DNA from: Gammaproteobacteria bacterium
Lineage (GTDB): Bacteria > Pseudomonadota > Gammaproteobacteria > Acidiferrobacterales > UBA6901
Direction: 5' to 3'
Length of the DNA: 64,000 bases
NCBI GenBank assembly: GCA_028068195.1
Contig: JAPTTX010000100.1
Span: 35,838-99,837, forward strand
Shown here in pieces: positions 1 through 64,000 of the stretch (position 1 is its first letter; each line of letters begins with the position of its first letter). The position numbers were made by a program, and so were the translations under genes. Under the pieces are notes generated by a model. That model was not told the DNA's origin. It did no database searches and saw only the letters and a program-made list of their open reading frames with translations.

Positions 1-356
1 ACGATAAAGGGGATCATGAAGCTTGCCGCATGGACCCACCGCCGCAGGAGGATCAGTCGATTACCCGATCCGATACGATCCGCAACCCGCCGCACCCAAC
101 ACTACTCGCTGCATGACCGCTACCTGTCTTCCAGACAGTGCGCGCGCAACGCCCGACACCACTGGGACCAGCGAAGCAAATCGCCCGACCTACGGCAATT
201 CCCGCGCGACGCCGGTCACAGCCCTGTCACGCGCCACGCCATCCATCGGTGCATGGAAGTCGACCGTCTGCTTTCTCTTTCATCACGTACGGTTGAAGCT
301 ACACTTTGCTCGGATGGCAGACACTGTGGGTGATGCCGCCCGCAGGGAAGAAATGC

Positions 357-830
357 ATGGGAGGAATTGTGACCAGACTCTTTGGGTCGCGTGGCAGGTA
401 TGGTATTGGTCTGGCCGGAGTCGGTGTGCTGTGTACGATACTGGCCGGCTGCGGAGGAGGCGGCGGCGCAGGCGGCGCGCCTTCCAGTCAGGCGGGTACC
501 GGCTCTTCTTCGATCATTGCAGGCGTCTCAGCGGCAACGCTGCAGTGGAATGCACCGAATCAGGATATGAGCGGCGCGTGCATAAACGTCGCGTCTTATC
601 AGATCCACTACGGCACGTCGTCAACCAACCTTACGCAAACCGCGACTGTGCCGGCCGGCACAGTGTCGTGCACGAACAGCGGCACCACAAATGCCTGCGG
701 TCCGATACAGAGCTGCACCTATCCCATCAAGAACCTGTCTTCCGGTACCTGGTATTTCGCCGTTCAGGTGACGGATGTGTCCGGGCAGCAAAGCGGCTAC
801 TCAAGCATCGCGCCTGATTCGATACCGTGA
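357..830 (+). CDS. Small predicted lipoprotein with a fibronectin-type-III-like beta-sandwich domain (function unknown)
   Basis: ORF 306..830. The Met at 357 gives a basic N-terminus, a hydrophobic core and the lipobox ILAG|C, followed by a Gly-rich linker. A beta-rich domain of about 110 aa follows (LQWNAPN...YQIHYG...GTWYFAVQVTDVSG). The start choice is inferred. Confidence 0.55.
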   Translation: MGGIVTRLFGSRGRYGIGLAGVGVLCTILAGCGGGGGAGGAPSSQAGTGSSSIIAGVSAATLQWNAPNQDMSGACINVASYQIHYGTSSTNLTQTATVPAGTVSCTNSGTTNACGPIQSCTYPIKNLSSGTWYFAVQVTDVSGQQSGYSSIAPDSIP

Positions 831-1066
831 CACTGCGGGCATCACTTCGGGCGCGCTCAGGCCGTGCAAACTATGGCGTGCGATGCGTGAATGAACATTC
901 GCCAGCGCACTGAATCCGAATTTTCGGGGCGATGTTTCGCCGGTTGAAACTTCGTCTGAACAGTGGTATTTGTTCCCGGACTGCGGGCCATATGGGTGAC
1001 AGTCATCCACTTGCCAGCCCGATGTCAGCCGGGTCCGGACCCAACGACTGAGAGGACCGACACGCT

Positions 1067-2233
1067 ATGTTAACCGCGGCAACCGTGCGCAGAACCTTCG
1101 CCTGGAATACGCTCGTCGCGCTGTGTCTGCTGAGCGCCAAGGCTGCTGCCACTCCCGTCATCACAGGAGTGAACGCTACCGGCGGCCTGGTCAACGGCGC
1201 ATCCCTCACGATCACGGGGTCGGGATTCGGGACCAAATCACCCGCCGCCCCCTACCTGTGGGCCGACTTCGGGCAGGGGAATCTCAATCCCTCGCCGCTC
1301 GGACAGGATCAAGCCTGGTCGAACATCCAGAACATGGTCTACAGCGCCACGGGAGGTCCGGACAACGGCCCGTACGCTGAGGGCGTGCCGCAATCCGGAT
1401 CCGGCGTTTACTGGACCCTGATGCTTTCGCCTCCCTACAATGCCGCGACAGGCACCTGGGGCTTCACCTGGAACGACCTCAGCGCAAGATATTACGTCTT
1501 CCGGAAAATGAAGAAGAATTTCACAACCGCGAACACGATCAACTGGAAGGACTTCCGCATGGGCGTGCAGGGCGCGGGCCTAGACTGGGCCTGGGGACCC
1601 TGGAACGGCAACGTCGTCGTGGAGAACCTGCCGACCGGAGTAAACGGGGAGTCCAACGCGTATGCCGCCACCTATGTCAACGGCGCCACTACCGGCACGC
1701 AGACAAGCCCGTCGCTCCTTGAGGGGCCGATCAACCAGTGGTTTTCGGACGAAATCGCCTACCAGGTCAATTCATGCTACACCTGCTCAAACGGGCAGAT
1801 GCAGTGGATTGTCAACGGGGCGCTGGTCGGACAGGAACCCATCAACATGGGCTGGACCAACTGGACGCTCCAGTTGCGGGACTCGGCATCCAACGAGAAC
1901 ATCACCACCATGTCCATCCAGGGGGTTGCGGACAATGACGCCGCGTTTCCGACCACCAACACGTTTGGCCTGGCCGACATCTATGTCGACAATACCTGGG
2001 CGCGCGTGATGATCGGAAATGCTCCGACTTGGGGCCAGAGCTCGATCCACGACATCGAGATCCCCACCGCCTGGTCCGATAATTCCATCACGGTGGTCCT
2101 GCACAACAATTCGCTCCCGAGCATCGGCGGCGCATACCTCTACGTCTTCGATGCGAACGGAAACGTCAACCAGAACGGCTATCCGCTCTGTTCGAACTGT
2201 CCGCAGACTATCAGCAGTCTGAAGGCCCAGTAA
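1067..2233 (+). CDS. Secreted IPT/TIG-domain protein with a central jelly-roll-like region; candidate glycan-binding protein or glycanase
   Basis: The ATG at 1067 is preceded by GAGGA. There is a signal peptide (LLSAKAAA|TP) and an N-terminal IPT/TIG-like segment PVITGVNATGG...LTITGSGFG. The middle is Trp/Asn/Gly-rich and ends ...DIYVDN. A second Ig-like segment sits at the C-terminus (IEIPTAWSDNSITVVLHNN...YLYVFDANG). An enzymatic role is inference only. Confidence 0.6.
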   Translation: MLTAATVRRTFAWNTLVALCLLSAKAAATPVITGVNATGGLVNGASLTITGSGFGTKSPAAPYLWADFGQGNLNPSPLGQDQAWSNIQNMVYSATGGPDNGPYAEGVPQSGSGVYWTLMLSPPYNAATGTWGFTWNDLSARYYVFRKMKKNFTTANTINWKDFRMGVQGAGLDWAWGPWNGNVVVENLPTGVNGESNAYAATYVNGATTGTQTSPSLLEGPINQWFSDEIAYQVNSCYTCSNGQMQWIVNGALVGQEPINMGWTNWTLQLRDSASNENITTMSIQGVADNDAAFPTTNTFGLADIYVDNTWARVMIGNAPTWGQSSIHDIEIPTAWSDNSITVVLHNNSLPSIGGAYLYVFDANGNVNQNGYPLCSNCPQTISSLKAQ

Positions 2234-3263
2234 CCCAGCGGCCCCAGTTTTTCGCGCGCCGCACCAGCCGCTTGGCCAGACGAACACAGTCTGCCGCTGT
2301 AGCGACGGGCAAGCCGCAGGCCCACGGAGACCAGGCGCCCAGCAGCCTTAGTACCGATGCCGCGAAGGAATGGCTCCGGGCCCATTCGAGAGCGGCATCG
2401 GCATCCTTGCGATACCGCCGTGCGGTCATGGTGTAAGGCGAAAGATCGCAGTACAGCCGTTCCAGCCGCGCCCTAAATCCGCTGTTTTTGGCAGCCCAGA
2501 TATTCCCCCAAGGTTTGGTAACTTGGCTGTGAATAAAAGGGCACATGCCCTTGACAAGGTGCGTCATGCGCTCGCGCACCGTGTACCCGTAAGGGCCGAA
2601 AAACTGGATGACTCCGGCACCGCGGTATAGAAACTGCACCGGAATCTTGGCGAACCGGGTGGTGCATAGGAGAGCCGTCAGGGCGTCCTGGTCCCCGTAC
2701 ATGTATGCCGGTCTCCGGTCCCACGGAAGGCGCTGCGCCTCCAGATATCGCGGGTCCTGCAGGCGCTCACGCCAGACTTCGAGCAGCTCCCGATGTTGCG
2801 CGGTGACCCGGACTACTCCGGTGTTTGCCGTAAAGGGGAGAGTTCTTCCGACATCGAAGCCCCACTGCCTTGCGCGCCAGGCGTTGCGGTCGTCGTGCCC
2901 TCCGTACAATGCCTCCTCGCACAGCACGATCACTTCGGGGTCCAGACCGATCAGGTTGCGCACGCCCGGCGCCGACACGATAATATCGGAATCGATCCAT
3001 ACGACTTCCTCATAACCCCTGTCCAGCATCGTCAGCAGGGCCTGCGGTTTCACGTTATAGCCGCGCAGACCTTCCAGGCGCTGGATGTTCAATATGACTC
3101 CCGGCCAGCTCTCGATCCAGCTTCTCAGCCGATCATCATCTTTGGCAAACGGGCAAAATATCTCGACCCGGGCATCGGGCATCTGGCGCTTGAGCGATGC
3201 TACGAGCAGTCGCAACGGTTCCTGCTCGGATACCCGATCCTCGGCAATGCAAAATGCCTGCAT
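2211..3263 (-). CDS. GT-A fold glycosyltransferase, GT8-like
   Basis: ORF 2211..3323. The ATG at 3263 is preceded by GGGAGGAGAA. GT8-like motifs are present: VVWIDSDIIV (DxD), NTGVVRV, GDQDALTALL, FIHSQVTKPW. The 3' end overlaps the convergent gene by 23 nt. Confidence 0.65.
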   Translation of the reverse strand: MQAFCIAEDRVSEQEPLRLLVASLKRQMPDARVEIFCPFAKDDDRLRSWIESWPGVILNIQRLEGLRGYNVKPQALLTMLDRGYEEVVWIDSDIIVSAPGVRNLIGLDPEVIVLCEEALYGGHDDRNAWRARQWGFDVGRTLPFTANTGVVRVTAQHRELLEVWRERLQDPRYLEAQRLPWDRRPAYMYGDQDALTALLCTTRFAKIPVQFLYRGAGVIQFFGPYGYTVRERMTHLVKGMCPFIHSQVTKPWGNIWAAKNSGFRARLERLYCDLSPYTMTARRYRKDADAALEWARSHSFAASVLRLLGAWSPWACGLPVATAADCVRLAKRLVRRAKNWGRWVTGPSDC

Positions 3264-3401
3264 TTCTCCTCCCACTGACCGTTGCAGTCCAGTACCCGGC
3301 GTGACACTTGTCTGCGCCCGCATCCGTTGCCCCGGGAATTGGACACCCGGATCGCCCGCTCACCCCAGCCGGCCGGTCCCCTGGCAGCCACGAAGCCGGT
3401 A

Positions 3402-3428
3402 GCGGTTCTGCTCCCATGGCAGAACCGC
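3402..3428. promoter_or_regulatory. Perfect 10-bp inverted repeat with a 7-nt loop, in the spacer between the GT4-like and GT8-like genes
   Basis: GCGGTTCTGC-tcccatg-GCAGAACCGC. No U-tract follows on either strand, so it is not a canonical intrinsic terminator. Confidence 0.3.
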
Positions 3429-3681
3429 CCGCGCATGCGTCACGTCAAAAGCCCCTTTTTTCCCGCGCGCGCCAGATTTCCGTCCACGCTCGATCCGCAT
3501 CCGGACCGCGGGGGCTCTGCATCGCGACGGCGGGTCGTTTCCGGAAAACCATCCCGAACATCCGTCACCAGGGATCTGCGGCGGTCACAACCGGAGGCCA
3601 CCCACCCCGCGGCCAGCGCCTTGCCCGCCGAATCCGCGTGACGGCTGCGGCTGGTCCGCTGCCGGAGCCGTCGATCCGGGA

Positions 3682-4755
3682 CTAGCCATCCGACCTTCCA
3701 TCGACGTAGGCGCATGTGCCCTGCAGAATGTCCCTGGCCAGCCGCTCCACCCCGCCGAGCGAAAGGGCATAATCCTGCCCTCTCCTGGCGAGCCCTTCGC
3801 GGTACTCAGGATCGCTCCATAATCTCCAGATAGCCTGATGCATTGCCGCCGGATCCTCTGCCGGTACGATTTCCGCCTCCGCTCCCGTCAGCACTCCCCG
3901 GGTCGACACACCTTCCGTGATCACCACCGGCTTGCCGATCGCCATGGCTTCGAGGCTCGCGCTGATACCGGCTGCCTGGATCGCCTGCTTCTGTATTGGA
4001 ATTACGACCACGCGCGCGTTCGCGATGATCTGATTCCAGGAATTCCGGTCGAAGTCATGTCTGATGACCTGCACGTTGGATGGCAACCTTGCTTCTTCCA
4101 GATCGGTATTGTGGAATACCGCAACACCTTTGCCAGGCAGCATGATCTTCGCCGGCACCTTCATCCTGCCCACCGCCTCAACGAATGTCCGGTAATCCCG
4201 CAGGCTCGCCCCGCACGCAAGCACGTATCCTTCATCCCTCGACACATACTTGAGCCTGTCGTGGAAGTTGTTTGCCTTGAATGGGATGTAGACGAACTTG
4301 GCGGCATCAATCCCGTAGTACTTCTGGTATCCGCTGGTATCCTTGTGGACGCAGAAGAACCGATCGACGCCCGTAAAGAGCGCCTGCTTGATCCTGCTCT
4401 TACAGATGCCTGTCAGTCCCACGGGACGCTGCAGCAACGCATCAAAAAAGATGATCGCTGTCTTGCGGCGCAGGAGCCACTTCGCTGCAAACGCCACAAT
4501 GGCCTCGTCTATATCCGGATTGAATGCGATGAACGCGTCATACCGCTTCAGTCCTTTCAGAACGCGTATGGCTTGGGCCACGCGCCCCCATTTTCCAGAC
4601 GGCGGCATCGGAAGGATGTCCAGCTCAATCTCGTCTGGAAAACAGTTGACGAGTTTCGCATTCGACAGGAACCTGCGTTTACGTCCGGATTTCAGCGCCG
4701 AACATGCCTGTTCCTCGTCTCCGCGCCTCTGCACAGCTGCATTCTCTGGCAACAC
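3682..4755 (-). CDS. GT-B fold glycosyltransferase (GT1/GT4-like)
   Basis: The C-terminal domain carries ...AGISASLEAMAIGKPVVITEGVSTRG..., typical of GT4. A GTG start lies 16 nt after the upstream stop and has the SD GAGGGAGAG. Confidence 0.7.
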   Translation of the reverse strand: MLPENAAVQRRGDEEQACSALKSGRKRRFLSNAKLVNCFPDEIELDILPMPPSGKWGRVAQAIRVLKGLKRYDAFIAFNPDIDEAIVAFAAKWLLRRKTAIIFFDALLQRPVGLTGICKSRIKQALFTGVDRFFCVHKDTSGYQKYYGIDAAKFVYIPFKANNFHDRLKYVSRDEGYVLACGASLRDYRTFVEAVGRMKVPAKIMLPGKGVAVFHNTDLEEARLPSNVQVIRHDFDRNSWNQIIANARVVVIPIQKQAIQAAGISASLEAMAIGKPVVITEGVSTRGVLTGAEAEIVPAEDPAAMHQAIWRLWSDPEYREGLARRGQDYALSLGGVERLARDILQGTCAYVDGRSDG

Positions 4756-4771
4756 GCCGGTTCGCTCTCCC

Positions 4772-6148
4772 TCAGGCCGGAAGATTGGAAATGGAGAACC
4801 TGTATTTGCCCGAATTCTCTGACGGTATCATGTCTCGGAACTCGGTCTGTATTTCCATCTCCGCCCCGAGAAATTCCCGTACCCTGTCCTGCAGGACCTC
4901 CATGGTCCGAGACGACCAGGCTTCTCCTCTTACCAGATTTATGACGACTTTCCGCGCCTCGTTTTGCACGAACTGTATCTGTCGTATTCCCGGGAGATTC
5001 GTGATCACATACGTTGCCACCACGATGCCGGACACCTTCTTTCCGTCGGTCCTGGCGAGAAAGTCCGTTACCCTGCCGCCCGAGAGCTGCAAAAGAGGAA
5101 GTCCGCGACCGCAGGCGCAGCTGTGACTCCTGATCCGCCCCACGTCCCGAATGCGGTAGCGTATCAGGGGCATGGCGAAATTCCCGAGGTCGGTGATCAC
5201 GATCTCCCCGTCCTCCTCCTGGCACGACGACCCGCCGGCAACCACTTCGACAAGAAGATTCTCGGCATTGATATGCATACCGTCGTGCCGGTCGCATTCC
5301 GAGGCGATTACCGCGAATTCACGGCAGCCGTACCGGTTGTACACCCGGCAACCCAGGGTGTCTTCGATAAGCTTTCGGTTCTCATCGGTCAGGACCTCGG
5401 CGGAACATACCGCAGTCGTCGGCGATACGTCATGGATTCCTTTCTCGCGCACGTATCGCGCAAAAAGCCCCAGCGTATTCGCATAGGCGAGCAGCACCTT
5501 TGGACGATATTTCGCAAGCTGGTCAGCGAATCTGGCCATTGCGTCATCGTCCAGCAGCGCCGCATCCAGCGTCAGTCGCCGGTCAAGAATCCAGTCTCTC
5601 ACCCTGTCTCTCAGCTTGCCGGTGCTCTGGGTGTCGCGCGGAGCCCCCCACAGGATCGCGGCCCGGTCACCGATATCCCAGCCGGCCCAGCGGTTGTGCC
5701 GCAGGGTGGCGGCGGCCCGGGTGTCCAGCCGGTCATTGTCGTAATAGAAAACCATCGGGCTGCCAGTGGATCCTCCCGTCATGTCCTTTATCAATCCCTC
5801 TGGCCGGTACTGCTCCGAAACAAACCGGTCCCTGTGTTCCTGAATCTCCTCCTTGGTGACGGTAGGCACCCGGTTGATATCCTCGGGCGTACGCAGATCC
5901 TCCGGAACGAGTCCTGCCCGGCGATAGGCCTCGCGGTAATAGCTGCAGGTCATATGCGCATGGGCAACGATCTTTCTGAAGCGCACCCACTGCTGCTCCA
6001 GCAGCCGCTCCCGCGGCCAGAACTGGCTCTTTTCCAGATCCGCGAGATACCGCAGACGGTGGCTCCCGTTCTTGAGCTCCCACGCCGGATAGAGCAGATG
6101 CTTGATCAGGATGCTTGCCGCATCCCTGTGGCTCCCGGAACTGGTCAT
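4772..6148 (-). CDS. Adenylate-forming enzyme, phenylacetate-CoA ligase / CapK / F390-synthetase-like (paralog 1)
   Basis: Motif MTGGSTGSP is present, with a PaaK/CapK-like N-terminus (YYREAYRRAGL...) and a C-terminal CACGRGLPLL segment. I prefer the ATG at 6148 (SD GGGAGGG, 6 nt spacing) over the ORF start at 6181. Confidence 0.8.
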   Translation of the reverse strand: MTSSGSHRDAASILIKHLLYPAWELKNGSHRLRYLADLEKSQFWPRERLLEQQWVRFRKIVAHAHMTCSYYREAYRRAGLVPEDLRTPEDINRVPTVTKEEIQEHRDRFVSEQYRPEGLIKDMTGGSTGSPMVFYYDNDRLDTRAAATLRHNRWAGWDIGDRAAILWGAPRDTQSTGKLRDRVRDWILDRRLTLDAALLDDDAMARFADQLAKYRPKVLLAYANTLGLFARYVREKGIHDVSPTTAVCSAEVLTDENRKLIEDTLGCRVYNRYGCREFAVIASECDRHDGMHINAENLLVEVVAGGSSCQEEDGEIVITDLGNFAMPLIRYRIRDVGRIRSHSCACGRGLPLLQLSGGRVTDFLARTDGKKVSGIVVATYVITNLPGIRQIQFVQNEARKVVINLVRGEAWSSRTMEVLQDRVREFLGAEMEIQTEFRDMIPSENSGKYRFSISNLPA

Positions 6149-6612
6149 TCTGCACCCTCCCACCTCTGATTGCGCCGACATGCCGCGGACTGCTCACGCC
6201 GACAGGCCCGCCCTTCCTGAACCGCTGCAGGAGCGGTCACTTCCGGAACGGCGGCGATTCCCGATCCGTCGGCGCCCACCCGCGGCGTCCGGAATTCCGC
6301 CCGACGCACCGGCTGCGCCATGGCTTGCCATATCGCCTCGCACGCGGTCGATCGAGGCTGGCCCGGCCGATCCGTCGTTTGACCGCGATCTTCAGGTCCT
6401 TGGACTTAAAAAGGGGCGATCGTACCACTTGCTCGGACCGCCGCATGCACGCACCGCCAAGACGACTCTGCTCCAATCCGGCGCACGCTGGTCCGGCCCG
6501 ATCCACGGAATGTTCCCATTGGAAATGTCGTCGAACCCGTTACGGCCCTTGCAACCGGTACGGATTCCGCTCCCGGCAACGGCCGACGTTCCTGCGTCCG
6601 GCCGGATTCTCG

Positions 6613-7605
6613 TCAGATGCGGATCTGCCTTCCGAACAGGCGCTTGCGGACCATATAGAGGAGGCGCGGCCGGTTTCGATTGATCGTAGCTATTATTTCC
6701 CGCGTCCTCGGTACCATCACCGTCCTCTCCCCGAATGCCCGCCGCAGGCCGCCGACGCCATCAGCCACCCCTTTCGCCCAGTAGCGCAGGTAGCCGTCAC
6801 GCACTGAATACACGAACATTGCCGCCAGTCCGCGCGCGAGGACTCTCAGGCCGCTCCACAGGGGGTAATTCCGGGCGACGAGCCAGAACAGATTCCTCGT
6901 GTCGAAGTAATAGTTTCGCCATGGCGTGCGCCCCTCGGATGCAGGCGCATGCCTGACCACGATCTGTGGCTGATAGACCACCTCGTAGCCGGCGTTCATG
7001 ATCCTGATGGCCAGATCCGGCCCCTCGTGACTGATAAAGAAGGATCCGGGGTACAGCCCCGACAGGTCCAGCGTGGCGCGCCTGAAAGCGACCGCCCCCT
7101 CTGTGATCTCGTCCGTGACGAAGACTTCATTCTCGAAGCGCTCCACCGCATAGTGGTGGACCCAGTTGATCACTTCGCCTGAGGCGGCATCGACCACCTT
7201 GAAGCAGATGCCTCCGAGACGCGGCTGTTCCTCGAACATATTTCTGATCAGAACGATGTCTTCGTCTCCGATTCCCACGACATCATCGTCCAGCGTGATC
7301 ACGTACCGGCCACGACACATGCGCAGACCGACGTTGCGACCCTCGATCCCGAGGTTGGCTCCTGGCCGGACATGCTGGACCCATGGAAAATCCGCCGCCA
7401 TCATGGCGGGCGTCGCCTCGTCAGATCCGTTGTCCACGACCACTGTCTCCACGGACGTGTCGGCAAGCGATACACGCAGGTGATCGAGAAGATTGCGAAG
7501 CGCCTGTGGCCTGTTATAGGTCAGAATTACAATCGAGATGACCGGCGTCGCGTCATCCTCCCCTGCCTGGGCCACTGATGCCATTCCCGCCTCGCTCTTG
7601 TCCAT
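6613..7605 (-). CDS. Family 2 glycosyltransferase
   Basis: VISIVILTYNRP...VVVDNGSDE...ITLDDDV (the DxD region of a GT2). An alternative start at 7584 has a better SD (GAGGCGGGA). Confidence 0.8.
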   Translation of the reverse strand: MDKSEAGMASVAQAGEDDATPVISIVILTYNRPQALRNLLDHLRVSLADTSVETVVVDNGSDEATPAMMAADFPWVQHVRPGANLGIEGRNVGLRMCRGRYVITLDDDVVGIGDEDIVLIRNMFEEQPRLGGICFKVVDAASGEVINWVHHYAVERFENEVFVTDEITEGAVAFRRATLDLSGLYPGSFFISHEGPDLAIRIMNAGYEVVYQPQIVVRHAPASEGRTPWRNYYFDTRNLFWLVARNYPLWSGLRVLARGLAAMFVYSVRDGYLRYWAKGVADGVGGLRRAFGERTVMVPRTREIIATINRNRPRLLYMVRKRLFGRQIRI

Positions 7606-7714
7606 TGCTCAGACACCCCGTCGATACATCGGTCGGCAGGGACGCGTTGCGCTCCAGGCCGGACAGCTTATCCGGCTGAGGTCCGGCGCTCCGCAGCCGA
7701 TGCGGCCTACCGAT

Positions 7715-9613
7715 CTATCGGGAACAGTAATGCCGCTCATACCAGTGCCCGAACATCATGAGGGAAAAGAGCAGCTTGTTGTTCTTGCTCCGCCCGCTCT
7801 GGTGCTCCGCAAGCGCCGCATCGACATATTCCGCGTTGAATATCCCGGTCTTGCCCAGCCTCCCCGGCCCCAGGACTTCCTTAGCGTAGCCCGCCAGATC
7901 CCGACGCAGCCACGCTGCCATGGGGGATTCGAATCCCTGCTTCCGGTGTCCCATGACGGAATCCGGCAGCCGGTTTCCTGCAATGCGACGAAGCAGGATT
8001 TTCTTCTTGCGCCAGTTGAGCTTGTATCGCGTCGGCAACCGCGCGCTAAGCTCCACCAGCTCGTGGTCCACAAGGGGCACACGCACCTCGAGTGAATGCC
8101 ACATGCTCAGTCTGTCAGAAAGCGCCAGGATATCCTCGGGCAGATAGGTCTTCATGTCCGCGTAGAGCGCCCTGCTGAGATCATCCGCAGCGTCACAGCG
8201 TCTGTAGGGTTCGGTGACGATGGCCCCGGTCGCATCGAAATCGATCCCGGCCGCGACATCCGGCGCGTACAGCCGGCGACGGGCCTGCGGCCCAATCGTG
8301 GAGACGAAACCAAGATAGCGCTCTGCCGGATCCTTGAGCGCAGCATCCGCAAAGCGCTTGATGTGATTGATGCGGTCTCCGCCCGTTCCCGGCTCGGGGA
8401 GCCTTCGTACCAGGGGCTGAACAAGCCTACGATGCAGGAACTGCGGCACCATACGTCCATAGGCCTCACCCAGCACGACTCCGGTGTATCGTTCATAGCC
8501 TCCGAAAAGCTCATCGCCGCCGAGACCGGAAATGGCCACCTTCACGTGCTGCCGGGTGAACTGTGAAACGTAGTAGCTCGGAATGACGGAATCGTCTGCG
8601 AACGGCTCGTCGAAGGCGTCTACGATTTCCCCGACGATTTCACGGAAACCGGGCTCCACACGGTAATCCCTGAACTGGCAACCGTATCGTTCCGCCACCT
8701 CTCTTGCCAGAGGGCCCTCAGGAACGAGGGCATTTCGCCCGCCGCCGAATTCCACCGTAAACGTCTGCACCGGATCGCTCAGCATACCGCTCATGAGAGC
8801 AACCAGAAGACTGCTGTCGATCCCGCCAGACAGGAACGCCCCGACGGGAACGTCGCTGACCAGATGCGACTCGACCGCGCTCTTGATCGCAGAATCGAAC
8901 TGTTCGGTCCACTGACGCTCGTCCGGCGCCTGGTCGGGCGCTGTGAAATCCACATCCCAGTACGCGCGCTTGGTCGCCTGCCCGTTCTCGTACACGAGCA
9001 GATGGCCCGGTTCCAGTTTCCGCACCGCGCGGTAAATCGTCAGCGGGGCGGGAATGTATGTGAACGCAATGAATGCGTCGAGCGCCTGGTGGTCGAGGTC
9101 TGCCTCGATCCGGCCGGACGCGAGAATGGCCTTGATCTCGGAACCGAACAGCAGCCCTCCCCCGGCCTGCGCATAGAAGAGCGGCTTGATCCCCAGCCGG
9201 TCCCTGGCGATAAGGCCACGTTGGCGTGTTTCGTCCCAGAGGGAAAACGCAAACATCCCCCGCAGATGCTGCACCAGACCGTCACCGTATTCCTCGTAGA
9301 GGTGAACGATGACCTCCGTATCTCCGTCGGTGGCAAACCGGTGCCCGCGCCGCTGCAGCTCGGCACGCAAGGCGCGGTAGTTGTAGATCTCGCCGTTGAA
9401 GACGACCCAGACCGTACGGTCTTCATTGTGAATGGGCTGCGTTCCACCTGCCAGATCGATGATGCTGAGCCGCCGCATCGCCATGGCAACGCCGGCAGAC
9501 CGGTACATGCCGCCCTCGTCGGGACCCCGGCGCACGAGTGTCTGATTCATGCGCACCAGAATTTCCTCCGAAACGGGCCGATCTCCCCCGAAACACCCGC
9601 AAATTCCGCACAC
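7715..9613 (-). CDS. Asparagine synthase (glutamine-hydrolysing)-like amidotransferase, EPS-locus type
   Basis: The N-terminus (M)CGICG supplies the catalytic Cys2 of a class-II glutamine amidotransferase, which forces the GTG at 9613 as the start. SGGIDSS is the PP-loop of the synthetase domain. At 632 aa it matches the size of exosortase-A-locus amidotransferases as I recall them. Confidence 0.9.
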   Translation of the reverse strand: MCGICGCFGGDRPVSEEILVRMNQTLVRRGPDEGGMYRSAGVAMAMRRLSIIDLAGGTQPIHNEDRTVWVVFNGEIYNYRALRAELQRRGHRFATDGDTEVIVHLYEEYGDGLVQHLRGMFAFSLWDETRQRGLIARDRLGIKPLFYAQAGGGLLFGSEIKAILASGRIEADLDHQALDAFIAFTYIPAPLTIYRAVRKLEPGHLLVYENGQATKRAYWDVDFTAPDQAPDERQWTEQFDSAIKSAVESHLVSDVPVGAFLSGGIDSSLLVALMSGMLSDPVQTFTVEFGGGRNALVPEGPLAREVAERYGCQFRDYRVEPGFREIVGEIVDAFDEPFADDSVIPSYYVSQFTRQHVKVAISGLGGDELFGGYERYTGVVLGEAYGRMVPQFLHRRLVQPLVRRLPEPGTGGDRINHIKRFADAALKDPAERYLGFVSTIGPQARRRLYAPDVAAGIDFDATGAIVTEPYRRCDAADDLSRALYADMKTYLPEDILALSDRLSMWHSLEVRVPLVDHELVELSARLPTRYKLNWRKKKILLRRIAGNRLPDSVMGHRKQGFESPMAAWLRRDLAGYAKEVLGPGRLGKTGIFNAEYVDAALAEHQSGRSKNNKLLFSLMMFGHWYERHYCSR

Positions 9614-9747
9614 CGCCCTATTCCGTCCCCTCAGGTCCCGCTGCCATCTCTATCACCGCATGCTCCGGCATGCCCCGCCACAGCCCTCGCTCCGATGGTC
9701 CCGCCCCGCGGGCATGCCATGCGCGCCGGTCACCGTTCCGGCGGCCG

Positions 9748-11130
9748 TTACGCCCGGCCGATCTTTGAAATCACTTCCTGCAGTTTGCCGGACAGAGGAT
9801 TTCTCGGGATCTCCCTGACCGGTGTGACGCGCACGCCAATCTCCTGGCCCACGCGTTCCCTCACCTGCCTGAGCACCGCCGCCCGTGTTTCTTCTGAAAG
9901 TTCTTCACCAACCTCCAGCCGGACCTCCAGATCAGTCACGCTCTCTTGCACGAACTGTGCCGCCTTGATCTGCGGCAAGTCCAAAAACAAATATGACACC
10001 AGTATGCCGGCAACGATTGACCCGTCCGGCCGGACAATATTGTCCGGCATTCTTCCGTCGAACGACTTCAGCAGCGGCAGCCCTGACCCGCAGGCGCACG
10101 GCCCCGCGGAGAGCGTTCCGATATCACCGGTCCTGCTTCTTATGAGAGGCATTCCGTAATTGAGCAGGTCCGTGACCGTAATCTCCCCGGTCTCACCCGG
10201 TTCCACGCGGCGCCCTTCCCGCACGATCTCGAGGTAGACGCTTCCGGTATCTATATGATAGCCATCGTGCATGCTGCACTCGAACCCGACGCATCCGTAT
10301 TCCCGCGTGCAGTACAGATCGTAGACTTCGGCCCCGAATACCGCATTCAGGAATTCCCGCGTCTGCGGGGTGAGCCGTTCCGCGGTCGACATGATTGTCC
10401 TCACCCTGATCGGCGCCAGTTTCCGCTCCAGGATAAACCTGCCCAGCCTCGCCATCGCATTGGGATATCCGTACAGCACTGCCGGCCTGAAGCGCAGCAG
10501 GCGCGCGTGGAACTCTTCCATGTCACGCTCGTTCATGACCTTGCAGCAGACGGATTCCTGGCTGTCGGCAAAGTGCCGCAGGCGCTGCCGCAGCCCGCGC
10601 ATTCCGGCGGCAGGCACCTCGCTCTCCACCCCCCACAGAAGCGCCCTCCGTTCCCCGGGACGGTAACCGCACTGCTCCAGTATGCCGGTCTGACGGCCTA
10701 CGCGGCTGACTGTGCACTGATGGTTCCTCTGGAATTCCGTGCGCCGGCCGGTCGTTCCGCTGGTGAACTCGACATCAAGCTCGTGCCTCCCGAACCGCTC
10801 CGAAACGAGCTGCGGCCCCTTCTGCTTGATGATCTCCTTCGTGAGCAGCGGAAAATGCCGAAGATCTTCCAGCGAAAAGGCCGCCGAAGGCTTCAGGCCA
10901 AGATCCCTGCATAGGTCCCTGTAATACGGAGAAGTATCGCACGCATGAATTACGATGTTTCTGACCCGGACCTCTGTGTCGCGCGCAAGCATGTCCGCGC
11001 TCTTCCGCAGACGCCGCCTGAAGTCACGGCGGGCGGCCTTCCAGCCGGACAGGCCGTCACGACGGCGAAAGACGTCAAAGGCGAGCGACCTTAGACTTCG
11101 GTCAAGCACTGCGAACGGGTCGCGACTCAC
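9748..11130 (-). CDS. Adenylate-forming enzyme, phenylacetate-CoA ligase / CapK-like (paralog 2, divergent)
   Basis: FTSGTTGRR motif, YYRDLCRDLGL, and a C-terminal CACGSGLPLL segment parallel to paralog 1. GTG start with SD GGGGAG. Confidence 0.75.
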   Translation of the reverse strand: MSRDPFAVLDRSLRSLAFDVFRRRDGLSGWKAARRDFRRRLRKSADMLARDTEVRVRNIVIHACDTSPYYRDLCRDLGLKPSAAFSLEDLRHFPLLTKEIIKQKGPQLVSERFGRHELDVEFTSGTTGRRTEFQRNHQCTVSRVGRQTGILEQCGYRPGERRALLWGVESEVPAAGMRGLRQRLRHFADSQESVCCKVMNERDMEEFHARLLRFRPAVLYGYPNAMARLGRFILERKLAPIRVRTIMSTAERLTPQTREFLNAVFGAEVYDLYCTREYGCVGFECSMHDGYHIDTGSVYLEIVREGRRVEPGETGEITVTDLLNYGMPLIRSRTGDIGTLSAGPCACGSGLPLLKSFDGRMPDNIVRPDGSIVAGILVSYLFLDLPQIKAAQFVQESVTDLEVRLEVGEELSEETRAAVLRQVRERVGQEIGVRVTPVREIPRNPLSGKLQEVISKIGRA

Positions 11131-11192
11131 CGTGCGGTCTCCCCGACCGATCCGGGAATCCGCTTTCCGGGCCCCGCCATCTTGCCTCCCAT

Positions 11193-12752
11193 CTAGCGCC
11201 TCCCGCGCTCAAAAGCGGGGCGCAGCACCAGCACCACCTTGCGCCTCATACCGCCCATCAGGTTTCTCACGAATTGCCGCTCCCCTGCTTCCAGACCGAT
11301 AAACCATGCTGCGGTCAGGTACACCGCACCCCCTGCAAGCCCATACAGCACGATCTGCCCGTACCCTCTGGGATACGCAACCTCGCGCAGCCCAATGAGC
11401 ACTGCCGCCATCATAACCAGCGGGCCAACAAGGCGCAGCGCCGTCTCGCGGAAGTACTTCGGCAGACTCATGTCGAGCACCTTGCATGTCAAGGTGACCT
11501 CAAGCCCGGCAAGCACAATGAAGAATCCGGCAACGGCGGCCGCCACACCCTTGATACCCCACAGGTACCCGAGAACGATGCTCACACCAAACGACCCGAG
11601 CGCGAGGCCGCTTGTCAGCAGCGCCAGGCGCCCGTGCCTGCCGAGGCTGACCAGCAGACGCTCCCGATTTGCCGCAACGCCCTGCACGAACAGTCCCGCA
11701 CAGAGTATGTAGAGAATCCACCGTCCGCGGACAGCATATTCCGGACCTATCCAGACCCTTATGAAGGGTTCTCCGAGAATCGCCAGCGCCACGGGTACTC
11801 CCAGCGTCACGACCTGGAGAATGCGCGAGGTCTGGACCCAGGCCGTGCGCACCGCATCGAATTCGCCCCTGCCGGCCAGATCGGCGAAGTACGGAGTCAG
11901 GGGAAATCCTGCCTGCGAAACGAGAGTGCGCGTGTAGTCCACGAGACGGTTCGGCATCACGAAGTAAACAATTTGCCCAACCCCGGCGGTATAGGCGATA
12001 ACGACGCTGACCACCCGATCCACAAGCGCCAGAGAACTTCCGATTGCGGCGTTCTTTATCCCGAATCCGAGTAGTTCTTTCAGCATTTTCATGCTGAAAG
12101 AAGACACGGCGATCCGTATCCTGCGGTCCACGACGCCGATCCAGACGGACATCAGGAGGACCTGGGCGATCGTGCCAGAGAGCATGGCCAGAGACATCCA
12201 GAACAGCGGGGACGGCACTCCCGTGGTCAGGATGTGATACATGGCGAATGTCACGCCCAGGGTTGCGATCAGTACGATCCCGTTCATGATCCGGTGCGCC
12301 TGCAGGCCCAGCAAATATGCCGAAAGCGCAACGCGCGGCAGGTAGACCGCAAGATTTATTCCGAATATGAAAAGCACCGGGGTCAGCGAGGCATCGCCCT
12401 TCGTGTCGATCCCAAGCGGCAGCCCGGGAATACTCACACCGAGCAGCACAACGAGCAGCCCGAACGCGCCCAAGGCCGCCAGTCCGAACAGGCCCGTATT
12501 TACAATACGCTCCAGGGCATCGCGATCCTCGCGCGACTTGGCATCGGCGATGAACCGCACCAGGGCGCTTCCCAATCCCAGTTCCAGCGCACCCAGATAG
12601 CCGACCAGCGTTATGATCACTTCCCAGACTCCGTAGCGCCGGTTTCCGAGACTGTGGATCATGATGGGACTCATCACGAACGCGATCGCGGTATTGGCCG
12701 AGAACAATGCCACGCCTGACAGGGAATTCAGAAGGACGGCGCGCTTGGTCAT
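11193..12752 (-). CDS. Polysaccharide flippase, Wzx/MOP superfamily
   Basis: 519 aa and highly hydrophobic, with roughly 12-14 predicted TM segments and a MOP-like N-terminus (LLNSLSGVALFSANTAIAFVMSPIMIHSLG). Its start overlaps the upstream stop (ATGA). Confidence 0.75.
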   Translation of the reverse strand: MTKRAVLLNSLSGVALFSANTAIAFVMSPIMIHSLGNRRYGVWEVIITLVGYLGALELGLGSALVRFIADAKSREDRDALERIVNTGLFGLAALGAFGLLVVLLGVSIPGLPLGIDTKGDASLTPVLFIFGINLAVYLPRVALSAYLLGLQAHRIMNGIVLIATLGVTFAMYHILTTGVPSPLFWMSLAMLSGTIAQVLLMSVWIGVVDRRIRIAVSSFSMKMLKELLGFGIKNAAIGSSLALVDRVVSVVIAYTAGVGQIVYFVMPNRLVDYTRTLVSQAGFPLTPYFADLAGRGEFDAVRTAWVQTSRILQVVTLGVPVALAILGEPFIRVWIGPEYAVRGRWILYILCAGLFVQGVAANRERLLVSLGRHGRLALLTSGLALGSFGVSIVLGYLWGIKGVAAAVAGFFIVLAGLEVTLTCKVLDMSLPKYFRETALRLVGPLVMMAAVLIGLREVAYPRGYGQIVLYGLAGGAVYLTAAWFIGLEAGERQFVRNLMGGMRRKVVLVLRPAFERGRR

Positions 12753-13903
12753 GGTTTCCGAGCCGTCCGCGGCTTCTTTGCGATGAGGCGTGAAAAGAGC
12801 GCATCCACCTCCTGCGCGGTGCGCCCCGCATCAAAACGCACCCGGGCTTCACTTGTGTATGCGCGCGCCTCGCACGTTCCGGGATCCGCGATTCTCTCTG
12901 CCAAAGCGGCAGCCAGTCCGCGGGCGTCACGCGGAGATACCGGGGTGGCAGGAGTTCCCTTGATAATTTCCTCAAGACCCCTGCAAGTAGACGCCACTAG
13001 CGGCACGCCGGTAACCAGTGCTTCCATGGCCAGGAGACTCGCCGCCTCCCACAAGGACGGCATTGCCACCAGATCGAGCCCCCGCAACACCGGTCCGACA
13101 TCGGGCGTAAAGGGAAGAAAACGGAAGTGCTCGGCGAGGCCCTTGCGGCGCAGGTAAGCGGTGTCTTCTCGGATGAATCCGCCACCGCCGAATGCGAGCA
13201 CCACGGGCATCTTCGATACCTGCGGCATACGGCGCAGCTCGTCGATCGCATCGATGAGATAGACAAACCCCTTCGCCGACATGAACCGTCCGAGGAACCC
13301 GACGAGAAACACGTCGGATGGCAGCCCCAGCTCGGAACGGAAGTCGCGCGAATCGCCGGAATCGAATTGCCCGACGTCAATCCCATTCCTGATCGTCACA
13401 AGCTTGTCTTGCTGCCGCCGCATTCGCGGGAAAAATTCCAGGATATTGTCCTGGGCGTGTCCCGCTACGGAATACACCGCATCAGCCATTGGAAGGCCTG
13501 CGGAGAGAATGGCCTTTCTCAGCCTCCCCTTCAGCCCTTCGAACTGGTCGGCGTTGAACACCTCGTGCAGCGTCACCACATGCGGTGTCCGCGACATGAC
13601 CGCGGGCACCGCTGAACACATGCCTGCGGTGGCGCCATGAGAATGGATCAGGTCATACTTTCCGCGCAATATGCTGACGGCAACGATGCGCGTGAACGCC
13701 GCCATGTCCGCTTCACCGCCGGTGAGGACGGTTCCCGGATGCAGATCCTTGAGGTCATGCCGCAGTACCCGCAACTCCTCCACATCCGGTCCGATGATCG
13801 TGAAATCGTACCGCTCCGGGTCCAGCCGTCCATAAACGTAGCGCAGATACGTACGGATTCCGCCAACCGGCCAACGCACTACCGCCAATATCCGTTTCCG
13901 CAT
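12749..13903 (-). CDS. GT-B fold glycosyltransferase (GT4-like)
   Basis: The ATG at 13903 gives MRKRILAVV... (the track start at 13921 is a TTG). The C-terminal domain carries ...PSLWEAASLLAMEALVTGVPLVAS.... Confidence 0.8.
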   Translation of the reverse strand: MRKRILAVVRWPVGGIRTYLRYVYGRLDPERYDFTIIGPDVEELRVLRHDLKDLHPGTVLTGGEADMAAFTRIVAVSILRGKYDLIHSHGATAGMCSAVPAVMSRTPHVVTLHEVFNADQFEGLKGRLRKAILSAGLPMADAVYSVAGHAQDNILEFFPRMRRQQDKLVTIRNGIDVGQFDSGDSRDFRSELGLPSDVFLVGFLGRFMSAKGFVYLIDAIDELRRMPQVSKMPVVLAFGGGGFIREDTAYLRRKGLAEHFRFLPFTPDVGPVLRGLDLVAMPSLWEAASLLAMEALVTGVPLVASTCRGLEEIIKGTPATPVSPRDARGLAAALAERIADPGTCEARAYTSEARVRFDAGRTAQEVDALFSRLIAKKPRTARKP

Positions 13904-14165
13904 CACGTATGACGCCCGCAATCCACTGCCCAGTGCCCGTTCCTGCCCGCAGCTCCCATACCACCTTTCCGGTGGGCAGTAGCATCATTGCTGCGGCATG
14001 AGGCGCCCGCATCCGCCGCACCCGATCCCGAGTCGCAGGCAATCAACGAGGATCGGACCGCGCAGCCGATTTCCGGGTGACCGCAGCCTTCCTCCCGTCG
14101 CAACCGGCCACCTGCCGCCGGGTCCTGAGATGCCAGGCCCGATCGCGCGGCGAACCCGCGTCCGG

Positions 14166-15440
14166 CTATCCCGACTGCCATTCGACCTCGCTTGCCGATC
14201 CGGCCGCCTCCGGACTGACGGCGCACCGTTTGGCGACCAGACGCCGGACCACCAATGCGAGGCCGCCGATCAAGTACCAGTCAAACGTCGACAGTCCATA
14301 TGTCGCCAGGCTCGTCACCAGATACATCCAGACCCAGATATGCATTGCATTCGTCGCCGAACTGAGAATGTCCGGCGACTCCAGTGCCTTGCCCAGGTCG
14401 CGCACACTCGCGCGCACGTTCTTGAATATGGACCAGAGGTAAGACAGGAAAATGACCAGTCCGACTCCACCGAGCTCCTCAAATGTCTCCGTATAGACGT
14501 CATGCGACGGCTGCCAGTCTCCGAGCGCGTGGCCGTTGGCTTCCTCGGACGTTCCCAGGCCATGGCCGAAGATCGGCGCCTGCAGGCCCACTTTGAAGGT
14601 CTTGATCACCCCCTGGACCCGCCCTTCCGCGGTCGCCCCGCCGTCCACGTGATGGTCAACGGTCGACAAGTACCGGTCCCGCTGCAGCGGACTCATCATG
14701 CTCGGGACTGCGATGATCGCAGCGAGCACAATGAGCGCGGCCAGAAACCGGTACCGGCCCTTCCAAATCACCATCCATACAAACACCGTCAACCCCACCA
14801 GACCGGTACGGGATTCCGTCAGCGCAAGCGCGTACATCAGGATGCCGAATACCGCGAAATACAGCATCAGCTTCCAGGCCGACCGTCCCGTCAGGAAATA
14901 GTGCAGGAAGGGCAATGTCGACAGGATTACATAGGCAAGGCCGTTCGGATTGATGATGTCCACCGGCGCCCCGGACAGGCGGTTCAGAAAGAGGTCGGGG
15001 CCCATATAGGTCGAACCTCCCCAGTAGCCGCTGGTCACGTGCATGTACAGCGGCTCGGCAACACGAAACAGCTGTCCCCCTACAAAGCAGGCAATCAGAA
15101 GGGCCAGCTTTTTTTCGCTGTCCACGAGATATGCCGTGAAGAAAAAAAACACGATGGACTTCGTCAGGCCCGGAATTCCCGTATGCAATACGCTGCCCGG
15201 CCATTTCACGAGAAACAATGTCGCCAGCACGTACGCGATGAGCAGCCACAGGATGCCCTCGGAATTTCCTTCAACCTGTTGCCGCTCCCCTGCGCTGCCG
15301 CGCGTCGCGATCGCCAGGGTGATTGCCGCCATCAGGAGAAGATCCGATCTGATCTCCGCCAGCGGCAAGAATCGCGCCGGAAGATGCAGAAGAAAACTGG
15401 CCATAAAGACCAGGTATAGCCTGAATCCCACGTTATCCAT
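14166..15440 (-). CDS. O-antigen ligase/polymerase-like (Wzy_C) integral membrane protein
   Basis: Multi-TM protein with LTESRTGLVGL, GHGLGT and SHDVYTETFEELGGVGLV, which resembles the Wzy_C/O-antigen-ligase signature. I prefer the ATG at 15440; the track start at 15452 is a GTG. Confidence 0.7.
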   Translation of the reverse strand: MDNVGFRLYLVFMASFLLHLPARFLPLAEIRSDLLLMAAITLAIATRGSAGERQQVEGNSEGILWLLIAYVLATLFLVKWPGSVLHTGIPGLTKSIVFFFFTAYLVDSEKKLALLIACFVGGQLFRVAEPLYMHVTSGYWGGSTYMGPDLFLNRLSGAPVDIINPNGLAYVILSTLPFLHYFLTGRSAWKLMLYFAVFGILMYALALTESRTGLVGLTVFVWMVIWKGRYRFLAALIVLAAIIAVPSMMSPLQRDRYLSTVDHHVDGGATAEGRVQGVIKTFKVGLQAPIFGHGLGTSEEANGHALGDWQPSHDVYTETFEELGGVGLVIFLSYLWSIFKNVRASVRDLGKALESPDILSSATNAMHIWVWMYLVTSLATYGLSTFDWYLIGGLALVVRRLVAKRCAVSPEAAGSASEVEWQSG

Positions 15441-15478
15441 TGCGTTGCCCACTTCGTTACCCGCTGTGTAACCGGACC

Positions 15479-16618
15479 CTACCGCTGTCGACCCTGGCTG
15501 GCCAGGACACGACGATAGACCGAAAGATACCCCTCCGCCATGCGCTCGCTCGTGTACGATGCAGCAAATGCGCGATGCGCAGAGTCCGCCATCGCCGAGG
15601 CCTGCTCTGGATCGTTCATCACCTTGGCGACCGCGCGCGCAAGCAGTTCGGGCTCCGCCGGCTGCACAAGCAATGCTTCCCGTCCGTTCCGAAGTACACC
15701 GGGAATGGCACCCACGGACGTCGCTACAATGGGCGTTCTCGCCCGTGCCGCCTCCAGCAGACTCATCGGCAGCCCCTCGGTCAGCGAACTGATGACAAAG
15801 ACGTCAAATAGACCCAGAAATCTTTCGGCTCCGCGACGGTAACCCGCCAATCGCACGCTGTCCTGCAATTCCAGGCGGTTGGCCTGCGCCTGCAGATTCG
15901 CGCGCTCCGGCCCCTCGCCGATGATTATCAGCCGGATCCTTCTGCCTTCTGACCGCAGAACGGCCATAGCCTCCAGAAGGTGATGATATGCCTTTTCCGG
16001 TGACAGCCGGCCGATGGCGCCAATCGTGAATCCGCCACCGCTGAATTCCGCCAGATCCCCCACCTCGTCGGCTTCCGGCATTCCCGCGTCAGCCACCGCC
16101 GGAATGCCGTTCGGAATCACCGTCATCCGCTGACGGACGGCATTGGCGATGCGGCGGTCCTCGAGCATCTGTGCGCTGACGGCGACAATGGCATCGTGAA
16201 ACCGCAGGCTTATCCGGTCCATCCGTTCATACAGGCGCAGCGCGCCTTGCGCGCTGGTGGCAGTCCAGCCATGCAGGGTGCTAACCAGTGGTATGTGACG
16301 CACATATGCCGGGACCCCGCCGACAAGAATGTTCCCCTTGTAACCGTGCGAATGGAGCACATCGAAGCCTTGCCGTTTCGCGTACCGGAGGATTCCCAGG
16401 GCTCCGGAGAAATTCAGGCCGCGCCGCATGCGGACACGGCAAACCGGAATCCCGAGCTCTTCGGCGGCTCCTTCCAGTTCCTTGTGGGCAATATGAGGTT
16501 CCGCGATGCTGCAGATCACTGGCGCGATGCCTTGCGCCTGTTGGGCCTTCGCCAGGTGCAGGAGCATCGTTTCGGCACCGTACAGCCCGCCGCTGTCGAT
16601 AACATGAAGCACTCTCAC
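15479..16618 (-). CDS. GT-B fold glycosyltransferase (GT4-like)
   Basis: (M)RVLHVIDSGGLYGAE at the N-terminus and ...SSLTEGLPMSLLEAARARTPIVATSVGAIP in the C-terminal domain. GTG start with SD GGAAGGA. Confidence 0.85.
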   Translation of the reverse strand: MRVLHVIDSGGLYGAETMLLHLAKAQQAQGIAPVICSIAEPHIAHKELEGAAEELGIPVCRVRMRRGLNFSGALGILRYAKRQGFDVLHSHGYKGNILVGGVPAYVRHIPLVSTLHGWTATSAQGALRLYERMDRISLRFHDAIVAVSAQMLEDRRIANAVRQRMTVIPNGIPAVADAGMPEADEVGDLAEFSGGGFTIGAIGRLSPEKAYHHLLEAMAVLRSEGRRIRLIIIGEGPERANLQAQANRLELQDSVRLAGYRRGAERFLGLFDVFVISSLTEGLPMSLLEAARARTPIVATSVGAIPGVLRNGREALLVQPAEPELLARAVAKVMNDPEQASAMADSAHRAFAASYTSERMAEGYLSVYRRVLASQGRQR

Positions 16619-16641
16619 TGCGGCGGTCCTTCCGCGACGGG

Positions 16642-17703
16642 CTAGAATTCGAACCCAACGCGCGGCGCGTCGGCACGGCTCCAGCTGTCGAAAGCGCCCC
16701 GGAACGAGAGCACGATCTGAAACTCACGCATGTCGCACCCGATCGAGTATCGCCCCACTTCGAAGCGGTCCGCGGTTCCCGCCTCGGGAAACGCCACCGC
16801 CGCCGTCTGGTAACCGGCGCTATCGACCATACGCTTCACCCGTATGTCATAGTCGTACCTGCCGCCGTTTGGATACGAAAACGAAAGCACCGGCTGTCCG
16901 ATCATTTCTTCGATCCTGCGCTTACATCCCACGATCTCATCCGCAAGCTGCGCTTCGGGGATCTTGACGAGCCTCGCGTGCGTGACCGTGTGGGCACCGA
17001 TCTCGATGCCTGACTGGCTCATCTCCCGCAGCTGCTGCCATGAAACCGGCGCGTAGTCACCGGGCGGCTCCTCCGGCGTTCTGACGTCCAGGCGCTGCGC
17101 CAGGTCGGCGAGGAAACGATTCTTCTCCTGTTCGCCGAGCGAAAGGCAGTACTGACAGATTTCGACCCATAGCTTCCGCCTTCCCTCCATATCCGCGGAA
17201 CTGCAGTAGCGTTCGCGCCCCTCGATACTGAGCGGCCACTGACTGAGTCCTGTGTTTTCCAGCACGTACGCCACCTTGTCGGGCCACAGCCACAATTTCC
17301 GGTCCACAAATCCGGTGGTTACGTAAAACGTCGCCGGGACGTTGTGCCTGCTCAACACCGGAAACGCCTGCGTATAGAAGTCCCGATATCCGTCATCCAC
17401 TGTAATGACGGCGGCGTTGTCCGGGATCCGGTTTCCAGCCCGCAGCATCTCGCCGAGCTCGGCCATCGCCATAACATGGCAATGGCGCTTGAGAAACATC
17501 ACCTGCTGCTCGAACGCGTCGGCGCTGGTTCTTCGCCCCTCGCTGTCCGATCCGAAACGGTGATACAGCAGAATCCTCGGAATGCGCCTCGTCATCCAGC
17601 GGACCACGCGCAACCCGCCGACCGCACAGAACGCATCAGCGGCCCGGCGTTTCAGACCTGAACGTCCGGCTTTTGCCTCACTTTTAGTGTCACATTCGTC
17701 CAT
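16642..17703 (-). CDS. Polysaccharide deacetylase (CE4 / NodB-homology)
   Basis: ITVDDGYRDFYTQAFPVLSRHNVPATFYV and IGAHTVTHARL motifs. The start is uncertain: either the ATG at 17703, directly after a G9 tract, or an internal Met at 17595 (MTRRIPRILLYHRF). Confidence 0.8.
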   Translation of the reverse strand: MDECDTKSEAKAGRSGLKRRAADAFCAVGGLRVVRWMTRRIPRILLYHRFGSDSEGRRTSADAFEQQVMFLKRHCHVMAMAELGEMLRAGNRIPDNAAVITVDDGYRDFYTQAFPVLSRHNVPATFYVTTGFVDRKLWLWPDKVAYVLENTGLSQWPLSIEGRERYCSSADMEGRRKLWVEICQYCLSLGEQEKNRFLADLAQRLDVRTPEEPPGDYAPVSWQQLREMSQSGIEIGAHTVTHARLVKIPEAQLADEIVGCKRRIEEMIGQPVLSFSYPNGGRYDYDIRVKRMVDSAGYQTAAVAFPEAGTADRFEVGRYSIGCDMREFQIVLSFRGAFDSWSRADAPRVGFEF

Positions 17704-17712
17704 CCCCCCCCC
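17704..17712 (-). repeat. Homopolymeric G9 tract (C9 on the plus strand) abutting the first ATG of the CE4 deacetylase ORF
   Basis: The plus strand reads cat-ccccccccc-ttc at 17701..17715. A second C6 run lies at 17732..17737. The tract itself is certain; any phase-variable role is speculative. Confidence 0.8.
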
Positions 17713-18171
17713 TTCTTTGCAGCTAAGCTTCTCCCCCCAAGTCTAGTCGGTTCCTTAAAGCAAATCGTCCGGGTCGGCGACACTCGTTCCTGACCCTGCT
17801 CCCGCACAGGTCCCGCACCCGGCACGCATGGCCTGTCCCCCATCCGTCCCGTCAGGCCGCCTAGGGCACACCGCGCAGTCCGTGGCGGGTGCCGCTCCCG
17901 GTTGGACGCCGCGCAAGCCCCGGCCCCTAAATATCGCGATGCCGACGCAAGGCAGGTTGACGCATCCACAGGGCTTGGCGAGAGGATCCCGCGCGTGAAA
18001 CGCCCCGAGCAGACCCCGGGCAAGACCGAGGCAACCCGGGCCTTGCACGGGAGCCGCCTGACCCGCTTTGTCAAGGTCTTTGCCAGCCAGGCACCGGGGC
18101 GCTCCGCAGCAGGGCGCCGCTCCGGCATCGCAATCTGCCCGCCCGACATCGGGTTCAGCGTGGCAACCTCC

Positions 18172-19293
18172 TCATGCGGTCAGACGGGCATACAGCTCTT
18201 CATGCGCGGCGACCATCTGGCGCATGTCATATCTGTCGGTTGCCGTCCTGTGGGCATTTTCTCCGAAGGTTCTCGCAAGGCCCGGGTCGCCCAATAGGCG
18301 CATGATGCGCTCCGCAAGCGCCGCGATGTCACCGGGCGGCACCAGAAACCCGCTGTATCCGTCCGCCACCATTTCAGCGTTTCCGCCGACGTTGGTGCAC
18401 ACCACCGGCTTTCCGGATCCCATGTATTCAAGAATTGCATTTGAAAACCCTTCCGATTCCGAACAGAGGACTCCGACCGTGAACTCCCGCACGATCGGCG
18501 TCGCATCCGCCACCTGGCCGGCAAATACCACGCGGTCAGCGACGCCGCTGTCCCGCGCCAGTTCCCGCAACTCGTTCTCGAGTTTCCCGCCACCAACAAT
18601 GACGAGCCACGCTCCCGCATAGGTGCCGCGCACCCGCACAAACGCCCGGATGAGGTCACCGATTCTCTTGATCGCCCGCAGATTGGCCACGATTCCGATA
18701 ATGGGGCCTTCGTCCCCGACCCCGAGCGCTCTGCGGACCCCCTCCGGCGACAGGTCCTCTCTCTGCGCCCGACGGCAGCCGTTGTAGATCACCGCGACCC
18801 GCCCGTCCGGGTAGCCCTCATTGGCGCGCACCGAAGCCTTCACGGCGTGGCTGTTGGCGATTACCCGGTCGACGAAGAGGCGATTTGCCCTCAATAGCCG
18901 CCGGTTCACGGGGCTGTACCAGAATCCCATGTCCCGCCTGGAGACCACCACCTTCAATCCGCTCAGCTTGAGAAACGGTGGCGCAATGATCGACGCGTCG
19001 TTGAAAAATATGTGCGCGATCGCAAACTCGCCCTTCCGCAGCGTTCTAGTGTACCGGTACAGCCGCAGCATGCTCGATGCGCTTGCGATCTTGTCAATGC
19101 CGAGCACCTCGACCGGGCAGTCGAATTCATTCCCCGACCGGAGGTACTGGCTGTCGCGGAAGACGGCAACGTGCGGCGTGAACCGGCTTCGGTCCAGGCT
19201 GCGGATGAGCTCCAGCATCTGCTGCTCCGTACCGGCACGGGGGTGCTCGTACGTGTCCATCAGATAGAGCACCTTGGTCGGCGCGCGATTCAT
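18172..19293 (-). CDS. GT-B fold glycosyltransferase (GT4-like)
   Basis: I prefer the ATG at 19293 (MNRAPTKVLYLMD...), which overlaps the upstream TAA by 1 nt (TAATG). The C-terminal domain carries CSESEGFSNAILEYMGSGKPVVCTNVGGNAE. Confidence 0.85.
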   Translation of the reverse strand: MNRAPTKVLYLMDTYEHPRAGTEQQMLELIRSLDRSRFTPHVAVFRDSQYLRSGNEFDCPVEVLGIDKIASASSMLRLYRYTRTLRKGEFAIAHIFFNDASIIAPPFLKLSGLKVVVSRRDMGFWYSPVNRRLLRANRLFVDRVIANSHAVKASVRANEGYPDGRVAVIYNGCRRAQREDLSPEGVRRALGVGDEGPIIGIVANLRAIKRIGDLIRAFVRVRGTYAGAWLVIVGGGKLENELRELARDSGVADRVVFAGQVADATPIVREFTVGVLCSESEGFSNAILEYMGSGKPVVCTNVGGNAEMVADGYSGFLVPPGDIAALAERIMRLLGDPGLARTFGENAHRTATDRYDMRQMVAAHEELYARLTA

Positions 19294-20447
19294 TAACCGG
19301 TGCGCGGCTCCCAGATGACCTTCTTCTGCCGCATTACGAACTTGACCACCGCGTGCGCGGATGCAATATTGAGCAGGGCGAAATAATACGCGAAGGTGCT
19401 GATCCTGTTCTGCGTCCGTCGACCTTCGAATATCCTGCCCGTCAACGCCAGAAGCCACAGGGCGGATTGAGCCCAGAAGAACCCCTCGAAAAAGACGCCG
19501 GGAGCGCCTCCCAGGAGGACAGCATTGGATACGAACAGTGCCACCAAGGGGAGGAAAGCGGCGTAACGCAGCGCCTTGTGGGAGAGGAGCTGCCAGGCAT
19601 AGATTCCATGCTTCAAGGGATTGAAGAGCTCGCGGACGTCGAACATCGCCCAGAGGGCACGCAGTGCGACCCTGACCCGCATCGCATACTCATCGGTCCC
19701 GGATCGCAACGCATCCTCCGTCAGGATCGCCGACGGTTCGTAGACAGCCCGATATCCACGGGCCACGACGCTTAGCGGCAGCACGAAGTCCGGCAACTGG
19801 TCCGGACGCATGCGGACGTACAGCGACTTGCGGACCGCATCGATTCCGCCGTCCACGCCCACCACGGATCCGAGCCGGCTTTCCTGCCTGCGGATGAAGT
19901 TTTCGTACCTCATAAATGTCGTACAGCCATCCCCGATCGACGATCCATCCGGATTGCCATAGATCATCTTCCCCGTCACGTATCCCACCGCCGGATCCAG
20001 GAAATTGCGCACCAATTGCCGGATCGAGTCCGGACGATAGATCGAATTGGCATCGGAAAACACAATGATTTCCCCTCTGGCTTGTGGCACCGCCATGTTA
20101 AGCGCGCTGGTTTTTCCGGCGCGAGGGGTCTGCCTGAGCAGCTTCACTGACTGGGATTCGCCCGCGTAGCCCATCACCACCTCATCGGTACCGTCCGAAG
20201 AGCCGTCCGAAACCACGATGATTTCAAGCTTATCCCTGGGGTAATCCTGCGACAGCTTGTTCTCGATGGTGGCCCCGATGTGACGTTGTTCGTTATATGC
20301 CGCTATCACAACGGTGACGTCGGGAACATAGTCACCCATTCGCACCGGTGCCGTGCGAAACCGCGCAAGGACATACGCCAGCGCCGGATATCCGGCGTAG
20401 ACATAGACAACGAGACCCGCTGCAATCCAGAAAATGCTCTCTGCCAT
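19293..20447 (-). CDS. Membrane-embedded family 2 glycosyltransferase (N-terminal TM, GT2 domain, C-terminal TM bundle)
   Basis: I prefer the Met at 20447 (MAESIFWIAAGLVVYVYAGYP...). The 152 codons upstream in the track ORF are Arg/Cys-rich and look noncoding. GT2 motifs are VTVVIAAYNE, VVSDGSSDGT and IVFSDANS, followed by at least 3 hydrophobic segments. Confidence 0.8.
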   Translation of the reverse strand: MAESIFWIAAGLVVYVYAGYPALAYVLARFRTAPVRMGDYVPDVTVVIAAYNEQRHIGATIENKLSQDYPRDKLEIIVVSDGSSDGTDEVVMGYAGESQSVKLLRQTPRAGKTSALNMAVPQARGEIIVFSDANSIYRPDSIRQLVRNFLDPAVGYVTGKMIYGNPDGSSIGDGCTTFMRYENFIRRQESRLGSVVGVDGGIDAVRKSLYVRMRPDQLPDFVLPLSVVARGYRAVYEPSAILTEDALRSGTDEYAMRVRVALRALWAMFDVRELFNPLKHGIYAWQLLSHKALRYAAFLPLVALFVSNAVLLGGAPGVFFEGFFWAQSALWLLALTGRIFEGRRTQNRISTFAYYFALLNIASAHAVVKFVMRQKKVIWEPRTG

Positions 20448-20640
20448 ACTTTCTTCAGCCGTCGAAAACCGCGATCGCTTCCCATCCCGGCCGTGTCTTC
20501 CGGCCGTATCGGTGATCCGCCGGGCCCTTAGCGCCTCTCTATCCGGAAAATGGTCGTGTCGCCTCGATACAGCCGGAACAGCTCCCGGCTGCTGCAGATT
20601 TGCACACGCCCGTGCGCGCCCATCTTCGGGCCGGATGCCG

Positions 20641-21537
20641 TCACTTTGCGACGGATCCCGTTCCGCAATCGACCGCGCCCCGCAACAGGCCGAGCCTCGC
20701 CAGGCCGTCTGAGACCGTGTCGAAACGAAAATCGGACAGCAGCCTGCACAGACGGCCCTCGCACTTGTCGATATTTGTGTAATGCCGGAATCTCGACAGA
20801 CGCCCGGCCGGTATGCGCGGCTGAGCCGGGTCGATTTCCCAGGGATGCAGGTAGAATATGAACGGCCGGTCTTCCCGTCTGTTGATGGCCCCCAGGGCAG
20901 CACGCGACAGCCAGTAAGGCATCAGGCGGAAATAGCCTCCGCCGCCAACTGGCAATCTGTACTTCAGAAGATTTACGGTCGACAGCGGCCATTCCGCGAT
21001 CGACCCCCCATTAGGGGCGGATAGACGGTGCGGGAGCCTCTCGGCATCCGGTATGCCGTAGTTGTCGTGAATCACCGGGAAGATACTCGAATCGTACTCG
21101 AACCCCAGCTCCACCAGCACATCGAGCGCCCAGACCGACTGCCGCACAATCGAGTAGCTCGCTGCCCGGTATCCAATCACCGGCGCTCCCAGAATGTCTT
21201 CCAATAACGCCTTGGCGCGTTCCGTTTCCTTGCGAAACACGTCGGGCGCCTGCTGATAGATCAGCCGATGCGAGTATCCGTGGCACGCGACTTCATGCCC
21301 GCGCGACTGGATCTCCCGCACCAGACCAGGCCGCCTCTCCCCTTCCCATCCCAGGACGAAAAAGGTCGCACGTACGCCGAAGCGTTCGAAAATGTCGAGG
21401 AGCGTGCGCACGTTTGCCGTCACCCGGGATTCCCGACTGTCCCAGCTGGAGCGATCGATGCGGCCGGCGAATGCCTGAACGTGGAAATAATCCTCCACGT
21501 CGACGGACATTGCGTTGCACGGTCCTGAAGAGTTCAT
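20641..21537 (-). CDS. Polysaccharide deacetylase, PEP-CTERM/XrtA-locus subfamily type
   Basis: SVDVEDYFHVQAF...ATFFVLGW...GHEVACHGYSH...GYRAASYS...GGGYFRLMPY...FYLHPWEIDPAQP...RFRHYTN matches my recollection of the XrtA-locus deacetylase family almost motif for motif. The start is ambiguous among Mets at 21555, 21537 and 21510. Confidence 0.85.
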   Translation of the reverse strand: MNSSGPCNAMSVDVEDYFHVQAFAGRIDRSSWDSRESRVTANVRTLLDIFERFGVRATFFVLGWEGERRPGLVREIQSRGHEVACHGYSHRLIYQQAPDVFRKETERAKALLEDILGAPVIGYRAASYSIVRQSVWALDVLVELGFEYDSSIFPVIHDNYGIPDAERLPHRLSAPNGGSIAEWPLSTVNLLKYRLPVGGGGYFRLMPYWLSRAALGAINRREDRPFIFYLHPWEIDPAQPRIPAGRLSRFRHYTNIDKCEGRLCRLLSDFRFDTVSDGLARLGLLRGAVDCGTGSVAK

Positions 21538-21975
21538 GACGCTGGCACGAGCCATCGCATTTTCCCGAAGCCACCTTGTAAATCTGCCGTGTCCGCCCTG
21601 CGCCATTCCACGCTGAACAGCAGGCACGCTACCGCCTGCAAAGCAGCGCTTCGCATTGCAAGCAGGCAACCCACCGCGCCCAAAAAGGGGGCCCGCGGCT
21701 GCCTTGCGCTTTCAGCGCCGCCCTTGGCCGCCTTCCGAGGGCGTCCCGTCACGCCGGACGCAGCGCCATCGCCCTGTTCCGCCACTCCAAGGCCGCAACG
21801 GCGCCGACTTCCGCCGCATCCGGCCTGCCTCTCCATAGACCGGCACGCGGACGGTTCCGGAGCTCAGATCGACACGGACGGAAACTGGTCGGGACTGACG
21901 CACCTGAACCAGCCGCTTCCGTGTGCCGCGCGGACCCGACAGCAATGCTCGTGGCGACCTGGAATTCCACGGGGA

Positions 21976-23331
21976 CTATGGTACGGACAGCCAGGGTACG
22001 CTGGCATAGAATATGGTGAACAGGATGCGGTTGTCGGCGTATGATTCCCCCGGAGCGGTACTGGTCTGCACCGTCCGGCTCACCTCGATGGCTGCCGAAA
22101 CGCGGGGTGAGAGATAGTACTGCACCCGCATGCCTCCCGTGCGGTCACGGTCGGTGCGCAACGGAACGAGCGCGGGAAACCTGTTGCGCACATAGTCCGC
22201 ATACGCGGTCACTGAAAAAGTCGTGCCGCCGAAGTAGCTGCCCTCGACATGCCCCCCCTCCTGCTGCGTGGAGAGGGAAGGGACGGACTCATAGTCCGAA
22301 TCACTGTGAAACGCGCTGACGCCTCCGCCTAGCTCCCCTACACGCACGGCGTAATATCCGTCTATCTGTTTCAGATAAAACGTGCTGCCGTTCGCTACAT
22401 AGGTCATCGGAACCGTCGGCGTCGGGACTGTGCCGAACGAGGGAGCGGCGGCTTGCGCCATGATCTGCGCACCCGGAGTCGAATATTCCGCCTGGTAGTT
22501 CAACCCAGTCTTGGAGTTCGATGTCGGCAAATACCGCCACTCCGCCTCCAGCACCGGCCTGTTGCGGGCGGCACCCAGCACGGGGTTGTAGCGCGTACTG
22601 CCCGCCTCGAGTCTCAGGCGCGAGCTCGGGTCGCGACGCTCGATCCCCGCAGTAACCATTTGCAGCCCGTAGTCGACATTGTTCACTTCGTCGCGAAAAT
22701 GCACTGTCGAGCCGAAATATCCGAACGACAGCCTGGTAGTCGTCGACAGATCATGCAGCCAGTCGACGTAACCCCCATAACTCTGGTTGTCCGTCGGCTG
22801 TCCCTGAGCCACGTAATTGCCGTACCTTGCGCCCAGAACGAAGGTGTCGATTCCCTCCCGTAGAGAAAGACTGGGTCCGGTGCTGAATGCATTGACGCCG
22901 ACGACATTACCGGGAGTTCCCGGGACCGTCAGTGTCGGTTGCAGTTCCCGGTATTGATCGTCTGCAGCCCAGGTGAGACTTCTGTGAAAGAAACCGAGGA
23001 GGCCCGTCGCATCAGCGTAATACAGGGGTCCGTTCGGATAGACGTTGTCCCAGTAATTGTTGTACTGTCCGAACGCTACGATGTTTGTTGACAAGTCCGA
23101 CCCGCTCTGGCGGTATCCAAGACCCAACAGAGGGCTATTTACGGAATCCGGCCGCGGGTCAGAAGAGGAAAGCGTAAGGTTCGAGTCACGCTCGAAGCTG
23201 TATCCGATGCCGTAGCCTGCCTCTGCCGCACGCGCGCTGCGTGTTGCGCCAAATCCGCAAACGGCGGCGCAGCTCACGGCCACCGACCCCCAACAAACCA
23301 ATCTCAGGGCCCGGCGGGACATCCGGGTCAC
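21976..23331 (-). CDS. Outer-membrane beta-barrel protein of EPS export loci (PEP-CTERM-locus-associated OMP type)
   Basis: A signal peptide (...ARAAEA) is followed by alternating hydrophobic, Tyr/Gly/Ser/Asn-rich strand patterning throughout and an aromatic-rich C-terminus (ILFTIFYAS). The start (GTG 23331 or ATG 23322) overlaps the upstream stop. Confidence 0.6.
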   Translation of the reverse strand: MTRMSRRALRLVCWGSVAVSCAAVCGFGATRSARAAEAGYGIGYSFERDSNLTLSSSDPRPDSVNSPLLGLGYRQSGSDLSTNIVAFGQYNNYWDNVYPNGPLYYADATGLLGFFHRSLTWAADDQYRELQPTLTVPGTPGNVVGVNAFSTGPSLSLREGIDTFVLGARYGNYVAQGQPTDNQSYGGYVDWLHDLSTTTRLSFGYFGSTVHFRDEVNNVDYGLQMVTAGIERRDPSSRLRLEAGSTRYNPVLGAARNRPVLEAEWRYLPTSNSKTGLNYQAEYSTPGAQIMAQAAAPSFGTVPTPTVPMTYVANGSTFYLKQIDGYYAVRVGELGGGVSAFHSDSDYESVPSLSTQQEGGHVEGSYFGGTTFSVTAYADYVRNRFPALVPLRTDRDRTGGMRVQYYLSPRVSAAIEVSRTVQTSTAPGESYADNRILFTIFYASVPWLSVP

Positions 23332-24272
23332 GTCGTTTCGCCGTCCGCTGACGCGGACAGCCCGCGCTTTGCACGCCGCAAACCCAGCGCATCTCGTAAC
23401 ATTTGGCGCCAGTCAAGCGGAGGAAGGTCGGGCTTGTTGTTGAAGACGAACCCGAGAAACTTCTTGCGGTCGATCACCTTCACCGCGTTCACTGCCTGCG
23501 CTTCGGTCACCTTGCCGTAGGGCAACACGACCGCCGCAAAATCGCACAATTCCGCAAGAATATGCGCGTCGGCGGATTCCGTCAGAGGTGGCGCATCGAT
23601 GATGATGAATCGATCAGAAAAACGCTCCGCCAGGTCGTGCAGCATAGCCTTCATGCCCGCCGAGCTGAAATGCTCGGCCGGTCCGTCCCCGCCCCTTCCA
23701 AGCGGTATGACCCTCAGGCGCGGGATGCCGACCGGATGGATGATCTTCGACAGGCCGATTTCGGGGTTTTCAAGATAGTCCGCAAGCCCGAGCGGATCCT
23801 GTCCGCGCACAAGGCGGTAAACCCACGGATGGTGCACGCTGCAATCTACCAGCAGTGCGGTCTTGCTGGGATCACGCGCGAACGCCGCCGCCAGGTTGGT
23901 CGCGACATAGCTGCTCCCGCATTCCCTGGACAGACCGCTCACCATGACACAACAGCTGCGTCCGTTGGTGTGCTGGACGATCTTCGTCCGCAGCTCCCGG
24001 AACGCCTTCACGACGCTGTCTTCTTCCCTCAGCCCGTGAATGATGCCCAGATTCGCGAGGCTCTGGATCGTCAACGGGTCTACTTCGTTCATGCGGGCAA
24101 TGTCCCCGCGCGCCTGCTGCAACTCACCGCGATGCGCGACCACCGATATGGGCTGCCCGTCGCTGCCTTGACGGCTCTCCCGCGACAGGGATTCCCCCGG
24201 CACCATGCCTTCCTGAGGCTTGCGCTGCGCCTTTTGCAGCGCCTGCTCGATCTTGCTCCTGATCTTGCTCAT
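23328..24272 (-). CDS. BY-kinase-like P-loop ATPase (MinD/ParA fold) with a degenerate Walker A
   Basis: The ATG at 24272 overlaps the PCP stop (ATGA). The architecture is BY-kinase-like: VMVSGLSRECGSSYVATNLA (Walker A position), LLVDCSVHHP (A') and FIIIDAPPL (B). The Walker A reads G-S-S where G-K-S/T is expected. Confidence 0.7.
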   Translation of the reverse strand: MSKIRSKIEQALQKAQRKPQEGMVPGESLSRESRQGSDGQPISVVAHRGELQQARGDIARMNEVDPLTIQSLANLGIIHGLREEDSVVKAFRELRTKIVQHTNGRSCCVMVSGLSRECGSSYVATNLAAAFARDPSKTALLVDCSVHHPWVYRLVRGQDPLGLADYLENPEIGLSKIIHPVGIPRLRVIPLGRGGDGPAEHFSSAGMKAMLHDLAERFSDRFIIIDAPPLTESADAHILAELCDFAAVVLPYGKVTEAQAVNAVKVIDRKKFLGFVFNNKPDLPPLDWRQMLRDALGLRRAKRGLSASADGETT

Positions 24273-25813
24273 CGGTAGAGCACCAGCAGAAGATGAAGCA
24301 CTCCAGCGAGACCCACCACCACAATCGTAAACGCGATCACCCAGACGTAGCGAATAAGCTCGCGCCGCACCGACACCAGGGCTACCGGAGTCCATGCATG
24401 GGGAACCGTCGCCAGCACCGGTAGCTTGGTCTGCGCCCCGAAAACTTCCGGAACACGCACCCTGGGCCGCAGCTGCAGGCCCGCATATAGCAGACCGAGG
24501 GGCAACGCAATGCCCAGACTGATGCCGCCAAGCATGAACTGGATGAACCGGGGTCCGGTCGGCTCCAGTGGCAGGGTGGCCGGATTCTGGATCCTGAATG
24601 TCGGACCCTCTTTCTTCAGGTTCAAATTCATCGAGATACGGGCCTCCTCGCGGCGGCGTACCAGACTCTGATATATGCCGTGGTAAACGTTGTAATCACG
24701 CGTCAGCTCCGCCAGGGTTGCATCGCTTCCCTGAATCCGCTTGCCCTGGGCCTCCTCTGCCGCGAACTCCTGTTTCGTATCGGCTAAGCGGACCTTAAGC
24801 ATGTCCACCCGGGTCTGGGCCTTGGACAGATTGTCCCGGAGACGGACATACACCGGATTTGCCGTCGCGATCCCGCCGCTTGTCCGCGCACCCTGATTAC
24901 TGCGCGTGGCAGCCTCCCGCTGTTCCGACGCGAGCGCCTCCTTGAGATCCCGGATCTGGTTCCTGATGCTGACGATATCCGGATACTTGTCGTGATAGCT
25001 CAGGCGCAGCGTGGCCAGGCGCTGCTCCAGTTCTGCGATGCGCTGCAGATAAAGCCCTTCGCGCGACATCGTCACCACCGAGCTTGCCTCGCCGGAAAGC
25101 TGCTGCTCGAGCGAACGCTCAGCCGCCTTGGCCTGCTGCAGTTCCTGCGCGGTCTTCTCGATCCGGTCCTGCAGCACCTGAAGGCGGCTGGTCACGTCGC
25201 CTCCTGTTCCCGGGGCCGCGTCGATGTTCGCCGCGCGGAAGGCCTGCAGCCGGCGGTCTGCGTCGCTCAGCTTCTTGTGATAGTACTTGGCCTCGGCATC
25301 GATGAAATCGAATGCCTGCTGGCTCTCCTCGATCTTGGATGCAGCGCTCTCCGTGATGAACAGCTTCGCAAGATCGCGGGTGACCAGGTAGGCACGCTGC
25401 GCGTTTTCGTCGCGGTATTGAATCTGGATCAGATTGTGCCCCACGTCGCTAACCTTGGTTTGGGCACGCAGTCCATCGGCGATACGTTGCTCCGCGAGCG
25501 GGCTCGTCCCATGCCTGAGCAAGCCCACATCCTTCATGACGGCATGGATGGTTTTATGGCTGAATATTAGCTGCTGTGCGATCCTTGCCCGATCGGTAAT
25601 GCTGGTCGGCACCGCAGTGCCCTGCATCAGCGGTTGAATGATGCTTCTGTCCTGGACCAAAATACTCGTCTTTGCGACGTAGTACGCCGGCCACAGGAGT
25701 CCCACCAGGACGACCAGGAGGGCGGTGCCGGCGAACATGCCGACCACGAGCTTGCGATGCAGGAAGGCCTCACGGGCAAGGAGTCGCACAAGCTGTTCGA
25801 GAGACAAGTTCAT
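24269..25813 (-). CDS. Polysaccharide chain-length determinant (PCP/Wzz-like)
   Basis: An N-terminal TM (LVVGMFAGTALLVVLVGLLW) is followed by a long coiled-coil periplasmic region and a C-terminal TM (VWVIAFTIVVVGLAGVLHLLLV). It sits immediately upstream of the kinase-like gene. Confidence 0.8.
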   Translation of the reverse strand: MNLSLEQLVRLLAREAFLHRKLVVGMFAGTALLVVLVGLLWPAYYVAKTSILVQDRSIIQPLMQGTAVPTSITDRARIAQQLIFSHKTIHAVMKDVGLLRHGTSPLAEQRIADGLRAQTKVSDVGHNLIQIQYRDENAQRAYLVTRDLAKLFITESAASKIEESQQAFDFIDAEAKYYHKKLSDADRRLQAFRAANIDAAPGTGGDVTSRLQVLQDRIEKTAQELQQAKAAERSLEQQLSGEASSVVTMSREGLYLQRIAELEQRLATLRLSYHDKYPDIVSIRNQIRDLKEALASEQREAATRSNQGARTSGGIATANPVYVRLRDNLSKAQTRVDMLKVRLADTKQEFAAEEAQGKRIQGSDATLAELTRDYNVYHGIYQSLVRRREEARISMNLNLKKEGPTFRIQNPATLPLEPTGPRFIQFMLGGISLGIALPLGLLYAGLQLRPRVRVPEVFGAQTKLPVLATVPHAWTPVALVSVRRELIRYVWVIAFTIVVVGLAGVLHLLLVLYR

Positions 25814-25862
25814 GTCGGCTTCAACTCAGCTGCAAATACGGCCCCGTCGGCACCGTACCGGC

Positions 25863-26495
25863 CTAGAACAGGCGCTCCGGCACAGTAATCACGTCCCCTG
25901 GCTGGAGCAGCATGTTGCTTTGTAGATCGCCCCTTTTCAGGATGTCACCCAGATCTATGTGGAAGGTCTCGACCTTTTCGCCGTCGCGGCGGTAGAGCTT
26001 CGTTCCGTCGGGCGACGCAAAGCTGTTGGTCCCTCCGGCTTCGAGAACCGCATCAAGCACAGTCATGCCGGGCCGGTACGGAATGGTGATGGGCTTGTTG
26101 ACTGCACCCGTCACACGGATACGTGACAGAAACTCGTTGCTACGCAGTTTGACGACGATAACCGTAACGTTCGGATCGCGAATATAAGCGGAGAGGTCTG
26201 TGCGGATTTCCCTTGCCACGGCCATCGGCGTCTTGCCGCCCGCCTGGACATCGCCCACAAGCGGCACCGTGATCTTGCCGTCGGGTCTTACTGGTTCGCG
26301 CACGGACAAGTCGGGGTTTTTCCAGACATCTATCTGCAGGACGTCGTCGACGCCGATCCTGTAGGTACCCTGGACGGACGTGATCACCGGTCTCTCAAAT
26401 CCTGCCGGACTTGCCGCAACCGACGGCGAATGCGTCGCGCAGGACGCGAGTCCGACCGCGAACACCAGAACCAGCAACCAGCGCATTGCGTTCAT
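25863..26495 (-). CDS. Short OPX-family polysaccharide export lipoprotein (Poly_export + one SLBB domain)
   Basis: Lipoprotein signal (...VGLAS|C). YRIGVDDVLQIDVWKNPDLS...PDGKITVPLVGDVQAGG matches the PES/Poly_export motif. The C-terminal SLBB-like part ends PGDVITVPERLF. The protein is only about 210 aa. The ATG at 26495 has SD AAGAGG. Confidence 0.85.
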   Translation of the reverse strand: MNAMRWLLVLVFAVGLASCATHSPSVAASPAGFERPVITSVQGTYRIGVDDVLQIDVWKNPDLSVREPVRPDGKITVPLVGDVQAGGKTPMAVAREIRTDLSAYIRDPNVTVIVVKLRSNEFLSRIRVTGAVNKPITIPYRPGMTVLDAVLEAGGTNSFASPDGTKLYRRDGEKVETFHIDLGDILKRGDLQSNMLLQPGDVITVPERLF

Positions 26496-27055
26496 CACAG
26501 GCCTCTTATGGCTGAGTGTTCCACTCCGCGACTGCAGCGGCGAGCGGTCTCGCCCTGCCGGGCATGCACATGCCCCACAACCGAGACGGCTTCCGCACGC
26601 AGACAGAAGTAGCGCCGGACGAAGAGACCGGGATCTTCAGAGACATAAGAGGAGCGGGAACGGCAACACCGTATACCATCCCTGCCGCCACGAGCGGCTG
26701 GCAGCGGTGACCGGCAGCAGAAGCGCCGTCGTCGCACGCAGTGGCGTGCTTACCGCCACGATCGCCTCCCCAGGCAACCTTGGAACCACCCCTCTTTCGC
26801 CCTGTATTCGGGTCTCTGTGTCATAGCTTCTTGTTCTTGCCTTTCCAAGGCGAATTTTCCCATTTATTTAAATACATTTTAACAGCGGGGACCGTTCAGG
26901 CGCAACTTGATGCGATCCCGGAAAATTGCTGTTGAAATCCCAACATGTAGGGCGCCCGCAGCCGAATTTCGGTCGTATTACCATGTTGTGGAGCGCACCC
27001 AGGCGTTGCGCTACGCACGGACCCGATATCGGTGAATACCTCGCGCGTGGCCCGA

Positions 27056-28282
27056 TCATTGACCATCCTCTGGTGAGGACCGGGACTCCGGCTGGGACCG
27101 GGATCCGACGGCACCAGGCTTCGGCACCGGGCGATGCACCAGGCCTTTCATGCCGACCCAGACCCTCTTGGCGGCCGCATGCAGCGCCGGATGGCGGCGC
27201 AGAGTCTCCCTGCTTCTATCCACAAATGTGCCGGCTGCATATCGCGCCATCGCAACGGGCGTCCGGTTGTACAGCCGCACACGGAGCAGCGGCTGGGCGG
27301 TTTGCGTCCACTCCTCCTTCCAAGCATCGCGCGCGCCCAGAAGATCGTAGGTCCGATGTGATCCCTTATGGAAGAGCCCACGCAGCACGCTCTTGCGCAA
27401 TACCCGGCCCGGAGAATTCTTTGCGTAGGCAGGATTGTAACCCGTCTTCAGGACATTGAACGTCTCCCGGTACGGGAGACAGTAGTCAAAAGCAATCCTT
27501 GCTCCGTTGAGGCTGAGGAAATAAAGCCGGAAATTGTCGCGCGCACCCATTGCCCGCGCCAGATCCAGATAGAAGCTCGCCGCAGCGGAAGTCCTGTTTA
27601 TTGCAGAACCTGCCGCGCCCTTCCAGCTCGATTCTTCGATCTCGAAGGCTTCGATCACGGCCTGTTCCGCTCCTGCGCCGCCCGCGATTTCGATCAGGTC
27701 GACTGATCCCTCCTTTTGCATCCGCCGCTCGAAATAATCCCAGTTCTTTCTGACTTTGCCGTTCCGCGCGCCCAGGTAATCCTCCCATGTCCCGGCGATT
27801 TCCACATACGGACTTTCCATCTGAATCTCATCACGCATTCCGAACGCAACCTTTCCGCACGCTCGCTTGATGAACGGAATGCTGTCCGAACTGGCGGGCA
27901 GATGGGTCAGCTCCATCAAATCCCAGCCGCCATGCCGCGAGAGATGCCCCAGCATCGCCTCCAAGACATCGCTGCCACCTTCTTTCGGGAGAACAGGGCT
28001 GTACTTGCAGGTATGGGCGTTGGACATCGACCGCAGAACCGACTGCGTCCAGGGACCGATCCGGCGCCGTTCACGTAGAAGCGGCATGATCCCTCGGATG
28101 GCGTCCGCTTCCCGCGCGATGACGACACACAGGGAACCGGCTGGCGCAAAATTCCTGGCCCAGGCATAAAACCACTCGTAACTGAGAAAGATCGAATCGA
28201 AACCCGACGATTCGACCGCCCTGTTCCAGGCTGCCTGCAATGGGGCAAGCTGTTCCAGCTCCCGTATGACTTCGATTTCCAC
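27056..28282 (-). CDS. FemAB-like / BioF2-like acetyltransferase-fold protein, EPS-locus type
   Basis: 408 aa, with W..AV..S..DSIFLSYEWF..W at the N-terminus and YFLSLNGARIAFDYCL...LKTGYNP in the C-terminal GNAT-like half. Its position beside glycosyltransferases matches FemAB-related proteins of PEP-CTERM loci. GTG start. Confidence 0.65.
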   Translation of the reverse strand: MEIEVIRELEQLAPLQAAWNRAVESSGFDSIFLSYEWFYAWARNFAPAGSLCVVIAREADAIRGIMPLLRERRRIGPWTQSVLRSMSNAHTCKYSPVLPKEGGSDVLEAMLGHLSRHGGWDLMELTHLPASSDSIPFIKRACGKVAFGMRDEIQMESPYVEIAGTWEDYLGARNGKVRKNWDYFERRMQKEGSVDLIEIAGGAGAEQAVIEAFEIEESSWKGAAGSAINRTSAAASFYLDLARAMGARDNFRLYFLSLNGARIAFDYCLPYRETFNVLKTGYNPAYAKNSPGRVLRKSVLRGLFHKGSHRTYDLLGARDAWKEEWTQTAQPLLRVRLYNRTPVAMARYAAGTFVDRSRETLRRHPALHAAAKRVWVGMKGLVHRPVPKPGAVGSRSQPESRSSPEDGQ

Positions 28283-28317
28283 GTCCGACCCCGCCCCGCG
28301 CTACGCGGATACCGCGT

Positions 28318-29553
28318 TCAGCCCGCCGACCGCCGGTTCTGGGCAGCTCTCTTGTGATCCAGGGCTGCCTGGTAGGACAGGATGGTCTTCGCCGCCACCC
28401 GGTCCCAGCTAAGGTGCGATTCGGCGCGTTCACGACCTTTCTGGACGATCTCGAGACGTAACGCCTCATCTGAAAGCAGCTTCAGGATTGCGTCCGCCAA
28501 TGATCCGGGATCGTTTTCTGGAATCCATACCGCGGCATCACCCAGGTGATCCGGCAGCCCCGCGCGGCGCGTAGCAATGACGGCCGCGCCGTTCGCCAGC
28601 GCATTGGCGGCCGCCAATCCGGCGAAACTGCCGGTATAAGGCAGAACACAAAGGAGCGCTTTTCCGTACGCCTCCGAGGTGGCCTGCGCATCTATCTGGT
28701 TGCGCCATTGCACGAGATCCTCAATTCCATTCTGCGCCGCGAGCTGCAATCCGTACTCCGGAGTCCTGTCGCCATAGTGGCCATGGATCACGAGACCCGG
28801 AGTCTTCTCACCCAATCGCGCCTTCACCATGGCCATGGCTTTGAAGAGCGAGTCGACTCCTTTACCGACATGGAGCCGGTGCGCCCCGTAGAATATGATG
28901 GTCTGCCTCGGGCCGTCGGGCATGGGCCGGACTTCCACCCCATGCTCCACCACGTCGATCCGTCCGCCGTCCACGCCCAATCCGATCAGACGCTCCTTCA
29001 TGTCCGCGGCATGAACGATAATGCGGTCGGCGCGGTTGTAGGCCAGGTTGCTTTGCGGGTGCTCGGTTTGATGAGGATCCAGTTCGTGGACGGTGACGAC
29101 CCGCGCCGCAACGGCTGGAAGGCGAAGCCAGTTGAACACCGCCACGGACCCATACGCATTGAGCGTTTGCTGGAAATGCACGACATCCGCATCGCCGTTG
29201 AAACTCAGATAGCGCTTCGCTCTTTGCAAGTAAATCAGCTGGCGGGCCTGCGTACGTAACCAATATTTGAGCGGGTTGTCCGACTTGAAATACCGGACAT
29301 GCGGAAACTCAAAATATTCGCATCGCCGATCATGGAACCGTCTCTTGACTTCTTCCGGGTGTCCGCAGCCGCAGTTGGAGGCAATTACGCCGACTTCCGA
29401 CCCCAGCCGCCGCTCCAGGGCCTGGCGGAGCCCGTCGGTATACTCGCCGTAGGAAGTGGCAAACCAGCAGGAAATGATCTTTATTTTCAATGGTTGAATC
29501 CCGTTAGTGATTTCTTCGGAGCACTGGCGCACCACGTGCGCTTCGCGTTCCAT
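28318..29553 (-). CDS. GT-B fold glycosyltransferase (GT4-like)
   Basis: 411 aa. The C-terminal half carries ...CVLPYTGSFAGLAAANALANGAAVIATRRAGLPDHLGDAA... in the nucleotide-sugar-binding region. Confidence 0.75.
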   Translation of the reverse strand: MEREAHVVRQCSEEITNGIQPLKIKIISCWFATSYGEYTDGLRQALERRLGSEVGVIASNCGCGHPEEVKRRFHDRRCEYFEFPHVRYFKSDNPLKYWLRTQARQLIYLQRAKRYLSFNGDADVVHFQQTLNAYGSVAVFNWLRLPAVAARVVTVHELDPHQTEHPQSNLAYNRADRIIVHAADMKERLIGLGVDGGRIDVVEHGVEVRPMPDGPRQTIIFYGAHRLHVGKGVDSLFKAMAMVKARLGEKTPGLVIHGHYGDRTPEYGLQLAAQNGIEDLVQWRNQIDAQATSEAYGKALLCVLPYTGSFAGLAAANALANGAAVIATRRAGLPDHLGDAAVWIPENDPGSLADAILKLLSDEALRLEIVQKGRERAESHLSWDRVAAKTILSYQAALDHKRAAQNRRSAG

Positions 29554-29844
29554 CCCGGTGCCGGATGATCAGGCGCCGAACCCCCTGCAAGGTTTTGCAA
29601 ACTGCAACCTTACCTCACCGTTGAAAATACCTCGCACACTCCAGCTCGACGCGAACATCTGCTGCCAGCCTCCCTCAGCCGGCATAGCCGCATTGTGCCC
29701 TGGACTTCCCGGCCGGCGACACAGTCCGGCCGCTGCAACATAACCCTGGCCATATTCCTTCTCGGCCGCGCACCGAGCCGGATCATCGTCACGACCGAAC
29801 TTGACCACCGTGTCCGCGCGGCCACGTGAGCGCCCCGCCTACCG

Positions 29845-31242
29845 CTACCTCGATCCCTTCCCGAAGACGATGACCTGCACGGTCTGCAGGATAACCACGA
29901 TATCCAGAAACAGGCTGTGATTCTTCACATAGTACAGGTCATACTGCAGCTTTTCGATTGCATCCTCCACCGATGCTCCGTAGGAGCATCGTATCTGCGC
30001 CCATCCCGTGATTCCCGGCTTGACATTATGGCGGCACATGAAGAAGGGGATCTGTCGCGAAAGCTGTTCGACGAAATATGGCCTTTCCGGACGCGGTCCG
30101 ACAAAACTCATGTCCCCTTTTAGCACATTGAATATTTGCGGAAGCTCGTCGATGCGCAGCTTGCGTATGACCCGCCCGACGCGCGTAATGCGATCATCGT
30201 TCTCCATTGCCCAGCGCGGCTTTCCGTCCTTTTCGGCATCTGCGCGCATGCTGCGGAACTTCAGGACATTAAACGGCACGCCCCCCTGCCCCACACGCTC
30301 CTGCCGGTACAGCACGGGCCCCCGGCTATCGAGCTTGATGAGCACGGCCGTCAAGAGCATTACGGGCAGCGATATCGCCAGGAGTACGCCGCTCACCAAA
30401 ATATCAAAGGTGCGCTTGATCGAATCCGTGAACGGCCCGCGGGGAAATCCGTCGGAGAATATCATCCAGCTCGGATTCAGCGACTGAAGATATACATGTC
30501 CGGTCTCGCGCTCGAAAAACGAGGGCAGATCTATGACGTCGATGCCGTTGAGCTTGCACATAAGCACATCGTCGATCGGAAGTCCGCCGCCGCGGCGGTC
30601 CCGGACGCCAACGACAATTTCGTCAATCTCGTGCTTCTTCGCGATCGCGCACAGGCTACCCTCCTCGGCAAGGACCTTGTCTTTGTTCACGAAGTGATGT
30701 CCGCCACCCAGCGGTAGGTATCCGACCACGCGGAATCCCTGCTGGCCGTTTCCGGAACGCTCGAGGGCATCTATTTTTGCCGCACGCGTGCCGGTACCAA
30801 GCACCAGGATGCGCCGCTTGTTGTTGCCAATCTCGCCCAGCGAGAGATAGACGGACCGCACCGCCACAATGCTGGCGAATGCAATAATATAGGCAATACC
30901 GAATGCGACCCGGCCGACAAACAGCTTCGGCACCGCATAGAAGATCAGGCTCATCGCGGCGAGCCCGACGACAAAACTCACGGCAATCCGCCCGTAGTGC
31001 CACACCCGCGGCTGGTACTCGCGCTGGTAGAGGCCCATGGCGACCATGATGGCCAGCATGGCTACCGCAAAAGTGAACGCCCTCGGAAGTACCATTCCCA
31101 GACCGGCGCGCGGAATTCCACCCTCGTCCTTCCAGAACCAGGCCGCCACGCCGGCGTAAATCGACAGGAAGAGCACGCCAGTCTCCATGATACCGAGCAC
31201 CAGCAACGACGCCGGCATGTAATGCTTGAAAACTCGAATCAT
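29845..31242 (-). CDS. Polyprenyl-phosphate sugar-phosphate transferase (priming enzyme), PEP-CTERM-locus type
   Basis: I prefer the Met at 31242, which gives the N-terminus MIRVFKHYMP that I associate with the PEP-CTERM-associated sugar transferase family. There are 4-5 N-terminal TMs. The C-terminal bacterial sugar-transferase domain carries KRTFDILVSG...LKFRSM...DELPQIFNVLKGDMSFVGPRPERP. Confidence 0.9.
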   Translation of the reverse strand: MIRVFKHYMPASLLVLGIMETGVLFLSIYAGVAAWFWKDEGGIPRAGLGMVLPRAFTFAVAMLAIMVAMGLYQREYQPRVWHYGRIAVSFVVGLAAMSLIFYAVPKLFVGRVAFGIAYIIAFASIVAVRSVYLSLGEIGNNKRRILVLGTGTRAAKIDALERSGNGQQGFRVVGYLPLGGGHHFVNKDKVLAEEGSLCAIAKKHEIDEIVVGVRDRRGGGLPIDDVLMCKLNGIDVIDLPSFFERETGHVYLQSLNPSWMIFSDGFPRGPFTDSIKRTFDILVSGVLLAISLPVMLLTAVLIKLDSRGPVLYRQERVGQGGVPFNVLKFRSMRADAEKDGKPRWAMENDDRITRVGRVIRKLRIDELPQIFNVLKGDMSFVGPRPERPYFVEQLSRQIPFFMCRHNVKPGITGWAQIRCSYGASVEDAIEKLQYDLYYVKNHSLFLDIVVILQTVQVIVFGKGSR

Positions 31243-31334
31243 GCAGCGCGCTCCCAGACGCCGTGTGCTGCGTGACGGCAAAACCGTTTGAGCGGCCAAT
31301 CCGTCTAGCAATTCTTCTTCCCGCCACCCACCCC

Positions 31335-31353
31335 GCATCTGCGCCGCAGATGC
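31335..31353. promoter_or_regulatory. Perfect 19-nt palindrome upstream of the priming sugar-transferase gene
   Basis: GCATCTGCG-C-CGCAGATGC lies 93-111 nt upstream of the preferred start at 31242. It is a candidate operator or 5'-UTR hairpin; the function is inferred. Confidence 0.3.
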
Positions 31354-31875
31354 GAATCCGGGACTACCTTTTGTTACAGTTACTTCGAGATGGAGAAAAG
31401 CGCATTGACCCGTCGCAATTTCGCGACGTCATGCGCCAATTATTAGTTGCGGCATCGGATTTATTGGATGTTCCGGACCGGAAACACCACCATATTGCCG
31501 CCAGGCCGTCACCGGCCTGCTCGCGAGCCCACCCGCAAGGAAATTTCCCTCATTTTAACATTAGTCCAGGTCTTCTCAATAGGCGCCGCCCTGCCATTAT
31601 AGCTTTAATTTCTATGCAAAATTGTGGCACCAGACCATGGAGTGTATGCGGCCAACGGGCAGCCGCTCCGGGCGGCCCGGCTGATCGGGGTTTGCTGTGC
31701 GGCCCGCCCTGCGGCGGCCCGCATTGCCGCCGGTGATACCGGCCGAACGGGGTGAAATTCAGCGATCGAGCCGGCCTGCAGTACAATGTATAGGCGATAT
31801 GTGGCAGCCCGCGCTGCGTGGACCTGGTCGCAACCACCAAACGAACGCGCGCCTGCTGGAACGTGGGTCGACTAC

Positions 31876-32943
31876 ATGCAATCGAATCAGGAGTGGCTGG
31901 AGTTTCTGAAGGCTGGGGGTGCCGTGCTGGCCGATGGCGAAGTCAGCCACTTCGGGAACACGGAGTCGGAACGCCGCCATGTTGCCGCGGGCGATGTCAT
32001 GGCGGACCTGTCGCACCTGTCGCTGATCAGTGCCGCCGGAGAGGACGCCGGCAGCTTTCTGCAGGGCCAACTCAGCAACGATGTCTCGCTGGTCGCTGCC
32101 ACCCGCAGTGAAATCGCGGCATACTGCAGCCCGCAGGGCCGCATGCTCGCCATTTTCCGGATATTCATGCGTGAAGGCACCTATTTTCTGCAGCTGCCCA
32201 CAGGCCTGATGGAACCGACGCTCAAGCGCCTGCGGATGTTCGTGTTGCGCGCCAAGGTGAGGCTTGAGGATGTCGGCGCCGAATGGGTGCGCATCGGCGT
32301 CGCAGGGCCGAACACCCCGACGATGCTGTCGGAAGCGGGGATGCCTGCCCCTGACCGGGTCGATGCCTGCATGACTGCGGCAGAGGTCACCGTCCTGAGA
32401 GTTGCCGGACCCACGCCCCGCTTCGAACTCGTAGGCCGCGCGGCGGCGATGGTGCGTCTGTGGACGCAACTGCGTACGCGGCTTGTGCCGGTTGGTGCGG
32501 CTTCCTGGTCCTGGCTCGACCTCGCAGCCGCCATGCCGACGGTATTGCCGGGCACGACTGAACAGTTCGTCCCGCAGATGGCAAACCTCGATCTAGTCGG
32601 AGGAATCAGCTTCAACAAAGGCTGCTACCCGGGGCAGGAGATCGTGGCGCGCATGCACTATCTGGGTCGCCTCAAGCAGCGCATGATCCGGGCGCGGGTC
32701 CGGACTGGAACGCGTCCGCAACCCGGGGCGCCGGTCTATGCGCCGGATTTTGTGGGACAATCGGCGGGAACCGTGGTTGATGCCCAGCCGGGCCCTGAGG
32801 ACGGATTCGATCTGCTCGCCGTAGTCCAGATCAGCAGCATCCGGAACGCGGAGCTGCATCTCGACAGCCCTTCCGGCCCAAGACTGCAACTGCTCGAGAT
32901 GCCCTACCCGCTAGAACTCGAATCGGCGGCGGCCAGCGGCTGA
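31876..32943 (+). CDS. ygfZ: Folate-binding Fe-S cluster repair / tRNA-modification protein YgfZ
   Basis: FLQGQLSNDV and the YgfZ signature FNKGCYPGQEIVARMHYLG. The ATG at 31876 is chosen by N-terminal alignment logic. Confidence 0.85.
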   Translation: MQSNQEWLEFLKAGGAVLADGEVSHFGNTESERRHVAAGDVMADLSHLSLISAAGEDAGSFLQGQLSNDVSLVAATRSEIAAYCSPQGRMLAIFRIFMREGTYFLQLPTGLMEPTLKRLRMFVLRAKVRLEDVGAEWVRIGVAGPNTPTMLSEAGMPAPDRVDACMTAAEVTVLRVAGPTPRFELVGRAAAMVRLWTQLRTRLVPVGAASWSWLDLAAAMPTVLPGTTEQFVPQMANLDLVGGISFNKGCYPGQEIVARMHYLGRLKQRMIRARVRTGTRPQPGAPVYAPDFVGQSAGTVVDAQPGPEDGFDLLAVVQISSIRNAELHLDSPSGPRLQLLEMPYPLELESAAASG

Positions 32944-32985
32944 CGGATCGGTGCAGATGCGGTCACTGCCTGCGGCGCCCGGTCC

Positions 32986-33291
32986 TCAGCGCCGCGAGGC
33001 GCCGCTACCCTCCCCGTCCTGCTGGATGACCTGATAGAAGGTTTCATTCTTCTTCACCATGCCGAGCTGGGAGCGTGCGAGATCCTGCACCGATGCCAGC
33101 CCCTGCCGGAGATCGAGCACCTTGGCGTCGAGCGCCTGATCGCGTTCGTTTACCCGCGCATTCTGTGCCTTTTGAATCGCGATCTCGTGCTTCAGCCGCC
33201 ACAGGCTGACCGCACCTCCGGTGCCAAACCACAGCGTGTACTGCAGCAGCACCAGCAGCAGCCCGGCAAGCAAGTAGGCCGCAATTCTCAC
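32986..33291 (-). CDS. ftsB: Cell division protein FtsB
   Basis: A GTG at 33291 gives a 101-aa protein with an N-terminal TM (IAAYLLAGLLLVLLQYTLWF) and a coiled coil (LKHEIAIQKAQNARVNERDQAL...). It lies directly downstream of eno, as in many proteobacteria. Confidence 0.85.
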   Translation of the reverse strand: MRIAAYLLAGLLLVLLQYTLWFGTGGAVSLWRLKHEIAIQKAQNARVNERDQALDAKVLDLRQGLASVQDLARSQLGMVKKNETFYQVIQQDGEGSGASRR

Positions 33292-33557
33292 CGCACCGTC
33301 ATCCGACCCCAACCGGGGTAGACGGACCCCATGCCGCAGTGCATGTGGAGCGAACGCAAACCGAAACCGGGCGCGATCCGCCGCACCAGCCACATTCTGC
33401 ACCTTCCGCCTCCTTCCGCCGTCTCGGCGTTCCATCAATGGACCCGAAAGTCCCTGACACCCAAGCCCTGCCTTTCCGTAGTATAGGCATTCGCCACCGG
33501 ATTGCTGCTACCCCATCGCGCCATCACGTGACTCGGCGTGACTGCTCGCAGACGGCA

Positions 33558-34901
<1,344 letters not shown>

Positions 34902-34929
34902 TTATCCCTGACTGTTGCGGCTGGGGCGC

Positions 34930-37496
<2,567 letters not shown>

Positions 37497-37573
37497 TTAC
37501 CAGATGCCGGGTTCACGCACAATGAAAATGAGAATTGCACTGCCCATGGCAGCGGGAATGCCGACAGCACGCC

Positions 37574-38950
37574 CTAACAGGGCTCCCAGGCGAAGGCCAC
37601 GCCGGGTTCCTGCGCCATCGCTGCGTACGGTTCGCACACCCACAGGTCGGCCACGGCCGCCAGCTCCCCGCCCACATACACCAAGGGAACGCGATCCCGC
37701 AGCCAGGGCTCCAGCCCGCAGCCCTGGAGCAGCTTCTTGAGCTTCTGGTGGTGCATCTTCCCGGGCAGGCGACAGGACTCCCCGCCACGGCGCAGCCGCA
37801 CCTGCACCGGCCGGCCTGCAAGACGTGCGCGCGCAAGTCCCCGGCCGGAGGCTTCCAGCGGGCGCAGTCGATAGCCGGTTCCCGGAATGGCGAGCGGGGC
37901 GGCCAGGTCCCAGTCGAGCGCCAAATCGCTGGCGACCGCCGTCAAGGGCGCCATGACGTGCAGCTCGTCGCGGTAGCGCCAGACCTCGGCCTGCGGCCAG
38001 GCGATGCGCGCGTGCCGCGACTTCGGCAGGAGCGCCAGCCGGTCATCGATCTCATCCAGATGCACGGTGCTCGGCGCGAGAAACCCCCGCACCCTCATCC
38101 AGTGCCGCAGGACGTTCCGCCTCCGCGCCCGCGACAGGGCCGCAAGCGCCGCAACAGACAATGACGGCGGTCGCAACCGCCCGTCACCGTGGCGGTGGCG
38201 AGCGAGGCAGCATGCCAGGTCCTGGGCCCCGACCTCATCGAGCAGCTGCAGCGTCTCGGCGGCATGCGCAGCGCTGCGTGCCAGCACCGCGCGGACACTC
38301 GGCCAGTACTCCTCGAGCTGCGGGATCAGCTGCTGCCGCAAACGGTTGCGACGGTAGCCCGTATCCAGGTTGCTTGGATCCTCAATCCATTCCAGGCCCT
38401 GGTCCAGGGCATAGCTACGCAGCGCCGCTCGGCTGAAGCTGAGCAGCGGCCTGGCGATTTGCCCCGGCCCGAACGGCGCCAGCGCTGGCATGCCGGCAAG
38501 ACCACGTATCCCCGTCCCGCGCAGCAGCTGCAACAGCACGGTTTCAGCCTGGTCGTCCTGCTGGTGTCCGGTCACCAGGACGTCGCCGCTGCGCTGTTGA
38601 CGTGCGAAGGCGGCGTAACGCGCTGCGCGCGCGGCCGCCTCTATCCCCTCGCCGCGCATCGGCCGCACTTCCAGCCCCTCGACCCGGCACGGGACTTCCA
38701 GGCCGGCGCACACTTGCAGGCAGTGGCGCGACCACTCGGCCGACGCCGGATGCAACCCGTGATCGACGTGCATGGCCTCCAGGCGCAGCGGCGCAGCGGC
38801 GCGCAGCGCCGCCAGGGCGTGCAGCAGGGAGTGCGAATCGAGACCGCCACTGTACGCGACCCGGAACGAGGTATCGGCTGCGAGGCGCAGATCCCCGAAC
38901 AGCACCTGCCCCAGGGAGGTTGCGGAGAAACGATGCTCAGGTCTCGTCAA
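37574..38950 (-). CDS. tilS: tRNA(Ile)-lysidine synthase
   Basis: PP-loop motif [14 protein letters not shown], downstream of accA. The start is uncertain (TTG 38950 or GTG 38905). Confidence 0.9.
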
Positions 38951-39896
38951 ACTTGCCGTACTGCATGAGTCGCGCGTACCGGGCCGTCACCAGCTGCTCG
39001 GCCGGAACGCTGGCCAGGTTCTCCAGGCCCGACAACAAGGCCTGGCGCAGCGATGCGGCCATGGCATCAATGTCCCGGTGCGCGCCGCCAAGAGGTTCAG
39101 GCACCACCTCATCGATGAGCCCAAGCTTGAGCAAGCTGTCGGCGGTGATGCCCATCGCTTCCGCCGCCAGCGCCGCCTTGTCCGCGCTCTTCCACAGGAT
39201 GGAGGCACATCCCTCCGGCGAAATCACCGAGTAGGTCGAGTACTGCAGCATCATGACACGGTCGGCGACCCCTATCGCCAGCGCTCCGCCCGACCCTCCT
39301 TCGCCGATCACGGTGGCGAGTATGGGGGTCCCGAGGGACGCCATCGTATACAGGTTGCGCGCAATGGCCTCGCTCTGCCCCCGCTCCTCGGCACCGACAC
39401 CGGGGTAAGCCCCCGGCGTGTCGATGAACGTAACCACCGGCATCTGGAACCGTTCTGCCGTTTTCATCACGCGCATTGCCTTGCGGTAGCCTTCCGGCCG
39501 CGGCATTCCGAAATTTCGCCGCACCTTTTCGCGCGTGTCTCGGCCCTTCTGGTGGCCAATCACCGCCACCGAGTGGTCCTCGAGCCGCGCGATTCCGGCA
39601 ACGATGGCGGGATCGTCGGCAAACGCGCGATCCCCGTGCAGTTCCTGAAAATCGGTGAATATGCGCCCGATATAGTCGAGGGTATAGGGCCGCTGCGGAT
39701 GGCGGGCAAGCTGCGAGATCTGCCACGGCGTCAGGGAAGTGAATATGGACTCGGTTAGCTTGCGGCTCTTGAGCCGCAGACGGTTGATCTCTTCATTGAT
39801 GTTCAGTTCGCTGTTCTTGTCGGCGAATCGCAATGCCTCGATCTTCGCCTCGAGATCGGCAATGGACTGCTCGAAATCCAGAAAATTGGGATTCAT
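38937..39896 (-). CDS. accA: Acetyl-CoA carboxylase carboxyltransferase subunit alpha
   Basis: [23 protein letters not shown]...[12 protein letters not shown]...[12 protein letters not shown]; the ATG is at 39896. Confidence 0.96.
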
Positions 39897-39898
39897 GA

Positions 39899-42800
39899 CT
39901 AAACCTGGCGCGTCGCCCCGGCGTAGATTAAACGCACATGCTCTTGTCCTGCAAGCTGCCACAGGCGCTCCAGCACCGCACCGCTCGGTGTGATCCGCCA
40001 CTCCTCGCCCAGAACGATCTGCGCCTCGGCGTCGGACCGGCGGTATTGAAGGTGCACCGGACACCGGCCGGGCGTCGCCGGTTTCAGAATCTCCTGCAGC
40101 TCGCGCGCGAACCCGTTTCCGGCCAGTTCCGCGTCCACGTCGATTTCCAGGCGGCTTGCCATGGCCGCGCGCGCCTGGTCGATGTCGTAGATCTTCTCCG
40201 CGCTCATCCGGAAACCGCCCGAGTATTCGTCCACGCTCACCTGTCCTTCGACGATCAGAAGGTTATCCTTGCCGAGCAGCTCTCGGTGGCGCTCGTACAG
40301 CTCCGAGAACACGGCCAGCTCAAGCTGGCCGGTGCGATCGTCCAGAGTCACGAACGCCATGCGGTCGCCACGGCGAGTGTTCATCGTGCGCATCCCGACA
40401 ACCAGCCCCGCCACCACCACAGGGCGGTCCTCGACCGGCTTCAGTTCCGCCAGACAGTTGTCGGTGATGTGCCGCAGCTCGGCTTCATAGCGCCTGATGG
40501 GATGGCCGGTGAGGTACAGGCCGAGCGTATCCTTTTCGCCCTGCAGGCGCTGCTCCTCGGACCACGGCGCGACCTCGGCAAGGCGCGGCGCTTCTGCCGG
40601 GACGCTGGCCGCGGAAAACAGGTCAACCTGTCCTGCATCGCGGTTCTTGCTGTACTGCCCGGCGGCGGCGAGCACGGTGTTGAGCGACGCCATCATCGCG
40701 GCGCGGTCCGGGCCGAGCCCGTCCAGCGCCCCGGCGCGAATCAGCGACTCGAGCACCCGCCGGTTCACCCGCCGCAGATCGATGCGCCGGCAAAGGTCGA
40801 ACAGATCACGGAATGGACCGCCACTGCGGCGCGCATCTAGGATGGCTTCGATGGCCGACTCGCCCAAGCCCTTGATGGCACCGAGACCGTACAGGATGGT
40901 GAGGCCGGGCTGCGGTTCGCCCTCTGCCGCCGGCGCGCTGGCAGCCCCGGGGTCAAGCGGCACAAAGGCGTAGTCGCAGCGATTGATATCAGGCGGCATA
41001 AGGCTTATGCCCATGCTGCGGCATTCGGCGATCATGGTTACGACCTTGTCGGTCTTGTCCATGTCCGCCGTCAGTACCGCCGCCATGAACGCTGCCGGAT
41101 AGTGTGCCTTGAGCCAGGCAGTCTGATACGTGATGAGCGCATAGGCTGCGGAATGCGAGCGGTTGAAGCCATAACCGGCAAACTTCTCAATCAGGTTGAA
41201 AATGTCACCGGCGAGCTTACCGTCCACCTTGCGCGCCACCGCTCCGTTGACGAAGACATCGCGCTGCTTGGCCATCTCCTCGGGTTTCTTCTTGCCCATC
41301 GCGCGCCGCAGCAAGTCGGCGCTCCCGAGCGTGTATCCGGACAGCACCTGGGCAATCTGCATCACCTGCTCCTGGTACAGGATCACGCCGTATGTGGGCC
41401 TGAGGATGGGTTCGAGGCTCGGATGCGGATACCGGATGCGTTCGCGGCCGTGCTTGCGGTTGACGAAATCGTCAACCATGCCGGACTGCAGCGGGCCGGG
41501 GCGGAACAGCGCCACAAGCGCCACAATCTCTTCGAAGTTGTCGGGCTGCAGCCGCTGGATCAGATCCTTCATTCCGCGCGATTCGAGCTGGAACAGCGCG
41601 GTCGTGCGGCAGGACTTGAGCAGCGTAAAAGCCTCGGGGTCATCTATCGGTAGTCGTTCGATCACCAGCGGCGGCTCGCCGAGCCGCTCGCGCGTGGCGT
41701 TGACCGTTTTTACTGCCTTGTCGATGATGGTGAGATTGCGCAAGCCGAGAAAGTCGAACTTCACAAGCCCAATCGTCTCGACGTCCTTCATGTCCAACTG
41801 CGTCACGAACTGCGTGCTTCCCTGTTCACAGTATAGAGGCATGAAATCCGTGAGCGCGCTCGGAGCGATCACCACGCCGGCTGCGTGTTTGCCGGCCGAA
41901 CGCGCCAGCCCCTCGAGGGCGCGTGCCGTGTCGAGAAGAGCGCGCACGTCCTCCCCGCTCTCGTAGCGCTCCCGCAGCATCGGTTCGCGCTCGATCGCCT
42001 TGTCGAGCGTCATGTCGAGCTCCATCGGTATAAGCTTGGCAAGCTTGTCCACGTAGCCGTACGGATGATCGAGCACGCGACCGACGTCGCGGACCACCGC
42101 CTTTGCCGCCATCGTGCCGTGGGTGATGATCTGGCACACCTTCTCCTTGCCGTAGCGCCTGGTGACGTAGTCAATCACGCGGTCGCGTCCCTCGATGCAG
42201 AAATCCACGTCGAAATCCGGCAGCGATACACGCTCTGGATTGAGGAATCGCTCGAACAGCAGGTCGTACTTGATCGGATCGAGCGCCGTGATGCCCATGG
42301 CGTAGGCAACGAGCGAGCCGGCGCCTGACCCGCGCCCCGGCCCGACCGGCACGCCGTGATCACGGGCCCACTGTATGAAGTCCGCGACAATCAGGAAATA
42401 GCCGGCGAACCCCATCTGCACGATGACGCCGAGCTCCAAATCGAGCCGCTTCTGGTACTCGTCCGCGCATGCTACGCGCGCCTCCTCGGGAAGGAGCTGC
42501 AGTCGTGCCTCCAGGCCGGTGCAGGCCTGCTGGCGCAGCATCTCGTCGACACTCTGGCCAGGGGGCAGCGGAAAATCCGGAAGATAATAGCGCCCGAACT
42601 CCAGGCGTAGGTTGCAGCGGCGGGCAATCTCCACCGAATTCTCGATCGCCTCGGGAAGATCCCGGAACAGGGCCGCCATTTCTGCGGCGGAACGGAAATA
42701 CTGCTGTTCGGTATAGCGCCGCGGGCGGCGGCTGTCCGTGAGGATGCGCCCGTCCTGGATGCATACCCGCACCTCGTGCGCCTCGAAATCCTCGGGACGC

Positions 42801-43411
42801 AAAAACTGCACAGCGTTGGTCGCCACGACCGCCAGTCCGCGCCGCTGGGCCAGGCGCACGGCTGCGCTGTTGTACTCCTCCTGCAGTGGCTGTCCGGTTC
42901 GCTGAAGTTCCAGGTAATAGCGGTCACCGAAGGCCTGCTGATATTCCGCGACCAGGGCGTCGGTGAGCTCGCCGTTACCCGCCAGTAGCGCCTGGGCGAG
43001 GTCGCTGTCCAGGGCTCCGGACAGAGCCACAAGCCCGCCGCTGCGGGCCCACAGCCAGTCCTTCATGATGCGCGGCCTGCCGCCCGACTGGCCTTCCCCG
43101 TAGGCAAGGGTGAGCAGCTGGCACAGGTTCCGGTAGCCAGCCGTGTCCTGGCACAGAAGCACCAGCCGGCTCGGCTTGTTGCGGTCGGCCGGGTTCTCGA
43201 CCCACAGATCGGCACCGATGATCGGCTTCAGGCCGGCCGCTACGGCGGCCTGGTAAAATTTTACCATGCCGAACACATTGGCCAGATCGGTGAGCGCTAC
43301 CGCCGGCACGCCCTGGGCCACGGCACTCGCCACCAGTTCGTCGATACGAACAATGCCATCGACGAGCGAAAATTCCGAATGAACGTGCAGATGGACGAAA
43401 GGCGGGTTCAC
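39899..43411 (-). CDS. dnaE: DNA polymerase III subunit alpha
   Basis: PHP domain ([16 protein letters not shown]) followed by about 1170 aa of DnaE architecture. The start is uncertain: GTG at 43411 gives (M)NPPFVHL; the track start, GTG at 43459, adds 16 aa. Confidence 0.95.
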
Positions 43412-43534
43412 AGGGGATATTTCAGCGCAAAAACCGCAACCGGGAAAGGCGGGACGCACCGTGCCGGCCGGCCGGCATCGCTGAATCCCCGATCCCGGAG
43501 GCCTGGCAGCAGCCCGACCGAGCCCGCTGCCCGA

Positions 43535-44134
43535 TCAGACGCGGGCATGCTGCGGTGCCAGCAGCCGGCGCACTGGGGCAAAGCTGCGCCGGTGCGCCGG
43601 ACTGACGCCGATACGCTCCAGCGCAGACAGGTGCTGGGGCGTCGGATAGCCTTTGTGGCGGGCAAAATCATAGCCCGGATGGATTCCGTCCAGGGCGCAC
43701 ATCTCGGCATCGCGCGCCACCTTGGCGAGGATTGATGCGGCCGAAATTGCCGGCTCCGTGGCATCTCCCCGCACGATCGCGCGGGCAGCACACTGCAGGC
43801 GCGGCACCTGGTTGCCGTCGATAAGCGCCTGCGCGGGCGCCGGATCCAGGGCGGCAACCGCCCGGCTCATGGCCAGCAGGCTCGCCTGAAGGATATTCAG
43901 ACGGTCTATTTCCTCGACCGAAGCGGAGGCTACGGCCCAGCCCAGGGCGCGAATACGGATTTCCGCGGCAAGCTCCTCGCGCCTCGCGGGCGCGACGATC
44001 TTCGAATCAGCGAGCCCTGCTATCGGATGACCGGGATCAAGAATCACCGCCGCCGCCATGACCGGACCCGCCAGGGGTCCGCGGCCGGCTTCGTCCACCC
44101 CGGCCACGAGCAAGACGCCGTGCCTGTCGCTCAT
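43535..44134 (-). CDS. rnhB: Ribonuclease HII
   Basis: [16 protein letters not shown]...DSK motif. The start overlaps the lpxB stop (ATGA). Confidence 0.95.
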
Positions 44135-45297
44135 GCCATCGCCCGGCCGAGCTCCTGCAGAACGGCCTCAGCCGCTCGCTCGCTGGCGCCACGTCGCAGC
44201 TGCTCGTGAATTTGTCCGAAGGCATCGAGCGTATCGCGCGCCGGACCCGGATGGGTGAGCTGGTATTCGATCTCGATCCCGAGCTTCCGGGGCACTGCGT
44301 CGTGCTGCAGCAGCTCCGGGACCAGCGCACGTCCGGCAAGATTATTAGGCATCGAGTAGCGGCGCACGTGCGACAACATCTTGATCAGCACATAACTCAG
44401 CCGCGACACGCGGTAGGTGACAACCATCAGCCGCTTGAGCAGAAGCGCCTCCAGCGTCGCAGTTCCAGACGCCACCAGGGCCACATCAGCAGCGCCCAGG
44501 GCATCGCGCGAATGGCCATGCAGGCGCGTGAGCGGCAGATCCCAGGCGCTGTTGCGTTTTACCGCATCCTCAAATATCTGCCGCGTCTCGCGGTTCACGA
44601 ACGGCACGATGAACTGCATCTCGGGATGGCGGTTCTGCAGCCACAGCGCCGTCATCACGAAGATGTCGGCAAGCGCGTGCAGTTCACTCACGCGGCTACC
44701 GGGCAGGAGCGCAACGATGATCTTGTCCTGGGGCAGCTTCAGGCGCGCACGCACCTGGCGCATGTCCACTTGATCTGGAATCTCATCGGCCAGCGGGTGT
44801 CCGACGAACTCGACCGGGACGCCGTGTGTCCGGTAGAACTGCTCTTCGAAGGGAAACAGTGTCAGCATGCGGTTGACCGCCTTACGGATCTTGTGCACGC
44901 GGTAGCTGCGCCATGCCCATACCTGCGGACTGACATAGTGGACGGTGCGGATTCCGGCACGCCTGAGTGCATGCTCCAGGCCCAGATTGAATCCGGGTGA
45001 ATCAATGCCGATGAACAGGTCCGGCGGGTTTTCCAGGAAATGGCGCCGCAGGCGGGCGCGTATGGCGCGCAGCTCGCGGTAACGGCCCAGCACCTCGGTC
45101 AGTCCGAGCACCGACAGCCTCTCCATGGGGAAAAGGCTGCGGCAGCCAAGCGCGACCATCTCCGGCCCCCCGATGCCTTCGAATTCAACCGCCGGGAGCC
45201 GTTTGCTCAGCGCCGCCATCAGGCGTGCGCCCAGCAGATCCCCGGACATCTCGCCAGCGACGACGCCGATGCGTACGGTCGTATTGGATTGCGGCAT
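44131..45297 (-). CDS. lpxB: Lipid-A-disaccharide synthase
   Basis: [18 protein letters not shown]...[10 protein letters not shown]; sits in the conserved lpx cluster. Confidence 0.95.
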
Positions 45298-45312
45298 TTC
45301 TGTTCACATGCC

Positions 45313-46083
45313 CTAGCGTATGATGCCGCGATCCGACTGCCGGATGAAATCAGCGAGGTACCGGACTTCTTCGTGTTCCTGGGCCAGACTGTCCAGGCGT
45401 TCGAGGGCCTCGTCCAGCTTCAGTCCCGATCGGTAGATTATCTTATAAGCGCGCCGCAGCGAATCGATCGCGGTCTCCGAAAAGCCGCGCCGCTTCAGAC
45501 CGCGCAGATTGAGCCCGTAGGGCCTGGCCGTGTTCCCGGATGCAAGGAGAAAGGGCGGCACATCCTTGAAAGTTATGGTCGCGATGCCCGTCATACAATG
45601 CGCTCCGACGCGGCAAAACTGGTGGATGCCGGTGAATCCGCCGAGAATCGCGTAGTCGCCGACGGACACGTGCCCTGCGAGGGTCGCACAGTTGGCGAAT
45701 ACCGTCTTGTTGCCGACCTGGCAGTCATGCGCAACGTGAACATACGCCATGAAAAGGTTGTCGTCACCGATGCGCGTGGTTCCGCCACCGCCTGCCGTCC
45801 CGCGGCTGAATGTGCAGTACTCACGCACAGTATTGCGGTCCCCGACTTCCAGGCGGGTCGATTCACCCGCGTACTTCAGGTCCTGCGGCACCTCACCGAG
45901 CGAGGAGAACTGATAGATCCGGTTCTGCTTTCCGATACGCGTCGGACCGTTTATGACCACGTGCGGACCGATCCAGGTGCCGTCGCCGATCTCCACCTCT
46001 GGGCCGATGACGGAGAACGGGCCGACATGCACGTTCTCTCCCAGACGCGCAGAGGGATCTATGATTGCCTGCTGATGAATCAC
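45313..46083 (-). CDS. lpxA: Acyl-ACP--UDP-N-acetylglucosamine O-acyltransferase
   Basis: Left-handed beta-helix hexapeptide repeats (IDPSARLGENVHVGPFSVIGPEVEIGDGTWIG). The GTG start follows the fabZ stop directly. Confidence 0.95.
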   Translation of the reverse strand: MIHQQAIIDPSARLGENVHVGPFSVIGPEVEIGDGTWIGPHVVINGPTRIGKQNRIYQFSSLGEVPQDLKYAGESTRLEVGDRNTVREYCTFSRGTAGGGGTTRIGDDNLFMAYVHVAHDCQVGNKTVFANCATLAGHVSVGDYAILGGFTGIHQFCRVGAHCMTGIATITFKDVPPFLLASGNTARPYGLNLRGLKRRGFSETAIDSLRRAYKIIYRSGLKLDEALERLDSLAQEHEEVRYLADFIRQSDRGIIR

Positions 46084-46530
46084 CTACTCGAATTCCTTGT
46101 ACGTGCACATCAGTTCCGCGCTGCAACACAGTTCGCCTTCCACCTTGGCGGTGGCATTATACTTGTATATGCCGTGCATCTTCCGGGTCAGCGATACCTG
46201 GATGTACAGCTGGTCACCGGGCTCCACCGGGCGTTTGAAGCGCGCCCTGTCAATCCCGACGAACAGATACACCGAGTTCTGTGTCGGAAGGGTCTGCGCC
46301 GACCTGAACGAGAGCACCCCGCAGGCCTGCGCCATGGCCTCGACCACAAGCACGCCCGGCATGACCGGACGGTTCGGAAAGTGCCCCTGGAAAAACGGCT
46401 CGTTGATGGTGACGTTCTTGATCGCCACCAGGGATTCGTCGGGTGTGAATTCCAGTACCCGGTCAATCAGCAGAAACGGATAGCGATGCGGGAGATGTTT
46501 CAGTACGCTGTAAATATCAAAACTAGTCAA
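46084..46530 (-). CDS. fabZ: 3-hydroxyacyl-ACP dehydratase FabZ
   Basis: [13 protein letters not shown]...[20 protein letters not shown] at 46530 with SD GAGGGAGAA gives 148 aa; the longer track ORF runs into lpxD. Confidence 0.93.
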
Positions 46531-47566
46531 GTTTTTCTCCCTCAATGAGCATCTGCACCTTGTGTTCCAGTTCTTTGACCCGACGCACGAGCGCATCCAG
46601 CTGGCGCAGTCTCGCCGCATTTTTTCGCCACGAACCAGCCTCTTCAGACGAGATCGCCGAAGAATAGACCCCTGGTTTCGTGATCGATCCGGATACCAGT
46701 GACGTGCCAGTTACATGCACATCGTCGGCAATTTCCAGATGCCCGGCGATTCCGGCCCGCCCGCCAAAGGTGCAGCGCTTGCCGATGACGACGCTTCCAG
46801 CGACACCCACGAACGCCGCCATTGCCGTATGTTCGCCGATTTGCACGTTGTGCGCAATTTGAATCAGATTGTCGAGCTTGACGCCATCCGCAATGACCGT
46901 ATCGCCCAGCGCCCCCCGATCTATCGTGGTGTTGGATCCGACATCGACATCATCACCCAGCACTGCTCGTCCGAGCTGCGGCACCTTGATCCAGCGCGCA
47001 CCATCGTGCGCATAGCCAAAACCGTCACTGCCTATGACCGCACCCGGATGAATGATGCAGCGCTTTCCCACGACGCATCCGCGGCATATCGTCACGTGCG
47101 CAACCAGGCGGCTGTCGGCTCCGATCGTGGCGTCGCGGTCGACGAAACATCCCGGTCCGATAAACACGTTGTCCGCGACAATAGCGCCCTCCGCCACCAC
47201 CGAATGCGGACCGATCCAGGCCGTAGCCGAGACCTGCGCGCCGTGCGCGACAACGGCGCTAGGGTGAGTCCCCGGCTCCCAGGCCGGCTCCGGATTGAGC
47301 AGCCCGGCCACCCGCGCGAAACACAGATGCGGATTGTCGACAATCAGCGCGTTTCCCGCGAAATGCCGGACGTCATTCTCGGTCAGGATGACCGCCGCAG
47401 CGCGGGTGGTGGCGAGATATCGGTGAAAATTCGGATTGGCCAGGAACGCGATATCGTACGGCCCCGCGTCCGCCAGGGTCGCTACCCCACGGATTTCGCG
47501 CGCCCCATCGCCCCGCACCTGCCCGCGAAGTCGCCGTGCCAGCTCTTCTAGTGTGACCACCGCCAT
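46523..47566 (-). CDS. lpxD: UDP-3-O-acylglucosamine N-acyltransferase
   Basis: N-terminal LpxD domain, hexapeptide repeats and a C-terminal helix; sits in the conserved position. Confidence 0.95.
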
Positions 47567-47669
47567 CGCCGATCCGGATTATCGCATACCCAGCGCCTGC
47601 CGGCTGCCGGCAGCGCCAAACGCCGCCCGCCGCTCCCGTCCGCCTTGCCGCACACGCTCCAGCCGTGCG

Positions 47670-49967
47670 TCACTGGAACGTCGTGCCCAGCGTAAACTGG
47701 AACATCTGCGTGTTATCGCCGGGCTGCTTGTTTAGCGGCTCCGCCACACTAATGCTCAGCGGTCCCACCGGAGAATACCAGTGGAAAGCAAGGCCTGCTG
47801 CATAGCGCAACTGTCCGAGCTGTAGCGGCTGGCCTGTGCCGTACACCATACCGGCATCCGTGAACACACTCAAGCGCATGGACTTGTTGTCGGCCGAAGC
47901 GCCGGGAACCGGAAACAGCAGCGAGATGTTGGCGAGCACCCGCTTGTTGCCGCCAATGGGGAGCGTCGGGTTTGGGCCGCCGATATCCTTCGGACCCAGG
48001 GACTCGGGGCTGAAACCGCGCACTGTGCTGCTGCCGCCGGCATAGAAGTTCTTGTAAAACGGCAGATCCTGGGTATTGCCGTAGCCGCCACCAAAATCGT
48101 ATTCGGCGCGTCCTTCAAGGGTAAAGCGCTGACTGAGTGGTTGGTAGGCGCCAGTCTTCAGCCGGACCAGATAGTATTCCAGGTTGCTCCCCGGCACTGT
48201 CACCTCGGTCTGTACGCGCTGATAGTCTCCCTTTCTTGGGAAGATCGGGTTGTCGAGGGTATTGCGTTCCCAGCCCAGCGTGCCTTTCACGACGCTGTTG
48301 TCGGTACCGTATTTGGCGACGAAGTTCTGCGCAACCAAGGCGCTGGCCGCATCGACGCCAAGTGCCACCCGCTCCACACCCAGACCGATATTCACGGTGC
48401 GGAATTCCCCGATCGGGATGCCGTAGAGCACGGCGGCGCCGACCGTACTGGAATCGTACGCCGCGATATAGGCGGCTGAGGCGTTGATCTGGTCGTCGTA
48501 GATCGACAGGCTGCGACTCACTCCGTTCAGCGTGTAGTACGGGTTGGTATAGGTGACGTCGACGTGCTTGTCGTAGCTGCTGGTATCGACACTCGTGCTG
48601 AGCTGTTTGCCGGTACCGAACAGATTCTGGAAAGTCACGCTCGCGGTAAGCATCAGGTGATCCACATCGGAATACCCGACCCCGGCCATGAAGCTGTTGG
48701 CCATGCGCTCCTTGACGGTGACGTTCATGTCGACCTCGTCGGACGTGCCCGGTACCGCAGGAGTCTGGACGTTAACGCTGTCGAACAGCCCCAGCCGCTG
48801 CAGACGTCGACGCGACAACTTGATCTTGGACGCCGAAAACCACGCGCCCTCGAACTGCCGCATCTCGCGCCGCAACACATCGTCGTCAGTACTGTTGTTT
48901 CCGAAGAAGTTCACGCGCCGCACGTACACGCGCCGGCCGGGATCGACATAGAACGTGAACGCCACGGTACCGTTCTTGCGATCGACTTCAGGCACCGCGT
49001 TCACGTTCGCAAACGCATAACCGAGATCGCCGAGACGCGTCGATATGCGCTTGCTGCTGTCGACAACTTCCTTGCGCGAGAATACCGCACCCGGCTTGAT
49101 GCTGATGAGCGACTTCATGACCCGCTCCGGCAGTACCAGGTTACCTGCCAGCTTGTAGCCAGAAACCGTGTAGCGCCGGCCCTCGGTGAGGTTGACCGTG
49201 ATGTAGATCTGGCGCTTGTCCGGCGTGATGGACACCTCGGTGGAGTCGATGTTGAAATTCAGGAAGCCGCGATTCTGGTAGAAGGCACGCAGGTTCTCAA
49301 GGTCTCCGGCAAGCTGCTGCTTAGAGTACTGGTCGTTCTTGGTCAAAAAGCTGAACAGCGTCGGAGTGCTCAGCTTGAACGTGCTGAGAAGTTTCTTCTC
49401 CGAGAAACTGTGGTTACCGACAATGGTGATCTGTCTGATCTTGGCGATCTGCCCCTCGGAGACCGCGATATCCACGTCAACCCGGTTACGGGGCCGCGGC
49501 GTCACTGTGGTTTTGATCTGCACCGCATAGTAACCGCGCGAGAAATACTGGCCCTTCAGCTCCTGCTCCATCTGGTCCAGAACCGACTTGTCGAGGACCC
49601 GGCCCTTCGCAAGCCCCACCTGATCGAGGCCCTTCTTCAGCGTGCTCTTGCTGATCTCCTTGACGCCGGTAATCTTTATGCTTGCGATGGACGGACGTTC
49701 GACAACTTTGACGATCAGCGTGCTGCCGCTGCGGTCAAGGGTGACGTCGCGGAAGAATCCGGTCCTGAACAGCGCCTTGATTGCGTCGCGTGCACGTCTG
49801 TCAGTCACGGTGCTGCCGACCTTGATCGGCAGGTAGTTGAATACCGTACCCGCGGAAATGCGCTGCAGCCCGACGACACGGATATCCCTGACCACGAAGG
49901 ACTCGATCGCATAGGCGGGAGTAGCAAACAGCAAGCACAGAAGCAGAACCGCAGGAAGTACTTTCAT
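47670..49967 (-). CDS. bamA: Outer membrane protein assembly factor BamA
   Basis: Signal peptide (...ATPAYA|IE), POTRA repeats (VRDIRVVGLQRIS...) and a C-terminal barrel ending FQFTLGTTF. Confidence 0.96.
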   Translation of the reverse strand: MKVLPAVLLLCLLFATPAYAIESFVVRDIRVVGLQRISAGTVFNYLPIKVGSTVTDRRARDAIKALFRTGFFRDVTLDRSGSTLIVKVVERPSIASIKITGVKEISKSTLKKGLDQVGLAKGRVLDKSVLDQMEQELKGQYFSRGYYAVQIKTTVTPRPRNRVDVDIAVSEGQIAKIRQITIVGNHSFSEKKLLSTFKLSTPTLFSFLTKNDQYSKQQLAGDLENLRAFYQNRGFLNFNIDSTEVSITPDKRQIYITVNLTEGRRYTVSGYKLAGNLVLPERVMKSLISIKPGAVFSRKEVVDSSKRISTRLGDLGYAFANVNAVPEVDRKNGTVAFTFYVDPGRRVYVRRVNFFGNNSTDDDVLRREMRQFEGAWFSASKIKLSRRRLQRLGLFDSVNVQTPAVPGTSDEVDMNVTVKERMANSFMAGVGYSDVDHLMLTASVTFQNLFGTGKQLSTSVDTSSYDKHVDVTYTNPYYTLNGVSRSLSIYDDQINASAAYIAAYDSSTVGAAVLYGIPIGEFRTVNIGLGVERVALGVDAASALVAQNFVAKYGTDNSVVKGTLGWERNTLDNPIFPRKGDYQRVQTEVTVPGSNLEYYLVRLKTGAYQPLSQRFTLEGRAEYDFGGGYGNTQDLPFYKNFYAGGSSTVRGFSPESLGPKDIGGPNPTLPIGGNKRVLANISLLFPVPGASADNKSMRLSVFTDAGMVYGTGQPLQLGQLRYAAGLAFHWYSPVGPLSISVAEPLNKQPGDNTQMFQFTLGTTFQ

Positions 49968-50006
49968 TATCTAATTTATTTCAGGCGGCGGTAATTGTTG
50001 AGTTGG

Positions 50007-51371
50007 CTATTGCAGCAGTCTGACGAAGTCATTGTAGAATGCCAGCGCCATCAGGGCGGCCAGCAGAATCACGCCGACCTGCTGGCCCCAGTACAGCGCT
50101 CGCTCCGGCAGCGGACCGCCCTTGATCGCCTCGATCACGTACACCAGAAGGTGTCCCCCGTCCAAAACCGGAACCGGCAACAGATTCAGCACACCGAGAC
50201 TGATGCTGATCACCGCAAGGAACATGAGAAACCGCCCGAACCCGATACGGGCGGTATATCCGGCATAGCGGGCTATGGTGATCGGCCCGCTGATTGTACG
50301 GGTAGATACCTTGAGTTCCAGCATCTTCACCAGCATCTTCACTGTGATCGAAGACATGAGCCAGGTGTCCTCCGCGCTCTGGCGCAGCGCGCTCCACGGA
50401 TTGAGCCGGACCAGCACGCGCATGTCTGCGGGCACCTGCGGCGGCTTGACGCCGACCCCGATGCGGCCGATCCGCTGGCCGCCGCTGACGACCGTCTCCG
50501 GCGTCAGGGAGAAGCTGATTCTGGCCCCTGCCCGCTCCACGGTGAGGCGGATGCGGCGTTCGGCGCTTGCGCGGATCGTGGAGACCACGTCGTCCCACGA
50601 GCGTATCGGCTTGCCGTTGATGCTGACCATGCGGTCTCCCGGCTCAAGACCGGCCTTCGCCGCCGGACTCCCGGAGATCACTGTCCCAATGACCGGCGCC
50701 ACCCGGGGCGAATACCCGAACAGTCCGGTCGCGGTCTCCAGCATGCCCGAGCTTATGCGGTTGGCCGACAGCGACGACAAGTCCAGTATCCGTGTCTCGA
50801 TCCGCCCCTGTGGATCCCGCACCCTGAACCGTACCCGAGACTTGTCCAGGGCCTTTGCGAAAAGATAAAGCCGCTGCTGATCCCAGCTCAGCGTCGGCCT
50901 GCCATCGATACTGAGGATATCATCCCCCACCTGGAACCCGGCCTTCTGGGCGATCGAGCCCTTTACGACCTTGCCCACGATCGGTTTGATGCCGCTGATG
51001 CCCACCGAGAACAGCGCCCAGTACGCCGCCACCGCGAACAGAAAGTTGAACGCCGGGCCGGCCAGCACCACGGCGCCGCGCTTGACCAGGGGCTGGCGGT
51101 TGAAGGCCCGATGCAAGTCCCCGGGCGGCACTGCGCCTTCGGTCTCGTCAAGCATCTTGACGTAGCCGCCGAGCGGCAGCGCCGCAACCACCAGTTCGGT
51201 CTGGTCGGCACCGAAGCGGCGCGACCACAGCGGCTTGCCGAAGCCCACCGAGAAACGCAATACCTTGATGCCAAGGCGACGCGCAACCCAGTAGTGGCCG
51301 AACTCGTGAACGATGACAAGCACACCGATCGCCACCACGAACGCGAGCGCCGAGTACAGGAAAGTTGTCAC
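50007..51371 (-). CDS. rseP: Site-2 zinc metalloprotease RseP
   Basis: [10 protein letters not shown] (HExxH), PDZ domains and a C-terminal [12 protein letters not shown]. The GTG start overlaps the dxr stop (GTGA). Confidence 0.95.
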
Positions 51372-52624
51372 TGAATGCCTCTCTTGGGCCTGCTCGAATA
51401 TCCGGCGATGAACTGCTCCGCCGCCTCGCGGGCGCGCGCATCATCCGCCAGGATTACCGCGAGTTCAGCCTCCTCGTTCATCGAGACCCGAGACAGCACG
51501 TGCTCGATGATCCGCGGTATGTCCGTAAAGCCCACTGCGCCGCCAAGAAACGCGGCTACTGCCACCTCGTTGGCCGCATTGAGAATGGCCGGCGCCGTGC
51601 CCCCGGCGCGCGCCGCCTCCGCCGCCAGACGCAGACACGGAAAGCGCTTCGGGTCGGGGCGTTCGAAGTCGAGCCGGGCCACTTCCACGAGATCGAGCTC
51701 CTTGACACCGGACTCCATGCGGTCGGGCCACGCCAGAGCATGGGCAATCGGCGTACGCATGTCAGGGTTGCCGAGCTGCGCCAGCACCGAGCCGTCCGCA
51801 TAGGAGACGAGCGAATGTATCACGCTTTGCGGGTGGATAACGATCTCAATCTGCTCCGGCACAACACCAAAGAGCCGGCAAGCCTCGATCATCTCCAGGC
51901 CCTTGTTCATGAGGGTGGCCGAATCGACTGAAATCTTCCTGCCCATCACCCAGCGCGGATGGGCGCAGGCCTGTTCGGGCGTGACGCCGGCCAGTTCTGC
52001 CAGTGGGGTGGTACGAAACGGTCCGCCCGAGCAGGTCAGCAGGATCTTGCGCACCCCCGGACTCAGGACTCCAGCCCGAAATCCGCCTGGCAGGCATTGA
52101 AAAATGGCATTATGCTCGCTGTCGACCGGCAACAATTCCGCCCCGGAGCGGCCCGCCTCCTGCATCAGGATATGGCCGGACATGACGAGCGGCTCCTTGT
52201 TGGCAAGCAGCACGCGTTTTCCATGGCGCACGGCGGAGAGTGTCGGCAGCAGTCCTGCGGCACCTACGATCGCGGCCACGACGATATTGCTTTGCGCCAG
52301 CGCCGCCGCCCTGGCAAGCCCTTCCTCGCCGGAGAGGACCTCGGTCGGCAGCTGCAGCCCGGCGAGCGCGCTGCGAAGCTCCCCGGCCGCCTGCGGGTCC
52401 CGCATTACAGCCACATCCGGGACGTGCCGGCGGCACTGCTCGAGCAGCCGTTCGACCTGACTGTTGGCAGTCAGGGCAACGACCCGGAAGCGGTGCGGAT
52501 GGCGCACCAGGACATCGAGCGCGCTGACGCCGATCGAGCCAGTGGACCCGAGTATCGTGACGCCCCGCATACCTCCGGAGCGCCTATCCGGCGGCGGGCT
52601 CACGGTATTCCGCAGGCTGGTCAT
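51368..52624 (-). CDS. dxr: 1-deoxy-D-xylulose-5-phosphate reductoisomerase
   Basis: [17 protein letters not shown]... The ATG at 52624 overlaps the cdsA stop (ATGA) and has GAGG 8 nt upstream. An alternative ATG at 52570 gives a more canonical N-terminus ([14 protein letters not shown]). Confidence 0.93.
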
Positions 52625-53436
52625 AGCAATGGCCTCAGCAGCAGCCATCCGAAAACGAATACCGGGGCCGCCGCGGTAAGGGCATCAACCCGGTCGAGCA
52701 CTCCGCCATGGCCGGGCAAGAGCGTCCCGCTGTCCTTGACTCCGGCGATGCGCTTTGCCCGGCTCTCCACAAGGTCACCCAGCACGGAGAAAAGCGTCGC
52801 CACCACCGCGATCACAAGCCACAGCGCCAGTGACGGCGCCTTCAGTTTCCATATGTACTTCCCGCAGGCAAGCGCCAGCACCGATACCATGACCACGCCG
52901 CCCAGGAGCCCCTCGAGGCTCTTTCCGGGGCTGATATGGGGCGCAATCTTGGTCCGCCCCCAGGGCCTGCCAACAAAGTATGCGCCGGAATCAGCCATCC
53001 ACACCAATACCATGATGAACAGGGTAAGCCGCGGGCCGCCGCTACCCCGGGCATGGACGGCGAGCGGGGCTATCCACGCCGGAATCAGAATGAAGAAACC
53101 ACTCAGGCGCCGGCCGAACGGCGTCGCCAGAAACCCCTGCCGCAAATCGGGATAACGGACAAGCTCATACAGGGCCCAGAGCCACCAGGCCACCGCCGCA
53201 AGCATTACCGGCAGCGCCGGCACTTGCCAGAGCGCCAGTCCGGCGGACGCCAGCACGGCGACATACAGGATACGCCACAGCCGCCTGGACAGACCGCACA
53301 GCGCCGTCCATTCCCACGCCGCCGCGATGAAAAAAAATGCGAACAAACCCGCGAGTTGGGGGGTGGTGAGCGCAAACGTTGCCCATACTATGAGCGGCAC
53401 CAGAACCGCAGCGGTCAGGACGCGCAGCCTAAGCAC
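52621..53436 (-). CDS. cdsA: Phosphatidate cytidylyltransferase
   Basis: Multi-TM protein with the C-terminal signature [28 protein letters not shown]. The GTG start overlaps the uppS 3' end by 8 nt. Confidence 0.93.
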
Positions 53437-54253
53437 GCTTACCGGAGCTCCCCGATGCGGCAGCTTCGATCTGCTCCCCGGTGTGGCCGAAGCGGCGCTG
53501 CCTTGAGGCGTATGACGCCAACGCAGCCTCGAACTGACTCCGGTCGAAATCGGGCCAGAGCACCGGCGTGAAATAGAGTTCGGTGTATGCCAGCTGCCAC
53601 AACAGGAAATTGCTCACGCGCTGCTCGCCACCGGTCCTGATAAACAGGTCCGGCTCCGGAATTTTTGCCATGCTGAGGAAGGGTTCGAGACTGTCGGCTG
53701 TGATTGATTCCGGATCCATGGTCCCGGCCGCGACGCGGCGGGCCAGCTCGCGGCAGGCCTGCCCGATATCCCAGCGGCCACCGTAGTTGGCCGCAATTGT
53801 CAGCGTAAGCGCGGAATTGTCGCGAGTGAGCGCCTCGCCCTGCCGTATGCGGTCCGCCAACTTTTCGCCGAACGCCGAGATATCGCCGATCACCCGGAAG
53901 CGAATGTTGTTTTCATGCAGCTTTTTCACCTCCTTGTCGAGCGCCAATCCAAAGAGATGCAGCAGCAGCCGCACCTCAGTCTCGGGACGGCGCCAGTTCT
54001 CGCTGCTGAAGGCAAACAGCGTGAGGTAACGGATACCCTTCTCGCCGCAGGCAGCCACCAGATCACGGACCGCCTCGACTCCGCGGCGGTGGCCGGCGAT
54101 CCGCGGCAGACCCCGGCTGCGGGCCCAGCGCCCGTTGCCGTCCATAATGACCGCAACATGCAGCGGCAGCCGCGGGACCGGAGGGGTCGCTGCGGACGAA
54201 GTGGACGACTTGCTTGGCTCAGACATCTTGCTGAAACGTAATTTCGGACCCAT
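53429..54253 (-). CDS. uppS: Undecaprenyl-diphosphate synthase
   Basis: HVAVIMDGNGRWA...FAFSSENWRRP...RTGGEQRVSNFLLWQ. The start is either 54253 or 54226. Confidence 0.94.
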   Translation of the reverse strand: MGPKLRFSKMSEPSKSSTSSAATPPVPRLPLHVAVIMDGNGRWARSRGLPRIAGHRRGVEAVRDLVAACGEKGIRYLTLFAFSSENWRRPETEVRLLLHLFGLALDKEVKKLHENNIRFRVIGDISAFGEKLADRIRQGEALTRDNSALTLTIAANYGGRWDIGQACRELARRVAAGTMDPESITADSLEPFLSMAKIPEPDLFIRTGGEQRVSNFLLWQLAYTELYFTPVLWPDFDRSQFEAALASYASRQRRFGHTGEQIEAAASGSSGKRA

Positions 54254-54286
54254 TTATCAGACGGGGGAGCGTCGGCGGCACACCGC

Positions 54287-54853
54287 CTAGACCGCCATCA
54301 GATCACGTTCCTTGGCGGCAACCAGCTTGTCCACGTCCGCGGTAAACCGGTCGGTAAGTTTCTGGATCATTTCATGGGCACGCTTCTCGTCGTCCTCGGA
54401 GATCTCCTTCTTCTTAAGAGCCTCCTTGAGATGCGTAAGGCCGTCGCGGCGTACGTTGCGGATAGCGATCTTTGCCTCTTCGCCTTCGTTGCGCACGACC
54501 TTGCCGAGTTCCTTGCGCCGCTCTTCCGTGAGCACCGGAAGCGGGACACGTATCGTCTGCCCGGCCACCGCCGGATTGAGCCCTAGTCCGGACTCCTGGA
54601 TCGCCTTTTCGATGGCCTGGACCATGCTTTTGTCGTATGGCGTCACGGTGAGCGCGCGCGCGTCCGCCACCGCGATGTTGGCCACCTGACTGAGCGGTGC
54701 CCGGCTTCCGTAATACTCCACGTGAATATGCTCGAGCAGGCCGGCATGAGCCCTTCCGGTTCGCACCTTCTCGAGCGCCTGCTTGAGCGTTTCGATCGAC
54801 TTCGCCATCCTGGCTTCGGAGTCCTTGCTGATCCTGCTGATCACTTCATGCAT
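54287..54853 (-). CDS. frr: Ribosome recycling factor
   Basis: An ATG at 54853 (SD GGAG), 4 nt after the pyrH stop, gives a 188-aa Frr-like sequence (...[20 protein letters not shown]...IRNVRRDG). Confidence 0.95.
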
Positions 54854-54857
54854 GATA

Positions 54858-55604
54858 TCAATCTCCGCGTCTGACCAGCGTGCCTTCATTTTCGCCCCGC
54901 ACGATCCGCATCAGGCTCCCCGGCGAGTTGATGCTGAACACGCGCAGAAGCATGTTTTGCTCGCGGCACAGCGCAATCGCGGTGGCATCCATCACTCCCA
55001 GTCGCTGCTCGAGGGCCTCGTCATACGTAAGCACCTCGTAACGCCGCGCATCGGCATGGCGCATGGGATCCTTCGTGTAAACACCGTCGACCTTGGTCGC
55101 CTTGAGCACGATATCAGCGCCGATTTCCGCGCCCCGCAGGCTCGCAGCCGTATCGGTCGTGAAAAACGGATTCCCGGTTCCGGCGCCGAAAACCACGACC
55201 CGCCCAGACTCGAGATGGGCCAGCGCCGCCCGCCGCGAATACGGCTCGGCAACAGCATCCATGGTCAGCCCCGTGAGCACCACTGCCGGAACCCCCGCCT
55301 GTCGCAGCGCATCCTGCAGCGACAGCGCGTTCATGACCGTGGCCAGCATGCCCATATAATCGGCTGTGACGCGGTCCATGCTCTGGGCGCCGGGCGCGAC
55401 TCCGCGGAAGATGTTTCCTCCACCGATGACCACCGCCAGCTGCACACCGGTATGGACAACTTCCCCGATCTCGCCGACGATACGTCCGAGCACCTGGCGG
55501 TTGATTCCGTAGGAGTCTTCCCCCATCAGCGCCTCTCCGCTCAGTTTGAGCAGGATGCGGCGGTACGCCGGCTTGGCGCCATCCGGGGCGGGCCTGCTGG
55601 CCAA
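54858..55604 (-). CDS. pyrH: UMP kinase
   Basis: [13 protein letters not shown]...[11 protein letters not shown]...[20 protein letters not shown] start with SD GGGGAGG. Confidence 0.95.
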
Positions 55605-55608
55605 GGAC

Positions 55609-56490
55609 CTAGCCTCCCCGCACCTGGGCCATCACCTCGGCGGCGAAATCGCTGGCGCCCTTCTCGATACCCTCGCCGACCTCGTAACGGCCGAACCGGA
55701 CCACCCGCGCCGATGCCTTCTTGAGCAGCTTGTCAACGGTCATTTCCGGATCCTTGACGAAAGGCTGGCCGAGCAACGTGATTTCGCCCAGGTACTTGTT
55801 TACCCGACCGACCACCATTTTCTCGACGATGTCGGCCGGCTTGCCGCTATCCGCGGCCTGTGCGGCAAACAGTTCCCTTTCCTTTGCGACCACATCGGCC
55901 GGCACATCCTCTCGTGCGACATATTCGGGACGGCTCGCCGCCACATGCATGGCCAGATCGCGCCCGAGCGACTCGTCACCGCCGACGAGTTCCACGAGCA
56001 CGCCGATCCGCCGTCCATGCAGGTACGAGGCGATATGTCCTTCGGCAGAAGCGTAGCGGACGAACCGCCGCACTGCGATGTTCTCGCCCAGCTTGGCAAC
56101 GAGCCCTTCGCGCACCTGCGATACCGTTCCGGAGCCGCCCAGCGGAAGCGCGGCAAGCGCCTCGAGCGTGGCCGGGTTCCGCTCGGCGACACATGTGGCG
56201 ACCGCTCCGGCAAACGCCGTGAATTCATCACCTTTGGCAACGAAATCGGTTTCAGAGTTCACTTCCACCATCGCGGCGAGCTTGCGGTCAGGGCTCAGAT
56301 ATACCGCAATTGCGCCTTCCGCCGCCGTCCGCCCGGCCTTCTTCTCCACCTTGGCCCCGGCCTTCCTGCGCAACAGCTCGATGGCAGCTTCCATGTTCCC
56401 ATTGGCCTCCGTCAGGGCACCCTTGCATTCCATCATTCCGAGCCCGGTGCGCTCTCTCAATTCCTTAACCTGACCTGCGGTAATAGTCAT
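55609..56490 (-). CDS. tsf: Elongation factor Ts
   Basis: [26 protein letters not shown]...; the ATG at 56490 has SD GGGGA. The longer track ORF is an upstream read-through of noncoding sequence. Confidence 0.96.
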
Positions 56491-56529
56491 ACACATCCCC
56501 GAAAAATCGACACAACCTGTTACGTTAAG

Positions 56530-56555
56530 AAAAAGGGGGCAAGGGCCCCCTTTTT
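56530..56555 (-). terminator. Intrinsic terminator/attenuator hairpin between rpsB and tsf
   Basis: On the plus strand: AAAAA-GGGGGC-AAGG-GCCCCC-TTTTT. This is a 6-bp GC stem extendable by A/T pairs, with a 4-nt loop, followed by a U5 run on the minus-strand transcript. It lies 20 nt after the rpsB stop and 40 nt before the tsf start. Confidence 0.7.
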
Positions 56556-56575
56556 CCTGTTCGCCCTGACCGGCC

Positions 56576-57517
56576 TTACTCGCCCTGACCGGCCTTCGTT
56601 CGCCCCCGGCCTGCCGGGGCCTTGGCCTTATTGGGACGCGGCGCCGGCCGGCGTGCTTCTGTATTCGCCACCTGGTCCGCCTTGATGTCGCCTTCATCGC
56701 GATCAAGCGCGGGGGCCGACTCCTCCGCCAGCGGTGCGGCACTCACCGGCTTGCGCCTCGCTGCCACCTTAATTTTTGAGGGCTCTTCGGCAATTTCGAC
56801 GAACTCCTCATCATCGGACGGCAGCGATACCGCCACGGTCTGGCGTCCCTGGATGATCGCGTCCGCTGCCGCCCGCGCATACAGGCGGATCGCGCGCAGG
56901 GCATCATCGTTGCCCGGAATGACGTAGTCCACGCCGTCCGGCTTGCAGTTGGAATCCACTACTGCGACCACCGGGATGTTCAGCTTGTTCGCCTCCGACA
57001 CCGCGATATATTCATGGCCGACATCGATCACGAACAGCGCATCCGGCAGGCCGCCCATCTCCTTGATACCCGCCAGACTTCGGTTGAGCTTGTCGCGCTC
57101 GCGCGTCAGCAGCAGTGTCTCCTTCTTGTTGAGCTTGTCGAACGTGCCATCCTGCTCCATGGCTTCCAGGGCCTTGAGCCGCTCGATGGATTTCTTCACA
57201 GTCTTGTAATTGGTCAGCATGCCGCCGGTCCAGCGATGGTCGACATAGGGGCTGCCGCAGCGCGTGGCCTCTTCGCGGACGATGTCACCGGCCTGGCGCT
57301 TGGTGCCGATGAAAAGGATCGTCCCCTTGTTCGAGGCGAGCTTGCTGAGATAACCCATCGCCTCATTGAACATGGGCAGGGTCTTCTCAAGATTGATGAT
57401 GTGGACCTTGTTGCGCTCCCCGAAGATATAGGGGCGCATCTTGGGATGCCAGAAACGCGTCTGGTGGCCGAAATGGACGCCGGCTTCCAGCATCTGGCGC
57501 ATCGTAACTTCACTCAT
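56576..57517 (-). CDS. rpsB: 30S ribosomal protein S2 (with a long basic Ala/Pro-rich C-terminal tail)
   Basis: [27 protein letters not shown]...; SD GGAG lies 7 nt upstream. The protein is 313 aa, against about 240 aa for the E. coli protein. Confidence 0.97.
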
Positions 57518-57625
57518 GGGTATGCTCCGGTCGGGTTATTCCGCCGTGATCCCGGAACATCCAACTCCCCAGCGCAGCGCGCCGGATAGCACCCGGATGG
57601 CCTTCGTCGGATCACGTGTGTATTG

Positions 57626-57664
57626 CCGGCCTTGGGTATTCGGGCACCGCGGTGCCCAGGCCGG
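57626..57664 (-). promoter_or_regulatory. Nested stem-loop in the rpsB upstream region (candidate 5' leader structure)
   Basis: The outer stem is CCGGCCT/AGGCCGG (7 bp). It encloses the perfect 16-nt palindrome GGGCACCGCGGTGCCC (57642..57657). The element lies about 110-150 nt upstream of the rpsB ATG, in the map-rpsB divergent spacer. The function is inferred only. Confidence 0.3.
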
Positions 57665-57934
57665 AATTTAGTGCCTTAAAAACGTTGCTTTATACCACAA
57701 GCCGGGGGCGGCCAGCAATGCGCACGCGCCGGCGCAACGGGCAGGAAGGCCCGGTCGGGCCGGCCGCCCTGCCGGCGCCCACCCGCCAGGGACTCGCGCC
57801 CGGCCCCAACACCGGCCCAGACCTGCGCGACGGTCCAGAAGGAAGAGCTTTGCCCGTGTCCATGGTAGAGTGCGTCTGTACTGGTTCCATCGACCCAGCA
57901 AGGCAGCGTACTGGCCCACAGCCATTCAACGATC

Positions 57935-58702
57935 ATGGCAGTCACGATAAAAACCCCGGAAGAAGTCGAAAAAATGCGCGTCGCGGGCCGCCTGGCGGCG
58001 GAAGTGCTGCGCATGATCCGTCCGCACGTTCAGCCCGGAGTAACCACCGGGGAACTGGACCGGATCTGTCACGATTACATCGTCAATGTCCAGCATGCCA
58101 TTCCGGCACCGCTCAATTACCACGGATTTCCGAAGTCCATATGCACGTCAGTCAACCACCAGGTCTGCCACGGGATTCCCGGAGAACGGATCCTGAAAAA
58201 GGGCGACATCGTTAACATAGACATCACGGTCATCAAGGACGGCTATCACGGCGACACCAGCAAGATGTTTTTCGTCGGCGAGCCTTCGATCCAGGCGCGG
58301 CGCGTCACGCAGGTGAGCCATGACTGCATGTGCAAGGGCATCGAGATCGTACGGGCAGGCGTGCGGCTCGGCGATATCGGCCACGTCATTCAGACCTATG
58401 CGGAGCAGAACCAATGCTCGGTCGTGCGCGAGTACTGCGGGCACGGCATCGGACGCCAGTTCCATGAGGATCCGCAGGTGCTGCACTTTGGCAAGCCAGG
58501 CACGGGGATGGAACTCGCGTCCGGCATGACTATCACCATAGAGCCGATGATCAACGCCGGACGCAAGGAAGTCCGGATGTTGCCGGACAACTGGACCGTG
58601 GTCACCCGCGACCACAGCCTGTCGGCGCAGTGGGAACATACGATACTGGTAACCGAGACCGGTCATGAGGTGCTGACCGTACTGCCGGGAGAGAGCCTGT
58701 AG
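57935..58702 (+). CDS. map: Type I methionine aminopeptidase
   Basis: MAVTIKTPEEVEKMRVAGRLAAEVL...VCHGIP...GDIVNIDITV...CGHGIG...EHT. Confidence 0.96.
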   Translation: MAVTIKTPEEVEKMRVAGRLAAEVLRMIRPHVQPGVTTGELDRICHDYIVNVQHAIPAPLNYHGFPKSICTSVNHQVCHGIPGERILKKGDIVNIDITVIKDGYHGDTSKMFFVGEPSIQARRVTQVSHDCMCKGIEIVRAGVRLGDIGHVIQTYAEQNQCSVVREYCGHGIGRQFHEDPQVLHFGKPGTGMELASGMTITIEPMINAGRKEVRMLPDNWTVVTRDHSLSAQWEHTILVTETGHEVLTVLPGESL

Positions 58703-58774
58703 GCGGCCGGCCGGCGCCGCAGAGGCGAAAACCAGGCGATTTGCTGGCACCGGGCATACGATAGGGACCGCGCA

Positions 58775-61516
58775 ATGCCTCTGCACAGGCAGGACATATT
58801 TGACCCGCGGCGTTTTGACGTCGATCTTGCCGGGCTTTCCGCAGACCGGCAGACGGGGTCGCAGCCGCCTGCGCAAGCCCTGCCCCTGTTTCGGAGCGCG
58901 CTGCAGACCGGCCGCGGGCTGCTGAAGCAGCATTATCTCGAGGGCGCTCCAGTCCAGGACATCCTGGGCACCCATGCCTGGCTCGTAGACCAGCTGCTGA
59001 AGCGGGCCTGGGACCTGCACCAGCACCTGGCGCACGGCTGCGGACGCATCGCGCTGGCTGCCGTCGGCGGCTACGGGCGCGGTGAGCTCTATCCGGCCTC
59101 CGACGTAGACCTGCTAATCCTGCTGGAGAAGCGGGGACATGCCAGCGCCCGCGAATTCGCGCGGACACTGCTCAGCTTTCTCTGGGACATTGGTCTCGAG
59201 GTAGGACACAGTGTACGCACGCTCAGGGACTGCACGCGCGAATCTCGCAAGGACATCACGGTCGCCACCAACCTGATGGAGGCACGCTGGCTGGCCGGCG
59301 AGGTGGCGCTATTCGACGCGATGCGTGCGGTCACCGGACCCCCGCGGATCTGGCCCAGCAGCAAGTTTTTCGCGGCCAAGTGGCAGGAGCAGATCGAGCG
59401 CCACCATCATTTCGGCGATACTGCGTACCGGCTCGAGCCCAACATCAAGGAAGGCCCGGGCGGGCTACGCGATATCCAGATGATCGCCTGGGTGACTCAA
59501 CGCCACTTCGGCAGCGCGACACTTCATGACTTGGTGGCACTGGAATTCCTGAGCGAAAGCGAGTACCGCAGCCTGTCACGCGGACGCCAGCTGCTGGCAC
59601 AGCTGCGTTGCGGCATCCACTACCTTGCCGGACACCGCGAGGACCGACTGCTGTTCGACTACCAGGTGGCACTGGCGGCGCAGCTGGGCTACGTCGACCG
59701 GCCGGGCAGTCGCGCAGTCGAGCAGTTCATGAAGCACTATTACCGCGTGGTCAAGGAGCTGGCACTGCTCAACGAGATCCTGCTGCAGCACTTTCAGGAG
59801 GCGATTCTTAGCCCTGGCAGAAAGACCGTGCGGGCCATCAACAGAAGGTTCCAGGCACGGGATGACTTCCTTGAGGTGACCCGCTCAAACGTCTTCGAGA
59901 AATCGCCATACGCAATTCTCGAGATGTTTCTGGTGCTCCAGCAGCATCCCGACCTCAAGGGCGTGCGCGCCCAGACCATACGCCTGCTGCGCGAAAACCT
60001 GCACCGCGTGAACAACCACTTCCGCCAGGACATCGCCTGCCGCAGCCTGTTCATGGAAATCCTGCGTCAGCCCCGGGGAATCACCCACGCCCTGCGTCGC
60101 ATGAACGCCTACGGCGTGCTGGCCGCATATATACCACCGTTCGGACGCATCGTCGGACAGATGCAGCATGACCTATTTCATGCCTATACCGTCGACGAAC
60201 ATACGTTGTTCGTGGTCCGTAACCTGCGGCGCTTCACGGTACCGCAGTTCGAGCACGAGTTCCCGCTTGCCAGCCGCCTGATCCAGCACTTGGTCAAACC
60301 GGAGCGGCTATACCTGGGGGGCATGTTCCACGACATCGCGAAAGGACGCGGCGGCGACCATTCCACGCTCGGAGAAGCGGAGGCGCGCGCCTTCTGCGAA
60401 CGGCACGGACTGAGCGAGTACGACACGCGATTCGTAAGCTGGCTGGTGCGAAACCACCTGATTATGTCCTGGACCGCCCAGCGCCAGGACATCACCGACC
60501 CGCGTGTGGTTCTGGAATTCGCCCAGAAAGCCGGCGACCAGGAGCACCTGGACAATCTCTACCTTCTCACTGTTGCCGACATGCGCGGGACTAGCCCGGC
60601 CGTGTGGAACGTATGGAAAGACCGGCTGCTGTCGCAGCTTCATGCCGCGACCACCCGCGTGCTACGTCGCGGATTCGCCAGGCCGATCGACCTGGAGGAG
60701 CGGATCAGCGATCTCAAGCAGGAGGCCATGCGGCTCCTCGCAGCGCGGGGCGTGGACCTGGACCTCGTCCGACGGCACTGGGCGCGGATGGAAAGCGACT
60801 ATTTCCTGCGCCATGACGCCGACGCGCTGGCATGGCATGCCGAGAAGATGAGCGCCACAGTGGTCGCCGATCTGCCGCTCGTCTCAGTCCGGTTCCAGCC
60901 GGGAGCCGGAGGCACGGAATTCCTGGTGTTCACACCCGACCGCGACGACCTGTTTGCGGTCATCACGGGCGGTTTCGACCGGCTCAATCTTTCCATAGTG
61001 GACGCGCGCATTCATACGACCGGATTCGGCTTCGCGCTCGACACTTTCGTCGCATTGGACCACGCCGGCAATGCGGTCACCGATCCGGCGCAGCTTGTAC
61101 AGCTGGAAGCGGCGCTGCGCAAGCAGCTGCTGGAACCGAAACCCGGACGAGACCTGAGGAGCACTCGGCTGCCGCGTGTGCTGCGCCACTTCCGGATTGC
61201 CACGCGGGTGAGCTTCGCCACCGCCCCCAATGGCCAGCAGACCATGATGGAGGTGGTCGCGCAGGACCGACCGGGTCTGCTCTACCAGGTCGCGCTCGCA
61301 CTGCAGCACTGCCGCGCGCGTCTGGTGACGGCAAAAGTGGCGACCTACGGAGAACGAGCCGAGGACATCTTCTATATCGTCGACCGCGACGGACAGGCGA
61401 TCACCGACCGCAAACGCCAAGACTGCCTCGACGCCGGCATCCGGGAACGCCTGGAGGTACCGGGCCAGGATTCCGACGACGGCACCCGCCGTGATGGCGA
61501 AGTCATCGAAATCTGA
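58775..61516 (+). CDS. glnD: Bifunctional [protein-PII] uridylyltransferase/uridylyl-removing enzyme
   Basis: 913 aa. NTase domain (GGYGRGELYPASDVDLLIL), HD domain (FHDIAKGRGGDHS) and two C-terminal ACT-like repeats. It lies downstream of map, as in many proteobacteria. Confidence 0.94.
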   Translation: MPLHRQDIFDPRRFDVDLAGLSADRQTGSQPPAQALPLFRSALQTGRGLLKQHYLEGAPVQDILGTHAWLVDQLLKRAWDLHQHLAHGCGRIALAAVGGYGRGELYPASDVDLLILLEKRGHASAREFARTLLSFLWDIGLEVGHSVRTLRDCTRESRKDITVATNLMEARWLAGEVALFDAMRAVTGPPRIWPSSKFFAAKWQEQIERHHHFGDTAYRLEPNIKEGPGGLRDIQMIAWVTQRHFGSATLHDLVALEFLSESEYRSLSRGRQLLAQLRCGIHYLAGHREDRLLFDYQVALAAQLGYVDRPGSRAVEQFMKHYYRVVKELALLNEILLQHFQEAILSPGRKTVRAINRRFQARDDFLEVTRSNVFEKSPYAILEMFLVLQQHPDLKGVRAQTIRLLRENLHRVNNHFRQDIACRSLFMEILRQPRGITHALRRMNAYGVLAAYIPPFGRIVGQMQHDLFHAYTVDEHTLFVVRNLRRFTVPQFEHEFPLASRLIQHLVKPERLYLGGMFHDIAKGRGGDHSTLGEAEARAFCERHGLSEYDTRFVSWLVRNHLIMSWTAQRQDITDPRVVLEFAQKAGDQEHLDNLYLLTVADMRGTSPAVWNVWKDRLLSQLHAATTRVLRRGFARPIDLEERISDLKQEAMRLLAARGVDLDLVRRHWARMESDYFLRHDADALAWHAEKMSATVVADLPLVSVRFQPGAGGTEFLVFTPDRDDLFAVITGGFDRLNLSIVDARIHTTGFGFALDTFVALDHAGNAVTDPAQLVQLEAALRKQLLEPKPGRDLRSTRLPRVLRHFRIATRVSFATAPNGQQTMMEVVAQDRPGLLYQVALALQHCRARLVTAKVATYGERAEDIFYIVDRDGQAITDRKRQDCLDAGIRERLEVPGQDSDDGTRRDGEVIEI

Positions 61517-61538
61517 CGCGGCACCACTACCGTCGCGG

Positions 61539-62909
61539 TCACTGGTTCAGGGCGCTATGGCTGCGGGAGTAGCCGAAGTAGACCGTCAGGCCGATGGCGA
61601 GCCAGATCACAAAGCGCAGCCATGTGATGAGCGGCAGGCTTGCCATGAGATAGATGCAGAACACCATCCCCAGCAGCGGAATCACGGGGCTCCACGGGGT
61701 TCTGAACGGACGCTTCAGTTCCGGCTGCGTACGCCGCAGTATGATCACGCCGCAGCACACCAGCGTGAATGCCGCGAGCGTCCCGATGTTGACGAGTTCG
61801 GCCACATCGCCGATCGGAGTAAAGCCGGCGATCGCCGCGATCAGCAGGCCACTCGCCACGATCACCCGCAGCGGGGTGCGGGTACGGGCATTGACTGCGG
61901 AAAATGCCGGCGGCAGCAGGCCATCGCGCGACATCGACAGGAATATGCGGGTCAGCCCGTAATAGAGCACCAGCATCACGGTGGTTAGCCCGGCAATCGC
62001 ACCGGCCGCGACCACCGCCGACGCCCAGCGGTATCCGAGCCGGAGCATGGAATCGGCTACCGGGGACGGAACATTGAGCGTGCCGTAGGGGACGATCCCG
62101 GTAAGCAGACCGGCCACGACCATGTAGATCACCGTGCATACCGCCAGGGAAACAAGGATGCCTATAGGCAGGTCGCGCGCGGGATTGACGGCTTCCTCCG
62201 CCGCCGTCGACACGGCATCGAAACCGATATAGGCGAAGAAGATAAGCGCCGCGCCACCCATCACTCCCTTCCACCCGAAAGGCATGAACGGATGCCAGTT
62301 GAACGTCTGCACGTTGGGAATGGCTACCGCCACAAAGGTGGCAATGGCGAGAACCTTCACGAGCACCATGACGGCGTTAAATCGCGCGCTCTGGCGCACG
62401 CCCACCGCAAGCAGCACGCTCAGGACCAGCACGATGAGTGCGGCCGGCAGATTGACGAATCCGCCATCGCCCGGCGCGTTCAGCAGCACCGCCGGTATAT
62501 GCAGCCCAGCCGCCGTCAGTGCATTGTTGGCATACCCGGACCAGCCGATTGCCACCGCAGCCACCGCCACCCCGTATTCCAGAATCAGGTCCCAGCCGAT
62601 GATCCAAGCAACCAACTCGCCCAATCCGGCGTAGGCATAGCCGTAAGCACTGCCGCAGCCGCCTATGGCGGATGCAAGCTCGGCATAGGACAGGGCCGAG
62701 AATGCACAGGCAAAGCCCGATACCACGAAGGACAGGACAATGGCCGGGCCAGCGCGGGTCGCCGCCGCGATGCCCGTGAGCACGAAGATCCCGGCCCCGA
62801 TGATGGCGCCGATACCCAGCAGGGTTAGATCGAAAGCAGTCAGACAGCGCCGCAGTCCGGTGTCGCAGTACATATCAGCGTTGATTGGCTTGGTCCGAAA
62901 CAGGCTCAT
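61539..62909 (-). CDS. APC-superfamily amino acid permease (cationic amino acid transporter-like)
   Basis: The ATG at 62909 has a strong SD (GAGAGGGGAG). About 12 TMs; N-terminal motif LTLLGIGAIIGAGIFVLTG. Substrate is not assignable from sequence. Confidence 0.85.
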   Translation of the reverse strand: MSLFRTKPINADMYCDTGLRRCLTAFDLTLLGIGAIIGAGIFVLTGIAAATRAGPAIVLSFVVSGFACAFSALSYAELASAIGGCGSAYGYAYAGLGELVAWIIGWDLILEYGVAVAAVAIGWSGYANNALTAAGLHIPAVLLNAPGDGGFVNLPAALIVLVLSVLLAVGVRQSARFNAVMVLVKVLAIATFVAVAIPNVQTFNWHPFMPFGWKGVMGGAALIFFAYIGFDAVSTAAEEAVNPARDLPIGILVSLAVCTVIYMVVAGLLTGIVPYGTLNVPSPVADSMLRLGYRWASAVVAAGAIAGLTTVMLVLYYGLTRIFLSMSRDGLLPPAFSAVNARTRTPLRVIVASGLLIAAIAGFTPIGDVAELVNIGTLAAFTLVCCGVIILRRTQPELKRPFRTPWSPVIPLLGMVFCIYLMASLPLITWLRFVIWLAIGLTVYFGYSRSHSALNQ

Positions 62910-63023
62910 CTCCCCTCTCTTGTCATTGTGCTCGTTATGCAAAGCGGTTGATTCCGTTCCATCGCCAACCGGCAAACTTCCTGTTGCCGTTGCCCAGGAC
63001 GCTGTGCGTGCGGACGGCGCCGC

Positions 63024-64000
63024 TCATCCCCGGTGTCTGGACAGCGGGATGCGGAGCTTCAGCCCCACCCGGATGTCGCTGCTGCTGAGATCGTTGAAGT
63101 TGCGCAGCGCAGTCACGGAAACATCATGGCGCTGCGCGATGGAATCCAGGGTGTCGCCGGGGCGCACGACATATTCACCGGCGGCCGGGGCACGGGCAAG
63201 CTTCAGCGGAACTCCGCGTCGCGCCAGGAGCCAGGGCTCGGCCCGCTCCAGCCCCTTGAATATCGCACGGGCAGTGGCTTCCTGGAAACGCGGATTGATG
63301 AGCCTGCGCTCGTCCCGAGGGTCATTTATGAAGCCGGTTTCGATCAGAATCGAAGGAACCGGCGATTCAAGCACGACGAATCCCGCCTGCTGAACCTTGT
63401 TCGAATGCAGCCGAGCGACCCTGCGCAGATAGGGCAGCATGTCGTCGCCGAGCCGCAGACTGTCGGCGATGGTGGCTGATTTGGTCAGATCACCCAGCAC
63501 CCGGCCGACCCCGCTCTCGACGCCATCCAGATTCACCCCTCCTATCCAGTCGGATTCGTTTTCATTGCTGGCCAGCGCCCTGGCCATGGCGCTGGTGGCG
63601 CCCTTCTCGGACAGCGCAAAGACCATGGCACCATGAGCAGTATCCTCGTCGCCCGGCTCGGAATTGGCATGAATGGAAATGAACACGTCCGCCCCCCGGG
63701 CCATGCGCCTGCGGGTCACCAGCGGCACATAATAGTCGCCGGTGCGCGTCATGATCGCCTTCCACCCCGGATGGGCCGACACCAGCCGATCCAGGTCGCG
63801 GCCAATCGCAAGCACGACGGTCTTCTCATGTACGCCGCCCGGACCGGTCGCTCCTGGATCTTCGCCACCGTGCCCCGGGTCGATGACCACCACGAAATCC
63901 CGCGAGGGTGGCGCGGATTCCTGAGCCTGGAGCCGGGCGCGGTCACGCGCCGCCTTGGCGGCATTATAGAGATCCACGACCAGGCGATGGCCATACGGCC
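63024..64000 (-). CDS. N-acetylmuramoyl-L-alanine amidase (Amidase_3) with C-terminal LysM domain; 5' end lies beyond the window
   Basis: VVIDPGHGGEDPGA...FISIHANS...LIETGFINDP, and a C-terminal LysM (YVVRPGDTLDSIAQRHDVSVTALRNFNDL). The frame stays open to position 64000 (...PYGHRLVVDLYNAA looks like the end of an AMIN domain); the track start at 63977 is an internal GTG. Confidence 0.9.
   Translation of the reverse strand, partial: PYGHRLVVDLYNAAKAARDRARLQAQESAPPSRDFVVVIDPGHGGEDPGATGPGGVHEKTVVLAIGRDLDRLVSAHPGWKAIMTRTGDYYVPLVTRRRMARGADVFISIHANSEPGDEDTAHGAMVFALSEKGATSAMARALASNENESDWIGGVNLDGVESGVGRVLGDLTKSATIADSLRLGDDMLPYLRRVARLHSNKVQQAGFVVLESPVPSILIETGFINDPRDERRLINPRFQEATARAIFKGLERAEPWLLARRGVPLKLARAPAAGEYVVRPGDTLDSIAQRHDVSVTALRNFNDLSSSDIRVGLKLRIPLSRHRG

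Follow-up and report, generated by a model that had tools for sequence, protein, structure and literature searches.

A divergent exopolysaccharide locus of apparent XrtA/PEP-CTERM class with no exosortase gene found in its surroundings

Within a window of 64,000 nucleotides (the whole stretch of DNA analysed; the contig of the region is given as DAHWTB010000127.1 of GCA_027351345.1, from an uncultured Acidiferrobacterales-like gammaproteobacterium), the original prediction had recognised an exopolysaccharide (EPS) locus of the XrtA/PEP-CTERM type without its expected partners. The missing genes were proposed to lie beyond the left edge or elsewhere in the genome, or the locus to work without an exosortase.

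The locus comprises a minus-strand row of Wzx/Wzy-type EPS genes from 2211 to 31338 (originally delimited as 2211-31242). As predicted, it adjoins core genes at about 31.3 kb, where ygfZ, ftsB and eno were confirmed.

31786..32943, plus strand, ygfZ, core gene and right-hand border of the locus (TIGR03317, 101 bits against a cutoff of 49)

Housekeeping genes (ygfZ, ftsB, eno, kdsA, tilS, accA, lpxB, bamA, rseP, tsf, map, glnD) fill the right half. On the left, the window edge cuts the EPS locus, and more locus genes lie left of base 1 on the same contig; the window covers about two thirds of an EPS region of ~45 kb. The left border, taken from two related lineages (one 93% identical, the other with 68% amino acid identity) and not from the window's own strain, is formed by an epimerase, a UDP-sugar dehydrogenase, an epimerase, sdhCDAB, nadB and rpoE.

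The assignment to the XrtA/PEP-CTERM class was borne out by four system-specific families exceeding their NCBIfam cutoffs, namely TIGR03013, TIGR03027, TIGR03007 and TIGR03006. The export and assembly genes of the row are the following.

29845..31242, minus strand, priming polyprenyl-phosphate sugar-phosphate transferase, first gene of the row (TIGR03013, 554 bits against a cutoff of 393; Pfam Bac_transf, 233 bits)
25863..26498, minus strand, short OPX lipoprotein of 211 aa, N-terminal part of Wza only (TIGR03027, 202 bits against 180; lipobox LASC)
24269..25813, minus strand, polysaccharide co-polymerase (PCP) / chain length determinant (TIGR03007, 340 bits against 279)
23328..24395, minus strand, BY-kinase-like protein (TIGR03018, 157 bits, under the cutoff of 231)
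21976..23331, minus strand, putative beta-barrel protein of the outer membrane and presumed partner to the short OPX, ~450 aa (weak matches to BBP2_2, 16.7 bits, and EpsL, 19 bits)
14166..15452, minus strand, Wzy-type polymerase / O-antigen-ligase-like membrane protein (Pfam Wzy_C, 47.6 bits against 31.7; 10 TM segments)
11193..12752, minus strand, Wzx-type flippase with 12-13 TM segments (Pfam Polysacc_synt_3, 24.5 bits against 23; TM scan)

The transcription order is short OPX, PCP, kinase-like protein and outer-membrane protein (OMP), which corrects the predicted order of PCP, kinase, OPX and OMP. This block, with the priming transferase upstream, is common to relatives in which an ATPase gene directly follows the OMP gene, and it is also present in the canonical locus of Candidatus Tenderia electrophaga; in the Vibrio locus the order is rearranged. 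In an alignment with the Tenderia, Vibrio and Sulfurifustis variabilis homologues, the BY-kinase-like protein has a degenerate P-loop (ECGSS instead of GEGKT), with the Walker-A lysine gone, and is devoid of the C-terminal tyrosine cluster; it is probably a pseudokinase partner of the PCP. The putative OMP is located where the TIGR03016 OMP stands in canonical loci. It shares 24-28% identity with its positional orthologues (E down to 1e-51), one of which, in a Sulfurifustaceae MAG (L055), carries Pfam BBP2_2, and the hhalign probability against TIGR03016-type OMPs was only 56%. An OPX protein without outer-membrane-spanning domain and a separate barrel are likewise found in the composite translocons of Myxococcus xanthus (PMC9601211, PMC9603273), whereas in the window the barrel is only weakly recognisable and the OPX-barrel pairing is putative.

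The sugar-building and modifying genes of the row were assigned as follows.

28318..29553, minus strand, GT4 glycosyltransferase (Pfam Glyco_trans_1_4, Glycos_transf_1, Glyco_transf_4)
27056..28282, minus strand, FemAB-like GNAT (Pfam Acetyltransf_6, PF13480, 75 bits, sole match)
20641..21669, minus strand, XrtA-system polysaccharide deacetylase (TIGR03006, 388 bits against 276)
19293..20450, minus strand, membrane-anchored GT2 glycosyltransferase (Pfam Glycos_transf_2, 89 bits; 4 TM segments; likely start MAESIFW)
18172..19458, minus strand, GT4 glycosyltransferase, distantly stp2-like (TIGR03088, 152 bits against 409)
16642..17703, minus strand, second polysaccharide deacetylase, generic Polysacc_deac_1 (PF01522, 92.5 bits)
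15479..16618, minus strand, GT4 glycosyltransferase (TIGR03088, 135 bits, under cutoff; EpsE-like matches)
12749..13921, minus strand, GT4 glycosyltransferase (several GT4 family matches, none reaching cutoff)
9748..11130, minus strand, CapK/PaaK-like adenylate-forming ligase (NF045666, 151 bits, under cutoff; CapK_C on the called gene)
7715..9613, minus strand, AsnB-type glutamine amidotransferase, 632 aa (TIGR01536, 467 bits against 267)
6613..7605, minus strand, GT2 glycosyltransferase (Pfam Glycos_transf_2 on the called gene)
4772..6181, minus strand, second CapK/PaaK-like ligase (NF045666, 144 bits; CapK_C)
3682..4755, minus strand, GT4-like glycosyltransferase (Pfam Glyco_trans_1_4, 40 bits)
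2211..3323, minus strand, last gene of the row, weak GT8-like match (PF01501, 16 bits, under cutoff; called with 350 aa on the public contigs)

All sequence motifs quoted in the original prediction could be located. MIRVFKHY begins at 31242, where the priming transferase probably has its true start; the TIGR03006 deacetylase carries DVEDYF (21501) and HPWEIDP (20847), and the 632-aa amidotransferase starts with (GTG)CGICG at 9613. The hallmark proteins named there fared unevenly against the family cutoffs. The four families given above pass, whereas the kinase-like protein, the amidotransferase (TIGR03108, 618 bits, cutoff 817) and the O-antigen-ligase-like protein (TIGR03097, just 56 bits, cutoff 188) remain below, and the FemAB-like protein has no TIGR03019 match at E<=0.1.

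Judged by family membership, the pathway would be Wzx/Wzy-dependent. The TIGR03013 transferase would prime the lipid carrier, on which the GT4 and GT2 enzymes would then build a repeat unit, modified by the two deacetylases, the AsnB-type amidotransferase, the two CapK-like ligases and FemAB-like GNATs. Wzx may flip the unit and the Wzy-like protein polymerise it, and the PCP with its degenerate kinase-like partner would pass the polymer to the short OPX lipoprotein and the beta-barrel OMP.

In the window itself, TM, C-terminus and homology searches for the expected partners were all empty, as the original prediction had it: no exosortase, EpsI, secretion ATPase, Prs regulator or PEP-CTERM tail was found, and there is neither an unassigned multi-TM ORF nor an ORF with a P-x-P / hydrophobic / basic C-terminus. 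A six-frame search of the window with two bona fide XrtA-EpsI queries (phmmer, two-sequence HMM, tblastn) gave nothing under E=0.26. PrsK, PrsR and PrsT had been expected inside the locus without warrant, as they are listed as unlinked from EpsH (Haft 2006, Table 1; PMC1569441).

Beyond the left edge, a plus-strand arm of the locus runs out of the window.

1067..2233, plus strand, secreted protein of 388 aa with signal peptide and without sorting tail, part of the arm running left past the window (translation; weak TIG match only)
306..830, plus strand, lipoprotein of 174 aa (lipobox LAGC; weak fn3 match, 20 bits, under cutoff)

Two of the missing partners were indeed detected within 6.1 kb of base 1, both on the same contig and on the strand opposite to the EPS row. 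The first, 4.7-6.1 kb left of base 1, is a GspA-like ATPase (L002:2867-4249) fused to a Rieske-like domain, which matches TIGR03015 over its full length (1-267/269) with E=7e-90 and 301 bits against a cutoff of 324.5. The second, at 1.9-3.9 kb, is a secreted repeat protein of 661 aa (L002:5076-7061), whose C-terminus consists of AVPLPAS, a hydrophobic helix and RRRRR, ending in AVPLPASVWLLASGMAFLMAMPRRRRR. This tail matches the whole VPLPA-CTERM model (TIGR03370), placed exactly at the C-terminal end, with 20.8 bits (cutoff 25.35), while Pfam PEP-CTERM (PF07589) gives no match. The protein is predicted to be a sorting-signal substrate with a PEP-CTERM-like (VPLPA-type) tail, of which one example was seen. 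The VPLPA motif, helix and Arg cluster are shared with the VPLPA-CTERM/XrtD system of Rhodobacterales (NCBI names XrtD the VPLPA-CTERM-specific exosortase); the tail described here differs in scoring under the model cutoff, in its gammaproteobacterial host and in its neighbouring genes of XrtA type. An XrtD-like gene was not found in the region searched.

An XrtA/EpsI pair just upstream of position 1, named in the original prediction as what would make the locus an ordinary complete one, is absent up to sdh/nadB/rpoE. Between this block and ygfZ (~45 kb), neither TM scans nor the Vibrio and Tenderia XrtA-EpsI queries revealed an exosortase-family gene or EpsI. The Tenderia query itself scores 361 bits on TIGR03109 (cutoff 208), and the Vibrio query, run against a 7.3 Gb database, picks up planctomycete exosortases as well as XrtB, XrtD and XrtV. 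That the gene was lost by misassembly or binning is hardly credible: the source records are metagenome assemblies, and none of the three MAGs of the lineage was found among the GTDB species representatives scanned, but three independent public contigs match the window at 99.8-99.96% identity over the common stretch, the 93%-identical relative is collinear save for one IS insertion, and the same gap recurs within the order, in isolate genomes and in other MAGs.

For comparison, canonical XrtA loci were taken from Candidatus Tenderia electrophaga (CP013099; L057-59), a Vibrio alfacsensis plasmid (NZ_CP140104; L049) and Sphingomonas parapaucimobilis (NZ_CP155749; L063). The synteny comparison called for in the original prediction revealed, along with the core block, a common set of gene families: the TIGR03013 transferase, short OPX, chain-length determinant, kinase-type partner, OMP, GspA-like ATPase, TIGR03006 deacetylase, FemAB-like GNAT, GT4s and AsnB-type amidotransferase, in Tenderia a CapK-like ligase as well. 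The canonical loci differ in an XrtA-EpsI fusion between glycosyltransferase and amidotransferase, and every marker tested passes its cutoff. In the locus of the window, by contrast, the ATPase has moved to the other side and opposite strand with its Rieske-like fusion, the kinase partner is without Walker-A lysine and tyrosine tail, and the amidotransferase, ligase-like protein, FemAB-like protein and OMP are either scored under cutoff by the system-specific models or not matched by them. A generic Wzx/Wzy locus outside the XrtA class would account for TIGR03018, TIGR03108, TIGR03097 and TIGR03015 being sub-cutoff and for the lack of TIGR03019 and TIGR03016 matches. This reading is very unlikely and already disfavoured by the four families above curated cutoffs, the sub-cutoff proteins still having XrtA-system models as best match, the shared core block, and the adjoining ATPase and PEP-CTERM-like tail protein.

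The closest sequence relatives are EPS loci of Sulfurifustis variabilis (AP014936; L061) and of Sulfurifustaceae/Acidiferrobacterales MAGs (L004/L055, L030, L062), with 55-67% identity of priming transferase and ATPase. They share the OPX-PCP-kinase-like-OMP block, the sub-cutoff ATPase score (302 bits) and, in S. variabilis, the degenerate kinase; unlike in the window, the ATPase gene comes straight after that of the OMP and encodes no Rieske domain, and some loci contain XrtA-associated ligase, decarboxylase and hydrolase genes. XrtA/EpsI is missing from these clusters of related sulfur oxidisers too, and no exosortase was found in any Acidiferrobacterales locus examined, that of the window's organism included. 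Since the empty XrtA slot recurs (L055/L056, L062, L061), it is a trait of the lineage and nothing peculiar to the window. The locus is best read as a lineage-typical, divergent derivative of the XrtA/PEP-CTERM-associated EPS class, and its exosortase is either unlinked or lost.

The methanolan system of Methylobacillus sp. 12S, which is of XrtB type, bears on this choice. Its eps locus, also exosortase-associated, differs in containing EpsH and EpsI, and methanolan production is unaffected by EpsH disruption (PMC1569441). True loss, in which the lineage, perhaps Acidiferrobacterales generally, keeps the XrtA-type machinery as a plain Wzx/Wzy pathway and the tail is a simple C-terminal membrane anchor or relic, fits this independence and the slot empty in all loci of the order examined. 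The sub-cutoff or absent markers, many of them under cutoff in S. variabilis alike, and the degenerate kinase partner indicate a diverged system that could have lost XrtA dependence. The tail lies under both model cutoffs, and no sigma-54 type promoter was found upstream of its gene. However, the full tripartite tail is intact in two lineages 93% identical at the DNA level, which suggests selection, the Sulfurifustaceae MAG carries an 'exosortase A system-associated' ligase and decarboxylase above cutoffs, and the relatives were viewed across only ~20 kb around each locus. Loss is rather unlikely.

A different enzyme might also handle the sorting signal.

Outer edge of the region, periplasmic clan-CD (GPI8/legumain/caspase-fold) cysteine peptidase of 484 aa with a small 4-TM partner

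Cleavage or transfer by this pair instead of an exosortase is a far-fetched reading, for which the peptidase has an N-terminal signal peptide, a confident AF2 model (pLDDT 91.5) and, as top PDB match, PIGK, the catalytic subunit of human GPI transamidase (E=2e-6), followed by legumain, peptide asparaginyl ligase, metacaspases and caspases. His146 (GHG) and Cys193 (QC) are conserved without exception across 42 homologues, and the gene pair adjoins EPS genes in L046, L060, L050-52 and L053, in the last with a PF07589 protein 9 kb away. Yet the resemblance does not go beyond the fold (TM 0.3-0.56, 12% identity), GPI8 scores hardly better than caspases and metacaspases, EPS genes are absent in one context (L054), and proximity is the sole tie to the tail protein.

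In genomes with PEP-CTERM proteins an exosortase is almost invariably present, and 90%, not 100%, of EpsH genes are located near EPS genes (PMC1569441). The exosortase of this organism probably has its gene at another place in the genome and acts on the VPLPA-type tail, and EPS synthesis by the locus would proceed independently of it.

The 388-aa gene at window positions 1067-2233 was found on three public contigs, whose identity to the window is 99.8-99.96%. DAHWTB010000127.1 (GCA_027351345.1), at 178,790 bp the longest of the three, provides a locus (L002) that spans the left end of the window and the sequence to the left of it, with base 1 of the window being base 8935 of L002. The original prediction had suggested that the missing partners of the EPS genes might lie beyond the left edge. 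This applies to a putative secretion ATPase, 4.7-6.1 kb left of the window, and to a putative PEP-CTERM-type substrate, 1.9-3.9 kb left of it, whereas no exosortase is encoded there. The 64-kb window had thus cut a locus of ~45 kb, with two of the "missing" parts located just beyond its edge. The features of this left flank, together with their counterparts in a 93%-identical relative (L046) and a more distant lineage (L060), are as follows:

L002:1-1528, conserved pair, one a four-helix membrane protein of ~150 aa, the other a secreted protein of 484 aa (also L046:9556-11455 and L060:7497-9402)
L002:1528-2867, 1.3-kb gene-less stretch upstream of the ATPase gene
L002:2867-4249, plus strand, putative XrtA/PEP-CTERM system-associated ATPase (TIGR03015, below cutoff), 460 aa, fused to a Rieske-like domain (also L046:6825-8207 and L060:10001-11377)
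L002:5076-7061, plus strand, 661-aa protein with a signal peptide and a tripartite C-terminal tail (tail protein)
L002:7365-8459, plus strand, second weakly FemAB-like protein (TIGR03019, 25 bits)

The ATPase, which begins with MYLEHFKLREFPF, contains the P-loop GSGKT in intact form. Its match to TIGR03015 covers positions 1-267 of 269 (E=7e-90) and scores 301.1 bits, short of the cutoff of 324.5; the homologues in Sulfurifustis variabilis and Candidatus Tenderia electrophaga score 301.8 and 385 bits, respectively. Fusion to the Rieske-like domain at the C-terminus (54 bits to Pfam Rieske) occurs in only two of the 120 best protein clusters, that of the window's lineage and that of a single other lineage, which is 68% identical. 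The ligands read CxH...CxxD in both clusters, so that an Asp replaces the fourth ligand His.

The tail protein contains numerous repeats rich in Gly, Asn and Thr, and its C-terminus reads AVPLPASVWLLASGMAFLMAMPRRRRR. The VPLPA-CTERM model TIGR03370 is matched over all 25 positions at the very end of the protein, with a score of 20.8 bits that stays below the cutoff of 25.35 (E=2.8e-4), and the Pfam PEP-CTERM model PF07589 gave no match. The tripartite signal is retained in two diverged lineages. A scan of JGI metagenomes yielded no relatives of this protein, and in the literature searched the term "VPLPA-CTERM" occurs only in an unrelated paper. No convincing sigma-54 (-24/-12) site was detected upstream of the genes for the tail protein, the ATPase and the priming transferase, the best match upstream of the tail-protein gene covering 6 of 11 positions.

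Left of the ATPase gene, the 1.3-kb stretch holds no credible gene, the 361-aa ORF called there being junk-like in composition; it contains neither an Rfam match nor a sigma-54 site, and the equivalent stretch in L060 is just ~600 bp long. Rfam searches at gathering thresholds returned nothing in the window and L002. Beyond this stretch follow a 147-aa four-helix membrane protein and the 484-aa secreted protein. In L046, an IS with a DDE_3 transposase (L046:1084-2136, equivalent to about window position -27) lies between the FemAB-like and lipoprotein genes; the window's own strain lacks this insertion.

Within the window, the minus-strand genes run uninterrupted from 2211 to ~31.3 kb according to the ORF listing. 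Besides the genes discussed individually, the row encodes glycosyltransferases of families GT4 and GT2, another deacetylase, a flippase with 12 TM segments (Polysacc_synt_3), a protein with a Wzy_C domain and a pair of CapK/PaaK-like ligases. The following positions are referred to:

4772-6181 and 9748-11130, minus strand, paralogous CapK/PaaK-like adenylate-forming ligases
17703-18172, gap of ~470 bp between a GT4 gene and the second deacetylase gene
23328-24395, minus strand, BY-kinase-like partner of the polysaccharide co-polymerase (PCP)
29845-31338, minus strand, longest ORF of the priming transferase
33558-57517, conserved housekeeping cluster

All sequence motifs on which the assignment to the exosortase A type had been based are present, with MIRVFKHY at 31242 and DVEDYF and HPWEIDP in the deacetylase; the amidotransferase indeed has 632 aa and starts with (GTG)CGICG. 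Although the longest possible ORF of the priming transferase begins at 31338, its true start is likely 31242, which is indicated both by the family model and by the conserved MIRVFKHY. This also explains why the row had been delimited at that position. The supposed order with the PCP in front does not hold, as the operon order is outer-membrane export lipoprotein (OPX), PCP, kinase-like protein and outer membrane protein (OMP).

Scoring against the NCBIfam locus-specific models gave a divided picture. Above cutoff are the priming transferase (TIGR03013, 554 bits, cutoff 393), the OPX export protein (TIGR03027, 202 bits, cutoff 180), the chain-length determinant (TIGR03007, 340 bits, cutoff 279) and the deacetylase (TIGR03006, 388 bits, cutoff 276). 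The kinase-like protein (TIGR03018, 157 bits, cutoff 231), the amidotransferase (TIGR03108, 618 bits, cutoff 817) and the ligase-like membrane protein (TIGR03097, 56 bits, cutoff 188) find their best matches in models of the system and stay below cutoff. The FemAB-like protein of the window is a generic Acetyltransf_6 GNAT without a match to TIGR03019, and the OMP model TIGR03016 was not matched at E<=0.1.

The 165-aa ORF at 17652-18149, the only one in the gap between a GT4 gene and the second deacetylase gene, has no family match and an Arg/Pro/Gly-rich, junk-like translation that does not resemble a protein, for which reason the gap is probably non-coding. The two CapK/PaaK-like paralogues flank the amidotransferase and a GT2 gene, and a CapK-like gene is also located at the end of the Tenderia XrtA locus. 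Together with a UDP-sugar dehydrogenase at the far left of the region, the two ligases hint at amide-modified uronic acids in the polymer.

In the kinase-like protein, ECGSS takes the place of GEGKT, with loss of the Walker-A lysine, and the tail RGLSASADGETT contains no Tyr and hence no C-terminal tyrosine cluster. Neither of the two features that define a BY-kinase, a Walker A motif GxxxxGK(S/T) and a C-terminal tyrosine cluster, is found in this protein. Both are also lost in the S. variabilis homologue and kept in Tenderia and Vibrio. Judged from these residues, the partner of the PCP is probably a pseudokinase.

The OPX lipoprotein is 211 aa long, and its match to TIGR03027 (169 positions) extends to the end of the model. 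The beta-barrel is the weakest assignment in the EPS pathway: the OMP has weak BBP2_2 and EpsL matches, its orthologues carry PF10082, the profile-profile comparison (hhalign) to TIGR03016-type OMPs is weak (56% probability), and a single-sequence AF2 model was useless (pLDDT 29.7). The pairing of a short OPX, lacking a domain that spans the outer membrane, with a dedicated beta-barrel has been described as a composite OPX/beta-barrel translocon (PMC9601211, PMC9603273), to which the OPX lipoprotein and the separate putative barrel of the window may correspond.

With the priming transferase (Bac_transf, 233 bits), the Wzx flippase (Polysacc_synt_3, 24.5 against 23), the Wzy polymerase (Wzy_C, 47.6 against 31.7), the PCP and the OPX (TIGR03007 and TIGR03027, both above cutoff), the Wzx/Wzy set is present in full. 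By its families, the EPS part would constitute a complete Wzx/Wzy pathway. The priming transferase and the glycosyltransferases would build the units of the polymer, and two deacetylases, the amidotransferase, the two CapK-like ligases and GNATs would modify it; nucleotide-sugar genes are located at the far left of the region. Flipping and polymerisation would fall to the flippase and the polymerase, and export to the PCP with its probable pseudokinase and to the OPX lipoprotein with the putative beta-barrel. Since methanolan production remained intact upon disruption of EpsH (PMC1569441), EPS synthesis should not need an exosortase.

As predicted originally, the window itself encodes none of the expected partners. 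A hydropathy scan of all stop-to-stop ORFs left zero unassigned multi-TM ORFs, and no ORF has a C-terminus with P-x-P, hydrophobic and basic parts. The exosortase search was carried out with the annotated XrtA-EpsI fusion of a Vibrio alfacsensis plasmid and with that of Candidatus Tenderia electrophaga, the latter reaching 361 bits against TIGR03109 (cutoff 208) and 149 against TIGR02914. The Vibrio query is adequately sensitive: run by tblastn on a plasmid database of 7.3 Gb, it detects XrtB, XrtD, XrtV and exosortases of planctomycetes. Using phmmer, a two-sequence HMM and tblastn against the six frames of the window and every fetched locus, the best match had E=0.26. Exosortase A (TIGR03109, TIGR02602, PF09721) was found neither in the window nor in the 9 kb leftward of it nor in relatives out to sdh/rpoE, and EpsI (TIGR02914, PF11984) was not matched by the fusion queries in the window and the fetched loci. 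As tblastn with XrtA gave only noise at E<=50, no XrtA pseudogene remnant is present. With other proteins of the locus 29-53% identical, the XrtA queries are too distant to recover an exosortase of the lineage itself, and none was among the 120 best homology matches listed. The multi-TM ORFs in the relatives were rejected as exosortases, as they are flippases, Wzy-like proteins, ABC-2 permeases, ammonium/sulfate transporters and a diguanylate cyclase. The PrsK/PrsR/PrsT genes are absent from the window and also from the flanks; these regulator genes are normally unlinked to the locus (Haft 2006, PMC1569441).

On the right side, the locus abuts core genes as proposed, with ygfZ (plus strand), ftsB, eno and kdsA leading into a long housekeeping cluster. 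At 33558-57517, this comprises eno, kdsA, pyrG, tilS, accA, dnaE, rnhB, lpxB/A, fabZ, lpxD, bamA, rseP, dxr, cdsA, uppS, frr, pyrH, tsf and rpsB, of which several names were deduced solely from the size and order of the ORFs; the cluster further includes map, glnD and genes for an amino-acid permease and an amidase. The left side was followed via homologues of the 484-aa protein in related lineages. L046 (GCA_021810885.1, 93% nucleotide identity) is collinear with L002 apart from the one IS insertion and continues with an epimerase, a UDP-sugar dehydrogenase and an epimerase to sdhCDAB, sdhE, nadB and rpoE-rseA. L060, with a 68% identical ATPase, is laid out alike (sdh, then the 484-aa protein, a 149-aa protein and the ATPase-Rieske fusion). 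The alternative of an XrtA/EpsI pair immediately upstream of position 1 therefore did not materialize, there being none out to sdhCDAB/nadB/rpoE in the related lineages. Because L046 and L060 share the layout on the sdh side and the ygfZ side lies in the window, the ~45 kb region, whose outermost 10 kb were read in relatives, is flanked left and right by core genes and holds no recognizable exosortase-family gene.

A scan of the GTDB species genomes with the ATPase yielded relatives at 65% identity or less. The closest relatives, by ATPase and locus proteins (53-67% identity), belong to Sulfurifustaceae, Acidiferrobacteraceae, Sulfuricaulis, "Muproteobacteria" MAGs and Sulfurifustis variabilis. 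The slot that XrtA-EpsI occupies in canonical loci is empty in the Acidiferrobacterales loci examined. In Vibrio, Tenderia and Sphingomonas the order is deacetylase, FemAB, glycosyltransferase, XrtA-EpsI and amidotransferase, and in Tenderia each marker tested is above cutoff. By contrast, two Sulfurifustaceae MAGs and another Acidiferrobacterales MAG have deacetylase, FemAB, two glycosyltransferases and amidotransferase without any gene in between. In S. variabilis, whose genome is closed, the amidotransferase comes directly after the ATPase and precedes a ligase, an ACP, two hydrolases, a glycosyltransferase and a FemAB-like gene; the S. variabilis proteins likewise score under the system cutoffs, including the ATPase. 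One MAG (L055) has an "exosortase A system-associated" ligase and decarboxylase above cutoffs. No exosortase was detectable at these loci of S. variabilis and the MAGs. Annotators label such proteins "XrtA system ..." despite the lack of XrtA in the cluster, and no link of exosortases with Sulfurifustis, Sulfuricaulis or Acidiferrobacter was found in the literature. Because the slot is also empty in the Acidiferrobacterales relatives, and the sub-cutoff scores and the degenerate kinase recur in S. variabilis, the locus is read as a remodelled, divergent, lineage-typical variant of the XrtA-type system rather than a one-off deletion.

Genomes with PEP-CTERM tails almost invariably have an exosortase, and only about 90% of EpsH genes are located near EPS genes (PMC1569441). 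For these reasons, and since the tail is conserved, an exosortase is probably encoded elsewhere in the genome. A true loss, to which the empty slot throughout the examined Acidiferrobacterales loci would also correspond, is rather unlikely given the retained tail, and the remaining alternatives to an unlinked or lost exosortase have very little probability. Sphingomonas parapaucimobilis YK209 carries its TIGR03013 priming transferase (NZ_CP155750.1) on another replicon than the rest of the XrtA block, which is canonical (NZ_CP155749.1). This strain was rejected as a precedent for an unlinked XrtA, as XrtA remains in the canonical block, and shows no more than that XrtA systems can be split.

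The 484-aa protein at the outer edge has no Pfam or PDB match at the sequence level, and its family of 566 representatives (E<=1e-30) has no Pfam model. Its AF2 model is confident (pLDDT 91.5), with a long, helical C-terminal half. The best structure matches (Foldseek, E=2e-6 to 1e-3) are to PIGK, the catalytic subunit of the human GPI transamidase, followed by legumain, a peptide asparaginyl ligase, metacaspases and caspases. A dyad of His146 (GHG) and Cys193 (QC) is invariant in 42 homologues. With the caspase-hemoglobinase fold and the His...Cys dyad characteristic of clan CD, the modelled protein has a clan CD cysteine peptidase fold; due to the missing matches at the sequence level, it is not assigned to either C13 (legumain/GPI8) or C14 (caspases). 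The gene and its membrane partner adjoin EPS genes in five of six contexts examined. A clan-CD transamidase-like enzyme near an exosortase-less PEP-CTERM-type locus is suggestive. It is conceivable, albeit highly improbable, that the "XrtA" EPS systems of Acidiferrobacterales are exosortase-free and that the putative periplasmic peptidase with its small membrane partner processes the VPLPA-type tail: the likeness is confined to the fold, and nothing but proximity connects the 484-aa protein to the tail. If true, the pair would take over the role of the exosortase as a bacterial counterpart to the GPI transamidase of eukaryotes.

In a sulfur-oxidising gammaproteobacterial order, the exosortase-associated EPS system appears to be present in a remodelled form. 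It is distinguished by the lack of exosortase and EpsI in cis and by a partner protein hardly able to be a kinase; in the lineage of the window, the secretion ATPase is in addition fused to a domain resembling Rieske proteins. If XrtA is merely located elsewhere, the locus would be an ordinary one. If the absence is genome-wide, the EPS machinery would be separated from protein sorting, and the question would be what handles the PEP-CTERM-like tails.
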